NCBI GenBank assembly: GCA_964392085.1
Contig: CAYMOV010000005.1
Span: 5,343 to 69,342 of the forward strand
Length of the DNA stretch: 64,000 bases
Source of the DNA: an uncultured bacterium
GTDB taxonomy: Bacteria > Oederibacteriota > Muellerivitia > Muellerivitales > Muellerivitaceae
Reading direction: 5' to 3'
The notes beneath the pieces were generated by a model. That model saw nothing but the letters and a program-made list of their open reading frames with translations. It ran no database searches and was not told the DNA's origin. How positions within the stretch are numbered: the first letter of the stretch is position 1; every line of letters starts with the position of its first letter. The position numbers and the translations under genes are program-made. Of the stretch, positions 1-64,000 are shown piece by piece.

Positions 1-9
1 GCTGTTTTC

Positions 10-1161
10 TTATGAAGCGGAAATCTTGACCCACCAGGGGGGTTGCAGCGGGTGGGGTTCCCTCCCGATCCGGAAAGGATCCAGGGACAGGTCGGTTTTT
101 TCACCCATGACCGCCTGGGCGATCAAGTGTCCTGAGGCCGGAGCCAAAAGGTGACCATGGGTGTGGTGACCCGCCGCCAAAAACAAACCCTCCACGCCCG
201 GCAGGGGGCCCAAGGTCGGATGGCCGTCCACTGAACCCGGGCGGAACCCGGAGAACATTCCCGATACCTTCAACGGTTCCAAACCCGGAACCATTTGCCG
301 GGCGGCGGCGGTGAGGGCTTCCAGCGCCGCGGGGGTCACGGACCGGTCAAACCCCACTTTTTCCAGGGTGCTCCCCACGTAAAGTTCCCCATCCCGGCGC
401 GGCACGATGTAGTAGCCCGAGGCGAAGAGGATGTGCTTCAACCGGCCCGAGGGTCCTTTCAAGAGGAGTACCTGGCCCTTGAGGGGATAGACCGGAAAGT
501 CCCAACCGAGCGGCTTGAGGAGGTCCGCCGACCAGGCCCCGGCCGCCACCACCACCCGTTCGGATTCGATGCGGCCCACGCAGGTCCGGACGCCCCGGAC
601 CCGGCCTCCCTCCACCAGGATTTCCTCGATCGCCTCATGGGTGTGGATCGGCACCCCCTCGACCCGGAGGGCCTCAATGAGGGACCGGCATAGCCGGACC
701 GGCCGGATCTGGACCGCGTCGGGCAGGCGAAGGGCCGACCGGACGTCGGGGGAGATGACCGGCTCCTTTTTCCGCGCCTCGGAACCGGTGATCCACTCGA
801 CCTTCAGTCCCAGTTCCTCGAGCTTTCCCCCCAAGTTTCGGGCGGTGGTTTCCTCCCGCTCGTTGAACAAAAGCCCCAGGGAACCGGACTCCATCCATTC
901 AGGGTCCATCCCCGAGGCCTTCTGGATCTCACGGATCCAGTCGGGGTAAAGCCCATAGGAGTAACGGCTGAGCTCAAACAGGGCCGGCGGGTCAAAGGCC
1001 ACGCTGTGAAGGGGCAGCATCCCCGCCCCGGCGGCGGATGCTTCCTGTCCGGCGGGACGGCGGTCATAGATCTCGACCGAAACCCCCCGGCGATGGAGGA
1101 ACCAGGCCGTCGCGAGGCCCATGAGGCCGCCGCCCGCCACGATGACTTTGTTTTTCGACAC
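10..1161 (-). CDS. FAD-dependent oxidoreductase, glycine/D-amino-acid oxidase (ThiO/DAO) family
   Basis: The ORF 10..1299 contains the Rossmann motif KVIVAGGGLMGLATAWFL immediately after the 46-aa N-terminal segment, followed by a DAO-family body that is GH-rich near the C-terminus. The first 46 aa of the tracked ORF are not protein-like and overlap the divergent gene at 1272. A GTG at 1161 preceded by AGGAAGG is the likelier start. Confidence 0.7.
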   Translation of the reverse strand: MSKNKVIVAGGGLMGLATAWFLHRRGVSVEIYDRRPAGQEASAAGAGMLPLHSVAFDPPALFELSRYSYGLYPDWIREIQKASGMDPEWMESGSLGLLFNEREETTARNLGGKLEELGLKVEWITGSEARKKEPVISPDVRSALRLPDAVQIRPVRLCRSLIEALRVEGVPIHTHEAIEEILVEGGRVRGVRTCVGRIESERVVVAAGAWSADLLKPLGWDFPVYPLKGQVLLLKGPSGRLKHILFASGYYIVPRRDGELYVGSTLEKVGFDRSVTPAALEALTAAARQMVPGLEPLKVSGMFSGFRPGSVDGHPTLGPLPGVEGLFLAAGHHTHGHLLAPASGHLIAQAVMGEKTDLSLDPFRIGREPHPLQPPWWVKISAS

Positions 1162-1271
1162 CGGAAGGCCTTCCTGTGTGTTTAGTGGAACCCGAATGTA
1201 CTGGGAGGGGTCCGAAGCGTATGTGACGGCTGTCAAGTTCCGCGCCCGCCACCGGAAGGTATATTGCTGAA

Positions 1272-1757
1272 ATGGATACCCAAATGGAAGAACTTTCAAT
1301 CGCCGTCCTCCAACAAACCCACCAGGAACTTCGGACCGTCATGGCCCGCCACCAGCTCGCGCTTTTGGCGGGCGACCTGCCCCTGGCCCGCGAACGGTTT
1401 TTGGAGGTCATGGACGCCCTGGAGACCCATGCCTTCGAGGAGGACAACGTCCTGGTCCCGCCCTATAAGGACCGTTGCCATCCGTCCCCCGGGGGGGATT
1501 CGCGGAACTTCACCGGCGAGCACGAGAAGGTCCGGTTGTTCCTGGCCCGGATCTGGCAGAAGGTGGAGGACCTGCCGAAGTCCGTGGACGCCAAGTCGGC
1601 GACGATCGCCTTGTTCGACGACGAGGCCCGGTTCAAGGAACTCTTGGAGCACCACTTCAAGCGTGAGGAGATCTTCCTCTTCCCCGAACTGGACCGGGTG
1701 TTGACGGACGACGAGAAGCGCGCGGCCCTCGGCAAGCTCACCCTCCACTTCACCTGA
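1272..1757 (+). CDS. hemerythrin HHE cation-binding domain protein
   Basis: 161 aa. It carries the HHFKREEIFLFPELD HHE-type motif, has His/Glu spacing typical of bacterial hemerythrin-like proteins, and starts with an ATG. Confidence 0.65.
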   Translation: MDTQMEELSIAVLQQTHQELRTVMARHQLALLAGDLPLARERFLEVMDALETHAFEEDNVLVPPYKDRCHPSPGGDSRNFTGEHEKVRLFLARIWQKVEDLPKSVDAKSATIALFDDEARFKELLEHHFKREEIFLFPELDRVLTDDEKRAALGKLTLHFT

Positions 1758-1768
1758 CCGGAACCAAT

Positions 1769-1857
1769 ATCCACCACAGGGACACTGGGACGGCTAAATA
1801 AAATCTTATGAAGATTTTCCGCTTCAAGTTATTCCTTCGGTCTCTGTGGTCCATGTG
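1769..1857. repeat. intergenic inverted-repeat element, copy 1 (CCACAGGGACAC...CTCTGTGG termini)
   Basis: The left arm atccaccacagggacactgggacgg (1769-1793) and right arm cggtctctgtggtccatgtg (1838-1857) match the arms of the elements at 26206-26322 and 27447-27611. A perfect nested palindrome AAAATCTT-atg-AAGATTTT lies at about 1800-1818. Confidence 0.5.
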
Positions 1858-1871
1858 TTTCAAATGTTTCC

Positions 1872-2642
1872 TTGGATATGATGTTTGAAATGGATATAAG
1901 CCCCGGCCTGTCGAAGACCTTCCCGACTAGTGACGGGGTTTCCATCGCCGTGACCCTCTCCCCCTCCGCGAATTCCGGTCGCCTGGTCATCCTCTCCCCC
2001 GGGTTCGCCCAACACCGGAACACTCCCGTGATGCGCCAACTGGCCCAGGGCCTCACGGACTTCGGGGAAGTCGCGGCGTTGGACCACCGGGGGACCGGCG
2101 GAAGCGGGGGCCGTTACGGCTTCGGCTGGAAGGAATACCTGGACCTGGAACCGCTCCTGGAATGGGGACGCCGTCGGGGAAAACAAACGGTCCTGGTCGG
2201 CTGTTCCATGGGCGGTTACCACTGCCTGAGGGCCGCGGCCGCCTGGCCCCAGTTCGTGGACCGACTGTTGATGGTATCTCCCCCGTCGGTTTTCGAGGAT
2301 GTCCTGGGGTCCGGCGGCGCTTGGCGGCAGGCCCTCCACGTCTCGAAGGATTGGAAGCTTTGGACCGTCCGGCTCCGGACCCGGCCCAACGTCTTCTTCC
2401 GCTACGGCCACCCCTTCCGGCCCAAACCCCCGGGCCGGGAACTGGCGGCCCAAATCCGGTGCCCCGCCCATATCTTGGCGGGCGAACGGGACCATTTGGT
2501 GTTCCCGTCTTTGAGCCGGGAGATCCATCGCGGCTTGGCCGGGAAGCGGAGTTGGACCTTGCGGAAGGGCGGCGAGCACGCCGAGGTGATGTATTTGCAG
2601 GACCCGGCGAGGTTTTTACGGTGGGTTGAACTGCATTTATAA
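1872..2642 (+). CDS. alpha/beta-fold hydrolase
   Basis: 256 aa. It has a GCSMGG nucleophile elbow (GxSxG) and the typical alpha/beta-hydrolase length and order. Confidence 0.75.
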   Translation: MDMMFEMDISPGLSKTFPTSDGVSIAVTLSPSANSGRLVILSPGFAQHRNTPVMRQLAQGLTDFGEVAALDHRGTGGSGGRYGFGWKEYLDLEPLLEWGRRRGKQTVLVGCSMGGYHCLRAAAAWPQFVDRLLMVSPPSVFEDVLGSGGAWRQALHVSKDWKLWTVRLRTRPNVFFRYGHPFRPKPPGRELAAQIRCPAHILAGERDHLVFPSLSREIHRGLAGKRSWTLRKGGEHAEVMYLQDPARFLRWVELHL

Positions 2643-2701
2643 ACCCGCGTCTTCAACGCCGACCCAGAAACCAGCCACACCAGTAAGTACCCCTCACCCA
2701 A

Positions 2702-2770
2702 CCCTCTCCCTCAAGGGGAGAGGGATAAAAAAAAACGCCCCGGCGGTTCCCCGCCGGGGCGTTTTTTTTA
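2702..2770. terminator. bidirectional Rho-independent terminator (two hairpins)
   Basis: There is a ccctctccc-tcaa-ggggagaggg hairpin. It is followed by an A-run, then the GC hairpin cgccccggcgg-ttcc-ccgccggggcg, then T8. Confidence 0.7.
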
Positions 2771-2812
2771 TTGCTTGGCCATCCGCTACCCGCTATCCCC
2801 CATCAGCGATTT

Positions 2813-3211
2813 TCAGCCCCCGCTTCCCACCTTGCGCGGAGCGCTGACCTGCTTCACCGACACCGTAGGGGGCTTCACCGCGGCGTTCGGGGCGTAACCG
2901 TGCGGCTTCTGCTGGTCGTGGCCGTGGTCGGTTTCATGGGGATGGTCATGATCGTGGGCGTGGTCGTGCCCATGTTCCTTCTCGTGTTCTTCCGCTTCCT
3001 TCTCGGCCTTGGCCTTGGCCGCCGCGTTCGTCTTGGCCATCTCGGCGCTTTGGGCCTCTTCGTCGATCCTCAGGTGGCACTTCTTATATTTCTTCTTGGA
3101 CCCACAGGAGCACTCGTCGTTGCGTCCCAAGGACTTGAGCCGTTCCTGCCAGCCCTCGCTGCCCAGGGCTTTCGCCGGGGCATCGGATTTCGCCTTTTTC
3201 TTGTCCGCCAT
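2813..3211 (-). CDS. SEC-C metal-binding motif protein with His-rich C-terminal tail
   Basis: Contains CSCGSKKKYKKCH (SEC-C motif) followed by a lysine/alanine-rich segment and EHEKEHGHDHAHDHDHPHETDHGHD. The internal ATG at 3211 is preceded by a GGTGGAG RBS. The longer ORF to 3421 has a non-protein-like N-terminus. Confidence 0.6.
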   Translation of the reverse strand: MADKKKAKSDAPAKALGSEGWQERLKSLGRNDECSCGSKKKYKKCHLRIDEEAQSAEMAKTNAAAKAKAEKEAEEHEKEHGHDHAHDHDHPHETDHGHDQQKPHGYAPNAAVKPPTVSVKQVSAPRKVGSGG

Positions 3212-3470
3212 GAATCTCCACCGTCCTTTCGTGCCGCCTATCCTAACCGCCTTTAACCCGCCTGAAAAGCTTCCCTCGACTGCCGCCAGGGTATTTAAGC
3301 CCCGGAATGGTCTTTCCAAGTTTGTCGTCTCTACATTCCAGGCTTTGCCTACTTTGGGTTGTGCCGTGGCTAACCGCCAACCGCTAACCGCTTGCGGTGC
3401 CGAGGCCACGAGCCGAGTCACATGCTTGGCATGTGCCGCGCAAATAGCGCGGTTCCACCTGCTGTCGTTC

Positions 3471-5138
3471 TTATTTTTTTCCCGACTTCTTCCCCTTCTT
3501 CACTTCCCGCTCCTGCCATTCCTGGTAGTCCTTGAAGGTGCCCGGGAAGTCGTTCCACTCCCCGTCGGCCTTCAGTTCCACGATTCGGGTGGCCACCTTG
3601 TCGATGAGGTCCTGGTCGTGGGTGGTGAAGAGCACCGTCCCCGGGTACTCCGCGAGGGCGTTCGAGAGCGACTCGATGGACTCCAGGTCCATGTGGTTCG
3701 TGGGCTCGTCCAACAGCAGGGTGTTGCCGCCCATCATCATCATGCGGCTGAGCATGAGTCGCTGGCACTCGCCCCCGGACAGGACCGTCACCTTCTTATC
3801 CTGTTCCTCGCCCGTGAAGAGCATCCGGCCGAGGATGCCCCGGATGAACTGGATATCCTCGTAGGGCGCGAATTGCTTGAGCCACTCGGCGCCGCTCATT
3901 TCCTCCTGCAGCTCCTCCTTGGCGTCCTGCGGCATGTAGGACAGCCTGACCGACTTGCCCCATTTGATCTCGCCCTCGTCGATGGGATGTCCCCACTTGC
4001 GGATGTACTCGCCCTTGCCGCCCTCGGGGTTGTAGGCGCCGATCAGGCTCTTGAGGAGCGTGGTCTTGCCGAAGCCGTTGGGCCCCAGGATGGCCACGCG
4101 CTCGCCCTGGCCCACCAGGAAGCTCATCCGCTTGATGACCTTCAGGTCGCCGTAGGACTTGGAGATGCTGCGGACCTCCAGCACGTCCTTGCCGAGGGGG
4201 TCCTTGGCCTTGAAGGCCAGCTTGGGGTACATCCGGCTGGAGGGGACGATCTCCTCGAGCTCGATCTTCTCGAGAAGCCGGGCGCGGCTGGTGGCCTGGG
4301 CGCTCTTGGAGGCGTTGGCGCTGAACCGGGCGATGAAGGCCTTCAGCTCCCCGATGCGCTTTTCCTTGCGCTCGTTCTCGGCCAATCGGGCCCCCAGCAC
4401 CTGGTCGCTGGCCATCTTGAAGTAGTCGTAGTTTCCCGGGTAGATGGTGATCTTCTGGCGGTCCACGTCGGCCATGTGGGTGCAGATGTTGTTGAGGAAG
4501 TGACGGTCGTGCGACACCACCAGGATGGTGCCCTCGAAGGCGTTGAGGTAGTCCTCCAGCCACTTGATGCTCCGGATATCCAGGTGGTTGGTCGGCTCGT
4601 CGAGGAGCATGAGGTCCGGCGAGGCGTAGAGGATCTGGGCCAGCAGCACCCGCAGCTTCCAACCCCCGGCCAACTGCTTCATCTGCCATTCGTGCTTGGA
4701 CGACTCGATGCCCAGGTTTTCGAGGAATTCCCCGGCCCCCGCCGTGATGGCGTAGCCGTTCTTGGCGGCGAACTCGTCCTCCAGCTCGGCGATCTTGTGG
4801 CCCTCGGCGTCGGTGAGGTTGGCCTTGGCGTACAGCCGGTCCCGCTCCTCCTGGAGCTTCCAGAGGTCTTCCCGGCCCATCAGGACCGTGTCGATGATCT
4901 TCATCTCGTCGTAGGCGTACTGGTCCTGCTTCAGCATCCCCATCTTGACGCCGCGGTCGAGGTCGATCTTCCCCTCGTCGGCGGCCATCTGCCCGGAGAG
5001 GACCTTCAGGAAGGTGGATTTGCCGGAGCCGTTGGCGCCGATGATGCCGTAGCAGTAGCCGGGCTTGAACTTCAACGTGACGTCGTCGAAGAGCGCCTTC
5101 TTGCCGAAGCGAAGGGTGAGGTTGGAGACGGAAATCAT
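3471..5138 (-). CDS. ABC-F family ATPase (tandem ABC domains, ribosome-associated translation factor type)
   Basis: 555 aa with two Walker A motifs (GANGSGKST; GPNGFGKTT), ABC signature motifs, an inter-domain linker, and a lysine-rich C-terminus. Confidence 0.9.
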   Translation of the reverse strand: MISVSNLTLRFGKKALFDDVTLKFKPGYCYGIIGANGSGKSTFLKVLSGQMAADEGKIDLDRGVKMGMLKQDQYAYDEMKIIDTVLMGREDLWKLQEERDRLYAKANLTDAEGHKIAELEDEFAAKNGYAITAGAGEFLENLGIESSKHEWQMKQLAGGWKLRVLLAQILYASPDLMLLDEPTNHLDIRSIKWLEDYLNAFEGTILVVSHDRHFLNNICTHMADVDRQKITIYPGNYDYFKMASDQVLGARLAENERKEKRIGELKAFIARFSANASKSAQATSRARLLEKIELEEIVPSSRMYPKLAFKAKDPLGKDVLEVRSISKSYGDLKVIKRMSFLVGQGERVAILGPNGFGKTTLLKSLIGAYNPEGGKGEYIRKWGHPIDEGEIKWGKSVRLSYMPQDAKEELQEEMSGAEWLKQFAPYEDIQFIRGILGRMLFTGEEQDKKVTVLSGGECQRLMLSRMMMMGGNTLLLDEPTNHMDLESIESLSNALAEYPGTVLFTTHDQDLIDKVATRIVELKADGEWNDFPGTFKDYQEWQEREVKKGKKSGKK

Positions 5139-5365
5139 GAAATCCTCAAGGGAATCAAAATGGGAGGCTGGGGGGCCCCGGGCCGGTCCTGGAAGCCGGG
5201 ATGATACACCTTCAGGGCCCTTTCACAACACCCGCCGGGACCGAAAAGAAGGCGGCGCGGGGCCCCAACGGCCCAGCCCATCCCCCGGGGGACGTTGGAC
5301 CGAAAACCCCCCAAGGGAGGTCCCAAAGAAAGGATAATGCGCGGACACCAACGGAAGTCACGGAC

Positions 5366-8300
5366 ATGGCCGACCCCCCCAAACGATCCCACCGCAAAGC
5401 CCTTCGACGGCTGGGGTATGCCCTCCTCTTGTTGGTTGCCCTCTTGGCGGCATTTTTAGGGTTCCTCACCACGCCCCCGGGCGAGAGGCTCCTGAAGGGC
5501 TGGGCCGAGGAATCCCTCTCCTCGGCGCTTCGGACCCGGGTCAAAATCGGGTCCATCGAGACCGACCTCTTGAGCCGCCTGGTCCTCCGGGACGTGCGGT
5601 TGGAAGCGGGCCCACCGGACCACCCCGACCCCTTCGTCCGTTTCTCCGTGGGCCGGGTGGATTACCAGCCCCTCGCCTTCCTGTCGAAACGGTGGTTTGT
5701 GCGCAATGTCCGGGTGGAGGACCTCGACGCGGTGCTCCGGCGCCAGGAGGACGGCACCTGGGAGTGGCCGTTCCTCCGCAAGAGCCCGGGGTCCCCATCC
5801 CAGGCCCCGAAGCCCAAGGGCTCGGGGTTCCAGGTCGACCTCCAAAAGGTGGAGTTGGCCCGTTTCAAGGTCCGGTACGACAATGAGGCCACCGGCCTCC
5901 GGGCCGCGATCGAGGGACCCGGGGGATCCTTGGAGAAAACCGGCGCCGGATGGAAAGCCTCGATGGACCTCACCCAGGTCCGCCTCCAAAACCAACGGGG
6001 GGCCGTGGTGGATGGCCAGGACCAGGGCCGGGTTGAGGCCGTCTGGTCACCGGAGAAGATCGAGTTGGAGCGCCTGGCCCTCACCCTCTTCGGCGGGAAG
6101 CTCTCGGCCCAAGGCACACTCTACCCGGGCGGGGTCATGAGGAAATTCCACCTCGCCCTGGCGGACGCCGACGCGGGGACCTTGGCGGCCTTCGCGCTCG
6201 GGAAAAAAACACCCTTTGAGGGTCGGCTCTCCTTCGACGCCGACCTCGACGGTTTGGTCTCGAAACCCCACAGCCTCACCTCAAGGGGACGCCTCACCCT
6301 GGACGACCAAACCCTCGGCGGTGATCCCCTGTTCACCTTGAACGCCGACTGGTCCCTCGCCCAAGGCCGCTTGGCCCTTTCCGCTTCCCAAGGCCCCAAC
6401 GAGATCCTGCTGAGGGCCAGCTTGGACCGGGCCGACCGGTGGAGCGGGCTTTTCACCGGGTCCATCGCGGATCCCGGGCCGCCGGCCGGCCTCCTGGGGA
6501 TCCCGAACGCCACGGGCCGTTTGGCCGCCACCGGCGACATCCGGGGATCCTTTTCCCGCCCTGAGGCGGACTTGGTCCTGTCGGGCGACAACGTCCGGTT
6601 GGACGGTTTCCCGGTGGACAGCCTGTCCGGCGGCCTCCTCCTCGGGACCGCGGGCGTCACGTTCCGCAAGGTCCAGGTCGACGGCGCCCTCCGTTCCCCC
6701 GATCCCGACCATCCGCTTTTGGGGCTCAAGTCCTGGTCCGGGGGCTTCCGTTACCACGCCGAGTTGGATGGGCCCTTGTCCGGACCCGAAGCCTCCCTGC
6801 GGGTTGATTTCACCCGGCCCGGCTTCGGCGGGATCAAGCTGGACCGGGCGGCCCTGCGGGCCACGATCCACCGGGGTGAACTCAAGCTGGACCTCTTCAA
6901 GGGCCAGCGGGATTTTGTGGTGGCCCAAGCCGTCGGGAGCCACTCCCTGAAAAAACGGACGGGTTCCCTCACGCTCTCCTTCCTGGAGGTCAAGACCAAC
7001 AAACGCAAGGGACGGAACGACGCGGGTTTCGACCGCCTGATCCCGTTGGAGAAGCTGGGGCCCGGCCGGTCGGAAAACCTGGAACTGAAATGGGCCCTCC
7101 AGGACTCCGGGGGCTTCCGTTTGGAAGCCCAAGCCGACAGCCTCAAGCTGGACAAGGTCTGGGCCTTGGCCCCCTCCGCGGCCCAAGCCGAAGGCCTCCT
7201 GGGTGTCCGCTTGGTCCTCCAACGCGAGCCCGGGGTTCCCCATCCCGGCCCGCTTGAGGTCTCCGGGGGGGTCACCCTGAGGGACGGCGCCTGGCAGGCC
7301 CAACGGGACACGGCTCCGGTGGAGAACCTCCAAGCCGTGGTCTTGTTGGATAAGTCCCGGTTGGTCCTCCAGAAGCTCCAGGGAACCGTCCACGGCCTCG
7401 CCTTGGAGCTCAAGGGATCGGCGAACCTACCAGGGTCCCGTTCGGAGAGGAAATGGGGCCTCACGCTCCTGGCGGACCGCCGGGAAGCCGCGACGGCCTC
7501 GGGCACCTTCGCCCCGGATCGGTTGGAACTCCAGGTCGGCCTGGCGAAACTTCCCGCCCAGGCGTTGGAACCCTTCCTCCCTTTCTTTTCCGGCATGGGT
7601 GGGGAACTCACCGGGCGGTTCAAGATCTCGGGAACCCCTTCTTCCCCCCGGTTGAACGGTCCCCTCACCGTGGAGGACCTCTCGTTCTTTCTCCCGATCC
7701 TCAACGCGAAAATCACCCAAGGAAACCTCACGGCGGCGTTCAACGGGCAACGGCTTGACTTGGCGGAATCCAAGCTCCTGTTCAACGGGGGCCCCGTCAC
7801 CCTCCAAGGCGGGTGGGACTGGGGCCAGGGTCAGGAGGATTTCGGGGTCGAGGCGAACTTCGCCAAGGTCAAGGTCGACCTGCCCCACCTCCTGTCCGGG
7901 ACCATCGATACCGGGCGGGCATCCTGGAAATCCTCCGAGGGAGGGTACCTCCTGGAGGGCGACCTGGATCTGGCCTCCGCGAAATGGCAGAAGGACTTCG
8001 CGGTTTCGGAGCCTTCCTCCCCGCCGGACCTGCCGCCTTTCCTGGCCCAAACGCGGTTTTCGGTCCGCTTCCGGGGGACCCATGACGCCTACCTCGACAA
8101 CAACTGGGGACGGATCGAGGTGGACGCCGACGCCGCCCTGGCCGGCACCTGGGCCGCCCCGACCCTGCTGGGCCAGTTCCAGGCCCTGGGCGGCAAGGTC
8201 TTCTACCTCGACCGGAAGTTCAACGTGGCCGAGGGGTCGGCGCAGTTCAACGACGCCACCCAGGTAAACCCCCTTCTTCACCTTTTGGCGGAAACCACCG

Positions 8301-8827
8301 TCCGGTCCTACGGCCTCACGGGAACGCCCTTGGACTACTCCGTCGTCCTGTCCATCGACGGTCCACTGGACCAGATGAGGCTCAACCTCATCTCCGACCC
8401 CGTGCTGGACTCCGCCGACATCGTCTCGCTCCTCACCCTGGGAGCCACCCGCAACCAGATCCTCGTGAGGAACCCCGGGGGGCCCGCCGCCGGGGACCAG
8501 ATCGTCAGCCGGGCGGGGTCCTTCACGACGAACACCCTGGCGGACTATTCCGCCCGGAAGGTCGGGCGGATCATCGGTTTGGAGGACCTCAGCGTGGAGG
8601 GCAACCTCTGGGGGGCCGGGGGCGCGTCCACCACCGATCCACGAATCAGCGCCACCACCCGGGTCAGCGACCGGATCAGCGTGACCTACAGCACTTCAGC
8701 GGGCCGGGACCTCAACCAATCGGTCAAGGTCGGTTATTACCTATCCAACCGGTTCTCCGTGGTCACCCAGGCCGGCCAAACGGGCGCCTCCAGCCTCGAC
8801 CTCAGCTATCGGATGCTCTTCAAATGA
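5366..8827 (+). CDS. tamB: TamB-like translocation and assembly module protein (AsmA-like, DUF490 C-terminus)
   Basis: The ATG at 5366 gives MADPPKRSHRK followed by a single N-terminal TM helix. The roughly 1150-aa body is repetitive and beta-rich. The C-terminus reads GYYLSNRFSVVTQAGQTGASSLDLSYRMLFK, typical of TamB. The stop overlaps the next start as ATGA. Confidence 0.85.
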   Translation: MADPPKRSHRKALRRLGYALLLLVALLAAFLGFLTTPPGERLLKGWAEESLSSALRTRVKIGSIETDLLSRLVLRDVRLEAGPPDHPDPFVRFSVGRVDYQPLAFLSKRWFVRNVRVEDLDAVLRRQEDGTWEWPFLRKSPGSPSQAPKPKGSGFQVDLQKVELARFKVRYDNEATGLRAAIEGPGGSLEKTGAGWKASMDLTQVRLQNQRGAVVDGQDQGRVEAVWSPEKIELERLALTLFGGKLSAQGTLYPGGVMRKFHLALADADAGTLAAFALGKKTPFEGRLSFDADLDGLVSKPHSLTSRGRLTLDDQTLGGDPLFTLNADWSLAQGRLALSASQGPNEILLRASLDRADRWSGLFTGSIADPGPPAGLLGIPNATGRLAATGDIRGSFSRPEADLVLSGDNVRLDGFPVDSLSGGLLLGTAGVTFRKVQVDGALRSPDPDHPLLGLKSWSGGFRYHAELDGPLSGPEASLRVDFTRPGFGGIKLDRAALRATIHRGELKLDLFKGQRDFVVAQAVGSHSLKKRTGSLTLSFLEVKTNKRKGRNDAGFDRLIPLEKLGPGRSENLELKWALQDSGGFRLEAQADSLKLDKVWALAPSAAQAEGLLGVRLVLQREPGVPHPGPLEVSGGVTLRDGAWQAQRDTAPVENLQAVVLLDKSRLVLQKLQGTVHGLALELKGSANLPGSRSERKWGLTLLADRREAATASGTFAPDRLELQVGLAKLPAQALEPFLPFFSGMGGELTGRFKISGTPSSPRLNGPLTVEDLSFFLPILNAKITQGNLTAAFNGQRLDLAESKLLFNGGPVTLQGGWDWGQGQEDFGVEANFAKVKVDLPHLLSGTIDTGRASWKSSEGGYLLEGDLDLASAKWQKDFAVSEPSSPPDLPPFLAQTRFSVRFRGTHDAYLDNNWGRIEVDADAALAGTWAAPTLLGQFQALGGKVFYLDRKFNVAEGSAQFNDATQVNPLLHLLAETTVRSYGLTGTPLDYSVVLSIDGPLDQMRLNLISDPVLDSADIVSLLTLGATRNQILVRNPGGPAAGDQIVSRAGSFTTNTLADYSARKVGRIIGLEDLSVEGNLWGAGGASTTDPRISATTRVSDRISVTYSTSAGRDLNQSVKVGYYLSNRFSVVTQAGQTGASSLDLSYRMLFK

Positions 8828-9012
8828 CCCGGCCCCCTTCACCGAATCCTCAACAGGACGGTTTGTCCTGGGTCCATGAAATGGGGGCCGCCCTCATTTC
8901 CCCGCGCGGGCCCTGCCCGCGGATGCCCAAAACAATGGTGAGGGGGCGGAAAATGAACCCCAACGACACAATGGCCCGGGTTGGGCGATCCCTGAATTTC
9001 CCATGCTCCAAG

Positions 9013-10911
9013 ATGCGCGGTCATTCCGAGGGAGGGGACGACTTGCCCGGCGTAACCGAAGGCGAAGATGGGAACGGCGCCGACGGGGAATCCGCATTTG
9101 CCGGGGGCGCATTAGGCCTTCCGGTTAAAGCGGTCCTGCTTTGCCTCCTCTTTTTATGGCCCGCCCTCCCGGCCCGCGCGGTCCTGGTCGCCTCCCGGAA
9201 CCTCCGGGTCGGTTCCTTGACGTTCGAGGGGAACGAGGCCTTTTCCGACGGGACCCTCCGGAAGGTCTGCCTCACCCAACCTTCCGGGCTCTTCCACAAG
9301 ACGGAATACCTTCCCGACGTCCTGGAAAAGGACCTGGTCCGCCTGGCCGATTTTTACCACCGACGTGGATTCCTCCAGGCGGGCGTGGAGGACAAGGAGG
9401 TCACGGTCTCGAAGGACGGCCGGAAGGCCGACCTGACCGTCTGGGTCTATGAGGGGCCCGAAAGCCGGATCGGCGCCATCCGGTTCGAGGGCATCCACGC
9501 CTTCACGGCGAAGAAGATTTTGGGGTTGTCCGGGTTGAAAACCGGTGAACCATTGGACCGGGACCAGGTGGAATCGGCCATCCGGAACCTGTCCCAGGCC
9601 TACCTTAATGAAGGTTACCTGGAAGCCGTGATCCTCCCCGAGAACCGGTGGGAACCGCCGAAGACAGACCCGGTGCTGGTCTTCAAGATCTCCGAGGGTC
9701 CCCTCTGCCGCCTTTGGGGCATCACCCTGTCGGGTCTCACCCGGTCCCGGGACTGGGTCGTGCGGAGGGAATTCAGGATCCGACCGGGCGAAGCGCTCAA
9801 GTGGAACCAGGTGGAAAAAGCCCAACAACGGCTCTACCTCACCGGAATCTTCCAAACCGTCTACGCGCGGCCGGTCACCGCGCCTTCCCCCGCACCGGAG
9901 GGGTCCCGCGTCCTGGCGCTGGAGGTCCGGGAAAACAAGCCGAAGGAACTCGACCTCAGCACCGGCTGGAGCACCGAGGAGCACCTCCGGGGCAAGGCCA
10001 CCTTCTCGAACATCAACCTGTTCGGGCGCGCCCGCCAGTTCACCGTCACGGCCACGGCCAGCCGCCTGCTCCAAAGGCTCGACGGGACCTACACCGTCCC
10101 CTGGACCCTCGGGGTGCCCTGGTTCACCAGCCTGAACCTTTTCGGCGAGATCCAGAACCAGCCGGGCTATTCCCTCCGCACCGGGGGCGGCCTCTTCTCC
10201 TTCGGCCGCCACCTGTCCTCGATCTCCCAGGTCCAACTGACCTACCGGCACGAGAACGCCTTCCTTTCCTCGGTGGTGGTGGTGCCGGCGCCCGACATCT
10301 CCCTGAACTTCATCCGGTCCTTCGGCCTTTCCCTCTTATTGGACGAACGGGACAACTTCGTGAGCACCCAGCGCGGCCTTTACCTCAACGCCTCCGCCGA
10401 GATGTCCGGGTCGTTCCTCCATGGGTCGGACACCTTCTTCAAGGCCACGGGGGCCTTCAAGTGGTTCCATCCCGTCACCTCCTCCACGGTCATCGGCACC
10501 GCGGCCCAGGTCGGTTGGGTCGGGAACTACCGGAGCCTGAACCCGATCCCCTTGAGCGAGCTCTTCTACGCCGGCGGGTCCAACGCCCTTCGGGGGTTCC
10601 CCTACCAGGGCGCGGGCCCGCTGGACCCGCAGCGCGTCCCCCTCGGCGGCCAGTTCGAGCTGGTGTTGAACGCCGCGGAACTGCGCCAGAGGGTCTGGAA
10701 ATGGTTGGGGGTCGTGGGGTTCTTCGACGCGGGCAACATCTTCCCCAACCTCGACAAGATCCGTTGGGGGGACATCCGCACCACCGGGGGCTGGGGCCTC
10801 CGCCTCACGACCAAGTTGGGCGTGCTCCGGGCGGACCAAGGGTTCATCGTGAACCCGCGCCCGGGCGAAAAGCGGCAGGTGATCTATTTGAACGTGGGGC
10901 AGGCGTTTTGA
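9013..10911 (+). CDS. tamA: Omp85-family outer membrane protein (TamA/BamA-like: POTRA domains plus a bacterial surface antigen D15 barrel)
   Basis: It has a signal-like hydrophobic stretch KAVLLCLLFLWPALPARA, POTRA-like repeats, and a C-terminal beta-barrel ending YLNVGQAF. The start is ambiguous: an ATG at 8824 is coupled to the tamB stop, an ATG lies at 9013, and a TTG at 9043 is preceded by a GGGAGGGG RBS. Confidence 0.8.
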   Translation: MRGHSEGGDDLPGVTEGEDGNGADGESAFAGGALGLPVKAVLLCLLFLWPALPARAVLVASRNLRVGSLTFEGNEAFSDGTLRKVCLTQPSGLFHKTEYLPDVLEKDLVRLADFYHRRGFLQAGVEDKEVTVSKDGRKADLTVWVYEGPESRIGAIRFEGIHAFTAKKILGLSGLKTGEPLDRDQVESAIRNLSQAYLNEGYLEAVILPENRWEPPKTDPVLVFKISEGPLCRLWGITLSGLTRSRDWVVRREFRIRPGEALKWNQVEKAQQRLYLTGIFQTVYARPVTAPSPAPEGSRVLALEVRENKPKELDLSTGWSTEEHLRGKATFSNINLFGRARQFTVTATASRLLQRLDGTYTVPWTLGVPWFTSLNLFGEIQNQPGYSLRTGGGLFSFGRHLSSISQVQLTYRHENAFLSSVVVVPAPDISLNFIRSFGLSLLLDERDNFVSTQRGLYLNASAEMSGSFLHGSDTFFKATGAFKWFHPVTSSTVIGTAAQVGWVGNYRSLNPIPLSELFYAGGSNALRGFPYQGAGPLDPQRVPLGGQFELVLNAAELRQRVWKWLGVVGFFDAGNIFPNLDKIRWGDIRTTGGWGLRLTTKLGVLRADQGFIVNPRPGEKRQVIYLNVGQAF

Positions 10912-11104
10912 CGGCAGCTGTCAGCGGTCAGCTCTCGGCGGTTGGCATAAATGCAGAAAACGAACAGCACCGGCTGGCGGTCAACTCAAAGCCGGAATAC
11001 CCCCAAATACATTTGTTTCCGCCGTCATGAGGGTTTAGCCGACGGCCGACCACTGACAGCCGACCGCCGCTTGTCATAGAATCTTCCATTCCCCCGGAGG
11101 CCCC

Positions 11105-11584
11105 ATGGACGCCGAAGCCAAGAAACACCTTCTCCGCCAGATCCCCCACGCGGTGTACGTGATCACCTGCCAGGCCCATGGCCAAACGGTCGCCTCCACG
11201 GTCACTTGGGCGACCCAGGCCTCCTTTGAGCCGCCCTTGGTGGCGATCTGCCTGAAGCGCGATTCCGCCACCTACCATGCCGTCCAGGCCGCCCAGTGCT
11301 TCGTCCTCAACTTTTTGGGGGAGGGCCAGAAGGACCTGGCGCAGAAGTTCTTCAAGCACGTGGAACCTGAGGGATTCACCCTGGCCGGGGTGCCCTTCCA
11401 GCCGAGCCCCACCTTCCGGTTCCCCGTCTTCCCCGACATGGCGGGCCACCTGGAGTGCCGGGTCCTGTCGGCGGTGGAGAAGGGCGACCATGGCGTGGTG
11501 GTGGCCGAATGTCTGGAGGCCGCGAAAGGCGAAGGTAAGGGGATCCTTCTGCTTTCGACCACCGGCTGGAACTACGGGGGATAA
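11105..11584 (+). CDS. flavin reductase-like FMN-binding split-barrel protein
   Basis: 159 aa. It has the HAVYVITC...VASTVTWATQAS...AICL pattern of the flavin reductase domain. Confidence 0.75.
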   Translation: MDAEAKKHLLRQIPHAVYVITCQAHGQTVASTVTWATQASFEPPLVAICLKRDSATYHAVQAAQCFVLNFLGEGQKDLAQKFFKHVEPEGFTLAGVPFQPSPTFRFPVFPDMAGHLECRVLSAVEKGDHGVVVAECLEAAKGEGKGILLLSTTGWNYGG

Positions 11585-11596
11585 AGACGACCCCTA

Positions 11597-11640
11597 AAAC
11601 GCAAAAGGCCCCCGGGGTTCCCCAGGGGCCTTTTGCGTTT
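11597..11640. terminator. bidirectional Rho-independent terminator
   Basis: aaacgcaaaaggcccccgggg-ttcc-ccaggggccttttgcgttt: a perfect GC stem flanked by an A-run and a T-run. Confidence 0.7.
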
Positions 11641-11656
11641 AGGATCCAAACGACGG

Positions 11657-11743
11657 TTATTTCTTGTCGATTTGTCCTTCAGCGTCGGAGGCGATTTCGT
11701 CGGCAATGGACCGGAGGATTTCGCGGAGTTGGTCGTCGAGCAT
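11657..11743 (-). CDS. small acidic protein (28 aa) MLDDQLREILRSIADEIASDAEGQIDKK
   Basis: The ATG is preceded by GGAGGACACC (a perfect SD at 7 nt spacing). The ORF ends TAA immediately upstream of the 11597-11640 terminator. It is below the ORF-track length cutoff. Confidence 0.35.
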   Translation of the reverse strand: MLDDQLREILRSIADEIASDAEGQIDKK

Positions 11744-11965
11744 GGTGTCCTCCCCAACTTGGACTAAAACCGGATTGAGGTGTTGCCTCGGGGCACATAG
11801 AGGCAGAGCCCCTACGAGAGTGCGCATCAGAGATCCGCGCTACAACTTTTAGACCACCCTCAAGGGTTTTATTCCCTGAATCCAGTCGGAATTATTCGGA
11901 ACCTCGGGGACGTCAAAGCGCTTCCCGGCGGGACACCGGAATGGGAGGGAATATGGGCCGGGAGA

Positions 11966-12346
11966 TCAGACGGAGAACTTCATCCGGATCAGGAGGATGA
12001 TCGAGGCCACCGCCAGGAACAGCAGGAGCATCAAGGCGATGGCTTTCAGGCTCTCAATGACGGTCTTGGTGACTTCCAAGATCCACTCGTCCCGGGACAT
12101 GTCGTCCGACCGGTCCTTCTTGGTCCTGGCGAAGCGGGTGAACCGCTCCAACTCGTCCACCAGCACGCCCCTCGACAGCCCCATGACATAGACCGAGAGG
12201 TAGATCAGGGTTTTCCAGGCGTTCCAGAAATCGAGGGTGAGGGCCTTGATCGCCAGGTCCTCGAAGGGGCCCCTGAAGACGGCCAGGGTCAGGAAGCAAA
12301 CCAGAAGCGAGACCAATATCTTGGCGAGCAGGAGGCTTTGGACCAT
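11966..12346 (-). CDS. hypothetical small membrane protein (2-3 TM helices)
   Basis: Hydrophobic segments LLLAKILVSLLVCFLTLAV and IALMLLLFLAVASIILLI. The second ATG (12346) has an AAGGAAA RBS. The overlapping ORF 12054..12377 is in another frame and not protein-like. Confidence 0.5.
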   Translation of the reverse strand: MVQSLLLAKILVSLLVCFLTLAVFRGPFEDLAIKALTLDFWNAWKTLIYLSVYVMGLSRGVLVDELERFTRFARTKKDRSDDMSRDEWILEVTKTVIESLKAIALMLLLFLAVASIILLIRMKFSV

Positions 12347-12461
12347 GGTGGCGTTTCCTTTCATACCGACGGCCCATTATCAGCGGATTTACCTGAATTG
12401 AACATGTCCGAAATCAATCGGATCCTCCCACACCCGTCTAGTGGCTGTGGAAATGGCGCCC

Positions 12462-12989
12462 TCAACCCAGCGTGAATCCGCAGCGGCGACATGGGTCCAT
12501 CTCAGGGTTCCAGGCGTAGGATTTGCCGGGCACCTTCACCGCCAGGAGTGGCTCCAGGGCCTTCCGAAATTCACCCCGGTGGGCCTCATCGTTGGGGGCC
12601 GCTAAACGGTCATTCAGGAAAATCTCAAAATGCCCCAAGTCGAACTGGAGTTTCCCCGCGGTGGCCTTCTCCAACAGGGCGGCGGCCTGTTGGGCCGTCC
12701 CGAAGGCGAACTCGAGGGCCGCTGCGGCATCGGGTTGTGGGGGCCTCTTGAGGGTCACCAGCAGTCCCCGTCGGCCGCCCTCCTCATCCAGGCTCACGTT
12801 GGCCTCATGGGCGATCAAGAGGATCCCGGGGCCCTGGTGCATATGGGTGTATTCGGCCACGTCGATCAACAGGAGGCCCGGCAGGAGTTGGTCCTGGATG
12901 ATCTTATGGAAATGGGGGATCAGGTCCCGAAGGGGCAGGGCCTGTCCCTTCGAGGCCAGGATCTTCACGCCGAGCTTGGTCAAATCCAT
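12462..12989 (-). CDS. hypothetical protein directly downstream of the sulfite reductase (possibly DUF934-like)
   Basis: 175 aa, non-repetitive, and well placed after the sir terminator. There is a weak pattern resemblance (LLPGLLLIDVAEYT...GILLIA) to the DUF934 proteins that commonly follow sulfite reductase genes. This is unverified. Confidence 0.45.
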   Translation of the reverse strand: MDLTKLGVKILASKGQALPLRDLIPHFHKIIQDQLLPGLLLIDVAEYTHMHQGPGILLIAHEANVSLDEEGGRRGLLVTLKRPPQPDAAAALEFAFGTAQQAAALLEKATAGKLQFDLGHFEIFLNDRLAAPNDEAHRGEFRKALEPLLAVKVPGKSYAWNPEMDPCRRCGFTLG

Positions 12990-13003
12990 TTAAGTCCCCT
13001 TCA

Positions 13004-13050
13004 AAAGCAGTTTTGAGTTTTAAATTTTAAGTCGGCTTAAAACTCAAAAT
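13004..13050 (-). terminator. AT-rich Rho-independent terminator of the sulfite reductase gene
   Basis: A perfect 13-bp inverted repeat ttttgagttttaa / ttaaaactcaaaa with a 14-nt loop. On the minus strand it is followed by cTGCTTTTg. The 80-bp spacer is strongly AT-rich relative to the genome. Confidence 0.55.
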
Positions 13051-13070
13051 TTAAAATCGAGAACTTCAGT

Positions 13071-15290
13071 TCAGGCGTTGAGGAACGTCTGGACCGCCTC
13101 GAGGAACAGCTGGGCTTCCTGCACCCGCCTCCCCGCCTCATCGCGGTCGGGGTTTTCCAGCTTCTGTTCGTGGTGCCTGAAGAAGTGGCCCGCGAACTGG
13201 GCGCTGGTGGCGTGCTTGGCGAAGTCCCCCGTCTCATGGAAGAGCGCGCGGAACTTCGAAACGGTCTCGTCGGCTCCGCCCACGTATTCCCGCAGGCGGC
13301 TCCTCACGCAGGCCTCCGCGGAGTGGATCATGGCCTGGTAGGCCAAACCGACGGCCCCCTTCTGGTTGCCCCCGTCGAGGGCCACCTGGGCCTCGAAGAT
13401 CTCGCTCTCGGCGGCGGTCACCGAGAACTCGGAGGGGGTCACCACTTCCCCGGCGCATTCCCCCTTGCCGATGTCACCGATGGTGAACTCCCGGGGATCT
13501 CCCCAGTCCTGGTAAAGGTCCGGCTCAACGTCGTGACTGGGCACCACCGCCAGGTCTTGGAGGCGGTTTTTGGTCTCCACCTTCCCCACCCGCTTCACGA
13601 ACCCGCCGAAGGACTCGCCGTCTTGGCGGTCCGAGGTGAACCACCCAAGGAGGCGGTCCACCACCTGGGGAATCCGCTTGGAGGGCACCGCGATCACGGC
13701 CTGGCCGTAGGCCCCCCCGTTGTTCTCCCATTGGCCCCCCAACACCACCTGGAAATGCGGCACCGCGTAACCGCCGGCTTTGCGGGACACCCCGAAGAAG
13801 CCCAAGTCCGAGAGGGGATGCTGGCCGCAGGAGTTGGGGCAACCCGACACCTTGATCTTCAGGTTCCGGACCTCGGGAGGCAGGGTTTGGAGCTTCGCGT
13901 CCATCTGTTCCGAGAGTCGGCGCCCCAGGCCCCGGGAGGCGGCGATTCCCAACTTGCAGGTGTCCGTCCCGGGGCAGGAGGTGATGTCCGAGATCGTCCC
14001 GGCGTTGGGGGCCGCCAGGCCGACGGCCCTCAAATCGGAGTAGAGGGCCGGCAGGTCCGACTGGGCGATCCAACGGAACAGCAGGTTCTGCTCGACGGTG
14101 GTGCGCACCGTGTCTTTCGTGTACTTGCGGGTCATTTCGGCCAACGCGCGGAGTTGGGAGCTGGTCAGGTCCCCCAGGGGCACCTGGACCGCCACCGTGG
14201 AATATCCGGCCTGGGCCTGGCCCCTTACGTTCTGGCGGGCGAAATCGAGGAAACCCTCCGGCAGCGAGGGGGGCAGGGTTCCGGAAACCCGGAGGGGGGA
14301 TTCCTTCTTATTCAATTGGGCGGCCGGCAGGCCCACCCACCGGGGGTCCGCCGGGAGGGTTTTCCGCTCCTCCAGGACCAGGCGGCGGAACTCGTCGATG
14401 CCCAGCTTGGCCACGAGGAACTTGATGCGGGCCGCGCCCCGGTTCTTCTTCTCGCCCAACCGGCCGAAGACCCGGGCCACAGCCTGTGTCAAGGGGAGGA
14501 TCTCGTCCGGGTCCACGAATTCCAGGAGTTTTTTAGCTTGGTAGGGCACGGGGCCGAGCCCGCCGCCCACGTAGGCGTCGAAGCCTCGTTTCCCGTCCCG
14601 GACCTTCGCGATGAAGCCCATGTCGTGCATCATCACGAGGCCGCAACCCTCGTTCTCGCAGCCCGAGAAGGCCACCTTGAACTTGCGGCCGAAATCCTGT
14701 GCGTCAGGGTGCCCGAGGAGGAAACGGAAGATGGCCTCGGCGTAGGGGGTCACATCGAAGGTCTCGCCGGCGCAGACGCCCGCCAGGGGGCAGGCCGTCA
14801 CGTTGCGAACCGAGTTGCCGCAGGCCTCCCGACTGGTGATGCCGCAAGCCGCCAAACGGCGCATCAGGTCGGGCGTGTCCTCGATATGGACGAAATGGAG
14901 CTGGAAGTCCTGGCGGGTGGTGATGTGGGCGACGCCGTCGGAATATTCCTCAGCGAGGTCGGCCATGGTCTCCAATTGCCCGGCGTTGGTGCCGCCCCAA
15001 GGGAGCTTGATGCGGATCATGCCGGGGGCGTGCCAATGGGTATCAGGGCCCTTCCAGGTGGAGGCGTCGGGATAGGCCAGTTGGCGGACCTGTTTCCCGT
15101 CGTTCCGGCGGCCGTTGTCGTACCGCTGGCCGTAGGCGCCCCGGCGAAGCCGCGTCTCGGCGAACACCCGGGGCTCGATCTTCCCCTGCTTATTCAGCTC
15201 GATCTGGGCCTCAAACCCGTCGATCTCCTGGGCCCAGTCCGGGGGCATCCGGCCTTCGAGTTTGGCTTTCCAGGTCTTCAGGTTCGGCAT
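13071..15290 (-). CDS. sir: nitrite/sulfite reductase hemoprotein (ferredoxin-dependent assimilatory sulfite reductase-like) with an extra ~130-aa C-terminal helical extension
   Basis: 739 aa with two NiR/SiR ferredoxin-like half-domain repeats. The siroheme/4Fe-4S Cys cluster is present: TSCPGTDTCKLG plus SGCPNSCGQH. A GAGGGA RBS precedes the ATG. Confidence 0.9.
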   Translation of the reverse strand: MPNLKTWKAKLEGRMPPDWAQEIDGFEAQIELNKQGKIEPRVFAETRLRRGAYGQRYDNGRRNDGKQVRQLAYPDASTWKGPDTHWHAPGMIRIKLPWGGTNAGQLETMADLAEEYSDGVAHITTRQDFQLHFVHIEDTPDLMRRLAACGITSREACGNSVRNVTACPLAGVCAGETFDVTPYAEAIFRFLLGHPDAQDFGRKFKVAFSGCENEGCGLVMMHDMGFIAKVRDGKRGFDAYVGGGLGPVPYQAKKLLEFVDPDEILPLTQAVARVFGRLGEKKNRGAARIKFLVAKLGIDEFRRLVLEERKTLPADPRWVGLPAAQLNKKESPLRVSGTLPPSLPEGFLDFARQNVRGQAQAGYSTVAVQVPLGDLTSSQLRALAEMTRKYTKDTVRTTVEQNLLFRWIAQSDLPALYSDLRAVGLAAPNAGTISDITSCPGTDTCKLGIAASRGLGRRLSEQMDAKLQTLPPEVRNLKIKVSGCPNSCGQHPLSDLGFFGVSRKAGGYAVPHFQVVLGGQWENNGGAYGQAVIAVPSKRIPQVVDRLLGWFTSDRQDGESFGGFVKRVGKVETKNRLQDLAVVPSHDVEPDLYQDWGDPREFTIGDIGKGECAGEVVTPSEFSVTAAESEIFEAQVALDGGNQKGAVGLAYQAMIHSAEACVRSRLREYVGGADETVSKFRALFHETGDFAKHATSAQFAGHFFRHHEQKLENPDRDEAGRRVQEAQLFLEAVQTFLNA

Positions 15291-15378
15291 GTATCCCTCG
15301 GGTCGATTGAAAAGATTGGGATGGCTAAACTAACCAATCGAGGGGGAAAAATCAACGGGAGGCCATTTCCGGGTGGGA

Positions 15379-17721
15379 TCAGGACCCCTCGATCACTAAC
15401 ACGCCCCGGGTGAGTTTCTCCGGGCCCTTGCGTACCACGTAATAGTGGATTCCCGGGGCCGCAGGTTTCCCTCCGGGGGATCGACCGTTCCAACGGACCC
15501 ATCCCCCGATTTCCATTTGGGTAAATACGGATTCGCCCGAAACCGTGTAAACGTCCAGTTCGGATCCCGGGGGCATGCACCATGCCTTCAGGGTCCCCCC
15601 AACCGCTTGGGAGGGGTTGTAGGGGTTGGGCCACACGTGAAGCGGTTGGACCGGGGTTGGGCTGGGGGGGATGGGGGTCACCGACCAGGTGGCCGTCGGG
15701 GTGTCCGTCCAGGTCATAGTCCAAGTGGCGGTGGGGGAATCGGTCGGGGTGTCCGAGGGTGAAGGGGTCGGGGTGAGGGTAGGGAAATCATCCACGACGA
15801 TGACCCCAGTTGGAGTGACGGTCCAGGTCGAGGTGAGGAGGGAGGTAAGAGTCGGGGTGAAGGTGGCCGTGGGGGTCGGGCTGGAGGTGGGCGTGGCGGC
15901 ACAGGAACGGACCACGAGGTTATCGAACCGGATCCGATTGATCCCTTGGATGAAATCGGCGTGAAATCCTACGCCCCCGGCCGGAAGGCTCATGTCGGTG
16001 AAATCGAAAAGGAGTGTCTCCCCCGAGCCAAAGTCCACGAAAGTCTGTTGCCGGGAACCCGACACCACCGTCCGGAAGTGGACCCAAGTCCCGGGGGGAT
16101 AAGCGGGGGTGGCCAATCCCGAACCGAAACCGACCCCATCCAGGTATCGGTACCCCTGGGTATCGGAAAACAACACCGCTTGCCAATGGGGGACCAGGTT
16201 CTCCGGGTTGGTGTTCATCAACACGCTGTAATAGTCCGCCACCGTCGGCGAGGTAATCGTCGCGCGGAAGGCCGAGCCGAAATCCCCATAGCCGTTATCC
16301 AGGTCCATCTCAGCGTCGAAATCGATGGTGTAATCCCGGCGGGACCAGCCCAGGAGCGAGTCCCCGGTGGGGGGCGACGTCACCTGTACAACGGGCCGTT
16401 GGTTGACCCCCAAGGGGGCGGACGCTGGGGCGCTGTTCCGGATGACCTGGGCGTTATCCGCGGCCGCGGGGCTTCCGATCGGGACGCCCGTTGCGGCGCC
16501 AAGGTAAGTCACGTTGGGATCGGAATAATAGGGGATATAGGATCCCGGCATGTAGGACATCAATGAAATGAACAACCCCGCCCCGGTGTTGATCTTGTAG
16601 CCGTAGTTATATCCGGACCCCGTGGGGATCCCCGCCGTCCCCCGGTCGTGGTTACAACCGTAGTTGTGGCCCAGTTCATGAGGGAACGCCACATCGGCCC
16701 AGGACGACAACACCACGGTCTGGTCACCCGGCATGTAGCCCACCCCCGCGATGGAGTTGTCGGACCGCCCCAGGAAAAGGCTCGCGTATTGCGCGCCATA
16801 GGTCGCCATCAGGCCGAACACCTCGTCCACATAGCCGTCGCCGTTGGCGGCGAATCGCCCAGGTCCAGGGGCAGGTTGCCCGAATCCGAATAGGGTGTTT
16901 CGGCGCAATAGACCAACCGGTCCTCGAGCCCGACCTGGCTGTTGTGCAGGGCCAAGTTCAGGACTCCCATGGCCAGGTCGATGACGGTCAGGATCCCCGG
17001 GGTCCCACCGGCGTAGGTCCTCGCGGTGGGGGTGTAGAGGATCAGGACTTGGTTGACCTTCAGGTTCTCGGCGTCCGGGCACATGCCGGAGGTGTCCTGT
17101 GGGACGACAGGCGGAAACCCCTCGGGGTTGTCGTAGGCCTCGGGCACGGCGGGCTCCCCCGGCCCCTCCGTTCCGCACTTGAACCGCGCGGACGGATCCT
17201 GGAGGAAGATCCGATGGACGCCTTCCCCCACATACCGGATTTGGAATCGTCCTCTCGTCGGATCAAAGACCGTGGCCGCGATCACCGGCCCCCGGGCGGC
17301 CAGGACCCACCAACCCCCATCCACCCCGTCGAGGGTTCCCGTCCAGACCACGCCTCCCCCGAGGGTCGGCCGCCGAAGGTCGCAGACCGCCCGGTAATCG
17401 GCTCCGACCAGGAGGTTCAGGGCCAGGGGCGGGGCTTCCCGAACGGGGACCAGGCCCGCCAGTTGACCGAGGAATTCGGGGGACACCCGCACGTACCGGG
17501 ATTGGAGGGCGGGGAGGTCAAGGGGCGGGACCTGGGCGGGTGGATCCACCGTGGGGAAAGCGGACGAAGGTGAGGGAGGCAAGGCGCCGGCAAAAAATGG
17601 TTCGCGCCCCGGGGGGGACAAGGGCCCACCCCAGGATCCCAACCACCGCAAACCATACCCGTCGTTTCGGTTCCATAGGTCCACTACACCATCCTACAGA
17701 ATAGGCATTCGGGGCATACAC
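15379..17721 (-). pseudogene. secreted metzincin (reprolysin/M12B-like) zinc metalloprotease with PT-rich linker and C-terminal sorting domain, split over three reading frames
   Basis: Frame C (17518..17721) encodes a plausible signal peptide, MEPKRRVWFAVVGILGWALVPPGA. Frame A (16809..17684) encodes the prodomain and the start of the catalytic domain, VLILYTPTARTYAGG...VYCAETPYSDSGN. Frame B (15379..~16860) continues ANGDGYVDEVFGLMATYGAQ...AFPHELGHNYGCNHD (HExxHxxGxxH), then SLMSY, a PT-rich linker, and VWPNPYNP...LVIEGS. The frame switches fall at a GGGG/CCCC run near 16850-16871 and a C4G7 run near 17600-17620. Confidence 0.6.
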
Positions 17722-17776
17722 TTGACCCCATCATACCCCGCGCCCCCCCATTCCGCCCCGTATGTAATGCATATTA

Positions 17777-17814
17777 AAAAAAAGGCCCGGCGCCCCCAAG
17801 GGGACGCCGGACCT
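17777..17814 (-). terminator. Rho-independent terminator of the 17835..19160 gene
   Basis: On the minus strand: ggtccggcgtcccc-ttg-ggggcgccgggcc followed by T8. Confidence 0.65.
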
Positions 17815-17834
17815 GGATTCAACCAACCGGGAAA

Positions 17835-19160
17835 TCAGCGGGCTTCGGCTTGCCCATCCGGATAGAAGAGTTTGTAGCTCCCGTCGCCCAGCAGCACCAT
17901 GACCTCGGTGATCCGGCCGTTGGCGTTCTCGGTGAACCGCGCGTCCGTGGCGCCGGACACCAGGAAGACCGGCGCGAAGGCCGGGGTGGCGCTCATGTCG
18001 TAGAGGAAGGCGTCGTTGGAGGCGCCGTAGATCTTGATGGCCCGGGTATTGTCGTGGCTCCAGAAAACCGTCCCGGAAGCCGAGCCCGAGGGGGCGGGGG
18101 CCGTCGCGGAATCCGGCTGGGTCACCGGATCAGCCGCGTCGCTGGCCGGGTAGTATTCCTTGTCCCGGTAGACATACACCACGTCCACCCGGGAGGGATC
18201 CTGCCACCACCAGTAGCCGTCGTTCCAGTAGCACCAACGGTCGAAGCTGTCGTCGTACCACCAATACCGGTCGCCGTAATAGCGGGTCCAGAAGCATTGG
18301 TCCCCGAGGTACCAGCCGTACCAGTTGTAACCCCACGGGTCGTTATAGTGGCAAAACCGGTTGCCGCCGTAATCGTGCCAGTAGTAGCGCCCCCGGACGT
18401 TTTCATCCCGGTTGTACCTTCCCACCTGGCCCAAGACCAAGCGGTTGTTCATGTAGACGTTCATGGACTTGGCGGCCGGCGGTCCGCCGGCGACGCGGGA
18501 CATCAGCGCCCTTCCGTCGGGTCCCCGTTGGGGCACCGCGACCCTCGATTCGGCCCGGGGGGTGCTCAACAGGTGGTCGCGCTCCCGGATCGGCGAGGGC
18601 CTTGGAACGCCCTGCAGGTGCGCCCGGTTCTGTTGATAGGTCCCAGGGTGGACGCCCGCCGGACGGCGGTATGAGTTGTCCCGTACCTGGTTCGACCGGT
18701 TTCCGGTCCTCGCGTCGTTCCCCAAACGAACCCGTGGGTTTTCCACGGGACGGGATTGCTGTCCGTTGTTCCCGGGACGGGCCTGCTGCCCGTTGGCCGC
18801 CGGGCGGACCCTTTGTCCCTGGACCCCGGCGTTTTGGCCGCCATTCGGGGCGACCCGGCCGATCAGGCCCGCGGGTTGTTCGCGTTGGGGCGCGGCCCTT
18901 TCCGTCCGCGATTGGGCGGCTCGGTGGGCCCGGACGGGCTGGTCCCCGGAAACCGTCCTGTCCACCCGGGTGTCGTCCCGGGTGGTCGACACGGTGTCGC
19001 GCGCCGGGGCATCCCCACGGTCATCGCTAGCCGAAGCCCGGTCGGGTCGGTCCACCCGGTCCGGACGGCTGTCTCCCGGGTCGTCCCGCCTGGCCAAAGC
19101 CGGAAGCGCGAGGGCAAACGCGAAAAAGGTGATGGCAAACAATTTGAGGTTCTGATTCAT
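17835..19160 (-). CDS. secreted hypothetical protein with an Arg/Asp/Gln-rich disordered region and an extremely Trp/Tyr-rich core
   Basis: Signal peptide MNQNLKLFAITFFAFALALPALA. Roughly 200 aa of low complexity follow. The aromatic core reads YYWHDYGGNRFCHYNDPWGYNWYGWYLGDQCFWTRYYGDRYWWYDDSFDRWCYWNDGYWWWQD and is followed by a ~100-aa beta-rich C-terminal domain. Confidence 0.7.
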   Translation of the reverse strand: MNQNLKLFAITFFAFALALPALARRDDPGDSRPDRVDRPDRASASDDRGDAPARDTVSTTRDDTRVDRTVSGDQPVRAHRAAQSRTERAAPQREQPAGLIGRVAPNGGQNAGVQGQRVRPAANGQQARPGNNGQQSRPVENPRVRLGNDARTGNRSNQVRDNSYRRPAGVHPGTYQQNRAHLQGVPRPSPIRERDHLLSTPRAESRVAVPQRGPDGRALMSRVAGGPPAAKSMNVYMNNRLVLGQVGRYNRDENVRGRYYWHDYGGNRFCHYNDPWGYNWYGWYLGDQCFWTRYYGDRYWWYDDSFDRWCYWNDGYWWWQDPSRVDVVYVYRDKEYYPASDAADPVTQPDSATAPAPSGSASGTVFWSHDNTRAIKIYGASNDAFLYDMSATPAFAPVFLVSGATDARFTENANGRITEVMVLLGDGSYKLFYPDGQAEAR

Positions 19161-19356
19161 GTCTATTCTCCCGATCCAATGGACTGCCTATAAGTTTAGA
19201 CGACAGGAAGCGCCTACGGTTCCAGTAAAAACGACTGAATAACCCCGCGCTTCCCTCCCCACGGTGATTTGACGAGGGCAAAGGACGGCGGGTGTCGCCC
19301 GGGAATGGCGCTAAAAACCGGTTATACCAACCACAAAGGGGGTTTTCATCCTCCGG

Positions 19357-19629
19357 CTAATGGCCCGACCCTGGGCTGAAAACGGGCGGGCGCGCTGGGG
19401 TCGAGACCGGGAAGACCGTATGGGGTTCGAAATGGAGATCCGATAACCGAACGACCAACCGGTAATCCCCCGGATGGGCCAGGTCCTCCACGAAGGCCCT
19501 GCGCCAAAGGTCGATGTCCAGGACCCGCACCTTCATCCCGCGAAACAAGGCCGTTTGCCCGACGAACCAGCGGCGCAATTCCTCCCGTCGAACCTGCGGG
19601 AGGGGTTCTTGGATATCCGGTTGGGCCAT
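19357..19629 (-). CDS. hypothetical protein
   Basis: About 90 aa, downstream of the PQQ-repeat gene on the same strand. The ATG at 19629 has a GAGGTG RBS, and a GTG at 19638 is also possible. No recognisable motif. Confidence 0.35.
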   Translation of the reverse strand: MAQPDIQEPLPQVRREELRRWFVGQTALFRGMKVRVLDIDLWRRAFVEDLAHPGDYRLVVRLSDLHFEPHTVFPVSTPARPPVFSPGSGH

Positions 19630-19707
19630 GGGAGACACCTCAGGCCGCCCATTCTACTCCCGGCCACGGCCTGACAAAAGATGGTTCTAGAAGGCCTTTT
19701 GTCGGGT

Positions 19708-22700
19708 TTATCGGAGCAGGACCAAAGGCAGGACATACCGGCGGACTGGAGTCGTCAACACCAGGTAATACAGGCCGTCCGAGAGCGGCGCGCCCCGCCG
19801 GTCCCGGGGATCCAAGGGGACGGACCATTCCCCCGCCTTGATATTCGTAAAGGACCACTCCGCGATTTTCCGGTAGGCCGTCGTGAAGACCGCGACGCGC
19901 ACCCAAGCCTGGGGACTTTCCCAGTTGGCCGAAAGGGTCAGGGGTCCCGTTCCCCGCCAGGGGTTTGGAAAGAGGACCGGGGGCTCCGGACCCACGCCCG
20001 CCGTCCCGGTCGGGGTCGGCGACGGGGACCCGGTCCAGGTCGGAGTGGCCGTCACGGAAGCCGTCGGCGTGCCCATAGGACTCGGTGACGGGGACGCAGT
20101 CTCGGTCGCGCTCGGTGTAACGGTCCAGGTGGACGACGGTGTTTCCGTCCACGAGGCCGTCGGGGTGGCGGTCCGGGTCGGCGGGGGCGGCGTTGCCGAA
20201 GGCGTAGGGCTTGAGGTGAGGGACGCCGTCCCGGTTGGAGAAGGCGTTGAAGTGTCGACCGGGGGCGCCGTCGGGCTAGGCGTCAACGTTGACGAATGGG
20301 TTGGGGTTGTTGTTGTAGTCGGCGTCCCACTCGCCGTCCCAGTCGGCGTTAAGGAAGCTGTCCCGCTCGCCGTGGGGCTTGGGGACGGGGACGCAGTCTC
20401 GGTCGCGCTTGGAGTCCGGGAGGGCGACGCCGTCGGCGTCCCGCTTGGGCTCGGGGAGGCGGTTGAACTGGCGGTCGCTGAAGCCGTGGGCGTAGCCGAC
20501 GGGGTCGGCGTAGTCGAATCCGTCGAGGTGCGGGTCGGCGAGGCGGTGGCGGTACTGGTCGCCGTCGCCGAAGCCGTGGCCGTCCGGGTCGGGGTCGCCG
20601 TAAACGTCGCGGATGGTGTCGGGGTGGCCGTGAGGGTCGAGGAATAGGTGGCCGTGAAGGTGGCTGTCCCAGTCGGCGTTGATGAAGCTGTCCCGCTCGC
20701 CGTGGGGCTCGGGGACGGTGACGGAGTCACGGTCGCACTTGGAGTCTGGGAGGGCGACGCCGTCGGCGTCCCGCTTGGGGTGGAGGTCCTGGTCGCCGAG
20801 GCCGTGGCCGTCCAGGTTCGGGTCGCCGTCAACGTCGCCGAGGAGGTCGGGGTGGCGGTGGGAGTCGAGGAAAAGGTAGCCGTGAAAGTACCCGTCCCAG
20901 TCGGCGTTAACGAAGCCGTCCCACTCGCCGTGGGGCTCGGGGACGGTGACGGAGTCACGGTCGCGCTTGGAGTCCGGGAGGGCGACGCCGTCGGCGTCCC
21001 GCTTGGGGTCGGGGACCGGGTGGACGTCGCCGTGGCCGTCAAGGTAGCCGTGGAGGTTCTGGTCGGGGTGGCGGTGGGCGTAGACGTCCAGGTCGGCGTG
21101 GCCCCCCCGATCAAGCCGTACACCACCAGCTGGCCGGCGGCCGGGACATAGACCTTCCCGTTGACGATGCTGGGCGGCGTGAACTTCACGTTGGCCGCCA
21201 CGGCGCTGTCCCGGGCCGCGTTTTGGGAGCTGTTGTAGAGCTCGGTGGCCAGGTTCGTGGCGTCGTAGGCGTGCAGGACCGCGGGGGTGCCGGGTTGGAT
21301 CGCCCAAACGATGCCGTTCGTCGTTCCGTTGGAGGACACGCTGGGAACGCAACCCGGGTAGGCGTAGGTGGCCGAGGTCTGGGAGGAGGCCGTGGTGTTG
21401 TAAAGGCCGTTCGCCAGGCTGAAGGCCCGGAGCACCTGCCCCGACATGCCCCAATAGACGAAGCCGTTGAAGATCGCGGGGTTGGTGAATCCCGCGTTGG
21501 TGGCGGCCGTCCCGACGTGGAATTCCTGGACGTCGTTGTCCGTCGCGGCGTTGTAATGTCCCATGTTGTCCCGGTCCACCAGGTACACCTCCCCCGTCTT
21601 GGCGCCTCCTGTCATGAGGTGGGGATGGGCCGCGCTGCCGTAGGAATCCGGCAAAAGCACGCCTCCGGTGGAGCCCAAGTCCTGGTCGGTGTTGCTGAGG
21701 GTGCCCTGGTTCGAGGGCGTGAAGTAGTCCGCCGGGGTGAGGGCCGTGACCCCGGCCGTCAGTTTGAGGAAGCTGTCGCCGTAGTCCCGCCCCCCCGTGT
21801 TGGCGTCGAAAGTGCCGTTCGCGGTGAGGACAAACAGGTTTCCTGAGGCATCCACCATCGGGGCCCCGCCGCTGTTCCAGAGGGACGCCTCGCTCCCGTC
21901 GGGCGCCACGTTGTAGACGATGGTCTGTTGGCTGATGTCCGAGGCGTTGTAGCCGATGATCCAGCCCTGGTAGGTGCCCCAGTTGTTCAGGTCACAGTGG
22001 GAGGTCCAGGAGGTGTAGATCACCCCGTTGGACTCGACCAATCCGCATCGTTCCTTGTAGGCCCGTGCATTGAAGGTATCCGTCGTCCCTCCCTGGCCCG
22101 TCCCCGGCACGCTGGCCTGGACCGTGGTGGGGCCGTTCGCCGCCTCGGCCCCGGAGGAGAGGTCGAGCGCGTGCAGGACCTGGTAGAACTGCGTCACGGG
22201 GCCCGCGGTCACCTGCTTGATCATCCCCACCAGGTAGATCTTCCCCTTCGCCGGGTCGATATAAGGCGTGTCGGTGATGCCGATCTCCGGGGTGATCTGG
22301 GTGCAATTCGCCACGTCGGCCAGGGCCACCGTGGTGACCCCGGCGGCCGCGTTCAGGAAACTGACCTGCCAAAGCGGCGCTTGGGGGGAATCGGCGTCGA
22401 AGGCGTAGACGCTGTCGTGCTCCGTGCAGACATAGACCACGTTGTGGTTGCCCTTGCCCAAAATCGCCTGGTTGGGGACGTAAAGGGGTTGGCCGTAAAT
22501 CTGGCCGTCGACCGCGTCGGAATACAGCTTGCCGAAGGTCGCTTGGTTGACGACCGACGTCGAGAGGATCGTCTCGTTGGGGTTGAGTCCCGTGCGGGAA
22601 TCGTCGTTATGGTAGGACAATAGGGGGGTCTGGCCCCAGGCGGCGCCCACGAGGGTGACCGAGAGGGCGAGGATCAAGTTGTGGGCAAGCCGCGCAGGAC

Positions 22701-22716
22701 GGAATAAGGGCGCCAA
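19708..22716 (-). CDS. secreted PQQ-like beta-propeller protein with triplicated Pro/Thr/Ser-rich repeats and a C-terminal sorting (T9SS/Por-type) domain
   Basis: Signal peptide MAPLFRPARLAHNLILALSVTLVGAAWG. The ~490-aa N-terminal domain has repeated PQQ-type blades (VYAFDADS, GKIYLVG, GNLFVLT, GEVYLVD, GFVYWGMSG, GKVYVPAAGQ). Three ~48-aa repeats TPSGTPTASPSRTPSATVTPSPSPSPTASGTASLTPTGTG follow. The C-terminus reads VLFPNPWRGTGPLTLS...LYYLVLTT. Confidence 0.85.
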   Translation of the reverse strand: MAPLFRPARLAHNLILALSVTLVGAAWGQTPLLSYHNDDSRTGLNPNETILSTSVVNQATFGKLYSDAVDGQIYGQPLYVPNQAILGKGNHNVVYVCTEHDSVYAFDADSPQAPLWQVSFLNAAAGVTTVALADVANCTQITPEIGITDTPYIDPAKGKIYLVGMIKQVTAGPVTQFYQVLHALDLSSGAEAANGPTTVQASVPGTGQGGTTDTFNARAYKERCGLVESNGVIYTSWTSHCDLNNWGTYQGWIIGYNASDISQQTIVYNVAPDGSEASLWNSGGAPMVDASGNLFVLTANGTFDANTGGRDYGDSFLKLTAGVTALTPADYFTPSNQGTLSNTDQDLGSTGGVLLPDSYGSAAHPHLMTGGAKTGEVYLVDRDNMGHYNAATDNDVQEFHVGTAATNAGFTNPAIFNGFVYWGMSGQVLRAFSLANGLYNTTASSQTSATYAYPGCVPSVSSNGTTNGIVWAIQPGTPAVLHAYDATNLATELYNSSQNAARDSAVAANVKFTPPSIVNGKVYVPAAGQLVVYGLIGGATPTWTSTPTATPTRTSTATLTATATSTRSPTPSGTPTASPSRTPSATVTPSPSPSPTASGTASLTPTGTGTFTATFSSTPTATPTSSATLTATRTWTATASATRTSTPSGTPTASPSQTPSATVTPSPSPSPTASGTASSTPTGTATFTATYSSTLTATPTPSATFTATPTRTATASATATSTATASPTRTSTDSTTPTPSATPTASATASSTASPSPSGTPTASPSRTPSATETASPSPSPTASGTASLTPTGTASGTPTTTTTPTHSSTLTPSPTAPPVDTSTPSPTGTASLTSSPTPSATPPPPTRTATPTASWTETPSSTWTVTPSATETASPSPSPMGTPTASVTATPTWTGSPSPTPTGTAGVGPEPPVLFPNPWRGTGPLTLSANWESPQAWVRVAVFTTAYRKIAEWSFTNIKAGEWSVPLDPRDRRGAPLSDGLYYLVLTTPVRRYVLPLVLLR
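20040..21120. repeat. tandem DNA repeats encoding the PT-rich linker of the 1002-aa gene
   Basis: Near-identical blocks at about 20348, 20688 and 20918, for example cgccgtggggctcggggacggtgacggagtcacggtcgc...gggagggcgacgccgtcggcgtcccgcttgggg. They generate the long alternate-frame ORFs in the track. Confidence 0.6.
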
Positions 22717-22985
22717 GGTTCCCTCGGACGGGATCCGCGAGGCGACCCCGTTTCATTGGATTGGAGAAGGGCGAATTGTACCGCAGGCCTGTTCAAATAG
22801 ATGGAAGGGGGCGAAAAGACGGGTTGGTGGGGGAAAACGCTCAACCCGGCGTTAACCTCAGGGGACCGACCATTTTTTGAGGTTGAATCCAAGGAATGAA
22901 CTGGGTCAGGCGGGGACCCATCGGTTTAAGGACGGGATTCCTGCCCTTGGGGCGACCCCGATCAAGCCGAACCGGGAGGTTCGAG

Positions 22986-23795
22986 CTATCCGCTTACCGG
23001 GCCGAACTGGGTGGAGACGTCCCCGGGGAAAATCGCGGGTCCGATGTGGGTCAAGCGGCTCTGGAGGTCCAACCAGATCTCGCCGCCCTTGTCCGTCCAG
23101 CGTTGGCAAAAGCTGAAATCCTCGCTGAGGTAGGTGTTCGTGGCCTGGTCCAGGATGCAGTTGAACAGGGCGTACCGCCAGGGGCTGTCGCGGAGGGAAT
23201 CCTGGTTCTGGTGGTGGCGCCCGTACTTGAGTTCCGGGTACCAGTCGACCATTTTCTCCAGGGCCCGGCGCTTCAGGAGCATGAACCCCGTACCGGCGTA
23301 GCGCACCTTCGCGAAACCGCCCTTCGACTCGATCCGAGCCGGGTTCTCAAACTCCATGACATAGGAAAGCGACGCGGATTCCAGGGAGCCCCGGCCCTCC
23401 TTCACGAGGGCCTCCACCTTCGGCCAATCGTATTTCTTGGCGGGATAAACCCCCGCTGAGAAGTCGGCCGCGAAGTCCAGGAGCCGGAAGGCCTGCTCGG
23501 GCTCAAACGCGATGTCGGCGTCCACGAACAACAGGTGGGTCGCGGAAGGGGTCCCGAGGAATCGCGCCGTCAGGTCCTGGCGGGCGCGGGTGATGAGGGC
23601 GTCCCCCCAGGACATCCAAATCGTGATCTCGATGCCCCGGGCCGTGCAGGCGGCCTGAAGTTTCAGGAGCGACGCCGCGTAGCTGCTCATGACTTGGCCG
23701 CCGTAACAGGGCGTGGCCACCACGAGGTGCATCTTTGGTTCGGACATGCGGCCCTCCCGGTCGCAAAACATCAATTCACCGCTCCTCGCGCTCAC
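22986..23795 (-). CDS. putative glycosyltransferase (GT-A-like, DxD)
   Basis: It carries MHLVVATPCYGG followed by a DAD motif (LLFVDADIAF) and a conserved C-terminal block YLSEDFSFCQRW. The true start is probably the internal ATG at 23732 (MHLVV). Confidence 0.5.
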   Translation of the reverse strand: MSARSGELMFCDREGRMSEPKMHLVVATPCYGGQVMSSYAASLLKLQAACTARGIEITIWMSWGDALITRARQDLTARFLGTPSATHLLFVDADIAFEPEQAFRLLDFAADFSAGVYPAKKYDWPKVEALVKEGRGSLESASLSYVMEFENPARIESKGGFAKVRYAGTGFMLLKRRALEKMVDWYPELKYGRHHQNQDSLRDSPWRYALFNCILDQATNTYLSEDFSFCQRWTDKGGEIWLDLQSRLTHIGPAIFPGDVSTQFGPVSG

Positions 23796-23804
23796 ATCAA
23801 CCCT

Positions 23805-23826
23805 TCATGAACGCGGGTCAGTCCCT
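23805..23826. repeat. 22-nt motif TTCATGAACGCGGGTCAGTCCC (copy 1 of 2)
   Basis: The motif recurs with 20/21 identity at 38922-38945 and includes the palindrome TTCATGAA. It lies in the 56-bp spacer between the helicase stop and the glycosyltransferase start. Confidence 0.4.
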
Positions 23827-23851
23827 GTGGTGATTTGTGGTTGTTGTTAGT

Positions 23852-25576
23852 TTAAAACCATTTTCCGAGCCACTTCTTGATCTGGGATTCCTTGTCCTGG
23901 CCCCCGGCGTTCCCGCGGTTGTCCGGCCGGCGGTTGCGGTCGTTGGGGAACCGGTTGCCCCGGTTGTCGTCGCGCGAGGAGGAGTTCCCGCCCCGACCGG
24001 CGCCCGGTCCCCTGCGGTTCGCGTCCTGGCCCGGGCGGTTTCGGTCACCGCCTTGTCCCGGGCGGTGTCCCGGGTTAGTCCCGGACGGCCTGCCGGAGTG
24101 GGGAGGGGCGTTGCGGTCGCGGCCGCGGAAAGGTCCCTGGTTCTGTCGGTGGGTCTCAAAACCCGCACGGTTCCCGTCCACCTCGTGGGGAGCGGCGCCG
24201 GCCGGAGCGCTGGAACCCGGCCGGGGGTTGCGGTCCCGGCCCTGGTTCGAACCCTGCCGGTGTCCTTGCGGTTGTCCCTGGTGCGGTTGGGAAGGACGCC
24301 CTTGGGGCCTGCCCTGGGACTGGCCTTCCGGACGCGAGGGACCCCTTGACGAATTCTGGGAACGTCCTTGGGGACGTTGTCCCTGGGAGTGGCGCTGGTT
24401 CGGCTGGGAGGAACCCGGCCGGAAGGCCGGCTGGGGATTGATCGCGGCGGCGTGGTCCGTGAAATGGGAGGGCAGGTTGGTGATGGCCACGCGGCCTTCG
24501 CCCAGTTCCTTCAGGATGTCCTTCCATTGACCGGCGTCCTCGGGCGTCAGGAAGGTCAGGGAATCCCCCTCGGCCCCCGCGCGCGCCGTCCGGCCGATCC
24601 GGTGCAGGTAGTCCTCGGGGTTCTGGGGCAGGTCGAAGTTGATGACGTGGGCGATGTGCTGGATGTCGAGCCCGCGGGCCGCGATGTCGGTGGCCACGAG
24701 GATGCGGCTCGACCCGTTCTTGAACTGCTCCAACGCCATGCGGCGCTGGCCCTGGGTGCGGCCGCCGTGGATTCGGACGGCCGACAGCCCCTTGTCCTTC
24801 AGCTTCTGGAGGGTGCGGTCCACGCGGTGTTGGGTGCGGGCGAAGAGCAGGACGGACCCCTCACGGGCCTGGAGCTCGGCGATCAGGTCGTCGAACTTGC
24901 GGCCCTGGCTGGTGTTCATGACCTTCTGGCGGATCTTCTCCACGGCCCGGGACTCGCCGCCCACGGCCACCCGCACCGGCGAGCGCAGGTACTGGTGGGC
25001 CAAGGACTGGATGTCCGGCGGGATCGTGGCGGAGAACATCAAGGTCTGGCGGTCATGGGGCAGTTTGACGCGGATCTTGTTGAGCTGGGGCGCGAAGCCC
25101 ATGTCCAGCATCCGGTCCGCCTCATCCAGCACCAGGAAACCGGTGCGGGACAGGTCCAGGGTGCGGCGTTCCATGTGGTCGATGATCCGGCCGGGCGTCC
25201 CGATGATGAGCCGGGTACCGCGCTTGAGGGCGTCCACCTGGGCGCCCATTCCCATGCCGCCGATCAGGAGGGCGGAATTCAGGTCGCCCCGGTTGCCGGC
25301 CAATTGGCGGAGCACTTCGCGCACCTGGTCCGCCAGTTCGCGGGTGGGAGTGAGGATGAGGGCCGTCTGGCCCGGGTGGGCGGCGAGGTAGCTCAACAGG
25401 GGGATGCCGAAGGCGGCGGTCTTGCCCGAGCCGGTTTCGGCGGAGGCCACGACGTCCTTGCCCTCGAGGCCGGGGGGGATGGACTGGGCCTGGATGGGGG
25501 TAGGTTTCTCAAACTTCATCTTCACCAGCGACTCGTGCAAAAAGGCGGGTAACGCCAACTCCTGGAAGCTTTCCAT
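23852..25576 (-). CDS. rhlE: DEAD-box ATP-dependent RNA helicase with ~200-aa RG/Q/N-rich disordered C-terminal tail
   Basis: Q-motif, AETGSGKT (Walker A), DEAD, SAT and HRIGRTAR motifs in order. The tail is RGG/QG-rich and ends KKWLGKWF. Confidence 0.9.
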   Translation of the reverse strand: MESFQELALPAFLHESLVKMKFEKPTPIQAQSIPPGLEGKDVVASAETGSGKTAAFGIPLLSYLAAHPGQTALILTPTRELADQVREVLRQLAGNRGDLNSALLIGGMGMGAQVDALKRGTRLIIGTPGRIIDHMERRTLDLSRTGFLVLDEADRMLDMGFAPQLNKIRVKLPHDRQTLMFSATIPPDIQSLAHQYLRSPVRVAVGGESRAVEKIRQKVMNTSQGRKFDDLIAELQAREGSVLLFARTQHRVDRTLQKLKDKGLSAVRIHGGRTQGQRRMALEQFKNGSSRILVATDIAARGLDIQHIAHVINFDLPQNPEDYLHRIGRTARAGAEGDSLTFLTPEDAGQWKDILKELGEGRVAITNLPSHFTDHAAAINPQPAFRPGSSQPNQRHSQGQRPQGRSQNSSRGPSRPEGQSQGRPQGRPSQPHQGQPQGHRQGSNQGRDRNPRPGSSAPAGAAPHEVDGNRAGFETHRQNQGPFRGRDRNAPPHSGRPSGTNPGHRPGQGGDRNRPGQDANRRGPGAGRGGNSSSRDDNRGNRFPNDRNRRPDNRGNAGGQDKESQIKKWLGKWF

Positions 25577-25807
25577 TCTTATCCTTAGGTGGGTTTATGG
25601 GCCTGCGGTAGGCGCCCACTTTACGCTATTAGGGGCCTTTTGGGGGGGTCTTCGTGGAAACGGGCTTCCCCTTTGGCCTTCCCGCCCATCCGGGAAGCCG
25701 GCGCGCTCCGACAAACCCCGGGAGGGCTGGACTTTACATTAGTAATATCTTATATACTAATACACGAAACAGCCGGGCCTTCCGGCCGTACCTAACAGGA
25801 GTCTCCC

Positions 25808-26191
25808 ATGAACAGCTGGATGATTGGGGCGGTTGTCGCGGTGGTGGTGTTCTTCTTCCTCAAGCCCTCGGTGCCGTCGGCGGCGCGGTTGTCCCCCACG
25901 AGGGTGCGGGAGGACATGAGGAGCGGGAAGGACCTCCAACTCATCGATGTCCGGACGCCGGAGGAGTTCCGCTCCGGCCACCTGCCCGGCGCCCGCAACC
26001 TGCCCCTCGACGGCCTCGACGCCGGCGCCAAGACCCTGGACCCGAACAGGCCGCTGATCGCCTATTGCCGCGGCGGCCACCGCAGTTCCATGGCCCTGAA
26101 GATTTTGGCCGCCAAGGGCTTCACCCAGGCCAAGCACATGGAGGGCGGGATCTCCGCCTGGTCCGCCGCCGGCTTCCCGGTCATCCGGTAA
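25808..26191 (+). CDS. single-domain rhodanese-like sulfurtransferase with N-terminal TM/signal anchor
   Basis: 127 aa, with the active-site loop YCRGGHRS. Confidence 0.8.
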   Translation: MNSWMIGAVVAVVVFFFLKPSVPSAARLSPTRVREDMRSGKDLQLIDVRTPEEFRSGHLPGARNLPLDGLDAGAKTLDPNRPLIAYCRGGHRSSMALKILAAKGFTQAKHMEGGISAWSAAGFPVIR

Positions 26192-26205
26192 CGGCAACCG
26201 CTTAT

Positions 26206-26322
26206 ATCACCACAGGGACACGGAGACACAAGAGTAAGCCCTCCAAAACGCAAATCATTTACCCTTTTAAAAAAAGGAAGTGCGTCCTTCGCTTTATTGT
26301 GCCCCTGTGTCTCTGTGGTGAA
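26206..26322. repeat. intergenic inverted-repeat element, copy 2
   Basis: Arms atcaccacagggacacggagacacaa (26206-26231) and ttgtgcccctgtgtctctgtggtgaa (26297-26322) flank a 65-bp AT-richer core. It sits between the rhodanese stop and the nmrA stop. Confidence 0.5.
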
Positions 26323-26339
26323 TCATCGTGGTTGTGGCC

Positions 26340-27239
26340 TTACGCCTTGGCGAAGGCAGGCGCCATGCCCCGCACAAACTCCTCCACCGAAGTCTTGCCC
26401 CGGTGGGTCCCCTCCAGTTTCTGCGTGGGTTCCACCCGCCCCTCGTTGAAGGCGCGGTTCATCTGGATCATCAATTCCGCCATATCCGGCTTCATGCCGC
26501 TCCCCACCATCCCCTGCTTGGCGTCCTCATAGGGGAACTGCACGTAGGGCAGGCCGAACTTGCCGATGACCGCGCCGATGAGCGAGGCCACCTCGGCCAG
26601 GGTCACGTCGCGCGGCCCGGCGAACTCGAACGGCACGTTTCCCTTGAACGACAGCTTGTCCAGGAAATCGGCGGCCGCGGCCCCGATGTCCCCCGTGGCC
26701 ACCATGCCGATGCGTAGGTCGGGGCGGATCGGCGTCCCCAAAACCCCCATGCCTTGGATCACCGGGATGGACCAAAGAAGGTTCTCCATGAAATACCCCG
26801 GCCGCAGTTGCAGGACGTTCAAGCCCGGGATCGAAGCCAGGCGTTCCTCCTGCCGGTGCAGGTTCACGATGGGCCCCGTCCCCTCGGTCCGGTCCGCCCC
26901 GATGGAACTTAGGTGCACGACGTACTTCACGCCGGAGTCTTTCACGGCCTTCGCGATGGCCTCCCCGGTTCGGTTCTGGTAGGCGGAGAAATCGGCCTCG
27001 TCGTAGGCGGGCGGGATCATGACGAACACCCCGTCCGTTCCCCGGAAGGCCGCCGTCAGGGCGGACGCGTCGTCGAACGCGAGGGGATGGGGCTCGGCGC
27101 CCTTGAGCCTGAGGGCCTCCATCTTGACCAGCGTGCGGCCCAGGGCGCGGACCCCGTGGCCCTTCTTCAGCAGTTCCTCGGTCAGGACCTGGCCGATATG
27201 GCCCGTGGCCCCCATGACGGCGTAAGTGCGGTTCGGCAT
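26340..27239 (-). CDS. NmrA-family NAD(P)-binding protein
   Basis: 299 aa. It starts with YAVMGATGHIGQ (GxxGxxG) and has the NmrA/SDR-atypical fold order. Confidence 0.85.
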   Translation of the reverse strand: MPNRTYAVMGATGHIGQVLTEELLKKGHGVRALGRTLVKMEALRLKGAEPHPLAFDDASALTAAFRGTDGVFVMIPPAYDEADFSAYQNRTGEAIAKAVKDSGVKYVVHLSSIGADRTEGTGPIVNLHRQEERLASIPGLNVLQLRPGYFMENLLWSIPVIQGMGVLGTPIRPDLRIGMVATGDIGAAAADFLDKLSFKGNVPFEFAGPRDVTLAEVASLIGAVIGKFGLPYVQFPYEDAKQGMVGSGMKPDMAELMIQMNRAFNEGRVEPTQKLEGTHRGKTSVEEFVRGMAPAFAKA

Positions 27240-27446
27240 GCTCGTTCCCCCTGGGTGGTTTGGATGGTTGGGGTAATTTGGCCTTTTCCCGCCTGGGTTT
27301 CAAGGGGTCCCATGAAACCAATCGATGTGACGCCACGCAGGCTTTCCAGGCAAACAGGCAACCAAAAACGGAAAACATCAAAAGTTATGGAGCCACCGAT
27401 GAACACGGATGAACGCCGATAATGCCATAACATCTGAATGAGAGGG

Positions 27447-27611
27447 AACCACAGATTCACACGGATGCACACCGATTTGGCGAAGGCTCATGGGATGGGA
27501 TCGAACGTCGCTCCCGTCAAATAAAAGAAACACTCACCAGAACTATTTCGCTTAGTTTCACAGTCAAATCATAAAGTTGTATCTGTGTGAATCCGTGTGC
27601 ATCTGTGGTTG
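27447..27611. repeat. intergenic inverted-repeat element, copy 3
   Basis: Arms aaccacagattcacacggatgcacacc (27447-27473) and ctgtgtgaatccgtgtgcatctgtggttg (27583-27611). It lies in the low-GC spacer upstream of nmrA and is followed by a terminator. Confidence 0.5.
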
Positions 27612-27636
27612 CAATCGTTTGGCGGTTTCAGGTCGT

Positions 27637-27670
27637 AAAAAAAAAGCGGGCCGTTGGGCCCGCCTTTTTT
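27637..27670. terminator. bidirectional Rho-independent terminator
   Basis: A9-gcgggcc-gttg-ggcccgc-T6. Confidence 0.7.
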
Positions 27671-27700
27671 CGCCAAACCGACAACAGGGTGAGGGTTTCG

Positions 27701-28696
27701 CTACGCCTTCGTCTCCTGCATCTCCCGGCGGATGAAGTGGAGGATGGCCGGCGCCAGGGGGATCCCGGCGAGCCCCAGGGTGGTCTCGCCGATCAGGATG
27801 GCCAACAGGATCTGCCACATGGGCATCTCCACGTTGGACCCCACGATCTTGCTGTTGAGGAAGTACTCGCCCTTGTGGATCACCACCAGGTAGGCCAGGG
27901 CGAACAGGGCGTGCTCGGGCGAGACCGTGAGGGCCGTGCCCAGGATGACCGAGTTGGAGATCAGGTTGCCGATGATGGGCAGGAGGCCCGCCAGGAACGT
28001 GGTGAGGACCAAAAAGATCACGTAGGGCATCCCCAGGACCGTGAGGAACACCGCGGTGAGGGCCGTGTTGATGGCGCTGATCAGCAACTGGGCCCCCATG
28101 ACCCGCCCGAAGCTCCCCAGGAAACCCTGGACCTGGCGCTCCATCTCGACCCCCACCGCCGCGTAGAGGCTGGAGCCCCTCTTCGCGGTGGAACCCTGGA
28201 GGAAGTAGAAGACCGCCGCGAAACCGCCCAGGAGGATCGTGAAGACCTCCTTGGTCAGGAGAAGGCTATAGCGCTTGACCACCCCCAGGTTCTGCCGGAA
28301 GGCGGACAGCATCGCCTGTTGCAGTTCCTCGATGGTGTCGAACTGGATGTCGAAGCCGAACTGGTCCGAAAGGTGGTTGAGGGTGGGGATCAGCTTGGCG
28401 AGGATCACCGGGACCGCCGCCAGGCTCTGTTTCACGAACTTCACGAACACCAAGCCCGCGAGGCCCAGGACGACCAGGAACACCGCGAGGGCGGCGTACC
28501 GCGCGATCCCCCGCCCCATGGACTTGGTCAGGTGTCGGTGCACTTGGTCGAGGAAGACGTAGAACACCAGCCCCGTCAGGATCGCCGGCGCCAAGTGGAA
28601 GAACCCGACCGCCAAGAGCGCCCCGCCCAGCAACAGGTAGACCAGGTGCTTGGTGGAAAGCTTGCGCTGGGGTGTCGCCGGGGTCCTCTTGGGCAT
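27701..28696 (-). CDS. AI-2E family transporter (PerM/UPF0118)
   Basis: 331 aa with about 8 TM helices. It has the typical AI-2E topology and conserved G/P-rich helices. Confidence 0.85.
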   Translation of the reverse strand: MPKRTPATPQRKLSTKHLVYLLLGGALLAVGFFHLAPAILTGLVFYVFLDQVHRHLTKSMGRGIARYAALAVFLVVLGLAGLVFVKFVKQSLAAVPVILAKLIPTLNHLSDQFGFDIQFDTIEELQQAMLSAFRQNLGVVKRYSLLLTKEVFTILLGGFAAVFYFLQGSTAKRGSSLYAAVGVEMERQVQGFLGSFGRVMGAQLLISAINTALTAVFLTVLGMPYVIFLVLTTFLAGLLPIIGNLISNSVILGTALTVSPEHALFALAYLVVIHKGEYFLNSKIVGSNVEMPMWQILLAILIGETTLGLAGIPLAPAILHFIRREMQETKA

Positions 28697-28697
28697 C

Positions 28698-29267
28698 CTA
28701 GTCCTTGACCTTCTTGAGGACGTTGCGGTCCTTGTGCTCGAACAGCTGGGTCCGGCCCTTGAGCAACATCACGGTATTCTCGGCGTAGGCGAGGGTCCCG
28801 TCGTCGCGGACCTCAATCTCCTGGTCGAACAAAACGGTCTTGAATTCCTCCTCGAGGAAGGGGTTGGACAGGATGCCGAAGGTGCCGTTCCCGACCCGGG
28901 CCGACACCTTGAACTTCTTGGCGTCCGCCGCGCAGGTGCCGCCCGCCAGGACCACCATGGCCCGGGGGATCGTCAGGCTCTTCATGATCCACTTGTTCTT
29001 GGCGTCCCAATACCAGTAGCCGATCTCGTCGTGGAAAGGGTCCCCCTCGCCCGGGTCGCGCCAGGCCTGCAGGTGGTACCGGAGGCCGTAGAGTACCTGC
29101 TCATGGTTCTCCGCCGGGCCGAAGGGCTCGAAAACCATCCGCTCGCGGAACTTGGTCTCCTCGACTTCCCGCGCGGCCGAGGGGCCGATGTCCAGGCCGC
29201 TTCCGCCCTCCCAGGTGCCGACGAGGGGACGCAAGGGTCCGAGCTTCTCGAGGATGGGGTTCGACAT
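28698..29267 (-). CDS. nitrobindin/THAP4-like heme-binding beta-barrel (DUF1794) protein
   Basis: The ATG at 29267 with an AAGGAG RBS gives MSNPILEKLGPLRPLVGTWEGGSGLD, the characteristic lipocalin-like barrel start. The ORF-track 544-aa ORF is an antisense run-on into the GH2 gene. Confidence 0.7.
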   Translation of the reverse strand: MSNPILEKLGPLRPLVGTWEGGSGLDIGPSAAREVEETKFRERMVFEPFGPAENHEQVLYGLRYHLQAWRDPGEGDPFHDEIGYWYWDAKNKWIMKSLTIPRAMVVLAGGTCAADAKKFKVSARVGNGTFGILSNPFLEEEFKTVLFDQEIEVRDDGTLAYAENTVMLLKGRTQLFEHKDRNVLKKVKD

Positions 29268-29396
29268 AGGGCGCTCCTTGGGGAGTGGATCCGGCCGGAT
29301 GGCCGACGGACCGCATTTTAACACGCCCCGCCCCGGCGGCAGGGGGCAAACGCTTGCACTCTTTCGGGGCCCCAACCCCTTTCGCCCCGCCTTACA

Positions 29397-32327
29397 ATGT
29401 CGCGGTTGCCCCTCGAACCCCGATTCAAGGAATCCCCCGTGACGAAGACCCTCCTCATCCTTTTGACCCTCGCGATCTTCCCCCGCTTGTCCCTGGGCGC
29501 CGTTGGGTCCGCCTCGCCCCGTGAACGCCTGTCGTTGGACAAAGGTTGGTTCTTCGCCCTGGGCCACGCCTACGACCCCACGAAGGACTTCGGCTTCGAC
29601 ACCGACTATTTCTCCACGATCACCAAGGCCGGCTACGGCAGCGGCCCCGTGACTTCCAGCTTCGACGACCGGGGCTGGCGCTCGGTGGACGTGCCCCACG
29701 ATTGGGCGGCGGAGCTTCCCTTCTCGCCCGAGGGAAGCCGCAGCCACGGCTACAAGGCCCTGGGCCGGAAGTTCCCGGGCGCCAGCGTGGGTTGGTACCG
29801 CCGTCATTTCTTCATCTCCGAGAAGGACCTGGGCCGCCGCGTCAGCGTGGTGTTCGACGGGGTCCAGCGGGACGCCGTGGTCTGGGTCAACGGCTTTTAC
29901 CTGGGCCGGGAAACCAGCGGCTACAGCGGCTTCCGTTATGACGTGTCCGAACTCCTGAATTACGGCGGCGACAACGTGGTGGTGGTTCGGGCCGACGTCA
30001 CGACGGAGGAAGGCTGGTTCTACGAGGGCGCCGGGATCTACCGCCATACCTGGCTCGAGAAGACCGACCCCCTCCACGTGGCCCCCGACGGCGTCTTCGT
30101 TGAATCCGAGGTGAAGGGCGATTCGGCCCGCCTCTCGACCGAGGCCACCGTCCGAAACGACGGCGCCACCCCGGTTTCGTACGAAGTCACCCAGGACGTC
30201 CGGGACGAGGACGGCCGGTCGGTCGCCACCGGCAAGGTGGGCGGCCTGAAACTGGCCCCCGGCGAAGAGGGGAAATCCCTGGGTTCCCTCCAGGTGTCCA
30301 AGGCCCTGCTTTGGTCCCTCGAATCCCCTCATTTATATACGTTGTTCACGGTTGTCCAATCCGGGTCCAAGGTCGTGGACCGGGTGGTCACGACCTTCGG
30401 CATCCGAACCCTGGGGTTCGACCCCGTCCAGGGGTTCCTCCTCAATGGGAAGCACGTCGAGCTCAAGGGCACCTGCGTCCACCAGGACTTCGCCGGGGTG
30501 GGGGCCGCCCTGCCGGACGCCCTGCAGGACTACCGGATCCGGGCCCTGAAGTCCTTCGGCTGCAACGCCTACCGCTGTTCCCACAACCCCCCGACCCCGG
30601 AGTTGCTGGACGCCTGCGACCGGCTCGGCATGCTGGTATTGGACGAGAATCGCCTCATGGGTGTCACCCCCGAGCTGACCGGACGCCTGGAGTGGCTGGT
30701 CAAGCGCGACCGCAACCACCCCTGCGTCTTCGCCTGGTCCCTGGGCAACGAGGAATGGACCATCGAGGGCAACGTGAGGGGCGAGCGCATCGGCGCGCTC
30801 ATGCAGGCCATCGTGAAGCGCCTGGACCCCACCCGGGGGATCACCGCGGCCGTCAGCGGCGGCTGGGGCAAGGGCCTGTCGGAGGTCTTGGAGGTCATGG
30901 GCTACAACTACTACACCCACGGCGACCTGGACGGCCACCACAAGAGCCATCCCCAACAACCCTCCTTCGGGAGCGAGGAATCCTCCACCCACTCGACCCG
31001 GGGCTGTTACGAGACCGTCCAGGCGGCCTGCCACCTGGCCCCCGCGGACCGGGCCGGGGAATTCAGCGCCGAGACATCCTGGAAGCACTACCTGGCCCGT
31101 CCCTTCCTGGGCGGCCTGTTCTATTGGACCGGGTTCGACTACCGGGGGGAACCCACGCCCTTCGACTGGCCGGCCATCGGCTCCCAATACGGCATCCTGG
31201 ACCTCTGCGGCTTCCCGAAGGACCAGGCCTATTACCTGAAGGCCTGGTGGACCGACGAACCCGTCCTGCACCTGTCGCCGCATTGGAACTGGAAGGGCCG
31301 TGAGGGGAAGCCCGTGACCGTCTGGGCCGATTCGAACTGCGCGGCGGTGGAATTGTTCCTGAACGGGAGGAGTCAGGGGCGCAAGGACATGCCCCTGAAC
31401 TCGCACCTGGAATGGGTGGTCCCTTATGAGCCGGGCGTCCTGTCCGCCGAGGGGTTCAAGGACGGCAAGCCGACGATGGAAACAAAGGTCGAGACCGCCG
31501 GCCCACCCGCCTCCCTCGCCCTCTCGGCCGACCGGATGGACCCGAAGGCCGATTCAGTGGACGTCTCGGTGGTGACGGTGAGCGCCCTGGACGCGAAGGG
31601 CGTCGCGAACCCCCTGGCGGGTGCGGAAGCCACTTTCTCGCTGGAAGGCCCCGGCAAGATCATCGGCGTGGGTAACGGCGACCCTTCCTGCCATGAGCCG
31701 GACCAGGTCGTGGACCAGGTGACTTCCCAGGACATCAAGAACCTGAAGTTCAAGAGGGTCGTGGGATGGGACGGGCTATCCGAGGTGGCGCCCGGGTTCA
31801 ACGACCAGGCTTGGCCCGAGGGCTTCTCGTTCCGGGGCAGGATCGACGGCAAGGCGCGGAACGTCCCCATGACGATGGTGATCCGGGGCGAATTCACCCT
31901 GGCCCCCTATGGGCCGGACACCGTCCTCACCTTCTACCCCAAGGCCATCGGGGAGGAACAGGACCTTTACATCAACGGCAAGCTCATCGTGAAGGGCCTG
32001 AAGAACGGCGACAAGACCCAAGCCTACAATCTGGAACACTCGATCCTCCACCCCGGCCGCAACACCTACGCCATGGTGGGGACGCCCCTGAGGATGCGCT
32101 GGGACTGGGACTACGGCAACACCCACCCGGGCACGATCGGGGCCTTCACGCCCCACGGGCCCTGGAAGCGCAGTCTCTTCAACGGTTTGGCCCAGGTATT
32201 GGTCCAGACGCAGGGGACGCCGGGGGAGATCATCCTGAAGGCCGAGGCGAAGGGCCTGGCCCCCGCGGTCTTGAAGTTGGAGTCGAAATCGGCGAACCTG
32301 CCGGTGGCCGCCCCCTCGGCACCCTAA
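29397..32327 (+). CDS. glycoside hydrolase family 2 protein (beta-galactosidase/beta-mannosidase-like), secreted
   Basis: Signal peptide LLILLTLAIFPRLSLGA. It has a GH2 sugar-binding domain, NHPCVFAWSLGNEEW (acid/base region), a TIM barrel, and C-terminal beta-sandwich domains. Confidence 0.9.
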   Translation: MSRLPLEPRFKESPVTKTLLILLTLAIFPRLSLGAVGSASPRERLSLDKGWFFALGHAYDPTKDFGFDTDYFSTITKAGYGSGPVTSSFDDRGWRSVDVPHDWAAELPFSPEGSRSHGYKALGRKFPGASVGWYRRHFFISEKDLGRRVSVVFDGVQRDAVVWVNGFYLGRETSGYSGFRYDVSELLNYGGDNVVVVRADVTTEEGWFYEGAGIYRHTWLEKTDPLHVAPDGVFVESEVKGDSARLSTEATVRNDGATPVSYEVTQDVRDEDGRSVATGKVGGLKLAPGEEGKSLGSLQVSKALLWSLESPHLYTLFTVVQSGSKVVDRVVTTFGIRTLGFDPVQGFLLNGKHVELKGTCVHQDFAGVGAALPDALQDYRIRALKSFGCNAYRCSHNPPTPELLDACDRLGMLVLDENRLMGVTPELTGRLEWLVKRDRNHPCVFAWSLGNEEWTIEGNVRGERIGALMQAIVKRLDPTRGITAAVSGGWGKGLSEVLEVMGYNYYTHGDLDGHHKSHPQQPSFGSEESSTHSTRGCYETVQAACHLAPADRAGEFSAETSWKHYLARPFLGGLFYWTGFDYRGEPTPFDWPAIGSQYGILDLCGFPKDQAYYLKAWWTDEPVLHLSPHWNWKGREGKPVTVWADSNCAAVELFLNGRSQGRKDMPLNSHLEWVVPYEPGVLSAEGFKDGKPTMETKVETAGPPASLALSADRMDPKADSVDVSVVTVSALDAKGVANPLAGAEATFSLEGPGKIIGVGNGDPSCHEPDQVVDQVTSQDIKNLKFKRVVGWDGLSEVAPGFNDQAWPEGFSFRGRIDGKARNVPMTMVIRGEFTLAPYGPDTVLTFYPKAIGEEQDLYINGKLIVKGLKNGDKTQAYNLEHSILHPGRNTYAMVGTPLRMRWDWDYGNTHPGTIGAFTPHGPWKRSLFNGLAQVLVQTQGTPGEIILKAEAKGLAPAVLKLESKSANLPVAAPSAP

Positions 32328-32463
32328 GCGCAACCACTTTAGAACCACGGGGAAGGCGGAGGGCACGGAGGAACAGAAACGCAAGCTTGGGGTTCATGTC
32401 CAAATTTGATTTCTCCGTGACCCCCTTTTACCCCGTGGTTAAATCGGATTTTTTGAGGCCATT

Positions 32464-32895
32464 TTGAACCAAGAACCAAGTCACCCGCCCTCCGACGCTG
32501 AGCTCCGGAAGAAGCTGTCCGAGGCCTCCAACGCCCTGCTCGACCTGCACCTGGCCCTGATGGAGGCCGTGAAGGCCGGCTATGAGAAGGTGAACGGACC
32601 CATCGCGGGCCCCGGCGCCATGCTCCATTTGTTGTTGAACGACCCCGCCTTCGCCTGGCTCAGGCCGATCTCCGGGATGATGGCGAAGTTGGACGAGTGG
32701 ACCGACGACAAGAAGACGCCGTTGGACCAAGCCCAGGTGGCCCTGGCCCTCCGCCAGGTCGAGGTCTGGACCAGCGAGTCCCCCTGCGGGGACGCCACCA
32801 ACGACAGTTACCGGGTTTATTTGGGGAACGATCACGCAGTCACCATGGCCCACGCGGTCCTACGCATCAAGCTGAAGGCCCTGCCCAAGCCTTAA
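32464..32895 (+). CDS. hypothetical protein (TTG start)
   Basis: 143 aa with no recognisable motif. Its codon usage is consistent with its neighbours. Confidence 0.45.
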   Translation: MNQEPSHPPSDAELRKKLSEASNALLDLHLALMEAVKAGYEKVNGPIAGPGAMLHLLLNDPAFAWLRPISGMMAKLDEWTDDKKTPLDQAQVALALRQVEVWTSESPCGDATNDSYRVYLGNDHAVTMAHAVLRIKLKALPKP

Positions 32896-32942
32896 TTTGA
32901 CGTCTTGACGTCACCGAAGTAACTTGGGGTGGGAGGTGGATC

Positions 32943-33167
32943 ATGAATGCCAAGGCCACCCTATATCTCGACCAGAAACTGTTGAAGGCCGCCAAAATCA
33001 AGGCCGCCCACCAGGACCAAAGCCTGTCCTACCTGGTGAATGAGGCCCTCCGGTTCTCGCTCAGCGAGGACGCGGCGGACAATGCGGCCACCGGTAAACG
33101 CGCGAAGGAACCTGTCCGCAGTCTGGAAGCCGTCCTCAAGGACCTCAAGCGCGACGGCCTGCTGTAA
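32943..33167 (+). CDS. type II antitoxin (ribbon-helix-helix-like)
   Basis: 74 aa. It is basic and helical at the N-terminus (ATLYLDQKLLKAAKIKAAHQ) and sits 6 nt upstream of a RelE/ParE toxin. Confidence 0.65.
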   Translation: MNAKATLYLDQKLLKAAKIKAAHQDQSLSYLVNEALRFSLSEDAADNAATGKRAKEPVRSLEAVLKDLKRDGLL

Positions 33168-33173
33168 AAATCC

Positions 33174-33440
33174 ATGCCACTCCCCCCTTATAGCGTTTCC
33201 CTCAAGAAAACCGCCGAAAAAGAACTCCGGGCGGTTCCCCCTCCCACCTTGGCCAAGGTGGTGGACCACATCAAGGCATTGGCCCACCAACCCAGGCCCC
33301 CAGGCGTCGAGAAAATGGCCGGCGGGGACCTTTATCGGATCCGTCAAGGGAATTGGCGGGTGTTGCATTCAATCCAAGACCAAGATAAAACGGTGTTTGT
33401 GATCGAGATCGGAAATCGCCGGGATGTTTATCGGCGATAG
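33174..33440 (+). CDS. RelE/ParE-family type II toxin
   Basis: 88 aa. It ends with YRIRQGNWRVLHSIQDQDKTVFVIEIGNRRDVYR, the canonical RelE/ParE C-terminus. Confidence 0.8.
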   Translation: MPLPPYSVSLKKTAEKELRAVPPPTLAKVVDHIKALAHQPRPPGVEKMAGGDLYRIRQGNWRVLHSIQDQDKTVFVIEIGNRRDVYRR

Positions 33441-33473
33441 TCATTCGATGGACAAACCTTCTCCAACTACTTT

Positions 33474-34481
33474 TTGACAGGAAACGACGCCATGGAAACC
33501 CGAAAACTTGGAAGCCAAGGCCTCAGCGTCCCCGTCCTGGGGCTCGGTTGCATGGGTATGGACTTCCAATACGGCCAGGCCGACGACGCCGAGAGCCGCC
33601 GGGTTTTGGACCGATCCCTCGACCTGGGGATGAACTTCTGGGACACCGCCGAGATGTACGGCCCCTTCGCCAACGAGACCCGGCTGGGAGAGGCCCTGAA
33701 GGGTAAACGGAACCAGGTCATCCTGGCCACCAAGTTCGCCTGGAAGATCCTACCGGACGGCAAAAGGGTGGGCCTAGACGGGAGCCCCGAGAATGTGAAG
33801 CGGGCCGTTGAGGGGTCGCTCCGGCGCCTCGGCACCGACCACTTGGACCTGCTTTATCAGCACCGCCTGGACCCCAACACTCCTATAGAAGAGACCGTGG
33901 GCGCCATGGCGGATTTGGTCAAGGAAGGAAAGGTCAAGTACCTGGGTTTAAGCGAAGTGGGGTCCCAGACGATCCGCCGGGCCCACGCGGTTCACCCCCT
34001 GTCGGCCCTCCAAAGCGAGTATTCCCTCTGGGAGACCGGCGTTGAGGAGAAGGTCTTGCCGACGTTGCGGGAACTGGGGATCGGCTTCGTGGCCTTCAGC
34101 CCCGCGGGACGGGGCTTCCTGTCGGGCGCGATCAGGAAATTCGAGGATCTCGCGCCGGAGGACGGGCGCCGGACGATCCCCCGGTTCCAGGGTGAGAACT
34201 TCGCCGCCAATATGAGGCTGGTGGACCAGATCCGGATCATCGCCGAGGGCAAGGGCGCCACCCCCACCCAAGTGGCCCTAGCCTGGCTCTTGACCCGGGG
34301 TAACGACGTGGTGGCCATCCCCGGCACCACGAAGGTGAAGCATTTGGAGGAGAACGCCCTGGCCGCCCAGCTCAAGCTGGACCAGTTCGACCAAGCCGCC
34401 ATCAGCGGCATCCTGTCGGGCTTCCGGGTTTCCGGCGAGCGCCACTCCCCCGCCATGCTGAAGACCGTCTCAAAAGATTAA
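33474..34481 (+). CDS. aldo/keto reductase
   Basis: It has the AKR catalytic tetrad context (D...Y...K...H), the GLGCMGM motif, and the IPGTTKVKHLEEN C-terminal signature. The start may be the ATG at 33492. Confidence 0.9.
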   Translation: MTGNDAMETRKLGSQGLSVPVLGLGCMGMDFQYGQADDAESRRVLDRSLDLGMNFWDTAEMYGPFANETRLGEALKGKRNQVILATKFAWKILPDGKRVGLDGSPENVKRAVEGSLRRLGTDHLDLLYQHRLDPNTPIEETVGAMADLVKEGKVKYLGLSEVGSQTIRRAHAVHPLSALQSEYSLWETGVEEKVLPTLRELGIGFVAFSPAGRGFLSGAIRKFEDLAPEDGRRTIPRFQGENFAANMRLVDQIRIIAEGKGATPTQVALAWLLTRGNDVVAIPGTTKVKHLEENALAAQLKLDQFDQAAISGILSGFRVSGERHSPAMLKTVSKD

Positions 34482-34624
34482 CAAATCCAAAATTCATTCA
34501 CCGCCAAGTCCACCAAGATCAAATAGGTAAGTCATGAAGTTCAAATCAATATTCCCCATAGAATATCCGCGGTCCAAACGTTATTGGGAGATAACCGACT
34601 CACACGTTTAGCCGAGGGACTCCG

Positions 34625-34897
34625 TTAGGTAACCTTTGGCTTCTTGTTATTGCGGGCGTAGTCCAGGGCGCGGTTCAAGCCGTCCATGAAGGCTTCCAGC
34701 TGGTCCTCGAACACCAGCACGGACGACTTGACGACCTTCCCGTTGCGCTCATGGGTGTCCGTCACGTTGAGGAAACGGTTGCCCCTCCCCGACTCGCGGT
34801 ACTCGAAGACGTATTCCCGGTTTCCCAGCTTCATGTTCTCCCAGTGGAGGCTTTTGGACTCCCCGGCGGGGGGTTTGGGGGCGGGGGTGGGTTCCAT
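34625..34897 (-). CDS. DUF3276 (bacterial Pur-alpha-like nucleic-acid-binding) protein
   Basis: 90 aa. It has the REYVFEYRESGRGNRFLNVTD...VLVFEDQLEAFMDGL pattern typical of DUF3276 / PUR-like repeats. Confidence 0.6.
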   Translation of the reverse strand: MEPTPAPKPPAGESKSLHWENMKLGNREYVFEYRESGRGNRFLNVTDTHERNGKVVKSSVLVFEDQLEAFMDGLNRALDYARNNKKPKVT

Positions 34898-35002
34898 GTT
34901 CTCAACCTTTCGACGGGTCTATTCCCCGCCTGTGCGGGGCCTGTTCAGGCCATCTTGCCACATAATCGCCCCGGTAAACCGGGGTCGCTTTTCGCCCAAA
35001 AC

Positions 35003-35031
35003 AAAAAGGCCGCCCGGGGGCGGCCTTTTTT
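35003..35031. terminator. bidirectional Rho-independent terminator
   Basis: A5-ggccgcccg-ggg-cgggcggcc-T6. Confidence 0.7.
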
Positions 35032-35059
35032 ACATCCAACCCGTCACGACGTCAGGGCC

Positions 35060-37399
35060 TCACGGGCACTTCTCCGCGTAGAAGGAGAAGTTCCAGTCCT
35101 GCGCGCCAGCCGGGCTGAACGTTGCCGGGAACGCCTGGTAGCTGTACCACTCGAACTGCCCCACCCCCGTCGGGGTGTTGGCCACCTGCATGTCGATCCC
35201 CGCGGCGGTGTTGTTGGACATGAAGGCGATCCAGTAGGTCCCGGTCGCGAGGGTCCCCGTGTTGGGGATGTCCACGGTGTTCCAACCGGTCACCGGGACC
35301 TGGTCGCCGGATTGGGACAACAACGCGGAGGGGCTCCCCGAGGCGTCGGTATAAAGGGCCATCCGGATCAATCCCGTGGGAGTGTTGGGGAGGTACACGT
35401 GGAGCTTGGTCACCACGCTGGACGTGCCCAGGGTGAACTTCGTGGCCAGTATGTTCCCCCCCGAGTAGTTGCTGGCGCTCCCCACGGGCGAGGTGTTGCC
35501 GAAGGTCGTGGGCGTGCACCCCGGGATCGGCGTCTCCGTCCGGGTAGGCGAGGGGGTGGAGGTGAAGGTCGGGGTGAAGGTCCAGGTGACCGTCGGGACC
35601 GGTGTGGGCGTCGCGGGCCCCACGCAGTAGTCCGCGTAAAAGGCGAAGGCCCAGTCGGTACCGCCGTAGCTGGAGAAGGGACTCGGGAAAGACCCCGTGA
35701 AGGACATGCCCTGGTACTGGCCGTCCCCGGTGGTCCCGTAATCCAGGGACATATCGATGCTGTTATCCGCCACCAGGGCGATCCAGTAGGTGCCCGGGTC
35801 CAGGGGCGAAGTGGTGGGGACCACCACGTTGTTCCACCCCACGACGGAGGTTTGGGGGTTCGAGGCGGCGATCAGGGTCCCCGGTTGGGAGGCGCCGTTG
35901 GAGTAGAGCGCCATGCGGATGTTCGCCCCGGCATTGGAGGGGATGTAGGCGTGGAGTTTGTTGACCTGTCCTGAGGTGGTCAGGGTGAAATGGGTGGCGA
36001 GGGCGTTACCCGGCGAGAAGCCGCTTCCCACGCTCCCCCCCTGGAAATTCTTTCCGAATGAGAAAAGGGTGCAGGCCGGGAGCGGCGTGAAAGTAAACGT
36101 CGCGGTGGGGGTGGAGGTAAAGGTCGGCGTCGGCGTCCAGGTGGCGGTCCGGACCGGCGTGGGCGTCCCGGCCCCCACGCAGTAGTCCGCGTAGAAGCTG
36201 AAGCTCCAGTCGGTGGCGCCCGAGCCGGTGAAGGGGCTTGGGAAGGAGCCGAACGAGGCGGACTGGTACTGCCCGTCCCCCGTCGTTTGGTTGTCCAGGG
36301 ACAGGTCGATCGGGTGGTCCGCCTCGAGCGCGATCCAATAGGTGCCGGGAGCGAGGGCAACGGTGTTGGGGATGTCCACGTTGTTCCACCCGTTCACGGC
36401 CGACTGGCTGGACGAGGCCGCCAGCACCGTCCCGGGTTGGGACGCCACGTCGTTGTAGATCGCCATCTCGAGGTTCGTCCCGGGGGTCGGGGCCGAGTGG
36501 ATATAGGCGTGCAAAACCGTCGCCTGGCCGACGGCGGTCAGGGTGAAACGCGAGGCGAAGATGTTCGGGTTGTTGTAGACGCCATTGGCGGCCCCGATCC
36601 AGTTCTTGCCGAAGGAGAAGGTGGAGCAACCGGGGAGCGGGGTCTGGGTGAAGGTGTGGGTGAAGGTCGGCGTGAAGGTCGGGGTGGGGGTCCAGGTGTC
36701 GGTGGGCACCGGGGTATCGGTGGCGGCCCCCACGCAATAGTCGGCGTAGGCCGAGAAGGCCCAGGTGTTTGCGGTGCCGCCCGAGAACGTCGGGGGGAAA
36801 GGGCCAAAGGCCATGCCGGAATACTGTCCGTCGCCCGTGGAACCGGTGTCGAAGGCCAGGCCGAGGTCGATATCGAAAGCCACGGCGATCCAGTAGGTCC
36901 CGGCGGGCAACGCCCCGGTATCCGGCACGTCCAGGGTGTTCCAGCCGACGGTGGTCACCCTCACGCTGGACTGGGTCAGCAGGTTGCCCGGTGCGGAACC
37001 GTTGTTGTCGTAGAGGGCCATCCGGACGCTGGAGCCCGAGGTGGTGGCGTAAACGTGGAGTTTGGTGACCTGGCCGGAGGTGGAAAGGGTGTAGCGCGAG
37101 GCGAAAAGGTTGCCCGACGAGAAGACCGAGCTGGAGGCACCCAGGAAGTTCTTGCCGAAGGTGAAGGGCGAGGCGCAAAGGGGCGTCTCGGTGATGGTTG
37201 GGGTGGCCGTGGGGGAACCAGGCGTCGGTGTCCGGGTGTTGGTGCTGGTCATGGTGGGCGTGCCCGTCAAGGGGTTGACGGTGAGGGTGTTCGTCGGGGG
37301 TTCCTGCCCGGGGGCGGTGGGCGAGGATTTTTTCTTGCAGCCCACGTAGGCCAAGGCCACAAGGGTCAACAGGATGGCCGTCAGGCGGAAGCGTTTCAT
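35060..37399 (-). CDS. lipoprotein with four tandem ~190-aa repeat domains separated by TPTPTFT linkers
   Basis: The ATG at 37399 gives MKRFRLTAILLTLVALAYVGC (lipobox). Each repeat follows the pattern CxxFxFGKNxxGxxxxxxxxNxxAxxFTLTTSGQVxKLHAYxxS...MALYxxxxSxPGxLxAxS...VxGWNxVxxPxTxxLxxGTYWIA...TGDGQYxxxSF...W-FxFYADYC. The ORF track's extra N-terminus (to 37495) is probably untranslated. Confidence 0.8.
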   Translation of the reverse strand: MKRFRLTAILLTLVALAYVGCKKKSSPTAPGQEPPTNTLTVNPLTGTPTMTSTNTRTPTPGSPTATPTITETPLCASPFTFGKNFLGASSSVFSSGNLFASRYTLSTSGQVTKLHVYATTSGSSVRMALYDNNGSAPGNLLTQSSVRVTTVGWNTLDVPDTGALPAGTYWIAVAFDIDLGLAFDTGSTGDGQYSGMAFGPFPPTFSGGTANTWAFSAYADYCVGAATDTPVPTDTWTPTPTFTPTFTHTFTQTPLPGCSTFSFGKNWIGAANGVYNNPNIFASRFTLTAVGQATVLHAYIHSAPTPGTNLEMAIYNDVASQPGTVLAASSSQSAVNGWNNVDIPNTVALAPGTYWIALEADHPIDLSLDNQTTGDGQYQSASFGSFPSPFTGSGATDWSFSFYADYCVGAGTPTPVRTATWTPTPTFTSTPTATFTFTPLPACTLFSFGKNFQGGSVGSGFSPGNALATHFTLTTSGQVNKLHAYIPSNAGANIRMALYSNGASQPGTLIAASNPQTSVVGWNNVVVPTTSPLDPGTYWIALVADNSIDMSLDYGTTGDGQYQGMSFTGSFPSPFSSYGGTDWAFAFYADYCVGPATPTPVPTVTWTFTPTFTSTPSPTRTETPIPGCTPTTFGNTSPVGSASNYSGGNILATKFTLGTSSVVTKLHVYLPNTPTGLIRMALYTDASGSPSALLSQSGDQVPVTGWNTVDIPNTGTLATGTYWIAFMSNNTAAGIDMQVANTPTGVGQFEWYSYQAFPATFSPAGAQDWNFSFYAEKCP

Positions 37400-37565
37400 G
37401 GTCGGCTCCGGGAAAGGGGTTATGAAGTTCCCGAAGGTTAGCGGAAGACCACGACAAAAAACCAGGGGGGGACGGTGGAAATCCCACGGATTCACGCCGA
37501 TTTAACCGTGGGATCCCGGCCAGGGGTGGGGGATTCCCGTGGGCGCTCCGGAAGGCTTCCGACCT

Positions 37566-38363
37566 CTAGATCGAGAGTTCGCCGCGGCCCACGGTGAGGG
37601 CCCGGCCCAGGATCTCCACCCGCTCGCCGTGGTGGATCACCTCCAGGTCACCGCCCCGGGGGGAGACCTGCCGAGCGTTCAGGACGGTCTTGCCGAGCTT
37701 GGCGGCCCAATAGGGCGCCAGGCGGCAATGGGCGGAACCCGTCACGGGGTCCTCGGACACGCCCTTGCGGGGCGCGAAGAACCGGGACACGAAATCGCCG
37801 CCCCACGAGGCGCGAGCCGTCACGATCGTCCCCCACTCCTCCAACTGGGACAACACATCGAAGTCGGGCCGGATCGCCCGGACGGCCGTTTCGGTTTCGA
37901 CCTCGATTAATAGGTAGGTGCCATCCGTGGCCGCCAAGGCGTGATCCAATCCCAGGGCACCCAGCGCGGGCCGGGGGGCCTGGATCGGTCGGACCGGGAT
38001 CGAGGGGAAATCCATCCCGATCCGCCCGTCCTCCCGGCGCCGGCAGGTCAGGCGACCGCTTCGGGTATCGAAGGAGGCCGCGGCGGTCGGCTCGAGGGTC
38101 CCGGTCGCCCAAAGGACATGGGCGGAGGCCAGGGTGGCGTGGCCGCAGAGATCGACCTCGGCGGTGGGGGTCATCCAACGCAAGCCGAAGGGTTCCCCGG
38201 CTTTCCGCAGGACGAAGGCCGTCTCAGAAAGGTTGAACTGGGCCGCCACACCTTGCATCCAGGCGACGTCCGGCCAGTTCGGGGATTCCAGGACCATGAC
38301 CGCCGCGGGGTTCCCCCCGAAGGGGTCCGTGGTGAAGGCGTTCACCAGGTGGAAAGGTTTCAT
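37566..38363 (-). CDS. PhzF-family phenazine-biosynthesis-like isomerase
   Basis: The ATG at 38363 with a GGAGGGG RBS gives MKPFHLVNAFTTDPFGGNPAAV, the PhzF N-terminus. The start overlaps the marR stop as ATGA. The tracked 402-aa ORF is a 5-prime run-on. Confidence 0.8.
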   Translation of the reverse strand: MKPFHLVNAFTTDPFGGNPAAVMVLESPNWPDVAWMQGVAAQFNLSETAFVLRKAGEPFGLRWMTPTAEVDLCGHATLASAHVLWATGTLEPTAAASFDTRSGRLTCRRREDGRIGMDFPSIPVRPIQAPRPALGALGLDHALAATDGTYLLIEVETETAVRAIRPDFDVLSQLEEWGTIVTARASWGGDFVSRFFAPRKGVSEDPVTGSAHCRLAPYWAAKLGKTVLNARQVSPRGGDLEVIHHGERVEILGRALTVGRGELSI

Positions 38364-38809
38364 GGTTTCCCCTCCATAAGAATGCCCGCCATCTCCTCCA
38401 TGATCTCCCGCCAGGCCGATTCCTTCGCCGCGCCGGCCTTCCGGAAGACCGCCTCCAGGTGTTCCATCTGGGTGCCGCTCAGGCGCGACTCCAGGTCCCG
38501 GCCCTCGGGGGTGAGTTCCAACCTCTTGACCCGTCCGTCGTAGGGAGCGGCCTGGGCCGAGACCAGCTTCAGGGCCACCAGCCGGCGGAGGGGGGCGTGG
38601 AGGGCCTGCTTGCTGACGGCCAGGGTCTTCAGGAGGGCGGCCACCGACCGTCCGGGGTCCCGGCCCACGAAATAAATGATCCGGTGGTGCACCCGGCCCA
38701 GGCCCTTTTTCTCCAGGATCCGGTCGGGACGGGCCGTGAAGTCCCGGTAGGCGAAAAAAAAGAGTTCCAGGCAACGTCGGAGCGCGGCTTGTCTTTTTGA
38801 GTCAACCAT
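38360..38809 (-). CDS. MarR-family transcriptional regulator
   Basis: 149 aa with a winged-HTH core: LLKTLAVSKQALHAPLRRLVALKLV...DGRVKRLELTPEG. Confidence 0.85.
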   Translation of the reverse strand: MVDSKRQAALRRCLELFFFAYRDFTARPDRILEKKGLGRVHHRIIYFVGRDPGRSVAALLKTLAVSKQALHAPLRRLVALKLVSAQAAPYDGRVKRLELTPEGRDLESRLSGTQMEHLEAVFRKAGAAKESAWREIMEEMAGILMEGKP

Positions 38810-38846
38810 ATTGACATAATAATACCCCGGCGGTACCTTGGCAACA

Positions 38847-38863
38847 GGTCAATGTCATTGACC
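38847..38863. promoter_or_regulatory. candidate MarR operator palindrome GGTCAATG-T-CATTGACC
   Basis: A perfect 8-bp dyad 38-54 nt upstream of the marR start, next to ttgacataataatac. Confidence 0.5.
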
Positions 38864-38921
38864 AATAAGGATTCACCGGGTTTGTTTTACCACGGAGGCC
38901 AAGTCCCGCGCCCGATCAAGC

Positions 38922-38945
38922 GTTCAATGAACGCGGGACAGTCCC
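38922..38945. repeat. 22-nt motif GTTCAATGAACGCGGGACAGTCCC (copy 2 of 2), embedded in the 8-bp dyad GTCCCGCG...CGCGGGAC
   Basis: It is near-identical to the motif at 23805-23826 and lies in the divergent marR / aminotransferase intergenic region. Confidence 0.4.
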
Positions 38946-39081
38946 GTCCTCCATCATGGAAACTCGGACGGGACGGGGACGGCGGGGGAAGGCATTGAGG
39001 TCTCAGCGCATACGCTTTTAGATCGTTCCCCGTGAACTCCGGCTTACCCCCGGTTCAAACTTTTAAGGTTGGTGCCGTACG

Positions 39082-40230
39082 ATGGCCACCCCAGTCCGTT
39101 TTTCGAAGAGGATCCGGGATTTAAGGGGCTCCCCGATCCGGGAGATCCTCCAGGCGGCCTCACGCCCCGGCATGGTCTCCTTCGCGGGAGGCCTCCCGAC
39201 GCCTGAGTCCTTCCCCCCGCTCGGGACCAGGGGAGTCCCCCGGCGCTTCCTCCAATACGGCCCCTCCGAGGGCGAGCCCGAGTTGCGCCGTTTCATCGCC
39301 CGGGACCTGCGGCGCCGGGGCCTCGATTGCGGGCCCGGCCAAGTGCTGGTCCTCTCCGGCTCCCAGCAGGGCATCGACCTGGCGGCCAAGCTTTTCATCG
39401 ACCCGGGGAGCGTCGTGGCCGTGGAGTCCCCCACTTACCTGGCCGCACTGCAAGTCTTCCGCTTTTTCGGAGCGGCCTTCCAGAACGCGGACATGGACCG
39501 GGGCGGGCTGGGGCCCCGGAAGCCGGTCCTCTCCTATATAAACCCCACTTTCCAAAACCCAACCGGGCGTTGCCTGCCCCTGGAGGAGCGAAGGGCCTTG
39601 GCCCTGGAATGCGACCGTCGGGGAGTCCCCCTCTTTGAGGATGATCCCTACCGGGACCTGGCCTTCGGTCCCTGTGACCGGACGCCGGTGGCCTCGCTCC
39701 TCCGGAAGGCCGATTGGATCTACCAGGGCTCCTATTCCAAGACCCTGGCCCCCGGGCTCCGGATCGGGTACCTGGCGGCCTCCCCGAACCTCGTGCGTCC
39801 ACTCACCCGCTTGAAACAGGCGGCGGATCTCCACACGAACCGGATCAGCCAATGGATCGTCCTCCAACGCCTTCGGGACGGGGGATGGGAAAAACGCGCG
39901 GGGAAACTGGCGGGGATCTACCGGGGGAGGAGGGACGCGTTCGCGGACTCCCTCGACAGGCACTTCAGGGGTATGGCGGACTGGTCGGTGCCGGAGGGCG
40001 GCTTGTTTTTCTGGTTGCGGCTGAAAAAGCGGTTGGACACGCGGCGGTTGTTCCCGTTGGCGCTGGAAAAGGGGGTGACCTTCATGCCGGGTGAGCATTT
40101 CTTCGCGGAACGCCGTCCCCCGGCGGGATATCTCCGGCTGAACTTCAGCCACGCTTCACCCGCGGAATCCGAACGGGGCCTTTCCCGGTTGGCCGGCTTG
40201 GTGGGGAGCTTCAACCCTTCAGGGCCTTGA
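39082..40230 (+). CDS. PLP-dependent aminotransferase (class I/II fold; MocR C-terminal-domain-like)
   Basis: 382 aa. SYSKTLAPGLRIGY (Schiff-base Lys) and NPTGRCLPLEER are present, with the overall aminotransferase fold order. Confidence 0.8.
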   Translation: MATPVRFSKRIRDLRGSPIREILQAASRPGMVSFAGGLPTPESFPPLGTRGVPRRFLQYGPSEGEPELRRFIARDLRRRGLDCGPGQVLVLSGSQQGIDLAAKLFIDPGSVVAVESPTYLAALQVFRFFGAAFQNADMDRGGLGPRKPVLSYINPTFQNPTGRCLPLEERRALALECDRRGVPLFEDDPYRDLAFGPCDRTPVASLLRKADWIYQGSYSKTLAPGLRIGYLAASPNLVRPLTRLKQAADLHTNRISQWIVLQRLRDGGWEKRAGKLAGIYRGRRDAFADSLDRHFRGMADWSVPEGGLFFWLRLKKRLDTRRLFPLALEKGVTFMPGEHFFAERRPPAGYLRLNFSHASPAESERGLSRLAGLVGSFNPSGP

Positions 40231-40429
40231 ACTTCAGGTCTGAAAGCCGGACCAGCATCCTCAAGGGCATGGAACCGTTTTGGTAGGTGATGGAAGCCCG
40301 CTTCCAGCGGTCCACGGCGTGGACCACGATGGGGCTGCTTTCGAGGAACCCGGTTCGGCCGATATAACGCTCGTTCAGTTCATAGTGTTCGGTGGGGGTC
40401 AGTGGATGGGGGATATCGGGTTTCGCCAT
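40211..40429 (-). CDS. hypothetical small protein
   Basis: 72-aa ORF with an ATG start and no recognisable motif. It overlaps the aminotransferase 3-prime end by 20 nt. Confidence 0.3.
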   Translation of the reverse strand: MAKPDIPHPLTPTEHYELNERYIGRTGFLESSPIVVHAVDRWKRASITYQNGSMPLRMLVRLSDLKFKALKG

Positions 40430-40586
40430 GAGGGGACCCCACGCAAGCCATGGACCAGTCCACCTAATTTACCGCGGGGACCGTCAAAGTTGGTGCGCAA
40501 GATGAATTTTGAAAGAAAGCCCTTTTTCGCGACCTAAGTTGAAGTCAGGGCCCGGCAGGACCGGCGGATCAACGGGCAAACCCAGT

Positions 40587-40928
40587 TCAGCAGAGCTCGG
40601 GAATCTTCCGCTTGGTCCGGAGCAGGTCCTGGAAGAGCCGCTCAAAGCGCTCGGCGGCCTGGCGGTTTGGGACCTTGCAGGTGAAATGGTAGCTGAGTTC
40701 GGTGACCAATTGGAGGTTCGCGGGATCCAACTCATGGGCCTTGAGGAGGCACCGCTCCAACTCGGGAAGCATCGCGGGGCTGTCCATGTACTTGATCACC
40801 GCGATTTTATGGCGGATAAGGTGGTAATCGGCGCCGTTCTTCTCGATCAGGCTCTCGAGGATCTCCAAGGCATCCATGTAATCACCGGCCTGGATCAGTT
40901 CATGAACGACTTGGGTGGCGGTGGACAA
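40587..40928 (-). CDS. hypothetical helical protein
   Basis: 113 aa with an all-helical composition (TPR-like?). Confidence 0.45.
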   Translation of the reverse strand: MSTATQVVHELIQAGDYMDALEILESLIEKNGADYHLIRHKIAVIKYMDSPAMLPELERCLLKAHELDPANLQLVTELSYHFTCKVPNRQAAERFERLFQDLLRTKRKIPELC

Positions 40929-41164
40929 GCGGCCCCTCCGGATATCGATTGAAGTCCGAAAAAGGATAGGTCCCGATCCGTTTCCCCCTCATGACGAGCG
41001 TCATAGTCCGGCCAGATGGGGTTCCGGGACCCATGTCGAGGCGGCGCCAGCAAGACACGACACCACTTTTGACCTTGTCCCGATGGCAAAGGAAAGCGGG
41101 ACGTCCCCCGACCGCTCGCGGCAGGGGGGAGAAGCCCCTTCAGTTCGACTTTCGCATCCACCCG

Positions 41165-42256
41165 CTAATTCCAGACGACTTGCAGGACCGCGGTCCCCTG
41201 GATGGACACGCGGATCTCGATCCCCTCCTCGTCCGCGAAGGCGTCGATCACCTTGAACGATTTCGCCTGGGTCTTGAGCCGGGCGAAGCGGCCGATCGGC
41301 TTGTTCAGGGCCAGGTCGATTCTCCCCTTCATCCAGTCCAGCTTCAGGCCGATGGGCACCTTCGCGAGCCGCCGCAGCATGGTCCGGAAGTGGTTCTTGT
41401 AGAGCAGATCCATCAGCTTGACCAGCAAGTTCCCGGACTCGACGTCGAAGTCCAGGTCCGGGAAGTCGAACACCCGCTGTTTCGGGAGGAACCGGGGCTT
41501 GCCCCAAAGATGGACCGTCATCTCGGACGGATGGCCTGTCAGGTTCAGGATCGGCGGGTCGTATAGAAGCTTGGCGTCGAGTTCCACCTTCCCTCCCTCC
41601 CCATGGAAGGCCAGCCCCACCAGGGTCAGCTTCCGTTCACCCTTGGCCGAAAGCACGCGGCCGAGGATCTTCTGTTCGGGCTTCCGGAAATAATCATTGG
41701 CCTCCGCGTAACTGAAACGCGCGTTGCTCATGGCCCGGAAGATCGCGGGGCCCGCCTGGAATTTTTGGAGCGGCGGCATGGGGATCGGGACGACTTCGGG
41801 CTTGGGGCCGAAGACGATCTCCGGTCGGGCGGTCATCTCCAGCACGAAGCGCGTGGAGTCGGCCCGTTTCAGGTCGCTCCGGGCCCGGCCGATCCCCAGG
41901 GTCACGGGGCGGAGCACCAGCCAGAAATCATCGTCCAGGAAGATCGGTTCCTGCATCCTCGCCCACAGCTGGGTCAAGTGGGGTTCCGTACCCGCCTCCG
42001 GGACGGCGCTGAGGTCGGGGACGAACAGGTTGAGTCCCCCTTGGTAAAGCCGCGCGAGGTGCTTGAGGACTTCGACGCCCCCCGGGAAAACCAGGTGGAC
42101 CGGCAGGCGGACGATCGCCGGCCCGACCGGTGGGAAACTCCGGACACACTTCGCCACCGGACGCGACCTCACCTGCACTGTGCGGCATCCCGTCGTCAAC
42201 ACCAGAACCGACAGCCCGAGGGCGACCCAGACTACCAGGCGGTTCGGGGAGGTCAC
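41165..42256 (-). CDS. hypothetical lipoprotein
   Basis: MTSPNRLVVWVALGLSVLVLTTGC (lipobox). 363 aa. Its start overlaps the upstream AI-2E gene's stop by 4 nt. Confidence 0.6.
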   Translation of the reverse strand: MTSPNRLVVWVALGLSVLVLTTGCRTVQVRSRPVAKCVRSFPPVGPAIVRLPVHLVFPGGVEVLKHLARLYQGGLNLFVPDLSAVPEAGTEPHLTQLWARMQEPIFLDDDFWLVLRPVTLGIGRARSDLKRADSTRFVLEMTARPEIVFGPKPEVVPIPMPPLQKFQAGPAIFRAMSNARFSYAEANDYFRKPEQKILGRVLSAKGERKLTLVGLAFHGEGGKVELDAKLLYDPPILNLTGHPSEMTVHLWGKPRFLPKQRVFDFPDLDFDVESGNLLVKLMDLLYKNHFRTMLRRLAKVPIGLKLDWMKGRIDLALNKPIGRFARLKTQAKSFKVIDAFADEEGIEIRVSIQGTAVLQVVWN

Positions 42257-43527
42257 GGGGCGGCCTTTTTCGAGGTTTCCAGGTCGACCTTTTTGAGCGC
42301 TTCCAGGTCGTCCTTTTTCGAGGCTTCGAGGTCGTCCTTCGCCCGGTCCCCGGAGATCTCCACCGCGATGGCGGCCGACAGCTCCGCCGACACGCCCTCC
42401 GTCCGGCGCTCGTACTCCTCCTCCGCCCGGTCGTCACCCTCCCGCAACACCTCATCCGCCACCAGTTCCTGCTCGCCGGGCAACTGCACCCGCAGTTCCT
42501 CGATGAGCATCATGGCGACCGCCGCGAAGGGGATCGCCAGCAGGATCCCGGTCACGCCCATCAGGGTCCCCCCCGCCAAGAGGGAGAACAGGACCACCGT
42601 GGAAGGAAGGCGCATCACCTTTCCGTAAACCCAGGGCACCAGGACCCGGCTTTCAAACTCCATGTAGAAGAGCATCAGGGCCAGGACGACGATGGTGACC
42701 ACCGGGCCCTGGGGAACGGCGGAGAGGACCGCGATGACCATCGGGAGGAAGATGCCGATATAAGGGAGGATGTCCGCCACGGCCCCGAAAAGCGCGAGCG
42801 CCATGGCGTTCTCGATGCCGCAGGAGACCATCAGGACCAGGACGAACGCCCCGAGGGCCACGCTGGTGATGACCTGTCCGCGGATATAGGCGCCCACGAT
42901 GGTTTCCAGGTTCATCAGGACCCTCGAGAGCCGGATGTGGTGGGTCCGGGGGACGAGCGCGAAAAGCCCGCCCCGGAGCCGATCCCGGTCCAACATGATG
43001 TAGAGCGCCAGGAAAAGCGCGCTGACCGCGTAGGCCACGAACTCCAGCGCATGCATGGAATAGGCGAATGCCGTTGCGCCGGCCGAATTGACGGAGCCGC
43101 CGTACTGGAAATTGCGGAGCCACATCCCCAAGGCGTTGCTCAGGGGGTAGACGGCGAGTCGGTCGGCGAGTTGGGCCCTGAGGATCGGTTCCTGGGCCAT
43201 GATGGACGAGGACTGGGCCAGGAGCGCCGGGATCGTCAGCACGGCGCTCACCACGGTGACGAGGATCAGCGTGATGAAGACGATCGCGATGGATTGGGTC
43301 CGGCCGATCCCCTTGCGTTCCATCCAATGGACGAGGGGGTTCAGGGTCCCCACCAGGAAAAAGGCCGCGATCAGCACGAGCAAGATCGGCAGGAGCTTGA
43401 ATAAAAGCCAGAGGACGGCCATCACGCCGACCAGGGTCCACATCGTGGCGGCCGCCAATTCAAACCGGAGAGTGTGGACGCCGGGCCGGATCGGGTTGCC
43501 CGCCTCGGGTTTGGGGTAGACGCTCAT
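42253..43527 (-). CDS. AI-2E family transporter (second paralog) with acidic coiled C-terminal tail
   Basis: 424 aa with about 8 TM helices. The tail reads DDLEASKKDDLEALKKVDLETSKK. Confidence 0.85.
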   Translation of the reverse strand: MSVYPKPEAGNPIRPGVHTLRFELAAATMWTLVGVMAVLWLLFKLLPILLVLIAAFFLVGTLNPLVHWMERKGIGRTQSIAIVFITLILVTVVSAVLTIPALLAQSSSIMAQEPILRAQLADRLAVYPLSNALGMWLRNFQYGGSVNSAGATAFAYSMHALEFVAYAVSALFLALYIMLDRDRLRGGLFALVPRTHHIRLSRVLMNLETIVGAYIRGQVITSVALGAFVLVLMVSCGIENAMALALFGAVADILPYIGIFLPMVIAVLSAVPQGPVVTIVVLALMLFYMEFESRVLVPWVYGKVMRLPSTVVLFSLLAGGTLMGVTGILLAIPFAAVAMMLIEELRVQLPGEQELVADEVLREGDDRAEEEYERRTEGVSAELSAAIAVEISGDRAKDDLEASKKDDLEALKKVDLETSKKAAP

Positions 43528-43595
43528 GGGGAAGACCCGCCAATCGTGTGTTTTTCCTGAAAATCGCGTTCCGGCCGGGCTTTTCCGGCGGGGGG

Positions 43596-43631
43596 AAATA
43601 AAAAGAGCGGGCGTCTTCAGGACGCCCGCCC
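43596..43631 (-). terminator. Rho-independent terminator of the 43656..44174 gene
   Basis: On the minus strand: gcgggcgtc-ctgaa-gacgcccgc followed by TCTTTTTATTT. Confidence 0.65.
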
Positions 43632-43655
43632 GACGAAGGCCCGGAGGTTCCAGCC

Positions 43656-44174
43656 TTACTTCGCGACGGCGTCCTGCTTCTTCTCGTCGATCTTCTCGTT
43701 GGTCTTGTCCAGCTCTTTTTGGTCCGCGTTGAGGTTCTTGACGTGGGTGCGGCGGTGCTTGTGGTCGGCCTTCAGCTGGTCGACCTTCACGTCACGCTGA
43801 TCACGGTGTTCCTTCAGGTCCGCCGCGTCCCGGTTGATGGCTTTCTGGTCCTTGTGCAGGTCGGCTTTCTCGTCCGCGACGCCCTCATGGTCGCCTTCCA
43901 TCTTGGCGTCCTTCAACTGGGCCTTGTCCTTCGTCCTCTGTTTCGCGTGGTGGTTGAGGGCCTTTTTGCTGGTCTTCACCCCTTCGTTGTGCTCCTGGAC
44001 CGCGGCCTTGTCCCGGTCGATCTTGGCGTCCGCCTGGACCACGCCCTTCTCGTCCGCGCGGATGTCCTGCTTAAGGTCCTTCTTGTCCGACTGGAGGGAG
44101 GCCTCATCCGCCTTCACGATCCCGGTGGCCGACAACAGCATCAAACCCATCACAACCGCCCATTGCTTCTTCAT
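43656..44174 (-). CDS. secreted Lys/Asp-rich coiled-coil repeat protein
   Basis: Signal peptide MKKQWAVVMGLMLLSATGIVKA, followed by about 150 aa of KDxK/ADxK heptad-like repeats (LEA- or stress-protein-like). Confidence 0.7.
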   Translation of the reverse strand: MKKQWAVVMGLMLLSATGIVKADEASLQSDKKDLKQDIRADEKGVVQADAKIDRDKAAVQEHNEGVKTSKKALNHHAKQRTKDKAQLKDAKMEGDHEGVADEKADLHKDQKAINRDAADLKEHRDQRDVKVDQLKADHKHRRTHVKNLNADQKELDKTNEKIDEKKQDAVAK

Positions 44175-44280
44175 GCTTTTGGATTCCTTTTAAATTTGGT
44201 CGGGGAAGGACCGCCCCGTGGTTTCGCTTCCAACGGCCTCCCGCAGATGCGGGGGCGGATCCGGTGGTCGGGTCCTCCGG

Positions 44281-44709
44281 TCAGAAGTAGTTGAGGGGAA
44301 GCGGATCCCTCGGGAATTGGTGGGACATGTAGGCGGGGGTGTCCTTGGCCAATTGGCGGGCCTTGTCCAGTTGGGCGTCCGTCTGGCCCTTCTTGATCAG
44401 GAGGATTTGGCCCGGGGTGAGGAGGTCGGGATCCTGGATCTGGTCCCGATTGGCCTTGAAGACCAGCGGCCAAACCGCCGACTCCGCGTAGACGCGTTCC
44501 TGGAAGGAGATCGCCCAGAGGGTGTCCCCCTTCTTGACCTCGTACTTCTCCAGGTCGGGCGCCTGGACATTTTCCACCTTCGCGGTTTCCTGGGCCGGCG
44601 GCTGGGCCGGCGCCTCGGTCTTCACGGTTTTCTTCCCCCCGCAGCCGTAGACCAACAGGGCCATCGCCCCCATGCCCAGCAAAATCCCGGCTTTCTTGTT
44701 CTTTCGCAT
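44281..44709 (-). CDS. LysM-domain lipoprotein
   Basis: Lipobox LLVYGC and the LysM core YEVKKGDTLWAIS...LLTPGQILLI. Confidence 0.8.
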   Translation of the reverse strand: MRKNKKAGILLGMGAMALLVYGCGGKKTVKTEAPAQPPAQETAKVENVQAPDLEKYEVKKGDTLWAISFQERVYAESAVWPLVFKANRDQIQDPDLLTPGQILLIKKGQTDAQLDKARQLAKDTPAYMSHQFPRDPLPLNYF

Positions 44710-44798
44710 TTCAAGGTCCTTTTAAACGGTTTGGAGTCCGAGGCGGGGTGGCCGTGGTGTTTCCCGGTCCACCGGTTTCGCCAGCCCGAGCCGACCCC

Positions 44799-45749
44799 TC
44801 AAGGCGCCGGCTCGGTGATGGTATTGGACAAAAGCGTGACCTCGTCGATCTCGGAGAACGCCCGGCCCACCAACACGGCGCCGGTGTTCAGCGTGACCTG
44901 GTTGTAAGCCATGATCGTCCCCACGAAGGAGGTCGTGGTGTCCAGGGCGCACATGCTGCCCACCTGCCAAAAGACGTTGGTGGCCTTGGCGCCCCCGGCC
45001 AGGAGGACCTGACGGCCCGGGGTCGTGGTGAGGGTGGAGGCGATCTGGAAGATGAAGACCGCGTTCGGGTCGCCCTGGCCGTCAAGGGTGAGGTCCCCCG
45101 AGGAGACCTCCAGGGATCCGGTGGATTTGTAGAGGCCCGGAGCCAGCGTCTGGCCCCCGATGTTCCCCGCCAACACGGTGGGATTGGTCCGGCCGGCGGC
45201 GTCGTTATAGGCGATCGTCAGGTCCGCCATGGCGTTGGCCGCGGCGGTGTCGGTCACGTGGTAGACCCCGCCGCAACTCACGACGGGCGCCCCCACGACC
45301 GCGCTGCCGGGCGAAAGGCCCAGGTCGCCGCAAAGCGTGGTGGGGCCGCTGTTGGTGATCGTGGTGTAACCCAGGACCACGAACCCCACCGCGGAACCGA
45401 GGTTCACCGGGAGTTGGGACGTTTGGGATGTCGGGGTGGATGTGACGATCAGGGTCGCGGTCGCGGTCGTCGTGTCGGTTGTGGAGGGGGTCGGAGTGGG
45501 CGTCCCGGTGGGGGTTGAAGTCCACAGGGAGGTGGAGGTCTTCGACGGGGTGGGGGTCTGGGTCCGTGCGGGGGTGGCGGTGGGGCTTGAAGTCCAAGTC
45601 GCGGTCGCGCCGAGGGTCCTCGTCGCGGTCACTGTCGCGGCGAGCGGCCCCACCGGGGGGCTCGGGGAGTCGATTTCACGGCGACAGCCGACGAAAAGGA
45701 CGGCCGGAATGAGCGCAAGGAGGGATAAACGGCCGATGTTTTTTTTCAC
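44799..45749 (-). CDS. DUF3494 (ice-binding-like family) lipoprotein, paralog 1
   Basis: GTG start with a GGAGAC RBS, lipobox LFVGC, and a TPT-rich linker. The DUF3494 core reads [18 protein letters not shown]...AYNDAAGRT...LTLDGQGDPNAVFIFQ...FWQVGS...TLNTGAVLVGRAF...NTIT. Confidence 0.85.
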   Translation of the reverse strand: MKKNIGRLSLLALIPAVLFVGCRREIDSPSPPVGPLAATVTATRTLGATATWTSSPTATPARTQTPTPSKTSTSLWTSTPTGTPTPTPSTTDTTTATATLIVTSTPTSQTSQLPVNLGSAVGFVVLGYTTITNSGPTTLCGDLGLSPGSAVVGAPVVSCGGVYHVTDTAAANAMADLTIAYNDAAGRTNPTVLAGNIGGQTLAPGLYKSTGSLEVSSGDLTLDGQGDPNAVFIFQIASTLTTTPGRQVLLAGGAKATNVFWQVGSMCALDTTTSFVGTIMAYNQVTLNTGAVLVGRAFSEIDEVTLLSNTITEPAP

Positions 45750-45807
45750 GGGGAGTCTCCGGGGAATCTTTCGACAAGCCGATTTGACTTTTAGGACATC
45801 CGTAAGA

Positions 45808-45821
45808 GCAAGGAACGTGCC
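45808..45821 (-). promoter_or_regulatory. sigma-54-type promoter (-24 GGCACG / -12 TTGC) upstream of DUF3494 paralog 1
   Basis: The minus strand reads gGGCACGttccTTGCtctta, with 4-nt spacing as in TGGCACG-N4-TTGCW. It lies about 59 nt upstream of the start codon. Confidence 0.5.
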
Positions 45822-46041
45822 CCGCCCCCCGGTTTTTTATATAAACGTTTTGTGGCAGGTCACCATTATTCCGGAGCCCCCCGGCACCCCTGTTTTCAAT
45901 TCCCGATTTGGTTCGAGACGACGCCTCCCGGACTCGGGCTTCGTTCAAGGCGGTGCCCGTGGACCATCCGGGCCGGATCAAAATGGTAGCCATTTCCCCG
46001 AATTGATTCCCTGGGGCGGGGCTGATCGGCGCCCTCCGGGT

Positions 46042-46083
46042 AAAAAAAGAGCGGCGGACCCGGTTCATTCCAGGTCCGCCGCT
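46042..46083 (-). terminator. Rho-independent terminator of DUF3494 paralog 2
   Basis: gcggcggacc...ggtccgccgc stem with T7 on the minus strand. Confidence 0.6.
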
Positions 46084-46110
46084 TCTAACGACCCACCTCA
46101 ATCCGGTCCC

Positions 46111-47100
46111 TTAGGGAGCGGGTTTGGTGATGGTATTGGCCAAAAGGGTGACGTTGCCGTTCGAACCGAAGGCCCGGCCTTCCAGGAACGCGCCCGTGTT
46201 CAGGGTGACCGAGTTATAGGCCAGGATGTTGCCCACCATGGAGACCGTGGTCCCGAGCGAGCAATAATCCGACACCTGCCAGAACACCCGGTCGGCTTTC
46301 GCGCCACCCGAGAGGAGGACCTGCCGTCCCGACGTCACGTCCAGCACGCCGGAGACCTGGAAGATGAACACCGCGTTCACGTCACCCAGGGCGTCCAGGG
46401 TGAGGTCCGCCGAGGAGATCGACAGGTTCCCACCATCGGTATAGAGGCCGGGATACAGCGTGAGGCCCCCCAGGTCATCGCCCGTCGGCAGGATCGCGCC
46501 TCCCGTGCGGCTCGCCGCGTCGGTATAGGCGTTCGAAAGGTCCAATTTGGCCGTATTGGCCGCGCCGTTGGCCACATCGGTGGTTCCCCCGCAAAGCACA
46601 ACGATCCCCCCATCCACCTGGCTACCCGGGTAAAGCCCGAGGCTGCCGCAAAAGGTGGAAGCCCCGGAGTTGGTGATCTGGGAATAGGCCAGGCCCACGT
46701 AATTCAAGGCGGAGCCCAGCAACACCATCCCCTGGACGTTTTGGGGCGTTGGGGACAATGTCGCCGTCGGGGTCATGGTCATGGTCGCGGTCTCCGTCGG
46801 CGTCAGGGAATCCGTGGAGGTCGAAGTCACCGTGGGCGTCAAGGTGAGCGTGGACGTCGCGGTGGCTGTGGGGGTGTGCGTGAACGTCGCGGTGGCGGTG
46901 GGTGTGGGCGAAGCCGTCCGGGTCATGGTGGCCGACGCGGTCATCGTCCGGGTCGATGTCACGGTGGCGGTCCGGGTGGAGGTAAAGGTCGCGACGGGGG
47001 CCTGCGGCGCCGCCGGAGTGGTGGTCGTATGCTTACAGCCCGCCAGGAAGGCGGCTGAAAGGCCCAACAAAGCCATGAAAGTCCCGATTAACTTTTTCAT
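46111..47100 (-). CDS. DUF3494 (ice-binding-like family) lipoprotein, paralog 2
   Basis: The ATG at 47100 with an AGGAGC RBS gives MKKLIGTFMALLGLSAAFLAGC. A PT linker is followed by the DUF3494 core (GSLGLYPG...LTLDALGDVNAVFIFQ...NTITKPAP). Confidence 0.85.
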   Translation of the reverse strand: MKKLIGTFMALLGLSAAFLAGCKHTTTTPAAPQAPVATFTSTRTATVTSTRTMTASATMTRTASPTPTATATFTHTPTATATSTLTLTPTVTSTSTDSLTPTETATMTMTPTATLSPTPQNVQGMVLLGSALNYVGLAYSQITNSGASTFCGSLGLYPGSQVDGGIVVLCGGTTDVANGAANTAKLDLSNAYTDAASRTGGAILPTGDDLGGLTLYPGLYTDGGNLSISSADLTLDALGDVNAVFIFQVSGVLDVTSGRQVLLSGGAKADRVFWQVSDYCSLGTTVSMVGNILAYNSVTLNTGAFLEGRAFGSNGNVTLLANTITKPAP

Positions 47101-47145
47101 CGTCACCGCTCCTAGGTTCTTTTGTAGTCGAGGGGATGGGTAAGA

Positions 47146-47159
47146 GCAAGGAACGTGCC
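47146..47159 (-). promoter_or_regulatory. sigma-54-type promoter upstream of DUF3494 paralog 2
   Basis: The minus strand reads tGGGCACGttccTTGCtcttaccc, about 46 nt upstream of the ATG. Confidence 0.5.
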
Positions 47160-47305
47160 CAACCCCGTTACCGGGAAGACTGCCTTCCTTCGCTCCGGAA
47201 GCCCCTGAAAACCCAGTTTGACCGGCCCAGTGCCGGAAGCCGTCGATCAATTTGAGCCGTCGCCTCTCTTTATGATCCGCTTCGGTTCCGGTCCCGGACC
47301 GGTAT

Positions 47306-47349
47306 AAAAAAAGAACGGCGGGCCGGGGACCGTCCCCAACCCGCCGTTC
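47306..47349 (-). terminator. Rho-independent terminator of DUF3494 paralog 3
   Basis: gaacggcggg...cccgccgttc stem with T7 on the minus strand. Confidence 0.6.
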
Positions 47350-47372
47350 CCAAGAACCAGCATCCCAATCCC

Positions 47373-48350
47373 TTACGGGGTAGGCATGGTGATGGTGTTG
47401 GACAACATCGTGACCTGGGCGGTCATCGAGAAGGCCCGGCCGTTCAGGACGGCGCCCGTGTTGAAGGCGATCTGGGTGTAGGCCATGATCGTGCCGACGA
47501 ACGACGAGGTCGTATCGAACGCGCAGGAAGTACCCACCTGCCAGTAGACCTGGGAAGGCTTGGCGCCGTTGATCAAGAGCACCGATCGCGCCGAGGCGGC
47601 GCTGAGGGTGGTGGCGATCTGGAAGATGAAGACCGGATTGGCGGCGTTCTGGCCGTCCAGGACTAGGTCGGCCGAGGTGACTTCCAGCGAGCCGTTGGAC
47701 TGGTAAAGGCCCGGCGTGAGGGTCAAGCCCCCCAAATCGCCCGTGATCAGGGTGGGGTTGGTCCGCCCCGCCGCGTCGTTATAGGCGGTCGTCACGTCAC
47801 CTTGGGCTGTCGCCGCGGTGCCGTCCGTGATGTGCTCGACTCCACCGCAGCCGAAGAGGTACCCGGCGCCCTGCGAGGTTCCCGGCGAAAGTCCTAGGTC
47901 GCCGCAAATCGAGGTGGCGCCTGAGTTCGTCAGGGCCGCGTAGGCCAAAACGACGAAACCGGCCGCCGAATTCAGGTTGACCGGGGCTTGGGTCGCCTGG
48001 ATGGTGCCGGTCGAGGTGGGGGTAAAGGTCACCGTCGCGGTCTCGGTCGGGGTCGACGTCAACGTCGCGGTGGCCGTAACCGTCGGCGTGAAGCTGGCCG
48101 TCTTGGTCGGCGTCGCCGACAGGGTCGCGCTGGGCGTCGAGGTGGGGGTGGAGGTCGCGGAGGACGTCGCCGTGAACGTCCTGGTCGCGGTGGGCACCAA
48201 GGTGGAGGTGCGGGTGATGGTCGGGGTGGAGGTGGCGGTGTCCACCGGGGGAACCGGCGCCGCCGGGTTCGAATCCTTGTGCTTGCAGCCCACCATGACG
48301 GCGGCCGAAAGCGCCAGCACGACCATGAAACGTCCTAAGATCTTTTTCAC
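47373..48350 (-). CDS. DUF3494 (ice-binding-like family) lipoprotein, paralog 3
   Basis: GTG start with an [31 protein letters not shown], a TPT linker, and the DUF3494 core. Confidence 0.85.
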
Positions 48351-48409
48351 TTTCGCTTCTCCTGGTTGATTTTTTATCCGCGTCGTGCGAGCTGAGGGAA
48401 GGGGCTAAA

Positions 48410-48423
48410 GCAAGGACCGTGCC
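48410..48423 (-). promoter_or_regulatory. sigma-54-type promoter upstream of DUF3494 paralog 3
   Basis: The minus strand reads aGGCACGgtccTTGCtttag, about 60 nt upstream of the GTG. Confidence 0.5.
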
Positions 48424-48549
48424 TCATTTCCACCGCCTTCCAAGTCCGTGAAACCGGCCGGATCTCCTTAAACCCCCCCCGGTGAATTACCCCGCGGGTT
48501 CCCTGGCGGATCAAAACGAGACGACTCATCCCAAGGTGATCCGGGTTCC

Positions 48550-49329
48550 TCAAGGGGCCGGTCGGGTGACTTGGTTGGTCTTGAAGGTCACCTGCTCGAT
48601 CTCCGACAGGGCCCGGCCCTCCAGATGGACGCCGGTGTCCAGGTTGATTTGCGTGTGGGCCATGATGGTCCCCACGAAGGATGTGCCGGTCGCGAGGGAA
48701 CAGGAACTGCCCACCTGCCAATAGACGTTCGTGGCCTTCGCGCCCCCGGCCAGATGGACCCGGCGGTTCGGCAGGGTGCTGAGGGTGGAGGCGATCTGGA
48801 AGATGAAGACGCCGTTGGGGTCGCCCTGGGCGTCCAGGGTCAAGTCCCCCGCGGAGATCTCCAGCGAGCTGGTGGATTTATAGAGCCCCGGATACAGGGT
48901 CTGGCCCGCCAAATCCCCCGCCACGAGGGCCGGATTTGTCCGCCCCCCCGCGTCCGTATAGGCCGCCGCGAGGTCCACCTTGGCGCCGGCCGCGGCGCTG
49001 TCGGTCACGTGGTACACGCCGCCGCAACCCACCACGGGCGCCCCCACCACCGCGCTTCCAGGGGACAGGCCGAGGTCGCCGCAGAGCGTGGTGGCTCCGG
49101 TGTTGGTGATGGTGGTGTAGGCCAGGGCCACGAAACTCGAGGCGGACAGGAGGTTGACCGGTGTCTGGGCCGCCTGGGGCGTCGCGGTATTCACGGGCGT
49201 CGGGCTGTTCGTCGGGGTTCCCACCGGGCCCCCCGGGCCCATGGGCGCCTGGTTATCGTGCTTACAACCGGCCAAAAAGGCGGCCGAGAGGAGCGCCGCC
49301 GAAGCCAAACCGACGATGAGTTTCTTCAT
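48550..49329 (-). CDS. DUF3494 (ice-binding-like family) lipoprotein, paralog 4
   Basis: The ATG at 49329 with a GGGGAGA RBS gives MKKLIVGLASAALLSAAFLAGC, followed by the DUF3494 core. The ORF-track N-terminal extension is not protein-like. Confidence 0.85.
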   Translation of the reverse strand: MKKLIVGLASAALLSAAFLAGCKHDNQAPMGPGGPVGTPTNSPTPVNTATPQAAQTPVNLLSASSFVALAYTTITNTGATTLCGDLGLSPGSAVVGAPVVGCGGVYHVTDSAAAGAKVDLAAAYTDAGGRTNPALVAGDLAGQTLYPGLYKSTSSLEISAGDLTLDAQGDPNGVFIFQIASTLSTLPNRRVHLAGGAKATNVYWQVGSSCSLATGTSFVGTIMAHTQINLDTGVHLEGRALSEIEQVTFKTNQVTRPAP

Positions 49330-49457
49330 CTTGATTCTCCCCTTGCCGTTGAGGGACCTGGATCCCAAAAGGAAACCCGCGTTCGGGGATCCCCGCCCAC
49401 GGGTTCCGTCAAGCCGGACGCGATTCCAAACGGATGCCCCGCTCCGCCCCCAACCCA

Positions 49458-50240
49458 TCAGGGCGCGGGCTTGGTGATCGTGTTGGACAGCAAGGTCACC
49501 TGCTCGATTTGCGACAGGGCCCGGCCTTCCAGCACAACGCCCGTGTTGAGCGTGATCTGGTTGTGGGCCATGATCGTGCCCTTGAAGGACGTGGTGGTGT
49601 CCAGGTTGCATTGGCTGCCCACCTGCCAGAACACGTTGGCGGCCTTCGCGCCGCCGGCCAGGATCACCGCGCGGCCCGGGGTGGTGGTGAGGGTGGAGGC
49701 GACCTGGAAGATGAAGACGCCGTTGGGGTTGCCCTGCGCGTCCAGGGTCAGGTCACCCGACGAGACCTCCAGCGAGCCGCTCGACTTATAGAGGCCCGGA
49801 TAGAGCGTCCTGCCGCCCAGGTTGCCGGCCACGAGGGCCGGGGTGGTCCTTCCCGCGGCGTCGTTATAGGCGGTGGTGAGGTCGCCTTGGGCGACCCCCG
49901 CTGCGGTGTCGGTGATGTGCGCGACGCCCCCGCAGGCGAGGACGTACCCACCGCCCCCGGCGGAGCCCGGCGAAAGGCCGACGTCCCCGCAAAGGGTCGA
50001 GGGGCCGCTGTTGGTGATCTGGGTGTAGGCCAGCACCACGAAGCTCGCGGCCGAATTAAGGTTGACCGCCGCTTGGGCGGCCTGGGGCGTCGCCGTGGGC
50101 CCCGGGGTGAAGGTCCGGGTCGGTGTGGCCGCCGGGGGGCCCGATGGCGCGGCCGGGCTGGAGTCCTGATGCTTGCAACCCACCGCGATCAACGCCGGCA
50201 AGAGCGCCAGCAGGAAAAAACCGGTCAGTTTCTTTTTCAA
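49458..50240 (-). CDS. DUF3494 (ice-binding-like family) lipoprotein, paralog 5
   Basis: Probable TTG start at 50240 with a GGGAGA RBS, giving (M)KKKLTGFFLLALLPALIAVGC. No in-frame ATG precedes the signal peptide. The DUF3494 core ends NTITKPAP. Confidence 0.8.
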   Translation of the reverse strand: MKKKLTGFFLLALLPALIAVGCKHQDSSPAAPSGPPAATPTRTFTPGPTATPQAAQAAVNLNSAASFVVLAYTQITNSGPSTLCGDVGLSPGSAGGGGYVLACGGVAHITDTAAGVAQGDLTTAYNDAAGRTTPALVAGNLGGRTLYPGLYKSSGSLEVSSGDLTLDAQGNPNGVFIFQVASTLTTTPGRAVILAGGAKAANVFWQVGSQCNLDTTTSFKGTIMAHNQITLNTGVVLEGRALSQIEQVTLLSNTITKPAP

Positions 50241-50328
50241 TTTCTCGTCTCCCGGACTGCGTTTTGCCGCACCCAAAATGGACTCCAGCTTGTCCCAAGG
50301 CCGACGGCCCGTCCCAGCGCGGACACGG

Positions 50329-50811
50329 TCAATCCGCGGCTTGGCCGTGCGCTTCCACGAACCACAATTGCTTGTCCACCGACCTCGAGATCTCCGTGAG
50401 GATGTCCGCGGTGTCGGCGTCATTCATCTCGACGGCCTGGGCCAGGGTCGTCCCGAGGGACTCCCCGTAAAAGGCCAGGGCGTGGGACAGGGCCGCCACG
50501 TGCTCCTTGCCGCTGGAGATCGTCACGGGATAGACGGGCAGGCTGGACTTGCGGTCCACCGGTCCCCGGGTCCCCACGGCGGTGCCGCCCAGCTGGACGA
50601 TGCGCTCCGCGATCAGGTCCACGTAACCCTCGGACGCCTCGGCGATCTTGTCGAACAGCTCGTGCAGGGACATGAAGCTGGGCCCCTTGACGTTCCAATG
50701 GGCCTGTTTGGCCTGGAGCGACAGGTCGATCGAGTCCACCAGCCGTTCCTGCAGGTCGGTGGCCATCTGGACCCGGACCTTCTCGGGGAGGCTGTTCTTG
50801 GTCGGATGCAC
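50329..50811 (-). CDS. dps: Dps (DNA starvation/stationary-phase protection protein, ferritin-like)
   Basis: 160 aa with the Dps ferroxidase-site pattern HWNVKGPSFMSLHELFD...E. Confidence 0.9.
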   Translation of the reverse strand: MHPTKNSLPEKVRVQMATDLQERLVDSIDLSLQAKQAHWNVKGPSFMSLHELFDKIAEASEGYVDLIAERIVQLGGTAVGTRGPVDRKSSLPVYPVTISSGKEHVAALSHALAFYGESLGTTLAQAVEMNDADTADILTEISRSVDKQLWFVEAHGQAAD

Positions 50812-50836
50812 GTTTTTTCTCCTTGGCCGAGGGGAC

Positions 50837-51121
50837 TTAGCCCTCGAACACCAGCTCCATGTTGTTTTTGGGCGCGCCGCAGGAAGGGCAGGGGCCCAAG
50901 ACCCAATGGTTCCGGGTCCTCAGTTCCCCGCAACCCAGGCACTTCCACTGCAGTTCAGCCCGGTCGGCGATGCCGCCGTGCCCATAATCCCCGTCGAATG
51001 ACCCGAGCTCGGTGAAGGGCGATCCGACGGCCCTTTTACGGCGGGCGGGATCCGAGGCTTCGACCGTCCAGGGCGAAGGGGTTAAAACCGGTTTCTGAGG
51101 GTGGGCCTTAGACCGCATCAA
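50837..51121 (-). CDS. rubredoxin-like zinc-ribbon protein
   Basis: It has CxxC...CxxC (KCLGCGELRTRNHWVLGPCPSCG). Its start overlaps the SOD stop by 4 nt. Confidence 0.5.
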   Translation of the reverse strand: MMRSKAHPQKPVLTPSPWTVEASDPARRKRAVGSPFTELGSFDGDYGHGGIADRAELQWKCLGCGELRTRNHWVLGPCPSCGAPKNNMELVFEG

Positions 51122-51696
51122 CTCGCCTCCGCAAAGCGTTTTTCAACGACCGTCCAATTGACCGCGTTCATGAACGCCTCGATGTAGCCCTTCCGGTCGG
51201 ACCCGTAATCCGCGGCGTAGGCGTGCTCGAAGACGTCGTTGACCAGGAGAGCGACGGAGTAGTAAAGGATCCCAACGTCGTGCTCGTTGACCCACAGGTT
51301 GAAGAGGTTCTTCCCCTCCGGGTCCCAGGCTAGGACCGCCCACCCGATTCCCCGCATGGCGGAAACCGCCCGGAAGTCCTTTTCCCAGGCGGCGAACGAC
51401 CCGAAGGACTTGAGGATCTGGGCCGCCAACAGCGACTTGGGGTCCGGGTCCGTGGAACGCTTGGAGAGGTTGCCGAAATAGGCCTCGTGCAGCCTCATGC
51501 CGTTGAACTCCCAGGCGAAGCGGCGCTTCATGTCCGCGAACTCAGGGGTCTCATCGTCCGATTTCGCGATCGAGAGGATCAACCGGTTGATGTTGTGGAC
51601 ATAGGCCTCATAGAGCCGGAAATGGGCGTTCAGCATGAGGTCGCTGAAACCCTTGGTCCCCAACAACCGGTCGAAGTTTTTAGCGAGGTAGGCCAT
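51118..51696 (-). CDS. Fe/Mn-family superoxide dismutase (divergent N-terminal His region)
   Basis: It has the C-terminal DVFEHAYAADYG (DxWEH-type) motif and an HEAYFGNL mid-motif. The N-terminal region shows only one of the usual paired His residues (NAHFRLYEAYVHNINRL). Confidence 0.75.
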   Translation of the reverse strand: MAYLAKNFDRLLGTKGFSDLMLNAHFRLYEAYVHNINRLILSIAKSDDETPEFADMKRRFAWEFNGMRLHEAYFGNLSKRSTDPDPKSLLAAQILKSFGSFAAWEKDFRAVSAMRGIGWAVLAWDPEGKNLFNLWVNEHDVGILYYSVALLVNDVFEHAYAADYGSDRKGYIEAFMNAVNWTVVEKRFAEAS

Positions 51697-51792
51697 CGGT
51701 CACCGCCTTCCCGACCCGCGGGAAAGCCGCGGTTCGGACTCAGGGGGGTCCGGGGCGGCTCCCCGAGGGACGCCGCCCGTTCCTCCCATCGA

Positions 51793-52368
51793 TTAGAGGA
51801 TCGAGAATCCCACCATCAAGGTGAAGGTGCCGTTCTTGATCTTCTGGTTGTCGTTCACGTCCAAAAGCCCGATCTCGTAACGGGCGCTGACCAGGAACTT
51901 GGTGATCGCCACCTGCCCGCCCAGGACCAGCCCGACGTCGGACTTCTTGACGTCGATCACGCCATGGCTCGCCACGTTGGAGTTGAAGGCGGGCCCCGCC
52001 AGGATTCCCGGGTTGAAGCTGTTGTTCCCCAGGCAGATCTCCAGGAGCACCGGCACTTCCACGTAGTCCATCTGGTAATCGTTGCCGTTGATCTTGCCGC
52101 CCTTCTGGGCGTAGAGGAGTTCCGGCTGGATCGCCAGGCTGGAGGTGATGTGGAAGTTCGCGAAGGCGCCCCCCACGAACCCCAGGCGCGACGTATAGAC
52201 CTGGTTGGCGTTCGAACCGTGGAGGTTCGCGACGTTGATCCCGCCCTCCAAACCGAGGAGGGGTGAGCCGACGCTCGACGTTGAGCTCGACCCGTCCGCG
52301 CCCATCGCGGCCGAACCGCCCATCAGGAGGAGCAACAGGCAACCGGCTAATCTTGAGGTCTTTTTCAC
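51793..52368 (-). CDS. outer-membrane beta-barrel protein (OmpA-like/OMP_b-brl family)
   Basis: It has a signal peptide, alternating amphipathic beta-strands, and a Gly/aromatic-rich composition. Confidence 0.7.
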   Translation of the reverse strand: MKKTSRLAGCLLLLLMGGSAAMGADGSSSTSSVGSPLLGLEGGINVANLHGSNANQVYTSRLGFVGGAFANFHITSSLAIQPELLYAQKGGKINGNDYQMDYVEVPVLLEICLGNNSFNPGILAGPAFNSNVASHGVIDVKKSDVGLVLGGQVAITKFLVSARYEIGLLDVNDNQKIKNGTFTLMVGFSIL

Positions 52369-52437
52369 TTTGGCTTCTTTCTGAGGCGTTTATTTTTCCG
52401 ACCAACCGGCGGCACGGCTTGAAACCAGGCCCGATTT

Positions 52438-52947
52438 TCAGAAGTAGTAATGGGCCCCCAGTTCGCCGTAGATCTTGAAGTCCGTCACGCTGTTCGTGAG
52501 GAACCAAAGGGTCGGGACGGCCTGGAGGTAGAGGTCGATGGGGGCGGTGCTCCGGTCGAAGATGTAGGAGATCCCCAGGGGAATCCGCCCGGCGAAAGCG
52601 GTCGGGTCCGAGAACTGGACGTTCCCTCCCAAACCGATATAGAGGGGCAACTGGCCCTTGGTGTCCTCCATGTGGATGATCCCGAAGGTGTGCCAAAGGT
52701 AATCCACTTGGGCGGTCGCCGAGTCCCCCGCGGAGAACTTCATGGCGAACTGGAAGGCGGTCCGGTGGCTCGTCCAGAGCTTCGCCGTCGCGCCCCAATC
52801 CCCGGGCCCTCCGACCTCCAAGCCCAGGCCGAAATTCCCGCCGTGGATGACGTGGCCGTTCGACTCCGCCTTGACGATCTTCACTTGCGAAACCAAACCG
52901 GCCGCCAGCAAGACGGCCACCAATGTTTTCTTGACGTTCGTGGACAT
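52438..52947 (-). CDS. outer-membrane beta-barrel protein
   Basis: It has a signal peptide, beta-strand periodicity, and the C-terminal YYF typical of BAM substrates. Confidence 0.7.
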   Translation of the reverse strand: MSTNVKKTLVAVLLAAGLVSQVKIVKAESNGHVIHGGNFGLGLEVGGPGDWGATAKLWTSHRTAFQFAMKFSAGDSATAQVDYLWHTFGIIHMEDTKGQLPLYIGLGGNVQFSDPTAFAGRIPLGISYIFDRSTAPIDLYLQAVPTLWFLTNSVTDFKIYGELGAHYYF

Positions 52948-53065
52948 GCAAACCCCATTTCAGTCGGTTGGACGAAATCCGCCGATGGGCTTCCCCATTC
53001 GGTCAGGTTCCGGAAGGTGCGAAGAAACATCACGGGTCCGCGTAAGGGGACCCGGAACGCCCCGT

Positions 53066-53461
53066 TCAGGGGGTGGTGGCATGGGCCGCGGCCGGGACGG
53101 CGGCGGCCGGGACCTGGGCCTTCACGCCGGTTCCCTCGGTGGGGTACCCCGCGTCCGCCCATTCCTGGGTCCCGCCCAGGTAGTCATCGGCCTTGAAGCC
53201 CCGCTTTTGCAGGGCCAAGGCCGCCGCCGGACCCGCCTTGCAGGTCAGTCCGGCGCAATAAGTGATGAGGAACCGGTCTTTCCCGAACCGCTTCTCGACC
53301 GCGTGGGCGAATTCGTCCACGCTGGTCCCGAAGGGGATGTTTTCCGAGCCCGTGATATGGCGCATCTCAAACTCGCCCTCGGGCAGGACGTTCAGGACCA
53401 CGACGTTCTTATTCTTCATCTTGGCCAACACGCTTTGCTTGGTCATCGGCATCTTCGTCAC
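53066..53461 (-). CDS. rhodanese-domain protein
   Basis: 131 aa with the active-site Cys loop YCAGLTCKAG. Confidence 0.7.
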   Translation of the reverse strand: MTKMPMTKQSVLAKMKNKNVVVLNVLPEGEFEMRHITGSENIPFGTSVDEFAHAVEKRFGKDRFLITYCAGLTCKAGPAAALALQKRGFKADDYLGGTQEWADAGYPTEGTGVKAQVPAAAVPAAAHATTP

Positions 53462-53760
53462 CTCGGGAGGCGTTCGTTATGGGGAGTGCTAAAGCAAGTT
53501 CCATACCGACCCCTCATCGCCCAAAAACAGTCCTACCCAACCGCGCCCTTATAGGAACGGGAACCCGGGGCGGGGAAAGGGCATCGACCGGGCCGGGAAA
53601 CGGGCGATCAATGTGATCGTCTGGAGGCCTCAATTTGATTCCCGGCGCCCACCCCAACGCCGAACAGCCCCAAGGGCCTGGTTCTTTCCCGCGACGCCAT
53701 GGCCCGCTTCTTGCTCTCGGGGTCGGTGCGGTCCTTTCCAGAAATAAAACAGGAGTCCCC

Positions 53761-54036
53761 ATGTACGAAAATCACGGTTTCCACAATTTGCTCTGGTTCC
53801 TGGTCGTCGGCGGAGCCGCCGGTTGGTTGGCGAGCCTCTTGGTCCAAGGCGGCGGGATGGGGATCGTGGCGGACATCGCCGTGGGGATCCTGGGGGCGTT
53901 CCTGGGCGGTTGGTTGATCGACTTCTTCAACCTCAACGTCTGGGGCTTCTGGGGATCATTCTGCATGTGGGTCTTGGGCGCCGCGATCCTGCTGGTGGTG
54001 TTTAGGGCCCTCTCGGGCAAACGCGCAACCCGGTAA
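53761..54036 (+). CDS. GlsB/YeaQ/YmgE-family transglycosylase-associated stress membrane protein
   Basis: The ATG at 53761 with a CAGGAG RBS gives LLWFLVVGGAAGWLASLLVQGGGMGIVADIAVGILGAFLGGWL. The upstream part of the tracked ORF is not protein-like. Confidence 0.75.
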   Translation: MYENHGFHNLLWFLVVGGAAGWLASLLVQGGGMGIVADIAVGILGAFLGGWLIDFFNLNVWGFWGSFCMWVLGAAILLVVFRALSGKRATR

Positions 54037-54116
54037 CCAGACGCCCGCTCGACGGGCCGGCGAATTCGGCCGACCCTTCTCATCCATGGGACCCATGACC
54101 CGAACGAAGGAATGAA

Positions 54117-55193
54117 ATGGCCACGACCATCCAGGAAGAGCCTAAAATCGCCGTGATGAAGGCCTTGGTCTACCACGGACCCAATCGTCGGGCGTGGGAA
54201 GACAAGCCGAAACCGTCGGTCCGGGAAACGACGGACGCCTTGGTGCGGATCACCACCACGACCATCTGCGGCACCGACCTCCACATCATCAAGGGCGAGG
54301 TGCCCACCGTACAGGCCGGGCGGATCTTGGGCCATGAGGGCGTCGGCGTCGTGGAGGCCCTCGGGTCCGCCGTGACCGGTTTCACCGTGGGTGACCGGGT
54401 CCTCATCTCCTGCGTCTCGTCCTGCGGCAAATGCGACACCTGCAAGCGGGGCATGCCTTCCCATTGCCGGGACGGCGGTTGGATCCTGGGCAACACCATC
54501 GACGGCACCCAGGCCCAATACGTCCGGGTCCCCCACGCCGACAACAGCCTTTACCATTCCCCGGCGGGCATCGACGAGGACGCCCTGGTGATGATGTCCG
54601 ACATCTTCCCCACGGGTTTCGAGTGCGGGACCCTCAGCGGCCAGGTGAAACCCGGGGACTCGGTGGCCATCGTGGGCGCCGGCCCCATCGGCCTGGCGGC
54701 CCTATTGACGAGCCAGTTCTTCTCACCGGCCAAGCTGATCGTGATCGACCAGGACCCGAACCGGCTCAAGGTGGCCCTGTCCTTTGGGGCGACCCACGTC
54801 GTCAACTTCAAGACCGAGAAGGCCGTGGAGAAGGTCCGATCCCTGACCAAGGGCGAGGGCGTGGACGTGGCCATCGAGGCCGTGGGTTCCCCCGGGTCCT
54901 TCGAGACCTGCCAAAACATCGTGGCCCCGGGCGGGCGGATCGCGAATATCGGGGTCCACGGCAGATCGGTGGAATTGCACCTGGAAAAGCTCTGGAGCAT
55001 GAACCTGACCCTCACCACCCGGTTGGTGGATACGACGAGCATCCCCCTGCTGTTGAAGGTGCACCAGTCCGGCAAGTTGGACGCCAAGCGGATGAGCACC
55101 CACAAGTTCGCGCTGTCCGACATCCTGAAGGCCTACGACACCTTCGGGAACGCCGCTCAGGAAAACGCCTTGAAGGTGCTTTTGAAGGCCTGA
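54117..55193 (+). CDS. zinc-dependent alcohol dehydrogenase (MDR family)
   Basis: It has GHEGVGVV, the structural-zinc Cys cluster CVSSCGKCDTCKRG, and the NAD(P) motif GAGPIGLA. Confidence 0.9.
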   Translation: MATTIQEEPKIAVMKALVYHGPNRRAWEDKPKPSVRETTDALVRITTTTICGTDLHIIKGEVPTVQAGRILGHEGVGVVEALGSAVTGFTVGDRVLISCVSSCGKCDTCKRGMPSHCRDGGWILGNTIDGTQAQYVRVPHADNSLYHSPAGIDEDALVMMSDIFPTGFECGTLSGQVKPGDSVAIVGAGPIGLAALLTSQFFSPAKLIVIDQDPNRLKVALSFGATHVVNFKTEKAVEKVRSLTKGEGVDVAIEAVGSPGSFETCQNIVAPGGRIANIGVHGRSVELHLEKLWSMNLTLTTRLVDTTSIPLLLKVHQSGKLDAKRMSTHKFALSDILKAYDTFGNAAQENALKVLLKA

Positions 55194-55631
55194 GGCGGGC
55201 GGAAGGTTACCGGGCTCCGTCGGGACGTCCGGATTCCCGGGTTTATTGACGATTCAGCCGCTTTTTAGGTCCCCGCCCCCTACAACGTCAAAACAATGCC
55301 CTTGTAGGGGCTCGATCCATCGAACCCACAGGCGCCATGACTCGGGTTCACGTTTTTACGCCGAGGCTTGCCGGCGCCCCCCCGAAATCCGCGCGTCAAT
55401 CCCGGTCTGCGGAAGTCGGGCAAAAGCGGCTGAACCGCCACAGGTTTATTTTGCGCGACTATTTTCGGTCAAGCCATTTTTGGGCCAGGATGAATAACGG
55501 GTTCAGGATTCCACGGATAAGCGGCCGACGGGGGACCTGGCTTCGGGTTCCCGGGGCTGGGCGGGAGACGGTTAGGTCGCCGTCGTCGCCCAGGCGGCGT
55601 TTCCCGTTCCGGGAGCCCGGTCCAGGGGTGG

Positions 55632-56321
55632 TCATTCCGCCAACCGCCGCTTCAGCCCCTCGAGGTTGAGCACCGTGAAACGGCCCCGGCCGGCGGCGAT
55701 CAACCCCGACTCCTCGAAACGGAGGAAGGTCCGGATGCAGGTTTCCTCGGTGGTGCCCGCCATCTCCGCGACGGCCTTGCGGGTCATGGGAACCCTGGGA
55801 CCGTACTCCCGCGCCATTTCGATGATCACGTGGATCACGCGTTTCTCGACCGTCTCCCGGGAAAAGACATGCCGGTTCCTCATGGCGCGCAGGAGGTTCG
55901 ACATACGGGAGACCATGCCCCAGGCCATCTCGGGGCATTTTCCCATGAGGAACTTGAACCGCAGGATCGGGAAGGAGACCGCCACGGCGTCGGTTTCCGC
56001 CAGGCAGTAACAGCCGTATTCGCCGCCGTTGAAGGACGCGGTCCCGAACATCCCCCCCACCCCGATGAGTCCGAGGGTCAAGTCCCGTCCCTCCACCGTG
56101 TGGAGCCCCTCCTTCACGTAACCCTCCTTGACGAACCAGATGGAGGCCGCCTCGTCATCCTCCTGGAAGAGGGAATCCCCCTCGGCGTATTTGCGCTCGA
56201 TCCCCCCGTCCTCGACTTCCCGGAAAGCCCAAGCCGGCAGGCTTCTGAAGACCTCCATGGCGGAGAGGAGGTTCCTTGAGGCGGACGGGACGGCCCCGAG
56301 CCTGGGTTTCGTCGTGGGCAT
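55632..56321 (-). CDS. Crp/Fnr-family transcriptional regulator
   Basis: It has a cNMP-binding beta-roll and a C-terminal HTH (TRKAVAEMAGTTEETCIRTFLRFEESGLI). Confidence 0.85.
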   Translation of the reverse strand: MPTTKPRLGAVPSASRNLLSAMEVFRSLPAWAFREVEDGGIERKYAEGDSLFQEDDEAASIWFVKEGYVKEGLHTVEGRDLTLGLIGVGGMFGTASFNGGEYGCYCLAETDAVAVSFPILRFKFLMGKCPEMAWGMVSRMSNLLRAMRNRHVFSRETVEKRVIHVIIEMAREYGPRVPMTRKAVAEMAGTTEETCIRTFLRFEESGLIAAGRGRFTVLNLEGLKRRLAE

Positions 56322-56636
56322 AATGCCTTCTTTCGGGCAGAGTGATCGCCTTGACAGGTTACCCCCCGCGGGCCCGGTGGGTATCTTTAATTAATGATTT
56401 AAGTCGGGTCGGGTCACGCGGTCCGCGCGCCCAACACCGGCGCGATCAATTTGAGACCCGCGAAAATCATTTTGATTATTTTCGGCGGGTCCGCGGGATC
56501 GAACGCCCCATTCGGGGCCGCGCGCACCATTCCCGAGGGGAATCCAGTTCCCCTTGTGGCCCGCTTCTTGCTTTCAACTACAACAACAAGGGCGCATTCC
56601 CGGCCCTGATGTCCCTGATTCCTTCAAGGAAGATCC

Positions 56637-56990
56637 ATGGCCAAGAACCTTCGCGAGAGACCCGTCCCTTCCACCTTCTTGGACACGATGATCCGGATAG
56701 GCGGCGCCTTCATCGGCGGCGCGAAGCCCCTGGTCCACCGGTTGCGTGACGGCCTGGAGTCCCAGGCGGACCTCTACACCCAAGCCCTGGAGCGCCGCCT
56801 GGTGGCTTTGGCCCTCCGGGGATTCGCCCTTTTCCTGGGCGTGTGCTTCATCGGGTTGGGGATCCTTTTCACCCTGATCGACAAGGGGGGCGTCCCCCGG
56901 GGGATCGCCTTCCTTGGCGGCGGGTTGTTCGGCCTGTTGGTTTATGCCTTTTTACTCAAATACAGCAAGGAAAGCGGGTGGACGACGTGA
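56637..56990 (+). CDS. YqjE/holin-X-like (PF07332-type) two-TM membrane protein
   Basis: 117 aa with two TM helices and the conserved N-terminal amphipathic region. It pairs with the downstream DUF883 gene, as in E. coli yqjE-yqjD. Confidence 0.55.
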   Translation: MAKNLRERPVPSTFLDTMIRIGGAFIGGAKPLVHRLRDGLESQADLYTQALERRLVALALRGFALFLGVCFIGLGILFTLIDKGGVPRGIAFLGGGLFGLLVYAFLLKYSKESGWTT

Positions 56991-57007
56991 CCCAAAACAA
57001 CGTGGCC

Positions 57008-57295
57008 ATGAAGAAGCAGATCCTGAAGCACCTCGAGGCGGGCAAGGCCAAGCTGGCCTGGCTGGAGGCCAAGGTCCTCGACGAGAAGAAGATCCAAAAG
57101 CTCCGGGACGAGTTCGAGAAGTCGAAGCAAAAAATGGCCGACCTCAAGGACAAGTTCAACGCCTACGAGGAAAAGGCCGTCCAATACATCGAGTTGAACC
57201 CCAAGAAGGCCCTGGCCATGGCCACCGCCGCCGGTGTCTTGGCGGGCGCCCTTTGGGGTTCCTCCGGCAAGACAACCGTCAAGAGGAAGAAATAA
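57008..57295 (+). CDS. DUF883/ElaB/YqjD-family membrane-anchored protein
   Basis: A coiled N-terminal region and a C-terminal anchor NPKKALAMATAAGVLAGALWG. A GTG at 56986 overlapping the upstream stop is an alternative start. Confidence 0.6.
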   Translation: MKKQILKHLEAGKAKLAWLEAKVLDEKKIQKLRDEFEKSKQKMADLKDKFNAYEEKAVQYIELNPKKALAMATAAGVLAGALWGSSGKTTVKRKK

Positions 57296-57356
57296 CCCTC
57301 CGCATCGTGCCGGTCGCAATCGGCGTGTTGTTCACGACGCCCCGGAAGTGTGAATC

Positions 57357-58118
57357 ATGTTGACTGTCCGAAGGTCCGAAGAGCGCCATCACATCCAAAA
57401 CGACGGGCAAAACACCTGGGTGACGTTTGATTGGGGAAACAAGGCCGATCCCCTGCGGGACGGCTTCGGGGTGCTGAAGATCCTCAATGAGGAAACCCTG
57501 TCCCCGGGTCGGGGCTTCATCCTCCATACGCACAACGACATGGTGGTGGTGACCTACGTGCAGGCGGGCATGGTCATCTACAAGGGCACGCTTGAGGAAC
57601 CCGATTTCCTGGAGACCAAGGAATTCCAGCGGATCAACTCCACGCCCGACACGAAGCAGTACGTCTTCAACCCCTCCCAATCCGAGGACGCCCATGTCTT
57701 CCAAAGCGGGTTCACCCCCCAAGCGGGCGCTTTGAGGCCCGGGAGCCTGAAGAAGCTCTTCACCCACGCGGAACGGCAGGGGATCCTGAAACTTATCGCC
57801 TCCCCCGACGGCCGGGAGGGTTCCCTCCCTATCCAACAGGACGTCTACATGTATTCCACCTACGCGCACAATGGGAACCATGTCGTCCACGAGATCACCG
57901 CCGGAAGGACCACCTGGCTCCACGTGGTCAAGGGAGAGGTCCAGATGGCGGACCTTCATCTCAAAACAGGGGACGCTGTCGGCGTCTCGGATGAAAGGTC
58001 CATCTCCTTCACGGCGAAGGGCCCGACCGAGATATTGCTCTTCGACCTTTGCGCCCCGGTACCCGACAAGCTCACCAAGAACTCCGACGTCAACCGCCAG
58101 AACGCCATGATGAATTAG
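57357..58118 (+). CDS. pirin-family (cupin) protein
   Basis: It has the HTHNDMVVVTYVQAG metal-binding region and a bicupin architecture. Confidence 0.85.
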   Translation: MLTVRRSEERHHIQNDGQNTWVTFDWGNKADPLRDGFGVLKILNEETLSPGRGFILHTHNDMVVVTYVQAGMVIYKGTLEEPDFLETKEFQRINSTPDTKQYVFNPSQSEDAHVFQSGFTPQAGALRPGSLKKLFTHAERQGILKLIASPDGREGSLPIQQDVYMYSTYAHNGNHVVHEITAGRTTWLHVVKGEVQMADLHLKTGDAVGVSDERSISFTAKGPTEILLFDLCAPVPDKLTKNSDVNRQNAMMN

Positions 58119-58365
58119 CGGGATGATGAGGAATCCGGACTCAAGTGGCCCCCCCAACCGATCACAGTAGGGGGACTTCCGGCTTCCCATTGTCATTGGG
58201 AACAAAGTCAAAAGCGGGGTCGTGTCGCACGAGCGAATCACCCAAAAAACCGGGATTTACGGCCATTCGCACGAACCAAGTGGTTGTCGACTCGCCTTGA
58301 GAAAGCCTTTTTTCGCCAGGGTCGTCAGGGGGTTGTGTCGCCTGACTTTGGGCCAGGGGTCGGTT

Positions 58366-59658
58366 TTAGAATATATTTACCTTATGAGAGTTCCCTTCCC
58401 GCTTTCCGGCCACTCCGTAATAATTCAACAGATATCGCATGGTAAGGCCCTGAACCAAAACGGAGAAGAGAACAACCCCGTAAGTGGCTGCCAGGATTAA
58501 ATCCTTTTCCGGCAGGTCCGGCAAGGAAAGGGCCATTGCGATCGAAAGCCCACCCCTCAAACCTCCCCACGTGAGAATAGAAACGATTCCTCTTCGGCTT
58601 TCGTTCCATTGGATGAATCGAATGGGAAGGATGACCGAAAGAAACCTTGAAGCCAAAACAACGGGTACGGCCCCCAGGCCTATCAGCAGGTTGCGCCCAC
58701 CTACAAAAGTGTCAAAAACCTTCAGACCGATTAAAAGGAATAACACAGCATTCAAGATGTCGTCCATCATTCCCCAAAAAGCATCAAAATGCTCCGCGGT
58801 TTTTTGACTCATGGCATATCGCTTGCCGTGGTTGCCGATCAAAAGCCCCGCCACCACCACCGCGATGGGGCCGGATACACCCAACCGGAAAGAAAGGGAG
58901 TACATAAACATGACCAAAGCCAACGTGATCAAAAGTTCTAACTGGTGATAATTGATGCTTTTGAGCATCCTGAACGCCATGTAGCCCAAACCTAATCCTA
59001 AGAGAACACCACCAACCACTTCCCGCAGGAACAACCAAAACACATAGAGAGGGGATAAGGAAAGGGCAGATCCTTCCCCCCCGATTCCCGCCAAAGAGGT
59101 TAGGGCGAAAAAAACGACGACTCCCACACCATCATTGAAAAGGGATTCACCGGCGATGGTGGCCTCCAATTCCTTCGGGGCCCTTAGTTCTTTTAGCAGT
59201 CCCAAGACCGCGATTGGATCAGTGGGTGAAATAAGCGCCCCAAATACCATGCAAACCAAAAGGGAGACCTCCATTCCCGAGGCTTTGAGAAGCGCATAAC
59301 TCAGTCCCCCTACCATTGCCGTTGAAAAGAGGACACCTAGGGTCGCCAATACGAGGATGGTCCATCGGTTGGCCTTCAAGTCCTTGAATTTGACGTGGAG
59401 GGCCCCCGCAAACAAAAGAAAACAAAGCATGCCATGCATTAAAACCCGGTTGAAGTCGATGCCCGCCAGGAAAGTATTCAGGCCCGCCTTCAGGTGCCAC
59501 TGGGGTAGAAGCCAGCCGGTCGCCAACATGAAGAGAGAACTGAAGAGGGCAATGCTCATGATGCCTGTGGTGGCCGGAAGCCGTAAGAACCGGTAATTGA
59601 GGTAGCCGAACGCCGCCGCCAGGGCGATCAAAACAGCCGCGATATCGAAAACAGTCAT
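58366..59658 (-). CDS. cation:proton antiporter (CPA1, NhaP-type Na+/H+ exchanger)
   Basis: 430 aa with about 12 TM helices and the TDP/ND motif region (ISPTDPIAVLGLL...GESLFNDGVGVV). Confidence 0.9.
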   Translation of the reverse strand: MTVFDIAAVLIALAAAFGYLNYRFLRLPATTGIMSIALFSSLFMLATGWLLPQWHLKAGLNTFLAGIDFNRVLMHGMLCFLLFAGALHVKFKDLKANRWTILVLATLGVLFSTAMVGGLSYALLKASGMEVSLLVCMVFGALISPTDPIAVLGLLKELRAPKELEATIAGESLFNDGVGVVVFFALTSLAGIGGEGSALSLSPLYVFWLFLREVVGGVLLGLGLGYMAFRMLKSINYHQLELLITLALVMFMYSLSFRLGVSGPIAVVVAGLLIGNHGKRYAMSQKTAEHFDAFWGMMDDILNAVLFLLIGLKVFDTFVGGRNLLIGLGAVPVVLASRFLSVILPIRFIQWNESRRGIVSILTWGGLRGGLSIAMALSLPDLPEKDLILAATYGVVLFSVLVQGLTMRYLLNYYGVAGKREGNSHKVNIF

Positions 59659-59659
59659 T

Positions 59660-61099
59660 TTAAGAATCCCCAGCTCTTCTTCGGCTTAACGATTCCAACC
59701 GGACAAGAGCCGGCTTAGTTGTCCCGGGTTTTCCCTCCGAGCTTTTTACGTGGAAAGCAAGGTGACGATACAAAGGGACCGGCATGATCAGTTTTCCCAC
59801 CCCTTGCGCCAGGAAAGCGCCGATCATGAAGGGAATCAAAAGCATGCTTTGATCCGTCATTTCCATAATAATGATGACTGCCGTCAATGGAGCCTGAACC
59901 ACTCCTGAAAAGAAAGCCACCATTCCAATCAATGCGCAAGCCTTTAATCCCGCCACTTGAAATAACTGGCCGGTGGTAAAACCCAATCCGGCTCCAATGG
60001 ACAAACAAGGGGAAAATATCCCCCCCGCCATGCCGGACAAATAGGAAAAGGCAGTGGTGAGCAGTTTTTCAGGGAAATAAAGGGATGGCAGGGTTCCCTG
60101 TGCGTTATCCATAAAACGCCGGGTCACTTCATAGCCCGATCCCGCCGTGTCACCGTTGGTAAGAACGTTGATCAAAGCGCAAATAATTCCACACACGAGG
60201 GCTTTTCCCCACCAGGACGAAGGAAGAATTCGGTATTTAGGGTGAGTTAGTATCTTTGAAAAAACACCTCCAAATATCCCGCCCAAGAGACCGAGTAGTA
60301 TGGCGATTGGAATCAGGCTTAATGCCGATCCCTTTACAACAGGGTGGCCAAAGTAAAGGTAATTGCCTCCGATGGCTTGTGCGGTAATTCCACCAACAAT
60401 GACGGCCAACATGACTATTCGCTTGAACTGGGCGAAGGAATGTTCGGCGATCTCCTCTAACGCGAAGGTAATGCCCGCCAATGGGGTGTTAAAAGCCGCC
60501 GAAATCCCAGCTGATGCACCCGCAATAAGGTAGGACTGAAGATCCAAAGTGCCGAAATAGCGGCGTGCATGCCGTGCCGTAAAGGCAAAAACTGAAGAAG
60601 CCACTTGCACCGTCGGGCCTTCCCGGCCAATAGAAGCCCCGCCCAGGATTCCGACAACACTTGATATGATTTTCCAAGCGGCTGTTTTAATGGACACCAA
60701 CGGCCCTGTCATTTCACCGCGTTTTCCGTTTTCCACCCCATCAATCGCCTGAAGCACTTGAGGTATGCCGCTCCCTTTGGCTTCAGGCGCAAATTTCACT
60801 ACCAGCCATGTCGCCATAAGGAACAGGCACGGCCCAAGCAGAAGCGCCAAATAAGGATGGCTCTGTAATCCTTTATTAAATACGCCCTGGGTCAAAGTTA
60901 TAAGTTCCGCATAGAAATAGGCGATGATACCCACCACGACAGCCGCCAACAATAATGAAGCCTGCATCGTCGTCTTAGGGTGGATGGGGTTCAATTCCCT
61001 AGCACCGGCAGAAATACCCTTTCCAATATGTGAAACCGACTTCGATAATTCGTCCTTGGCTTTCCTCAGATTCATCTTCCTTTGATTCTTAGGCGCCAC
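59660..61099 (-). CDS. ClC-family chloride channel / H+-Cl- antiporter
   Basis: It has the GSGIPQ, GREGPTVQ and GxFxP selectivity-filter motifs and about 10-12 TM helices. Confidence 0.9.
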   Translation of the reverse strand: MAPKNQRKMNLRKAKDELSKSVSHIGKGISAGARELNPIHPKTTMQASLLLAAVVVGIIAYFYAELITLTQGVFNKGLQSHPYLALLLGPCLFLMATWLVVKFAPEAKGSGIPQVLQAIDGVENGKRGEMTGPLVSIKTAAWKIISSVVGILGGASIGREGPTVQVASSVFAFTARHARRYFGTLDLQSYLIAGASAGISAAFNTPLAGITFALEEIAEHSFAQFKRIVMLAVIVGGITAQAIGGNYLYFGHPVVKGSALSLIPIAILLGLLGGIFGGVFSKILTHPKYRILPSSWWGKALVCGIICALINVLTNGDTAGSGYEVTRRFMDNAQGTLPSLYFPEKLLTTAFSYLSGMAGGIFSPCLSIGAGLGFTTGQLFQVAGLKACALIGMVAFFSGVVQAPLTAVIIIMEMTDQSMLLIPFMIGAFLAQGVGKLIMPVPLYRHLAFHVKSSEGKPGTTKPALVRLESLSRRRAGDS

Positions 61100-61593
61100 A
61101 ATTACCTCTTGATCCGACTTTCAGTCGCATGTGACTCGATTTTCTGATGCCTTAATACAGTTTAAAGCCATTTCACTAACAATTTATACACCCACCCTAT
61201 AATAAATTCACTCCATCAGTTTACGACCACCCTGGCCTTCGACATGAAGACCTCTTGCTTCAGGACCCTTCACCGAACTTCCAGTTGAAGCTCTCGATAG
61301 CCTACGTTGTCCATGCCCCTTTGACGGCGGATATCAAGATGGAATGACCTACCAGAGCATGCTTTGGATCCCCTTCATGACTGGCCTTCCCAGATCCAAT
61401 AGTCGTAAAATTCATCCTGCTGGTCCAACTTTATCGTCATCCGGCTTTTCAAAAAACCGTGAAGGAAGGACAATGATAGCTTGAAATCATGATTTCTAAA
61501 ACCAGGAGGAATACCATTATGATCATTCTTGGGGTTGTCCGTGCTTTTCCTGTCATTCCGTTTTTCTGAACTGGATTGTTGATCCTTTTCGCC
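61100..61593. other. low-GC (~45%) 0.5-kb non-coding or decayed region between the ClC gene and atpG
   Basis: It contrasts sharply with the genome's GC content. It contains only short ORFs, for example a 16-aa ORF at 61519 with an AGGAGG RBS and a 38-aa minus-strand ORF. Confidence 0.5.
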
Positions 61594-62478
61594 CTATGCC
61601 TTGACCGCCTCAAACCCGGATATAACGTCGAAAAGTTCCTCGTCGATGGTCATCTGGCGTTGCCGTCGGAACTTTCCGTTGAGGTCGACCAACAGGTCCC
61701 CAATGTTTTTTTCGGCCCGTTGCATCGCGGCCAACCGGCTCGCGTTCTCGCTCGCGAGGGACTCGGCGCAGGCCCGGAACAGGGAAACGAAAAGGTACTC
61801 CCGCAGGAACGCCCGCAAAGCCCCAGAGACGTCCCCCACGACATCGGGCGGCGACTTCGTCGGCCAGGGAAGTCCCTCCAGGTCCCGCCTCCAGGTTTCA
61901 TCCAAGGGAAGCAGCCGCTGGTGGACGGGCTCGTAAACCGCCCCGGTGGAGGGACGGTTGTAGAAAAGGTGGAGTTCAGGGGCCGGAACCCGGTCGCTCC
62001 CCGTTCCCTGTTCCACGAGGATCCGGCCGACCAGCGGCGCGATGGTCCCGACGGAGTTCGGCACATGATGGAGACCCACCGGCCGCAGGCCTTCGTCCGT
62101 CAGGCGGGCGTGAACCCTTTCCCCGATAGCCCACAACTCGGGTGGGCCCTTCAAGGCCGCCAACGTCCCGGCCGCGAACCGGGATACCCGCTCGTTGAAG
62201 GATCCCACCAGACCCTGGTCCGAACCAAACACGATGGCGCGCACCGGCGCCCCAGTCTTCCTCGGCTTCCAAGCGGGAAATTTGCGGCCCCTACCTTGTT
62301 GCCGGAGGAGGAGGCCCAGCCCCAGTTCCACCCCGCGGGTGTAGTCCTTGGTCGCCCGTACCGATTTCTCGTATTGCCCAATGCTGGAGGCGGCCATCGC
62401 CTTCATCGCCCGGACGACCGATCCAAGGTCACCGGCCGAACGGATCTTCCGCTTCAAGACCGCCGTGGAATCGCTCAT
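61594..62478 (-). CDS. atpG: F1F0 ATP synthase gamma subunit
   Basis: N-terminal [25 protein letters not shown] and C-terminal [26 protein letters not shown] match the gamma-subunit ends. The start overlaps the atpA stop as ATGA. Confidence 0.85.
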
Positions 62479-64000
62479 GGTGGGGCCTTGGGGCCGGCAA
62501 CCGCGTCCGCCTGGACCGCGGGTCCTGTTTTTGACCCCGGTTCGGCCGTTGGTTTCGGGTCAACCTTCGTTTCAGGCTTCGGTCCCGGCTCGGTGGAGGG
62601 CGGGGGTTCCTTCGGTGCGTCGGGTTTGGGGTCGGCTTTCTCCCCCGGCTTGGTTACAGGTTTCGCCCCTTCTTTCGTTTCCGGCTTCGGTCCCGTCTCG
62701 GCGCCGGGCGGGGGTTCCTTGGGGGCGTCGGGCTTGGGGTCGGCCTTCTCCCCCGGCTTGGTATCCGGTTTGGAACTGAAGCCCGCCAGCGCTCCCCGGG
62801 CGGTTTGGAGGATTTTCTCACGGTCCTCCCCGCCCAATTCCGGGGCGGTCAACAGCCTTCCGCGAAGTCCCTCCTCCATCTTCTCCGCCGCTTCACGCAA
62901 GGCCTTCTCCGCGTCCTTCATCTTGTCCATCGGCACCGCGTCGAAGAGGTCCGCGGAAAGGGCCAACAGGACCGCGATCTGCGCGGCCACCGTGACCGGG
63001 GAGGCCTCGGGTTGTTTGAGGCAGGCTCGGATCCGCCGCCCGTGTTCCAGCGTCTTTCGCGTGGCCTCATCCAGGCGGGCCCCGAACCGGGAGAAGGCCT
63101 CCAATTCCTCGAATTGCGCGAAGGCGAGCTTGAGGTTCCCCGCCACCGCTCGGTAGGCCGCGTGTTGGGCCTTGCCGCCGACGCGCGAAACAGACTTCGC
63201 GACGTCGACCGCCGGCAGCACGCCCGACTCGAAAAGGGTCGGTGAAAGGTAGATCTGCCCGTCGGTGATGGAGATCAGGTTCGTCGGGATATAGGCGGAG
63301 ATGTCTTGGGCCTCAGTCTCGATGATGGGCAAGGCGGTGAGGGAGCCCCCACCCAGTTCACCCCGGAGGTGGGTGGCCCGTTCGAGAAGGCGCGAGTGGA
63401 TGTAGAAGATGTCCCCCGGAAAAGCCTCCCGGCCCGGCGGTCGGCGCAGCAGCAGGGACAACTCACGGTAGGCCCGCGCGTGGTGGGTCAGGTCGTCGTA
63501 AACGATCAATACATCGCGCCCCGCCTCCATGAAGGCCTCCGCGACGCTGGTCGCGGCGTAAGGGGCGATGTAGGCGAGGCCCGGCGGGTCATTGCCCGCG
63601 GCCACGATGACGACGGTATAGCGCAGGGCGTCCTTTTCCCGAAGGGTCGCGATGGCCTTCGCGACGGCGGACGCGCGCTGGCCGATGGCGCAATACACGC
63701 AGAGGACCCCCTGTTCCCCTTGGTTGATGATGGCGTCGATGGCCAGGGTGGTCTTGCCTGTCTGGCGGTCGCCGAGGATCAGTTCGCGTTGGCCCCGCCC
63801 CACGGGAATGAGCGCGTCGATGACCTTCCAACCCGTTTGGAGGGGAACCTGGACGGGCGCGCGGTCCATGATGGGCGGGGCGGGACGCTCAATCGGAAGG
63901 CGCCGCCCAGCGGCCGGCGCCTCCCCGCCATCGAGGGGGCGGCCGAGCGGGTCGATCACGCGCCCCAGCAACCCCTTTCCGACCGCCACGTCCATGACCC
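62475..64000 (-). CDS. atpA: F1F0 ATP synthase alpha subunit (5-prime partial, runs off window) with ~110-aa Pro/Lys-rich C-terminal extension
   Basis: GDRQTGKT (P-loop) and the alpha-subunit body are present. After the canonical C-terminus the protein continues [35 protein letters not shown]..., which is repeated twice. Confidence 0.9.
62490..62790. repeat. tandem ~108-bp repeat encoding the atpA PK-rich tail
   Basis: Two near-identical copies of ggtttc.ggcttcggtcccg.ctcgg.g..gggcgggggttcctt.g.gcgtcgggtttggggtcggc.ttctcccccggcttggt. Confidence 0.55.

Follow-up and report, generated by a model that had tools for sequence, protein, structure and literature searches.

The four short inverted-repeat elements (E1 to E4) found in the window, meaning the whole 64,000-nt stretch of DNA analyzed, probably belong, together with several relics, to a family of insertional hairpin cassettes that extends across phyla, as members that lack an ORF and are partly decayed. 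A canonical element of this family consists of two inverted arms around a variable core; each arm opens with (T)NN-ACCAC(A/G)G and holds at least three tandem units of 8–10 nt (CACAGAG, CGCAGAG, CACGGAG, and others). In the window, the outer ends ACCAC(A/G)G ... C(T/C)GTGGT are present in inverted orientation in all of E1, E2, E3, and E4. Three or more tandem 8–10-nt units of the form C(A/G)C(N)G(A/G)G, with their mirror image in the opposite arm, are clear in E2, E3 (with a 10-nt period), and E4, and E1 preserves the first unit only. The elements and relics are as follows:

E1, 1769..1854, no strand assigned: short hairpin element without an ORF; its ends are the 11-mers ACCACAGGGAC and GTCTCTGTGGT, around an AT-rich core.
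E2, 26207..26321, no strand assigned: best-preserved ORF-less element; arms TCACCACAGGGACACGGAGACACAA and TTGTGCCCCTGTGTCTCTGTGGTGA, 21/25 positions paired; 65-nt core.
E3, 27447..27610, no strand assigned: ORF-less element with the 10-nt unit CCACAGATT-CACACGGATG-CACACCGAT; 27/30 positions paired; 104-nt core.
E4, 32340..32443, no strand assigned: ORF-less element; arms AACCACGGGGAAGGCGGAGGGCACGGAGGAA and TTTCTCCGTGACCCCCTTTTACCCCGTGGTT, 24/31 positions paired; 36-nt core.
Solo arm near E3, 27392..27420, + strand: three tandem 10-mers CCACCGATGAACACGGATGAACGCCGAT without a partner arm.
Remnant, 23821..23833, - strand: TCACCACAGGGAC on the - strand, between a DEAD-box helicase gene and the following gene.
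Possible degenerate member (tentative), 38889..38955, no strand assigned: ACCACGGAGGCCAAGTCCCGCG...CGCGGGACAGTCCCGTCCTCC.
Mini relic (tentative), 37483..37512, no strand assigned: TCCCACGGATTCACGCCGATTTAACCGTGGGA, with E3-type units.

A sequence-only reading of this DNA had reported three inverted-repeat loci, and all three are present where it placed them, although it missed E4, the half element at 27392–27420, and the small relics. Its description of imperfect inverted arms holds for E3 and E2, whose arms rank first (27447–27476 / 27581–27610; 30 nt, 90% complementary) and fifth (26207–26231 / 26297–26321; 25 nt, 84%) when the window is scanned for inverted repeats without bias, whereas E1 is weaker than claimed, pairing cleanly only in its terminal 11-mers and matching at 13/23 positions in an ungapped comparison. 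Likewise, E2 and E3 match the left-arm consensus it proposed, and E1 does so in its first half only. The cores are indeed AT-richer than their surroundings (GC 0.27–0.44 versus 0.63 in the window). Folded as RNA, the elements beat their shuffles on the + and - strands for E2 (z -5.8 and -4.9) and E1 (z -3.1 and -1.3), over the full region for E3 (z -3.4), and for E4 (z -4.2 and -5.2). The motif ACCACRGRGR occurs eight times in the window against 2.1 expected, with 7/8 occurrences inside elements, and the two-arm pattern ACCACAGRGAC...GTCYCTGTGGT matches E1 and E2 with 0 expected; the hexamer CCACAG shows no enrichment in the window (19 versus about 32 expected).

All four elements lie between genes. 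E1 starts 12 nt past the stop codon of a hemerythrin gene and ends ~18 nt short of the start of an alpha/beta-hydrolase gene, and E4 lies between the stop codon of a GH2 glycosidase gene and the next ORF; both occupy spacers of ~115–135 nt between co-oriented genes. E2 takes up the spacer where the rhodanese and nmrA genes converge, and E3 has the terminator of an AI-2E transporter gene on one side and the nmrA upstream region on the other. The solo arm at 27392–27420 is probably a half element adjoining E3.

The two-arm pattern derived from E1 and E2 matched at least 120 stretches when used as a query against species-representative genomes, compared with ~14 by chance on a uniform-composition estimate. 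The matches listed come from Acidobacteriota, Planctomycetota, Verrucomicrobiota, Chloroflexota, Proteobacteria, Chlamydiota, Firmicutes, and one archaeon, and copies in Bacteroidota were found later. Far from being absent elsewhere, the arms recur across many phyla, at least nine plus the archaeon. Across 45 canonical copies, pairing holds in 94.6% of cells, both sides have changed in 19/29 pairs, and the covariation score is 0.237 (0.10 in shuffled and about 0.06 in slid controls). The covariance model R1, built from these 45 copies of other genomes and having an 8-nt period, scores E2 (E 5e-9) and E4 (E 4e-6) clearly over background. E1 scores within the range of ordinary terminator hairpins (E 9e-4; range 4e-4 to 8e-3), so its membership rests on the exact terminal 11-mers that it has in common with E2 and the canonical family. 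E3, with its 10-nt period, is not detected by this 8-nt-period model; the 18-mer ATCTGTGTGAATCCGTGT occurs both in E3 and in one of the ORF-less elements of Bacteroides finegoldii.

The solo arm-like segment that had been noticed at 23820 is real (23821–23833) and polymorphic between strains. Because contig L001 (99.9% identical) has 38 additional nt at this site (ACGTCCCGCG...CGCGGGAC), which restore an inner hairpin, the window allele is read as a deletion between GGGAC repeats. The stretch at 38889–38955 has the inner hairpin GTCCCGCG/CGCGGGAC and a 17-mer in common with the 23820 site, but its assignment is tentative because R1 gives no detection at E<10, as is that of 37483–37512 because the R1 match is weak (E about 5–10). 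An orthologous copy of E2 is present in a relative whose NmrA is 92% identical; it carries the CGCAGAG unit on both arms, and the unit on both arms and the core have changed while the flanks are still about 95% identical. E2 and E3 do not vary among five contigs from the same population, which gives no hint of present activity here.

The link to gene-bearing cassettes comes from a long form of the same hairpin. The arm-to-arm distance is bimodal, with 89 pairs at 0–100 nt (no ORF) and about 47 at 350–580 nt. In the short class the core stays below ~100 nt and is gene-free, and the long class (about 450–600 nt) carries one small GxxExxY gene (TIGR04256 / PF13366, PD-(D/E)XK fold); in the long copy at L046, for instance, the GxxExxY ORF lies inside the arms (E 8e-45 and 4e-43). 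Conversely, 67/75 GxxExxY genes chosen on the protein core alone are bracketed by such arms, and arms with a 10-nt period bracket GxxExxY genes too (L153, L203). Annotated GxxExxY proteins start with MNH(K/E)DTExQR and finish with LLCASVSLWF, both of which are translated arms. Rare unit variants (CACCGAG, CACGAAG, CGCAGAG) are common to short and long forms within one locus. Short elements and GxxExxY cassettes also co-occur in other genomes, and a 24.8-kb record of B. finegoldii contains one cassette and three ORF-less copies. Within the 64-kb window there is no GxxExxY ORF, and an arm HMM made from GxxExxY-bracketing arms only has E2 as its sole window match (E 0.014 and 0.075). The MITE/REP-like family proposed by the sequence-only reading is supported and can be extended: the hairpin repeats are interspersed, very widespread, and include a long form with an ORF. 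A search with GxxExxY brought up more than 8000 clusters of closely related proteins, and no description of the pairing of a hairpin repeat with this gene was found in the searchable literature. Foldseek structure matches of the protein are weak (E >= 0.055), and its nuclease role is putative.

Cassettes fill operon spacers in cultured isolates: radA / cassette / next gene in B. finegoldii and fabD / cassette / fabG in Sphingomonas parapaucimobilis. In S. paeninsulae, fabD and fabG are separated by ~30 nt without a cassette, a filled-versus-empty comparison that is a single case between species at ~73% nucleotide identity and concerns the long form only. No precise empty site was found for a short element. 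The elements are probably insertional, selfish DNA, with short intergenic spacers as the likely landing sites, often within operons and at most about 20 nt from a stop codon. Short forms would then be internally deleted cassettes or non-autonomous copies. The complementarity of the arms may be kept at the DNA level, through quasi-palindrome template switching and conversion between copies, and would not depend on selection on one RNA strand. Once inserted, an element would form a 20–30-bp stem in any transcript crossing it. Judging purely by analogy to the intervening sequences of 23S rRNA, RNase III would be likely to act on this stem, and cleavage would excise the element from the RNA and keep its cost low.

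The gene could also have come second, as a secondary insertion into pre-existing hairpins. In its full form this alternative holds that host-useful RNA or DNA structures (transcript-end protectors, processing sites, terminators) came first and were selected, and that GxxExxY is a separate mobile unit landing in their loops. Several observations suit such an order: the elements sit near stop codons, with an A-rich left flank and a T-rich right flank; the inverted repeat reaches 8–25 nt past the ACC in several cassettes (L148, L195, L202) with copy-specific sequences, as expected from insertion into an existing hairpin; at L144, the core of a short element equals the leader plus the trailer of the cassette, joined at a 10-nt direct repeat, which is readable as the insertion of the ORF module; and rRNA intervening sequences take the place of hairpin loops (PMC4990558). 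However, near-identical 25-nt arms across phyla and the 18-mer common to the window and Bacteroides would be unexpected for independently evolved host structures, E1–E3 lack the T-run that follows a GC-rich hairpin in the terminators of the window (one of them directly beside E3), and the sense strand has no excess of G-U over A-C mismatches (48 versus 41). We consider this order unlikely, though deserving of some weight. As intrinsic (Rho-independent) terminators, E1–E4 are rejected, given loops of 33–104 nt versus 3–8 nt, the missing T-runs of E1–E3, and a terminator scan of 26000–27800 that gives only 27646–27663 and leaves E2 and E3 unreported.

That the elements are genes for small structured RNAs, such as sRNAs or riboregulators, is very improbable. 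Strong predicted folds (z down to -5.8) and clear covariation of the stem speak for it, but the elements are symmetric between strands, their loops are not conserved, and the sense strand shows no G-U bias. Covariation in DNA palindromes can also come from template switching without selection on RNA (quasi-palindrome mutagenesis). Furthermore, at the gathering thresholds of its families, Rfam finds nothing in the window and one tRNA only in 18 loci with canonical copies, and no promoter-like site was found near E2 or E3.

Least credible of all is that the arms are iteron-like arrays of binding sites for a DNA-binding regulator of nmrA and other neighboring genes: short tandem repeats are a kind of sequence bound by proteins, and both E3 and the solo arm at 27392–27420 lie upstream of nmrA, but gene ends flank E2 on both sides, spacers of co-oriented genes hold E1 and E4, identical arm types stand beside unrelated genes in many phyla, the unit is not constant between orthologous copies in close relatives, and the mostly 8-nt period does not stay in register with the turns of the DNA helix. 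The sequence-only reading had offered this option as a family of regulator-binding sites, which is not supported: nine phyla or more and one archaeon have the arms, these occupy operon spacers and gaps where genes converge, and their unit differs from genome to genome while the complementarity of the two arms persists. E2 and E3 do lie on either side of nmrA, as had been pointed out, but this bracketing looks incidental. The two have different unit types (8-nt and 10-nt periods), E3 is ~200 nt upstream of nmrA and adjoins an ordinary terminator, and nmrA homologues at ~62% identity have unrelated surroundings that lack such elements. The explanation favored here implies no regulatory role for nmrA, and E1–E4 are better annotated as repeats than as regulatory sites of nmrA.

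As probable members of a hairpin-cassette family, the elements resemble three known systems in part. Like REP/REPIN-RAYT systems, they are short extragenic palindromes, densely interspersed and mostly near gene ends, with genome-specific variants, doublets and tandem arrays, and a single-gene partner of nuclease/transposase type in the same genomes. Unlike them, they have the head ACCAC(A/G)G and no GTAG/CTAC, their arms are tandem 8–10-mer arrays common across phyla (REPs are lineage-specific), and their partner is a PD-(D/E)XK-fold protein encoded inside the hairpin, whereas the RAYT gene encodes an HUH/Y1 transposase (Y1_Tnp) and is flanked by separate REPs. The head sequence and the associated gene (GxxExxY) thus place them outside REP/REPIN-RAYT.

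Similar to MITEs (Correia, ERIC, RUP), the elements are small, ORF-less, multi-copy, intergenic, and foldable, with terminal inverted repeats and a longer gene-bearing relative that has the same ends. However, a MITE has a fixed transposase-binding sequence, whereas the inverted repeats here vary by compensatory or concerted change, and the gene-bearing relative has no recognized transposase, its sole gene encoding the PD-(D/E)XK-fold protein. The elements fall outside a strict MITE definition because no target-site duplication is detected, either in 126 canonical copies beyond the palindromic TA of the TTA/TAA ends or visibly at E1–E4.

The rRNA intervening sequences, such as that of Coxiella burnetii with its S23p ORF, resemble the gene-bearing form here in being ~430 nt long with a ~28-bp terminal stem and one ORF of ~120–130 aa, and they too have ORF-less short versions and a sporadic, horizontal distribution. 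A terminal stem of this type (~20–30 bp, enclosing nothing or one small ORF), which is cut by RNase III in the intervening sequences, is also found in the present family (compared with PMC4990558). The window elements differ in lying between protein genes outside rRNA, in a long-form cargo of GxxExxY and not PF05635, and in a unit that is CACAGAG-like and not AGGGTTC-like; with no rRNA in the window, they are not rRNA intervening sequences proper. Outside rRNA, genes for the four-helix-bundle protein (23S rRNA intervening-sequence protein, PF05635) are themselves bracketed by inverted tandem 8-mer arrays of a different unit. One tentative generalization, which we hold to be possible but doubtful, is a new class of hairpin-bounded mobile cassettes in many phyla and at least one archaeon, with octamer-array arms and GxxExxY or (in a sister branch) four-helix-bundle cargo, inserting into operon spacers or hairpin loops, leaving abundant ORF-less derivatives, and tolerated via RNase III excision, with rRNA intervening sequences as a special case.

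Few families of small bacterial proteins without a known function are, to our knowledge, as large as GxxExxY and the four-helix-bundle proteins, and rRNA intervening sequences have lacked an explanation of their origin since 1990. If genes of both families are cargo of hairpin cassettes, which in turn leave gene-less copies in abundance, this would give them a genomic context and link them to that origin. Cassettes would also explain contig breaks in metagenome assemblies, and translated arms many odd N- and C-terminal extensions of annotated proteins. Because cultured Bacteroides and Sphingomonas have the elements, the question is experimentally tractable.

Three short intergenic loci in the window that a sequence-only reading had described as inverted-repeat elements are present as described, and an unbiased inverted-repeat scan (within 300 nt) added a fourth that was absent from its list. 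Each element is a hairpin in which two inverted arms, built of tandem 8–10-nt units of the CACAGAG type, enclose a variable core without an ORF. The elements (E1 to E4) and the arm-like segments found with them are as follows.

1769-1854, E1, between co-oriented hemerythrin and alpha/beta-hydrolase genes
26207-26231 and 26297-26321, arms of E2, 25 nt, 84% complementary (rank 5 in the scan), between convergent rhodanese and nmrA genes
27392-27420, solo arm of three 10-mers
27447-27476 and 27581-27610, arms of E3, 30 nt, 90% complementary (rank 1), flanked by an ordinary bidirectional terminator (27646-27663) and the region upstream of nmrA
32343-32373 and 32410-32440, arms of E4, 31 nt, 77% complementary, between a GH2 gene and a co-oriented 143-aa ORF
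37483-37512, mini hairpin
38889-38955, degenerate candidate element

E4 has the ends AACCACGG...CCGTGGTT. The cores are AT-richer, as had been claimed (GC 0.27–0.44 versus 0.63 for the window), and the predicted folds are more stable than those of shuffled sequences for E2 (z –5.8 and –4.9), E4 (–4.2 and –5.2), E1 (–3.1, + strand) and the whole E3 region (–3.4). As an inverted repeat, E1 is weaker than had been proposed, since only ACCACAGGGAC and GTCTCTGTGGT pair cleanly, and it preserves only the first of its units. The hexamer CCACAG, named as the terminus of the elements, is not enriched in the window, and the signal thus resides in the longer arm: ACCACRGRGR occurs eight times versus 2.1 expected, and the two-arm pattern ACCACAGRGAC-N-GTCYCTGTGGT, taken from E1 and E2, matches both in the window, where none is expected.

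The distance from stop codon to element start is 12–16 nt for each of E1, E2 and E4. Ordinary terminators (GC-rich hairpin plus T-run) occur elsewhere in the window, and E1 to E4 are therefore not the window's terminators. A composite transposon in which E2 and E3 mobilize the nmrA gene between them was rejected, because the unit types of the two elements differ and a relative (L123, NmrA 92% identical) retains E2 at the same site. The nmrA homologues at approximately 62% identity show no synteny with the window and therefore carry no information on the presence or absence of the elements. Going by the names of NmrA homologues at approximately 56% identity, the source organism is probably related to Planctomycetota.

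The window elements are members of a hairpin family that is very widespread. When one genome per species was scanned with the two-arm pattern, at least 120 stretches matched versus approximately 14 expected by chance (an estimate for uniform sequence). The matches listed include several cultured isolates and come from Acidobacteriota, Planctomycetota, Verrucomicrobiota, Chloroflexota, Desulfobacterota, Gemmatimonadota, Chlamydiota, Elusimicrobiota, Armatimonadota, Spirochaetes, Alpha-, Beta- and Gammaproteobacteria, Sporomusa and one Methanotrichaceae archaeon. The architecture common to 126 copies is NNN-ACCACAGAG-ACACAGAG-RCACAGAG-(variable core)-CTCTGTGY-CTCTGTGT-CTCTGTGGT-N'N'N', where the three nucleotides outside ACC are mostly TTC/GAA, TTA/TAA or TGA/TCA; the left flanks are A-rich and the right flanks T-rich, and no target-site duplication was found in the flanks of canonical copies. 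Short elements lie close to stop codons by a naive ORF-based context, which is otherwise too noisy in high-GC DNA. In one locus (L044, 1924-2107) an 81-nt element has been duplicated locally along with 15 nt of its left flank, so that two copies with identical flank stand in direct tandem.

Pairing is preserved as the arms diverge. When 45 copies are aligned, 94.6% of cells are paired and both sides change in 19 of 29 pairs, and the 10 invariant pairs all fall within the 11 positions per arm that the pattern itself specifies (10 fixed bases and one R/Y). The covariation score is 0.237, versus 0.10 for shuffles and approximately 0.06 for slid controls. A covariance model of the canonical copies (R1) recovers E2 (E 5e-9) and E4 (4e-6) in the window; at 9e-4, E1 falls in the range of ordinary terminators (4e-4 to 8e-3), from which the model does not separate it. 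E3, with its 10-nt period, escapes R1 in the window. It is tied to the family through a 24.8-kb record of Bacteroides finegoldii, judged from its gene content to be a chromosomal fragment, in which one of three copies lacking an ORF (R1 E 2e-8 to 5e-7) is built of a 10-nt unit and contains an 18-mer, ATCTGTGTGAATCCGTGT, that E3 also has. At the gathering threshold, Rfam gave no relevant match in the window or in 18 loci with canonical copies, and a tRNA/tmRNA scan found none.

The family also has a long, ORF-bearing form, or cassette. Among unpaired arms of fetched loci, a left and a right arm lie 430 nt apart in a Verrucomicrobia MAG (L046) and enclose a 170-aa ORF for a GxxExxY protein (TIGR04256, E 8e-45; PF13366 PDDEXK_3, E 4e-43), with a short copy 60 nt upstream. 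Close relatives of the conserved core of this protein make up more than 8000 clusters; Opitutaceae and Magnetospirillum have relatives that are 80% identical. Annotated GxxExxY proteins (P0001–P0120) begin with MNH(K/E)DTExQR and often end in LLLCASVSLWF or LLCASVSLWF, which are the left and right arms translated; many annotated starts and stops are therefore probably wrong. To avoid bias, metagenome contigs were scanned with an alignment restricted to the protein core, yielding 80 loci (53–85% identity), 75 with enough flank. An inverted repeat brackets the gene in 67 of these 75; its left arm precedes the core by 32–125 nt, and its right arm usually follows 11–80 nt downstream. The arms are tandem 8–10-mers with units CACAGAG, CGCAGAG, CACGGAG, CGCCGAG, CAGTGAG, CACGAAG or CACAAAG, and the other arm always mirrors the unit. 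An HMM of these arms, built without window sequence and without the two-arm pattern, has no window matches other than the two E2 arms (E 0.014 and 0.075).

Across all loci the arm-to-arm distance is bimodal, with 89 pairs at 0–100 nt and approximately 47 at 350–580 nt. Rare units are common to the short and long forms of one locus (CACCGAG in L144, CACGAAG in L169, CGCAGAG in L190; also L127), and in L144 the core of a short copy consists of the cassette leader and trailer joined at TTGAATTCAG / TTGGATTCAG. The short copies appear to be non-autonomous or internally deleted derivatives. In the 1.17 Mb of fetched loci, no other cargo was found inside a pair of arms. The AlphaFold model of the GxxExxY protein (mean pLDDT 87.4) gave weak Foldseek matches in the PDB (E ≥ 0.055), nearly all to PD-(D/E)XK enzymes, including lambda/alkaline exonuclease, Cas4 SSO0001, archaeal tRNA-splicing endonuclease and Hjc resolvase; PDB-sequence, PADLOC, PHROG and phage searches gave no match. 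PDDEXK_3 has been listed as ‘unknown, multiple transfers’ (PMC3424549).

Spacers filled by a cassette in one taxon are empty in others. The fabD–fabG spacer of Sphingomonas parapaucimobilis is filled by a cassette with unit CGCGAAG, and the same gap is approximately 440 nt smaller in S. paeninsulae, Methylobacterium, Rhizobium and Shinella, taxa at genus-to-class distance in which the site is empty. The single cassette in the B. finegoldii record fills the spacer from radA to the next gene (arms TTCACCACAGAGGACGCAGAGGACACGGAGG / CTCTGTGACCTCTGTGTCCTCTGTGGTGAA), and in Bernardetia one lies between the ade gene and the mannose-1-phosphate guanylyltransferase gene. The GxxExxY gene and its upstream neighbor are co-oriented in 46 of 61 cases. 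We infer that the family is insertional and selfish.

Individual copies can change in place. In L123, E2 carries CGCAGAG units on both arms and a core of different length and sequence; the spacer on its flanks is approximately 95% identical. The L123 contig (JGI 3300028800) ends, at its position 1, exactly at the edge of the region of E3 and the solo arm (window ~27384), and repeats there probably break metagenome assemblies. Arm mismatches in 55 cassettes comprise 48 G-T (G-U) versus 41 A-C and hence give no sense-strand bias, the signature sought for selection on a sense RNA. What maintains complementarity is presumably not selection on one RNA strand but processes at the level of DNA. Template switching in quasi-palindromes is an established process and, together with conversion between copies, could account for this upkeep.

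Within the population, E2 and E3 are identical in five contigs; exact-protein look-up returned no record for hemerythrin and, for rhodanese, near-identical contigs only, without polymorphism among them. The arm-like segment noted at ~23820 is polymorphic: a 99.9% identical contig of another assembly (L001) has 38 extra nt, ACGTCCCGCG...CGCGGGAC, between GGGAC repeats, and the window allele is accordingly a deletion inside a fuller hairpin. The indel (window 23796-23851, L001 13380-13500) coincides exactly with the solo arm. A small hairpin, GTCCCGCG...CGCGGGAC, makes up the extra segment between the GGGAC direct repeats, and the event looks like slippage deletion of a palindrome. The fuller hairpin is of the same subtype as the candidate at 38889-38955. 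The 17-mer GAACGCGGGWCAGTCCC occurs twice in the window (23809-23825 and 38929-38945; 0.1 expected), both times adjoining ACCACRG arms, which suggests an element subtype with an inner GTCCCGCG/CGCGGGAC hairpin.

A known parallel is Coxiella's 23S rRNA intervening sequence (IVS), which is 428 nt long with a 28-bp terminal stem, contains a ~14-kDa S23p ORF and is cleaved by RNase III; there are also short IVSs that lack an ORF, and how IVSs arose is unexplained (PMC4990558). By analogy, the stems described here may be processed at the RNA level. Four-helix-bundle (PF05635) genes were fetched with a consensus that Pfam confirmed (E 7.5e-52). These genes (L207–L215) are wedged in ~44-nt spacers and bracketed by inverted tandem-8-mer arrays (unit AGGGTTCN / GAACCCT). 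The 8-mer differs from that of the window family, whereas the bracketing architecture is alike and is therefore common to two unrelated small-protein families. No PF05635 gene lies within the 1.17 Mb of fetched element loci.

The literature searched, with most subscription journals outside its reach, contained no description of the arms or of their link to GxxExxY, and only passing mentions of GxxExxY, PF13366 and TIGR04256. The FopS sRNA family of Bacteroides was set aside as a different thing.

Other features of the window were observed in passing. The inverted repeat AGTTTTGAGTTTTAAATTTTAAGT / ACTCAAAATTTAAAATCGAGAACT, in an 81-nt spacer at 12990-13070 (GC 0.30), is AT-rich and does not resemble the hairpin elements described above. 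A 1002-aa ORF (19708-22716, – strand) has unusually high GC at codon position 2 and contains internal DNA repeats of ~120–250 nt with 87–94% identity (20333-21045); it probably encodes a secreted or surface protein rich in repeats. Third-position GC is only 0.52–0.61 in two neighboring genes (58366-59658 and 59660-61099, – strand), versus ~0.85, and a 494-nt spacer with GC 0.44 follows them; the region (58366-61593) may be a horizontally acquired island.

Follow-up and report, generated by a model that had tools for sequence, protein, structure and literature searches.

The gene for a secreted reprolysin-like metzincin lies on the minus strand of the window (the whole 64,000-nucleotide stretch of DNA analysed here), from 17676 to 15379, and six-frame translation finds that it is not one ORF. 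All of the parts described here are on the minus strand. The start codon is an ATG at 17676, opening MEPKRRVWFAVVGILGWALV, and belongs with the signal-peptide segment MEPKRRVWFAVVGILGWALVPP (17613..17676), which shares its frame with the C-terminal part of the gene; the segment that this ATG opens, MEPKRRVWFAVVGILGWALVPPG, has a basic n-region and a 14-residue hydrophobic core, as in signal peptides. Translated in its own frame, the ATG is followed by a stop after 52 codons (stop codon at 17518-17520). The first frame change, site 1, is at 17607..17617, where the plus strand has four Cs (17607-17610) and then seven Gs (17611-17617), to give C7G4 on the coding strand. The prodomain and the N-terminal half of the catalytic domain (16861..17606) are displaced by +1 nt with respect to both flanking parts. 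At site 2 (16857..16860), in the codon for Gly273, one base has been lost, and the remainder of the gene (15379..16856) returns to the frame of the start codon and runs to a stop codon at 15379-15381.

The remainder begins with the second half of the catalytic domain, in which the zinc motif HELGHNYGCNHD is at 16680-16645 and the putative Met-turn region, SLMSY, is further downstream at 16566-16552. There follow a domain of approximately 170 residues without a family assignment (16407-15895), a Pro/Thr-rich linker (about 15897-15643) and a C-terminal domain of approximately 90 residues (15642-15382). The zinc motif, the Met-turn and the linker had all been assigned to this part of the gene from the first reading of the sequence, and each was located there. 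The same reading, which rightly described the metzincin gene as interrupted (the interruption consists of two one-base lesions), had distributed it over three frames; there are two. The ORF that carries the signal peptide (17518..17721) and the ORF that contains the remainder (15379..17178, 599 residues) have a common frame, 17721 and 17178 both being 0 mod 3, and the ORF at 16809..17684 (291 residues) is the only piece in another frame, with 752 nt shifted. The lesions are thus a gain of one nucleotide at site 1 and a loss of one at site 2, so that the overall length is unchanged.

Public gene calls treat the middle piece as a separate ‘gene’ of 291 residues (16809..17684), in which the middle frame continues beyond site 2 for 17 codons to a TGA at 16809-16811. 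The 3′ piece is started by these calls at an ATG of which the A, at 16809, is shared with that TGA; its product is P0001, of 476 residues, and the stop of the 291-residue ORF and the ATG of the 476-residue ORF form a TGATG overlap. On the 3′ side of the upstream gene (17835..19160) there is a terminator-like hairpin on the minus strand (17783..17814; 14 pairs, then a T-rich run), and the protease gene would therefore need a promoter of its own within 17677-17782. No sigma-70-like promoter was found in 15200-17900, which includes 17677-17782, the sigma-70 consensus being one that may not be that of the host. Rfam and tRNA scans gave no match to an RNA gene in the window.

Three other regions of the window, all on the minus strand, are of separate interest. 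At about 19708-22716 there is an ORF of 1002 residues with no Pfam match on record, which contains (20564-21045) 2.1 copies of a 228-nt (76-residue) tandem repeat at 87% identity, with diverged copies nearby. Across 58366-61099 the GC content falls from approximately 64% to approximately 51% over two membrane-protein genes, which by eye resemble a cation/proton antiporter (430 residues) and a ClC-type chloride channel (479 residues); this low-GC segment may be horizontally acquired. Finally, two adjoining genes at 61594-63995 appear by eye to encode the gamma and alpha subunits of ATP synthase, the alpha-like protein having a C-terminal extension of approximately 120 residues that is rich in Lys, Pro and Glu and contains repeated units.

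The repaired protein and the positions of the lesions

When one G of the G7 run is deleted and one base is inserted at site 2, the result is an ORF of 765 residues with no other defect. The repaired protein matches Reprolysin_4 (PF13583) at 28.8 bits, against a gathering threshold of 22, and Reprolysin_5 (PF13688) at 29.1 bits, against 27; the precomputed family matches of the fragment P0001 are weak. In an alignment with four homologues, H333, E334, H337, G340, H343 and D344 are invariant and make up the extended zinc motif HExxHxxGxxHD. SLMSY aligns with TVMAY or TIMAY of the homologues, and on this alignment can be taken as the probable Met-turn. Five intact homologues, with 31-46% identity, are colinear with the repaired protein, and signal peptides occur at the equivalent place in the homologues P0014, P0018 and L003. 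In both P0014 and L003 (33% identity) one uninterrupted ORF extends from the signal peptide through the zinc site, across both of the sites that are disrupted in the window.

The same boundaries are obtained from a much larger sample. With the 291-residue ORF as query, phmmer recovered 1,561 relatives in an exhaustive search of 1.84 billion representatives. None of their alignments starts before residue 27-32 of this ORF, and they stop at about 275-278; these limits coincide with the two sites, and the majority of the matched proteins extend hundreds of residues further. As the homologues of the family are in one frame, and as homology to the middle ORF has its edges at the two sites, it is the copy in the window that is broken.

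The first frame change had been placed at the C4G7 tract, and this is confirmed: site 1 contains one base too many, and dropping one joins the signal peptide to PPGREPFFAGALPPS. The second had been placed at a run of four Cs at 16868-16871, from which it has to be moved. D271 and L272, invariant in the alignment with four homologues, are encoded downstream of this run, where the middle frame is still in use, whereas R274 onward, including G281, is in the other; site 2 is therefore in codon 273, at 16857-16860, some 8-11 nt away from the run. The closest relative, P0014 (46% identity), has the DNA sequence GAC CTG GGC CGC, to which GAC CTG GGC GA corresponds in the window. The alignment of the repaired protein with its homologues is free of gaps at site 2, both for P0014, where VDLGRLSTVGDGYLEEV is matched by LDLGRFAANGDGYVDEV of the repaired protein, and in the comparison of DLGRFAANGDGY with DLGRLSTVGDGY. 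As judged from these alignments, site 2 is the loss of one C of a CC doublet, in neither a homopolymer run nor a slippage-prone tract.

The C-terminal part of the protein has been harder to classify. It had been called a sorting domain; there is indeed a C-terminal domain of approximately 90 residues, and its matches to sorting families fall below threshold, both for CHU_C (E=2.7e-4, 21.4 bits, cut-off 27) and for the C-terminus of PorZ (E=0.0016). A second copy of the domain was not found in the window.

Searches of GTDB genomes, of JGI metagenomes and by word index in protein collections found no orthologue of more than 50% identity that covers both sites. The scan of GTDB genomes gave only L002, from a FCPU426 MAG, with 41% identity to the middle domain of approximately 170 residues; that of JGI metagenomes gave one homologue, L003, intact to the edge of its contig; and the word-index searches returned the fragments of the window itself and three homologues of 31-35% identity, with nothing else. 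The only close relative is L004 (ERZ27245399), with 86% nucleotide identity, which covers the C-terminal 394 residues only and reaches neither site. P0018, a protein of 292 residues that ends near site 2, was considered as a recurrent instance of the split and rejected, as the gene is cut by the end of its contig and the agreement is a coincidence.

Two of these relatives provide some information on the domains that follow the protease. In L004 (positions 3-1187) an extra segment of approximately 170 residues (SCVPTPIVLLDSG...FTPADCGF) is present between the middle domain and the Pro/Thr-rich linker and is missing in the window, such that domain content differs between close lineages. In L002 (JAHFCG010000186.1, positions 2212-3090) the middle domain (NPENNPPHWQ...GFHADFIQ) is part of a membrane-anchored protein of 292 residues that has no protease domain, which implies that it is a mobile module. 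The sole Pfam hint for this domain is 3keto-disac_hyd, at E=0.049.

Recurrence of the lesions in other assemblies

Four contigs from other assemblies contain the locus. These are L001, from the Logan assembly of SRR8464962 (two SNPs in 3,344 nt, gap-free), and three contigs from ENA: L005 (ERZ27245408; a 49-kb contig with four SNPs in the gene, which is gap-free), L006 (ERZ27245394; 97.9% identity, with the differences mostly upstream of the gene) and L007 (ERZ27245400; one SNP). The ENA contigs are named k141_, in the style of MEGAHIT. Both lesions are carried by all four, with 1-4 SNPs with respect to the window, and no gaps, within the gene. At site 2 the bases are those of the window in every case. 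At site 1 three of the four are identical to the window and the fourth, L005, reads CCCCCAC instead of C7, which is of equal length and still out of frame. The middle ORF is 291 residues long in each of the four sequence variants of its 90% cluster in a collection of 15 billion proteins, and the exact products of 476 and 291 residues are present in several public sources.

Such contigs are informative because separate assemblies can decide between a sequencing error and a real frameshift without raw reads. An error, in sequencing or in assembly, would mean that the gene is truly intact and that the lengths of homopolymers have been mis-called. The nature of site 1, a C4G7 tract of the kind that some platforms miscount, gives this explanation a foothold, as does the fact that two miscounts would cancel in length; it requires, however, that the same bases be mis-called at both sites in four other assemblies, under other accessions and by other assemblers, despite the SNPs that distinguish them, and that the interrupted tract of L005 should nevertheless be out of frame. 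Moreover, site 2 is off any homopolymer. The window contains 22 runs of G or C of at least seven nucleotides, several of them within long uninterrupted ORFs, including that in the sulfite reductase gene at 13712, and in the 10 kb to each side of the gene no other split gene has been called. Homopolymer error, which had been raised as one of three possible origins of the split, is on these grounds extremely unlikely.

A second possibility raised at that stage was that the tracts are slippage-prone and phase-variable. The G7/C7 tract of site 1 would then be a contingency tract, at which slipped-strand mispairing toggles the protease on and off, and its position just after the signal peptide is typical of such switches. 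There is also a precedent in the seven-G tract of Mycobacterium tuberculosis glpK, which frameshifts at 3.14e-8 per generation in Mycobacterium smegmatis (PMC10334774), and this tract provides a bacterium of high GC content with a reversible switch (PMC10334774; bioRxiv 10.1101/717272); a low-rate, reversible switch at a seven-nucleotide run of G or C in a GC-rich bacterium is thus not without example. At the level of the consensus, however, the five assemblies contain no polymorphism in tract length, and in one haplotype the run is interrupted (C5AC) at equal length. Nor is the tract exceptional amongst the other runs of this size in the window. Restoration of site 1 alone would, in any case, still leave the gene broken by the lesion at site 2, a CC doublet outside any repeat. 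We consider phase variation to be highly unlikely, if marginally less so than error.

The contigs are best read as showing that the two lesions are fixed, at the level of assembly consensus, in the population sampled, a minority of which could still have the gene in frame. It should be noted that the five assemblies may represent a single population, as the samples could share a study or a site. Of the three origins initially proposed, that of a pseudogene with two independent frameshifts is the one borne out by the gap-free recurrence of both lesions in the four other assemblies.

The contigs also differ from the window outside the gene. Within 17696-17888, which covers the 3′ end of the upstream gene together with intergenic or promoter DNA, L006 and the window differ at 12 positions, by an insertion of 9 nt and by an indel of 1 nt, as against two positions in 905 nt of the adjoining pseudogene, a pattern that looks like mosaic recombination at the locus. 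In the comparison of L005 with the window the sole indels in 20.8 kb are approximately 39 nt that are extra in L005 between two genes (23808-23834) and an intergenic difference of 1 nt, T against TT, at 22805.

Probable inactivation of the gene and comparison with known systems

There are eight differences between the window and L005 over the 20.8 kb compared, and four of them are in the 2.3-kb gene (p=0.007). This excess over the flanks fits a relaxation of constraint on the gene; alternatively, the cluster of SNPs could reflect a small recombination tract. The region bounded by the two frameshift sites contains all seven SNPs amongst the lesion-bearing haplotypes; four (17448, 17453, 17491 and 17612) are within 165 nt, and the 1.5-kb C-terminal part of the gene has zero SNPs in the two contigs that cover it. 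In the frame of homology, four of the seven are synonymous and three are non-synonymous, a split that is slightly more synonymous than the neutral expectation, though not significantly so (p about 0.08-0.13).

Comparison with L004 reaches further back. Over 215 aligned C-terminal codons (dS 0.39) dN/dS is 0.24, as against 0.085 for the adjacent sulfite reductase in the same comparison; a value of 0.24 implies that most of the divergence between the window and L004 built up under purifying selection. Apart from the two lesions, no further stop or indel was found in the gene. Taken together, these two observations suggest that inactivation was recent, both the loss of function and its timing being read here from comparison of sequences.

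The conclusion that function has been lost would not apply if the gene were still expressed in spite of its lesions. Runs of C are known as sites at which tRNA-Pro is prone to +1 slippage, and the run at site 1 makes some slippage on CCC_CCC_C conceivable; the two shifts cancel, and recoding would thus take the form of +1 slippage there and a −1 shift at site 2. At the second of these steps, however, there is no slippery heptamer of the form X_XXY_YYZ (the sequence is C CTG GGC GAT), and the homologues examined across both sites are in a single frame there, so that the shifts are no conserved feature of the family. Alternatively, the fragments might be made separately and reassemble. The TGATG overlap physically permits coupled translation of the two ORFs, and the catalytic residues are intact; against this, neither fragment has a signal peptide and each has only half of the catalytic domain. 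The division of SNPs in the middle frame into four synonymous and three non-synonymous might be taken as a trace of selection on a product that is still made, but the synonymous excess is, as stated, not significant. That the gene is expressed by either route is very improbable. No greater likelihood attaches to the more specific proposal that the double shift is tolerated or used, in which slippage by the ribosome or by RNA polymerase on CCC_CCC_C, with a correction at codon 273, would yield a low level of full-length secreted protease, or in which the coupled fragments would assemble.

In all likelihood, therefore, the locus is a genuine pseudogene, in which the gene for a secreted metzincin of the reprolysin-like (M12B-type) group was inactivated recently. 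The ancestral protein would have consisted, in order, of a signal peptide, a prodomain of approximately 180 residues and a zinc-protease domain with HExxHxxGxxHD and the Met-turn, and then of the domain of approximately 170 residues, the Pro/Thr-rich linker and a small C-terminal domain that resembles the sorting domains of type IX secretion. One base would have been gained at site 1, in the C7G4 tract that follows directly on the signal peptide; independently of this, one C of the CC doublet in codon 273 would have been lost at site 2. As the catalytic domain is divided into halves between the ORFs of 291 and 476 residues, both of which lack the signal peptide, no exportable protease is predicted to be made. 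The hypothetical proteins of 291 and 476 residues, which the public calls list as unrelated, would accordingly be the halves of one dead metzincin gene. In biological terms this would be a common and unsurprising event, the recent loss of a secreted protease from an uncultivated bacterium rich in GC.

The known systems closest to the ancestral protein are the bacterial reprolysin-like metzincins (MEROPS M12B-like), with which it has in common the motif HExxHxxGxxHD, the Met-turn region, a signal peptide with a prodomain and the possession of C-terminal appendages, which are variable in this group. It differs from them in that the ORF in the window is broken twice and in that the best homologue is 46% identical; in addition, the catalytic domain is shorter by approximately 11 residues just before the HExxH helix. 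Mep72, a biofilm-associated metzincin of Pseudomonas aeruginosa (NCBIfam NF052434), gives a weak local match to residues 210-414 (E=8e-7), which spans site 2. The score of this match, 28 bits, is far below the equivalog cut-off (645), and the repaired protein is thus no orthologue of Mep72.

With the glpK tract of M. tuberculosis the locus shares a seven-nucleotide run of G or C in the 5′ part of an ORF, a GC-rich genome and the state of a +1 insertion. Unlike glpK, it is without length variation among samples, has a second lesion outside repeats and includes one haplotype in which the run is interrupted. From ordinary bacterial frameshift pseudogenes, in which one-base indels occur in an otherwise intact ORF and gene callers split the remains into ‘hypothetical proteins’, there is no essential difference; even the opposite signs of the two lesions are to be expected approximately half of the time for two independent indels of one base.

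Follow-up and report, generated by a model that had tools for sequence, protein, structure and literature searches.

In the 64,000-nucleotide stretch of DNA from an uncultured bacterium analyzed here (the window), an intact gene for a 1002-aa exported protein and a frameshifted gene for a metzincin protease, both on the minus strand, end in related C-terminal domains that follow long Pro/Thr/Ser-rich (PT) linkers. We favor, with moderate confidence, the view that the two genes represent one cargo design with a T9SS-type tail, of which the metzincin copy has decayed; the beta-propeller of the 1002-aa protein is not a demonstrated quinoprotein. In both cases the tail lies at the extreme C-terminus, and a Sec signal peptide is recognizable by eye in the 1002-aa protein and a plausible one is present, out of frame, in the metzincin gene. 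With two frameshifts in the metzincin gene and no enzymatic identity demonstrated for the propeller, the preliminary description of this region as a cluster of secreted enzymes was overstated.

The intact gene (19708..22716; this and all other features below are on the minus strand) encodes a protein, P0001, that was called identically in other assemblies and that is composed of a signal peptide, an eight-bladed beta-propeller, a PT linker and a C-terminal sorting-type domain. The Sec-type signal peptide (22633..22716; MAPLFRPARLAHNLILALSVTLVGAAWG, followed by Q), which was judged by eye, combines a positively charged n-region with a hydrophobic core of 14 residues and an A-x-G site; in the AF2 model residues 7-26 are helical, and the stretch after them has low confidence. 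Residues ~29-538 are globular, residues 539-912 form the linker, and the last 90 aa run from VLFPNPWRG to LVLLR.

The globular part (21103..22632) is modeled as an eight-bladed beta-propeller of BamB/PQQ-like fold (AF2, pLDDT 84.9 and pTM 0.86). Its best Foldseek matches were BamB, tetrathionate hydrolase and PQQ methanol dehydrogenases (probability 1.0, TMq 0.45-0.53, 12-14% identity). No match to the PQQ repeat families (PF01011, PF13360 and similar) was obtained at E <= 1 with Pfam and NCBIfam, and at that threshold nothing at all was reported for the 1002-aa protein except a sub-threshold FlgD_ig match on its tail. The label "PQQ-propeller" given earlier thus holds for the predicted fold and its eight blades, but not for membership of a PQQ family. 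It belongs to a very large family that is common in soil (at least 7975 homologues), in which NCBI applies the name "pyrrolo-quinoline quinone" to one homologue, while Pfam PQQ repeats match only another, distant one (P0014). Invariant residues peculiar to the family include EHD, SHCD and two Cys, and its members are found fused to export or anchor modules (TIGR03437, TIG, CBM3 and malectin). The combination of a PT linker and the same tail was present in 23 of 123 family sequences (120 listed matches plus three cluster members, two of these being exact duplicates), and the tail was absent from all 79 GTDB loci with a propeller homologue. The best genome match for the propeller, at 60%, came from a MAG of candidate division FCPU426, whose copy lacks both linker and tail.

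The linker that connects the propeller to the tail (19981..21102) is 374 aa long with a P+T+S content of ~70%, which ranges from 0.64 to 0.78 in blocks of 50 aa. The metzincin linker (15643..15903) is shorter, 87 aa with 63% P+T+S, and the earlier statement that long Pro/Thr/Ser linkers precede both tails was therefore correct. In homologues that carry this tail, linker length varies from 48 to 585 aa and the P+T+S fraction from 0.43 to 0.75. Within the long linker a core sequence of 38 aa (PSGTPTASPSRTPSATVTPSPSPSPTASGTASLTPTGT), corresponding to 114 nt, occurs three times with 92-94% DNA identity. Copy 1 (20893..21006) is 93.9% identical to copies 2 and 3. Copy 2 (20665..20778) lies inside a 228-nt tandem unit detected by TRF (period 228 nt, 2.1 copies, 87% matches, 20564-21045), and copy 3 (20335..20448), at a distance of 330 nt from copy 2, shares 92.1-93.9% identity with the other cores. 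In the protein, two copies belong to a tandem unit of 76 aa, which the third follows at a distance of 110 aa. The triplication described previously is real, but the conserved core is 38 rather than ~48 aa long; the recent tandem duplication proposed at the DNA level is borne out by the TRF period and by the core identity. The long linker grew through recent internal duplication.

The two C-terminal ends are as described: terminal domains of roughly 90 aa with a PNP motif, extending from VLFPNPWRG to LVLLR in the 1002-aa protein (19711..19980) and from VWPNPYNPSQ to VLVIEGS in the metzincin (15382..15642, 87 aa). The check proposed for them, a search of both C-termini with the TIGR04183 and Por_Secre_tail models, gave a negative outcome, as neither TIGR04183 nor PF18962 matched the two window proteins or the two isolated tails even at E <= 10. 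The only direct matches were sub-threshold and involved CHU_C, FlgD_ig and the PorZ tail. FlgD_ig (PF13860) was the best direct Pfam match for the propeller tail (21.4-21.6 bits, cut-off 27). CHU_C (type B, PF13585) matched the metzincin tail with 21.9 bits, below its cut-off of 27, over profile positions 27-75 of 86; the other type B model, TIGR04131, was not reported on the isolated tails. The PorZ tail model matched the metzincin tail below threshold (E = 2e-3). Because no T9SS model outscores FlgD_ig or CHU_C, the sequence of these tails is not enough by itself to distinguish between a sorting signal and a generic Ig-like domain.

The relationship became apparent through intermediate sequences. 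A tail profile from which the window sequences had been left out matched exactly two of the 392 ORFs of the window, with both matches ending at the stop codon: the propeller tail (62 bits, E = 7.7e-19, profile positions 3-91 of 92) and the metzincin tail (18.4 bits, E = 3.6e-5), which is the more divergent member of the superfamily. In a pairwise BLASTP comparison the two tails matched each other over 40 aa (E = 4e-4). The curated TIGR04183 cut-off (23 bits) was passed by eight of ten tails tested from related proteins, over profile positions 1-71 of 72, and in an 18-member tail alignment 13 members were matched by TIGR04183, 11 by PF18962 and 11 by FlgD_ig (the last at E <= 0.01). Against the PDB, the family profile retrieved the PorU tail (6za2, E = 5.6e-6), the isolated T9SS sorting domains 8glj_D and 8glk_D, and PorZ (5m11). 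The AF2 model of the propeller tail (pLDDT 95.4) is a sandwich of seven strands, whose best PDB folds were the tails of PorZ (5m11) and PorU (6za2) with TMq 0.68-0.72. FlgD structures were also among the best profile and fold matches, and the PorU and PorZ tails ranked above FlgD in both searches. Published work gives a seven-strand Ig-like fold and a terminal position as the hallmarks of such type A tails (PMC10202324, PMC4804311). Thus, the reading of the window tails as T9SS tails is supported at the level of homology by intermediate sequences, by the profile matches to PorU and PorZ and by fold, but not by the curated models applied to the window tails directly. Together these sequence and model comparisons provide good, if indirect, support for homology of both tails to type A T9SS tails, and the propeller tail is best regarded as a putative divergent type-A-like, FlgD_ig-like sorting domain.

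The tails share a (Y/F/W)PNP motif at the first strand, G-x-Y-(Y/F) near the end and a hydrophobic last strand, and their subfamily has the signature FT-x-S/A-F-R-K-V … L-A-N-G-L-Y-Y … L-K-L-L. Among the 150 matches listed from a search of 1.84 billion representatives, the single-copy tails are located at, or a few residues from, the last residue of the protein. The profile also matched giant proteins with 8-15 internal tandem copies, and hence the tail fold is not exclusively a terminal signal; a final strand (…LKLLvL) is present in the single-copy tails listed and missing from the internal tandem copies. The nearest tail-bearing proteins contain GH5, GH9, GH16, GH18, GH43, pectinesterase, expansin or NHL/SBBP modules. 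Tail homology, tail fold, strict terminal position and the nature of the nearest cargo, which consists of plant-polymer hydrolases, are all observed features.

The source of the DNA is an uncultured soil or peat bacterium. The window encodes BamA and TamB, which indicates that the host is diderm. Three relatives of its BamA are 50-54% identical and entries named "bacterium" 35-37%; those of Nitrospiria and Elusimicrobiota reach at most 30%, and so does identity to any named phylum. Judged from these sequences, the host probably belongs to a rare deep lineage that is not demonstrably part of Bacteroidota or the FCB group, a placement that is itself uncertain. We searched for T9SS genes using the Pfam annotation of L001 (window positions ~5,000-26,300), of L087 (from ~53,000 to ~10 kb past the right end of the window) and of ten larger ORFs elsewhere. 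No SprA, PorV, PorU, PorZ or GldKLMN was seen in these annotated parts of ~74 kb, nor was PorU found among nine of the long proteins with the nearest tails. A literature link between FCPU426 and T9SS was not found either.

Two ORFs separate the genes of interest. A putative 90-aa ORF (19357..19629, mapped from L001 positions 9532-9804), called as a gene in L001, L002 and L003, matched no Pfam family. The other ORF (17835..19160) encodes an exported protein of 441 aa, identical in three assemblies, with a signal peptide, an R/D/Q/N-rich low-complexity region and a W/Y-rich region; it has no tail and no Pfam or NCBIfam match at E <= 1. Directly after this gene a strong intrinsic-terminator-like hairpin (17783..17814), with a 14-bp stem containing 11 G-C pairs and followed by a T run, parts it from the metzincin gene.

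The metzincin gene, of the Reprolysin-like (M12B) type, extends over positions 15379..17676. As claimed, a metzincin is encoded here: Reprolysin_5 (28.6 bits, cut-off 27) and Reprolysin_4 (27.2 bits, cut-off 22) both match, and the zinc-binding motif HELGHNYGCNHD (HExxHxxGxxHD) is present at 16645..16680, with H333, E334, G336, H337, G340, H343 and D344 invariant in alignment A4. It is not one intact ORF, however, as the catalytic domain is in two frames and the signal peptide in a third. Three-frame translation placed the start codon and the only plausible signal peptide (MEPKRRVWFAVVGILGWALVPPG, 17607..17676) upstream of both catalytic-domain frames and in a frame that differs from that of the following ORF, so that frameshift 1 is located at or soon after a C7 run (17607-17619). 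Frameshift 2 (16857..16860), inside the catalytic domain (…NLPLDLG / RFAANGDGY…), is equivalent to a 1-nt deletion. In tblastn, residues 36-257 of protein P0125 aligned in one frame to position 16860 and residues 259-415 in another from position 16857, P0126 and P0127 gave the same frame switch, and alignment A4 is contiguous across the junction. Gene callers split the gene into products of 291 and 476 aa; the ATG of the second ORF overlaps the TGA stop of the first, and the ORF at 15379..17178 holds the linker and the tail. Since the two frameshifts are present in five independent assemblies, the gene is probably a pseudogene, most likely one recently inactivated in this population. Its closest homologue is 35% identical. 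Relatives at L083 and L084 are Reprolysin proteins of 1260-1271 aa with the same tail, and two metagenome contigs encode, next to or within 7 kb of the propeller gene, a Reprolysin-like protease that bears this tail.

Could the frameshifts be assembly or sequencing artefacts, or be bypassed by slippage on the C7 run or by programmed frameshifting, so that an intact metzincin is made after all? Frameshift 1 is at or near homopolymer runs (C7, G4, T6), which are typical of phase-variable genes, both halves of the metzincin are coding-like in composition and free of internal stops within their own frames, and the overlap of the second ATG with the first TGA is also compatible with such a bypass. 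Five assemblies from different samples (99.92-99.97% identity) nevertheless have the same frame layout with zero gaps despite their SNPs. Around frameshift 1 the layout is the same in four sequences, one of the SNPs falling within the C run with its length unchanged. The DNA at frameshift 2 is identical in the window, L001 and L002, and its context (CTGGGCGATTCG) contains neither a homopolymer nor a slippery heptamer; moreover, translation restarting at the internal ATG would yield a protein with no signal peptide and with the N-terminal half of its catalytic domain missing. We therefore consider an intact metzincin very improbable.

The tails themselves allow two other readings. They might be ordinary Ig-like modules of FlgD_ig type, with a role in adhesion, carbohydrate binding or spacing, for instance, and their proteins would leave the cell through Sec and a general route, without any T9SS or other dedicated sorting system that recognizes the tails. 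FlgD_ig being the best direct Pfam match for the propeller tail, the FlgD structures among the best profile and fold matches, the internal tandem copies, the annotated parts of ~74 kb in which no T9SS gene was seen, and a host that, as far as can be told, is outside the phyla known for T9SS all agree with this. A generic module does not account well, though, for single-copy members that, among the matches listed, end at or a few residues from the C-terminus with the final strand, nor for a tail that many unrelated hydrolases carry behind a PT linker, which is the pattern of a sorting tag; related tails also exceed the curated type A cut-off with matches that span the whole model, and the PorU and PorZ tails lie above FlgD in profile and fold searches. 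We regard this reading as unlikely, though it is the most serious competitor. Alternatively, the tail could be a true sorting signal that is read by machinery distinct from the canonical T9SS of Bacteroidota, such as a translocon that has diverged or become reduced, or another type of anchoring system, in a deep-branching, FCPU426-like lineage outside the FCB group. The divergence of the window tails below the curated T9SS cut-offs, a tail subfamily with its own signature, the extreme isolation of the host BamA, the FCPU426 MAG as best genome match of the propeller and the missing literature tie between FCPU426 and T9SS are in line with this. Against it, nothing speaks positively for an alternative system, the related tails align with TIGR04183 from end to end, an argument for a shared receptor logic, and the taxonomic placement is itself uncertain. 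This second reading thus appears distinctly improbable.

The shared cargo design that we favor would consist of a Sec signal peptide, an extracellular globular module, a Pro/Thr/Ser tether that is flexible and probably O-glycosylated, and a seven-stranded terminal sandwich of ~90 aa, which is presumed to be related, with much divergence, to type A sorting domains (TIGR04183 / PF18962, FlgD_ig superfamily). The 1002-aa propeller protein would cross the inner membrane via Sec, a T9SS-like translocon at the outer membrane would recognize its terminal domain, and the protein would reach the cell surface or the medium, where the long tether may hold it off the cell. The metzincin gene appears to follow the same design, one frameshift separating the signal peptide and the other splitting the catalytic domain. 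In a review, T9SS tails are stated to be restricted to Bacteroidota (PMC10202324). A broader and rather doubtful proposal is that a deep-branching and barely sampled, FCPU426-like lineage outside the recognized FCB group uses a diverged type-A-like tail to tag its extracellular proteins, which would imply either that T9SS is wider than reviews state or that different machinery reads a T9SS-type signal.

The PT-linker-plus-tail architecture is routine on its own. If the tails are functional, the locus would add a rare candidate lineage to the users of tail-directed outer-membrane export, and it would supply a subfamily signature that current curated models miss, so that annotation pipelines would leave such cargo unlabelled. 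The frameshifted protease means that part of the supposed cluster is decaying. The propeller family, very large in soil bacteria, uncharacterised, and repeatedly fused to export, anchor and carbohydrate-binding modules, is a reasonable biochemical target.

Type A T9SS tails are exemplified by those of RgpB, PorZ and PorU of P. gingivalis and RemA of F. johnsoniae. Like the window tails, they comprise ~70-100 aa at the extreme C-terminus of Sec-exported proteins; their seven-stranded Ig-like sandwich is matched by the propeller tail model, and they are attached to diverse hydrolases, as are the tails related to those of the window. The window copies differ in scoring below every curated cut-off, in having FT-x-SFRKV where an iyD-x-x-G-r-x-V strand is usual, and in following very long PT linkers; their host, in addition, is not demonstrably one of the Bacteroidota or of the FCB group, and the annotated parts revealed no core gene. 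With the Ig-like domain of FlgD (PF13860) the propeller tail has the fold superfamily in common, the match being sub-threshold (21.4 bits) for the tail itself and strong for several related tails (best E = 1.4e-9). The FlgD domain, however, is internal to a flagellar hook-capping protein, whereas the window domain is terminal and follows a linker on a putative extracellular cargo.

M12B metzincins, which include T9SS-dependent metalloproteases of Bacteroidota, have in common with the window gene the Pfam Reprolysin_4/_5 match, the HExxHxxGxxHD motif and a conserved Met-turn region; compared with its homologues, the window gene has an 11-residue deletion before the HExxH helix in addition to its two frameshifts. 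The propellers of BamB, PQQ dehydrogenases and tetrathionate hydrolase share the predicted PQQ/BamB-like fold of the window propeller, which is set apart by its 12-14% identity to them, its lack of a PQQ HMM match, its own invariant residues and the export and anchor fusions in its family. The "Solibacter C-terminal domain" (TIGR03437) proteins of Acidobacteriota are comparable in that the same propeller family has the TIGR03437 module in dozens of the closest homologues; they differ from the window protein in having another terminal domain and no PT linker. Since the family carries such alternative C-terminal modules, the propeller looks like a cargo whose terminal module has been exchanged among lineages.

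The architecture noted in the preliminary description is real: the region at 15379-22716 encodes two proteins in which a Pro/Thr/Ser (PT) linker precedes a C-terminal tail, of about 90 aa in a 1002-aa propeller protein and of 87 aa in a metzincin. All genes of this region are located on the minus strand. In transcription order these are the 1002-aa ORF (22716→19708), a 90-aa ORF that other pipelines call (about 19629→19357), a 441-aa ORF (19160→17835) with a strong terminator-like hairpin behind it (17814→17783), and the metzincin region (17676→15379), after which an assimilatory sulfite/nitrite-reductase-type gene lies just beyond the 15379-22716 region. The 441-aa secreted protein, for which no family match was found, contains a region of low complexity rich in Arg/Asp and Gln/Asn, together with a stretch strikingly rich in Trp/Tyr (…YYWHDYGGNRFCHYNDPWGYNWYGWYLGDQCFWTRYYGDRYWWYDDSFDRWCYWNDGYWWWQDP…). 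The G+C content of the window is 63%, and an Rfam scan of its whole length gave zero matches. The locus was also present, at 99.92-99.97% identity and with zero gaps, in L001, L002, L003, L085 and L086, which represent four distinct contigs (L002 and L085 are from one contig). These copies come from different samples (ENA ERZ27245408, ERZ27245399 and ERZ27245400, and Logan SRR8464962), and an identical 1002-aa product bears a JGI source tag too. The presence of a near-identical locus in assemblies of different samples indicates that the features described did not arise from faulty assembly of one sample.

At its N-terminus the 1002-aa protein carries what looks by eye like a Sec-type signal peptide (MAPLFRPARLAHNLILALSVTLVGAAWG/Q), and its residues ~29-538 are predicted to form an eight-bladed beta-propeller (pLDDT 84.9, pTM 0.86). 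The closest solved folds are those of BamB, tetrathionate hydrolase and PQQ-dependent methanol or sorbose dehydrogenases, with TMq values of about 0.45-0.53 and 12-14% identity. The propeller domain gave zero Pfam or NCBIfam matches, even at E <= 1; the earlier label "PQQ-propeller" therefore holds as a description of the fold and not as an identification of an enzyme. The family to which this domain belongs is very large, with at least 7975 proteins at E <= 1e-3 (8000 candidates examined). Many residues are invariant across the family, EHD, SHCD and two cysteines among them, and its hosts are soil and peat MAGs of Acidobacteriota, Verrucomicrobiota, Planctomycetota, Armatimonadota and Eremiobacterota. 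What follows the propeller depends on the lineage: dozens of the closest matches carry TIGR03437, others TIG or FG-GAP, or chitobiase-C, CBM3 or malectin modules, and a PT linker plus tail is present in 23 of the 123 sequences retrieved (120 listed matches and three cluster members). When 185,579 species-representative genomes were scanned, a MAG of candidate division FCPU426 gave the best match, at 60% identity; its 561-aa copy has neither linker nor tail. The tail was likewise absent from all 79 retrieved GTDB loci containing a propeller homologue.

The linker of the 1002-aa protein (residues 539-912) consists for about 70% of Pro, Thr and Ser. Tandem Repeats Finder detected a 228-nt unit present in 2.1 copies (20564-21045) with 87% identity, and a third, more diverged copy is located 330 nt away. 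The conserved core of the repeat is 38 aa long and occurs three times (PSGTPTASPS[R/Q]TPSAT[V/E]T[P/A]SPSPSPTASGTAS[L/S]TPTGT). The three 114-nt cores share 92-94% DNA identity, and synonymous codon differences between them are no rarer than non-synonymous ones (5 versus 2, 2 and 4 differing codons). Hence, the duplication originally proposed, a triplicated ~48-aa unit, is correct except for the length of the unit and its being strictly tandem. The products of five tandem paralogous genes at 44799-50423 (-) are lipoprotein-like, with signal peptides that end in a G-C lipobox. Three of the five have a Thr/Pro-rich linker at the N-terminus, ahead of an Ice_binding-like (PF11999) domain, which gave E = 4e-58 for the one paralogue scanned, and in the other two the linker is short or almost absent. 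The PT tether of these lipoprotein-like products is N-terminal, behind the lipid anchor, and not ahead of a C-terminal tail. An 811-aa lipoprotein-like protein encoded at 35060-37495 (-) contains four repeats of roughly 170 aa with short TPTPT linkers between them; its sole family match is a sub-threshold one to DUF2141.

The tails had been proposed to be T9SS-type sorting domains on the basis of their sequence. Neither of the two is matched by the models for type A tails, TIGR04183 and PF18962, even at E <= 10, and when the complete proteins and the tails alone were scanned against Pfam and NCBIfam, no T9SS model reached its cut-off. Below cut-off, the metzincin tail matches CHU_C (21.9 bits versus a cut-off of 27) and the PorZ tail (E = 2e-3), and the tail of the propeller protein matches FlgD_ig (21.4 bits versus a cut-off of 27). 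The resemblance between the two tails is weak (E = 4e-4 over 40 aa). Propeller homologues with a PT linker share a well-conserved tail, (V/I/L)-Y-P-N-P … V … (I/V)-F-T-x-(S/A)-F-R-K-V … G … L-A-N-G-L-Y-Y … L-K-L-L, and a profile built from related tails with the two window sequences left out matches the whole length of the propeller-protein tail (62 bits, E = 7.7e-19) and the metzincin tail more weakly (18.4 bits, E = 3.6e-5). Scanning all ORFs of the window, first for the PNP motif and then with the profile, revealed no further tails. Eight of ten related tails exceed the curated TIGR04183 cut-off of 23 bits, spanning profile positions 1-71 of 72, and in an 18-member alignment TIGR04183 matches 13, PF18962 11 and FlgD_ig 11 sequences. 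The family profile in turn retrieves the PorU tail (6za2, E = 5.6e-6), isolated T9SS sorting domains (8glj_D, 8glk_D), PorZ (5m11) and FlgD Ig-like domains.

A search of 1.84 billion representative proteins with the tail profile resulted in 178,637 matches at E <= 1e-3, of which 3,535 had E <= 1e-10. The best 150 of the 178,637 fall into two classes. In the single-copy class the whole profile is covered and the match ends at the last residue of the protein or a few residues off, a terminal position that is the behaviour of a sorting tag. The second class consists of giant proteins containing 8-15 internal tandem copies (7-15 across P0250-P0273, which are 1100-4900 aa long) in which the match stops before the last strand, indicating that the fold is used elsewhere as a repeated structural unit. 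Where the copy is terminal, long proteins contain GH5, GH9, GH16, GH18, GH43, pectinesterase, expansin and CBM5/6/35 modules, and also NHL/SBBP or sortilin-like propellers; their cargo is extracellular and polymer-degrading. Carriers of the nearest tails were searched for PorU/PorZ-like machinery; the nine long candidates examined are glycoside hydrolases and propellers, and none of them is a PorU-like sortase. Matches to NCBIfam "T9SS_sortase" were considered as PorU-like sortases and rejected, as the tail or tandem Ig copies account for them. In the window itself, a 1001-aa GH2 protein (29322-32324, +) has GH2 N-terminal, TIM-barrel and C5 domains and lacks the tail, which is therefore not present on every large hydrolase of the organism.

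Pairing of a protease with the propeller recurs in relatives. In L083 (6105-13396; a metagenome contig from a sample labelled WOOD18) and L084 (1-12562; from a 315-kb contig), both with a G+C content of about 0.55, a Reprolysin-like protein of 1260-1271 aa is encoded adjacent to the propeller gene or within 7 kb of it. This protease has Big_7 and NHL-type domains plus the same tail as the window proteins, the L083 and L084 tails being nearer to the consensus than those of the window, and L083 contains at least two further tail-bearing ORFs. Despite this recurrent pairing, the window protease is at most 35% identical to any protein found.

The metzincin has its catalytic signature HELGHNYGCNHD at 16645-16680 and scores slightly above cut-off for Reprolysin_5 (28.6 bits) and Reprolysin_4 (27.2 bits). 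Its gene is interrupted by two frameshifts. The ATG at 17676 is the only plausible start; the peptide it opens, MEPKRRVWFAVVGILGWALVPPG, is out of frame with the next ORF, which places the first frameshift at a C7 run (17607-17619) or a little beyond it. At the second, three homologues each gave two abutting tblastn matches in differing frames: residues 36-257 of P0125, a metzincin relative, align up to position 16860 and residues 259-415 from 16857. The protein alignment is contiguous over this site (…NLPLDLG/RFAANGDGYVDEV…), which corresponds to a deletion of 1 nt in CTGGGCGATTCG, where there is neither a homopolymer nor a slippery motif. The other assemblies share both frame layouts: their differences are SNPs, one of which is inside the C run, and never changes of length. 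The stop codon of a 291-aa metzincin fragment overlaps the ATG of the next frame (TGATG, 16809-16813, -); this overlap mimics a translationally coupled pair, and gene callers therefore report two genes, with products of 291 and 476 aa, and not a pseudogene. The 476-aa product has no signal peptide and retains just one half of the catalytic domain. In addition, an 11-residue deletion relative to homologues is located just before the zinc-binding helix. No intact close orthologue was found in the protein database or in JGI metagenomes, relatives having at most 35% identity. Programmed frameshifting was rejected, as there are two separate shifts and the second has no slippery motif. A phase-variable "off" state at the C run behind the first frameshift is possible; however, variation at that run would leave the second frameshift unrescued. 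The simplest reading is that the metzincin gene was inactivated recently and is now a pseudogene. Of the two "secreted enzymes" announced earlier, one is a probable pseudogene and the other a propeller of putative activity.

BamA and TamB are encoded in the window, and the organism therefore has an outer membrane. With 652 aa and few POTRA domains, the BamA protein (8953-10911, +) is short, and it is also extremely isolated: the sole relatives at 50% identity or more among 5.8 billion proteins are three at 50-54%, two others (one labelled "bacterium") share 35-37%, and identity to any named phylum is at most 30%. This isolation indicates that the host belongs to a rarely sampled deep lineage. 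Aldolases of L087 and L004, considered as a further aid to placing the host, proved to be members of different families, and a look-up with an ORF at the left end of the window, made to lengthen the contig, yielded no record. At the right end of the window, an ATPase operon (61594-63998, -, continuing in L087 at 3837-10885) has the N-ATPase gene order (beta, epsilon-like, AtpQ/ATPase_gene1, AtpR, a, c, b, alpha, gamma), with an unusually long alpha subunit of 607 aa. Directly downstream of it, an island of low G+C (58366-61099, -; 0.51-0.52 versus 0.63 for the window) encodes a Na+/H+ exchanger and a ClC-type channel and may be a horizontally acquired ion-homeostasis module.

T9SS genes were seen neither in the Pfam lists for L001 (window ~5,000-26,300) and L087 (from ~53,000 to ~10 kb past the right end of the window) nor in a Pfam scan of ten larger window ORFs elsewhere. 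According to reviews, T9SS and its tails occur only in Bacteroidota (PMC10202324) or only within the FCB superphylum (PMC12398890); our literature search found no link between FCPU426 and T9SS, and nothing useful on FCPU426 with FCB. The main alternative to sorting by T9SS, that the tail is a generic Ig-like terminal module, is favoured by the FlgD matches and the tandem internal copies and disfavoured by the retrieval of PorU and PorZ tails by the profile; we consider it unlikely. A non-canonical reader of such tails in a non-FCB lineage, a reading with which the isolated BamA agrees, is a smaller possibility and an improbable one. The window tails behave like terminal sorting tags, and we infer that T9SS is moderately likely to be the system that handles them. 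Useful by-products are a profile for a tail subfamily overlooked by current models and a lead to a family of propellers that is very large and uncharacterised.

AlphaFold modelled the propeller-protein tail with very high confidence (pLDDT 95.4) as a seven-stranded domain; in structure it comes closest to the PorZ and PorU tails (TMq 0.68-0.72), with FlgD next. Type A tails are described in the literature as C-terminal domains with a seven-strand Ig-like fold (PMC10202324, PMC4804311). With good confidence, the window tails can be regarded as divergent members of the superfamily comprising the type A T9SS sorting domain and FlgD_ig.
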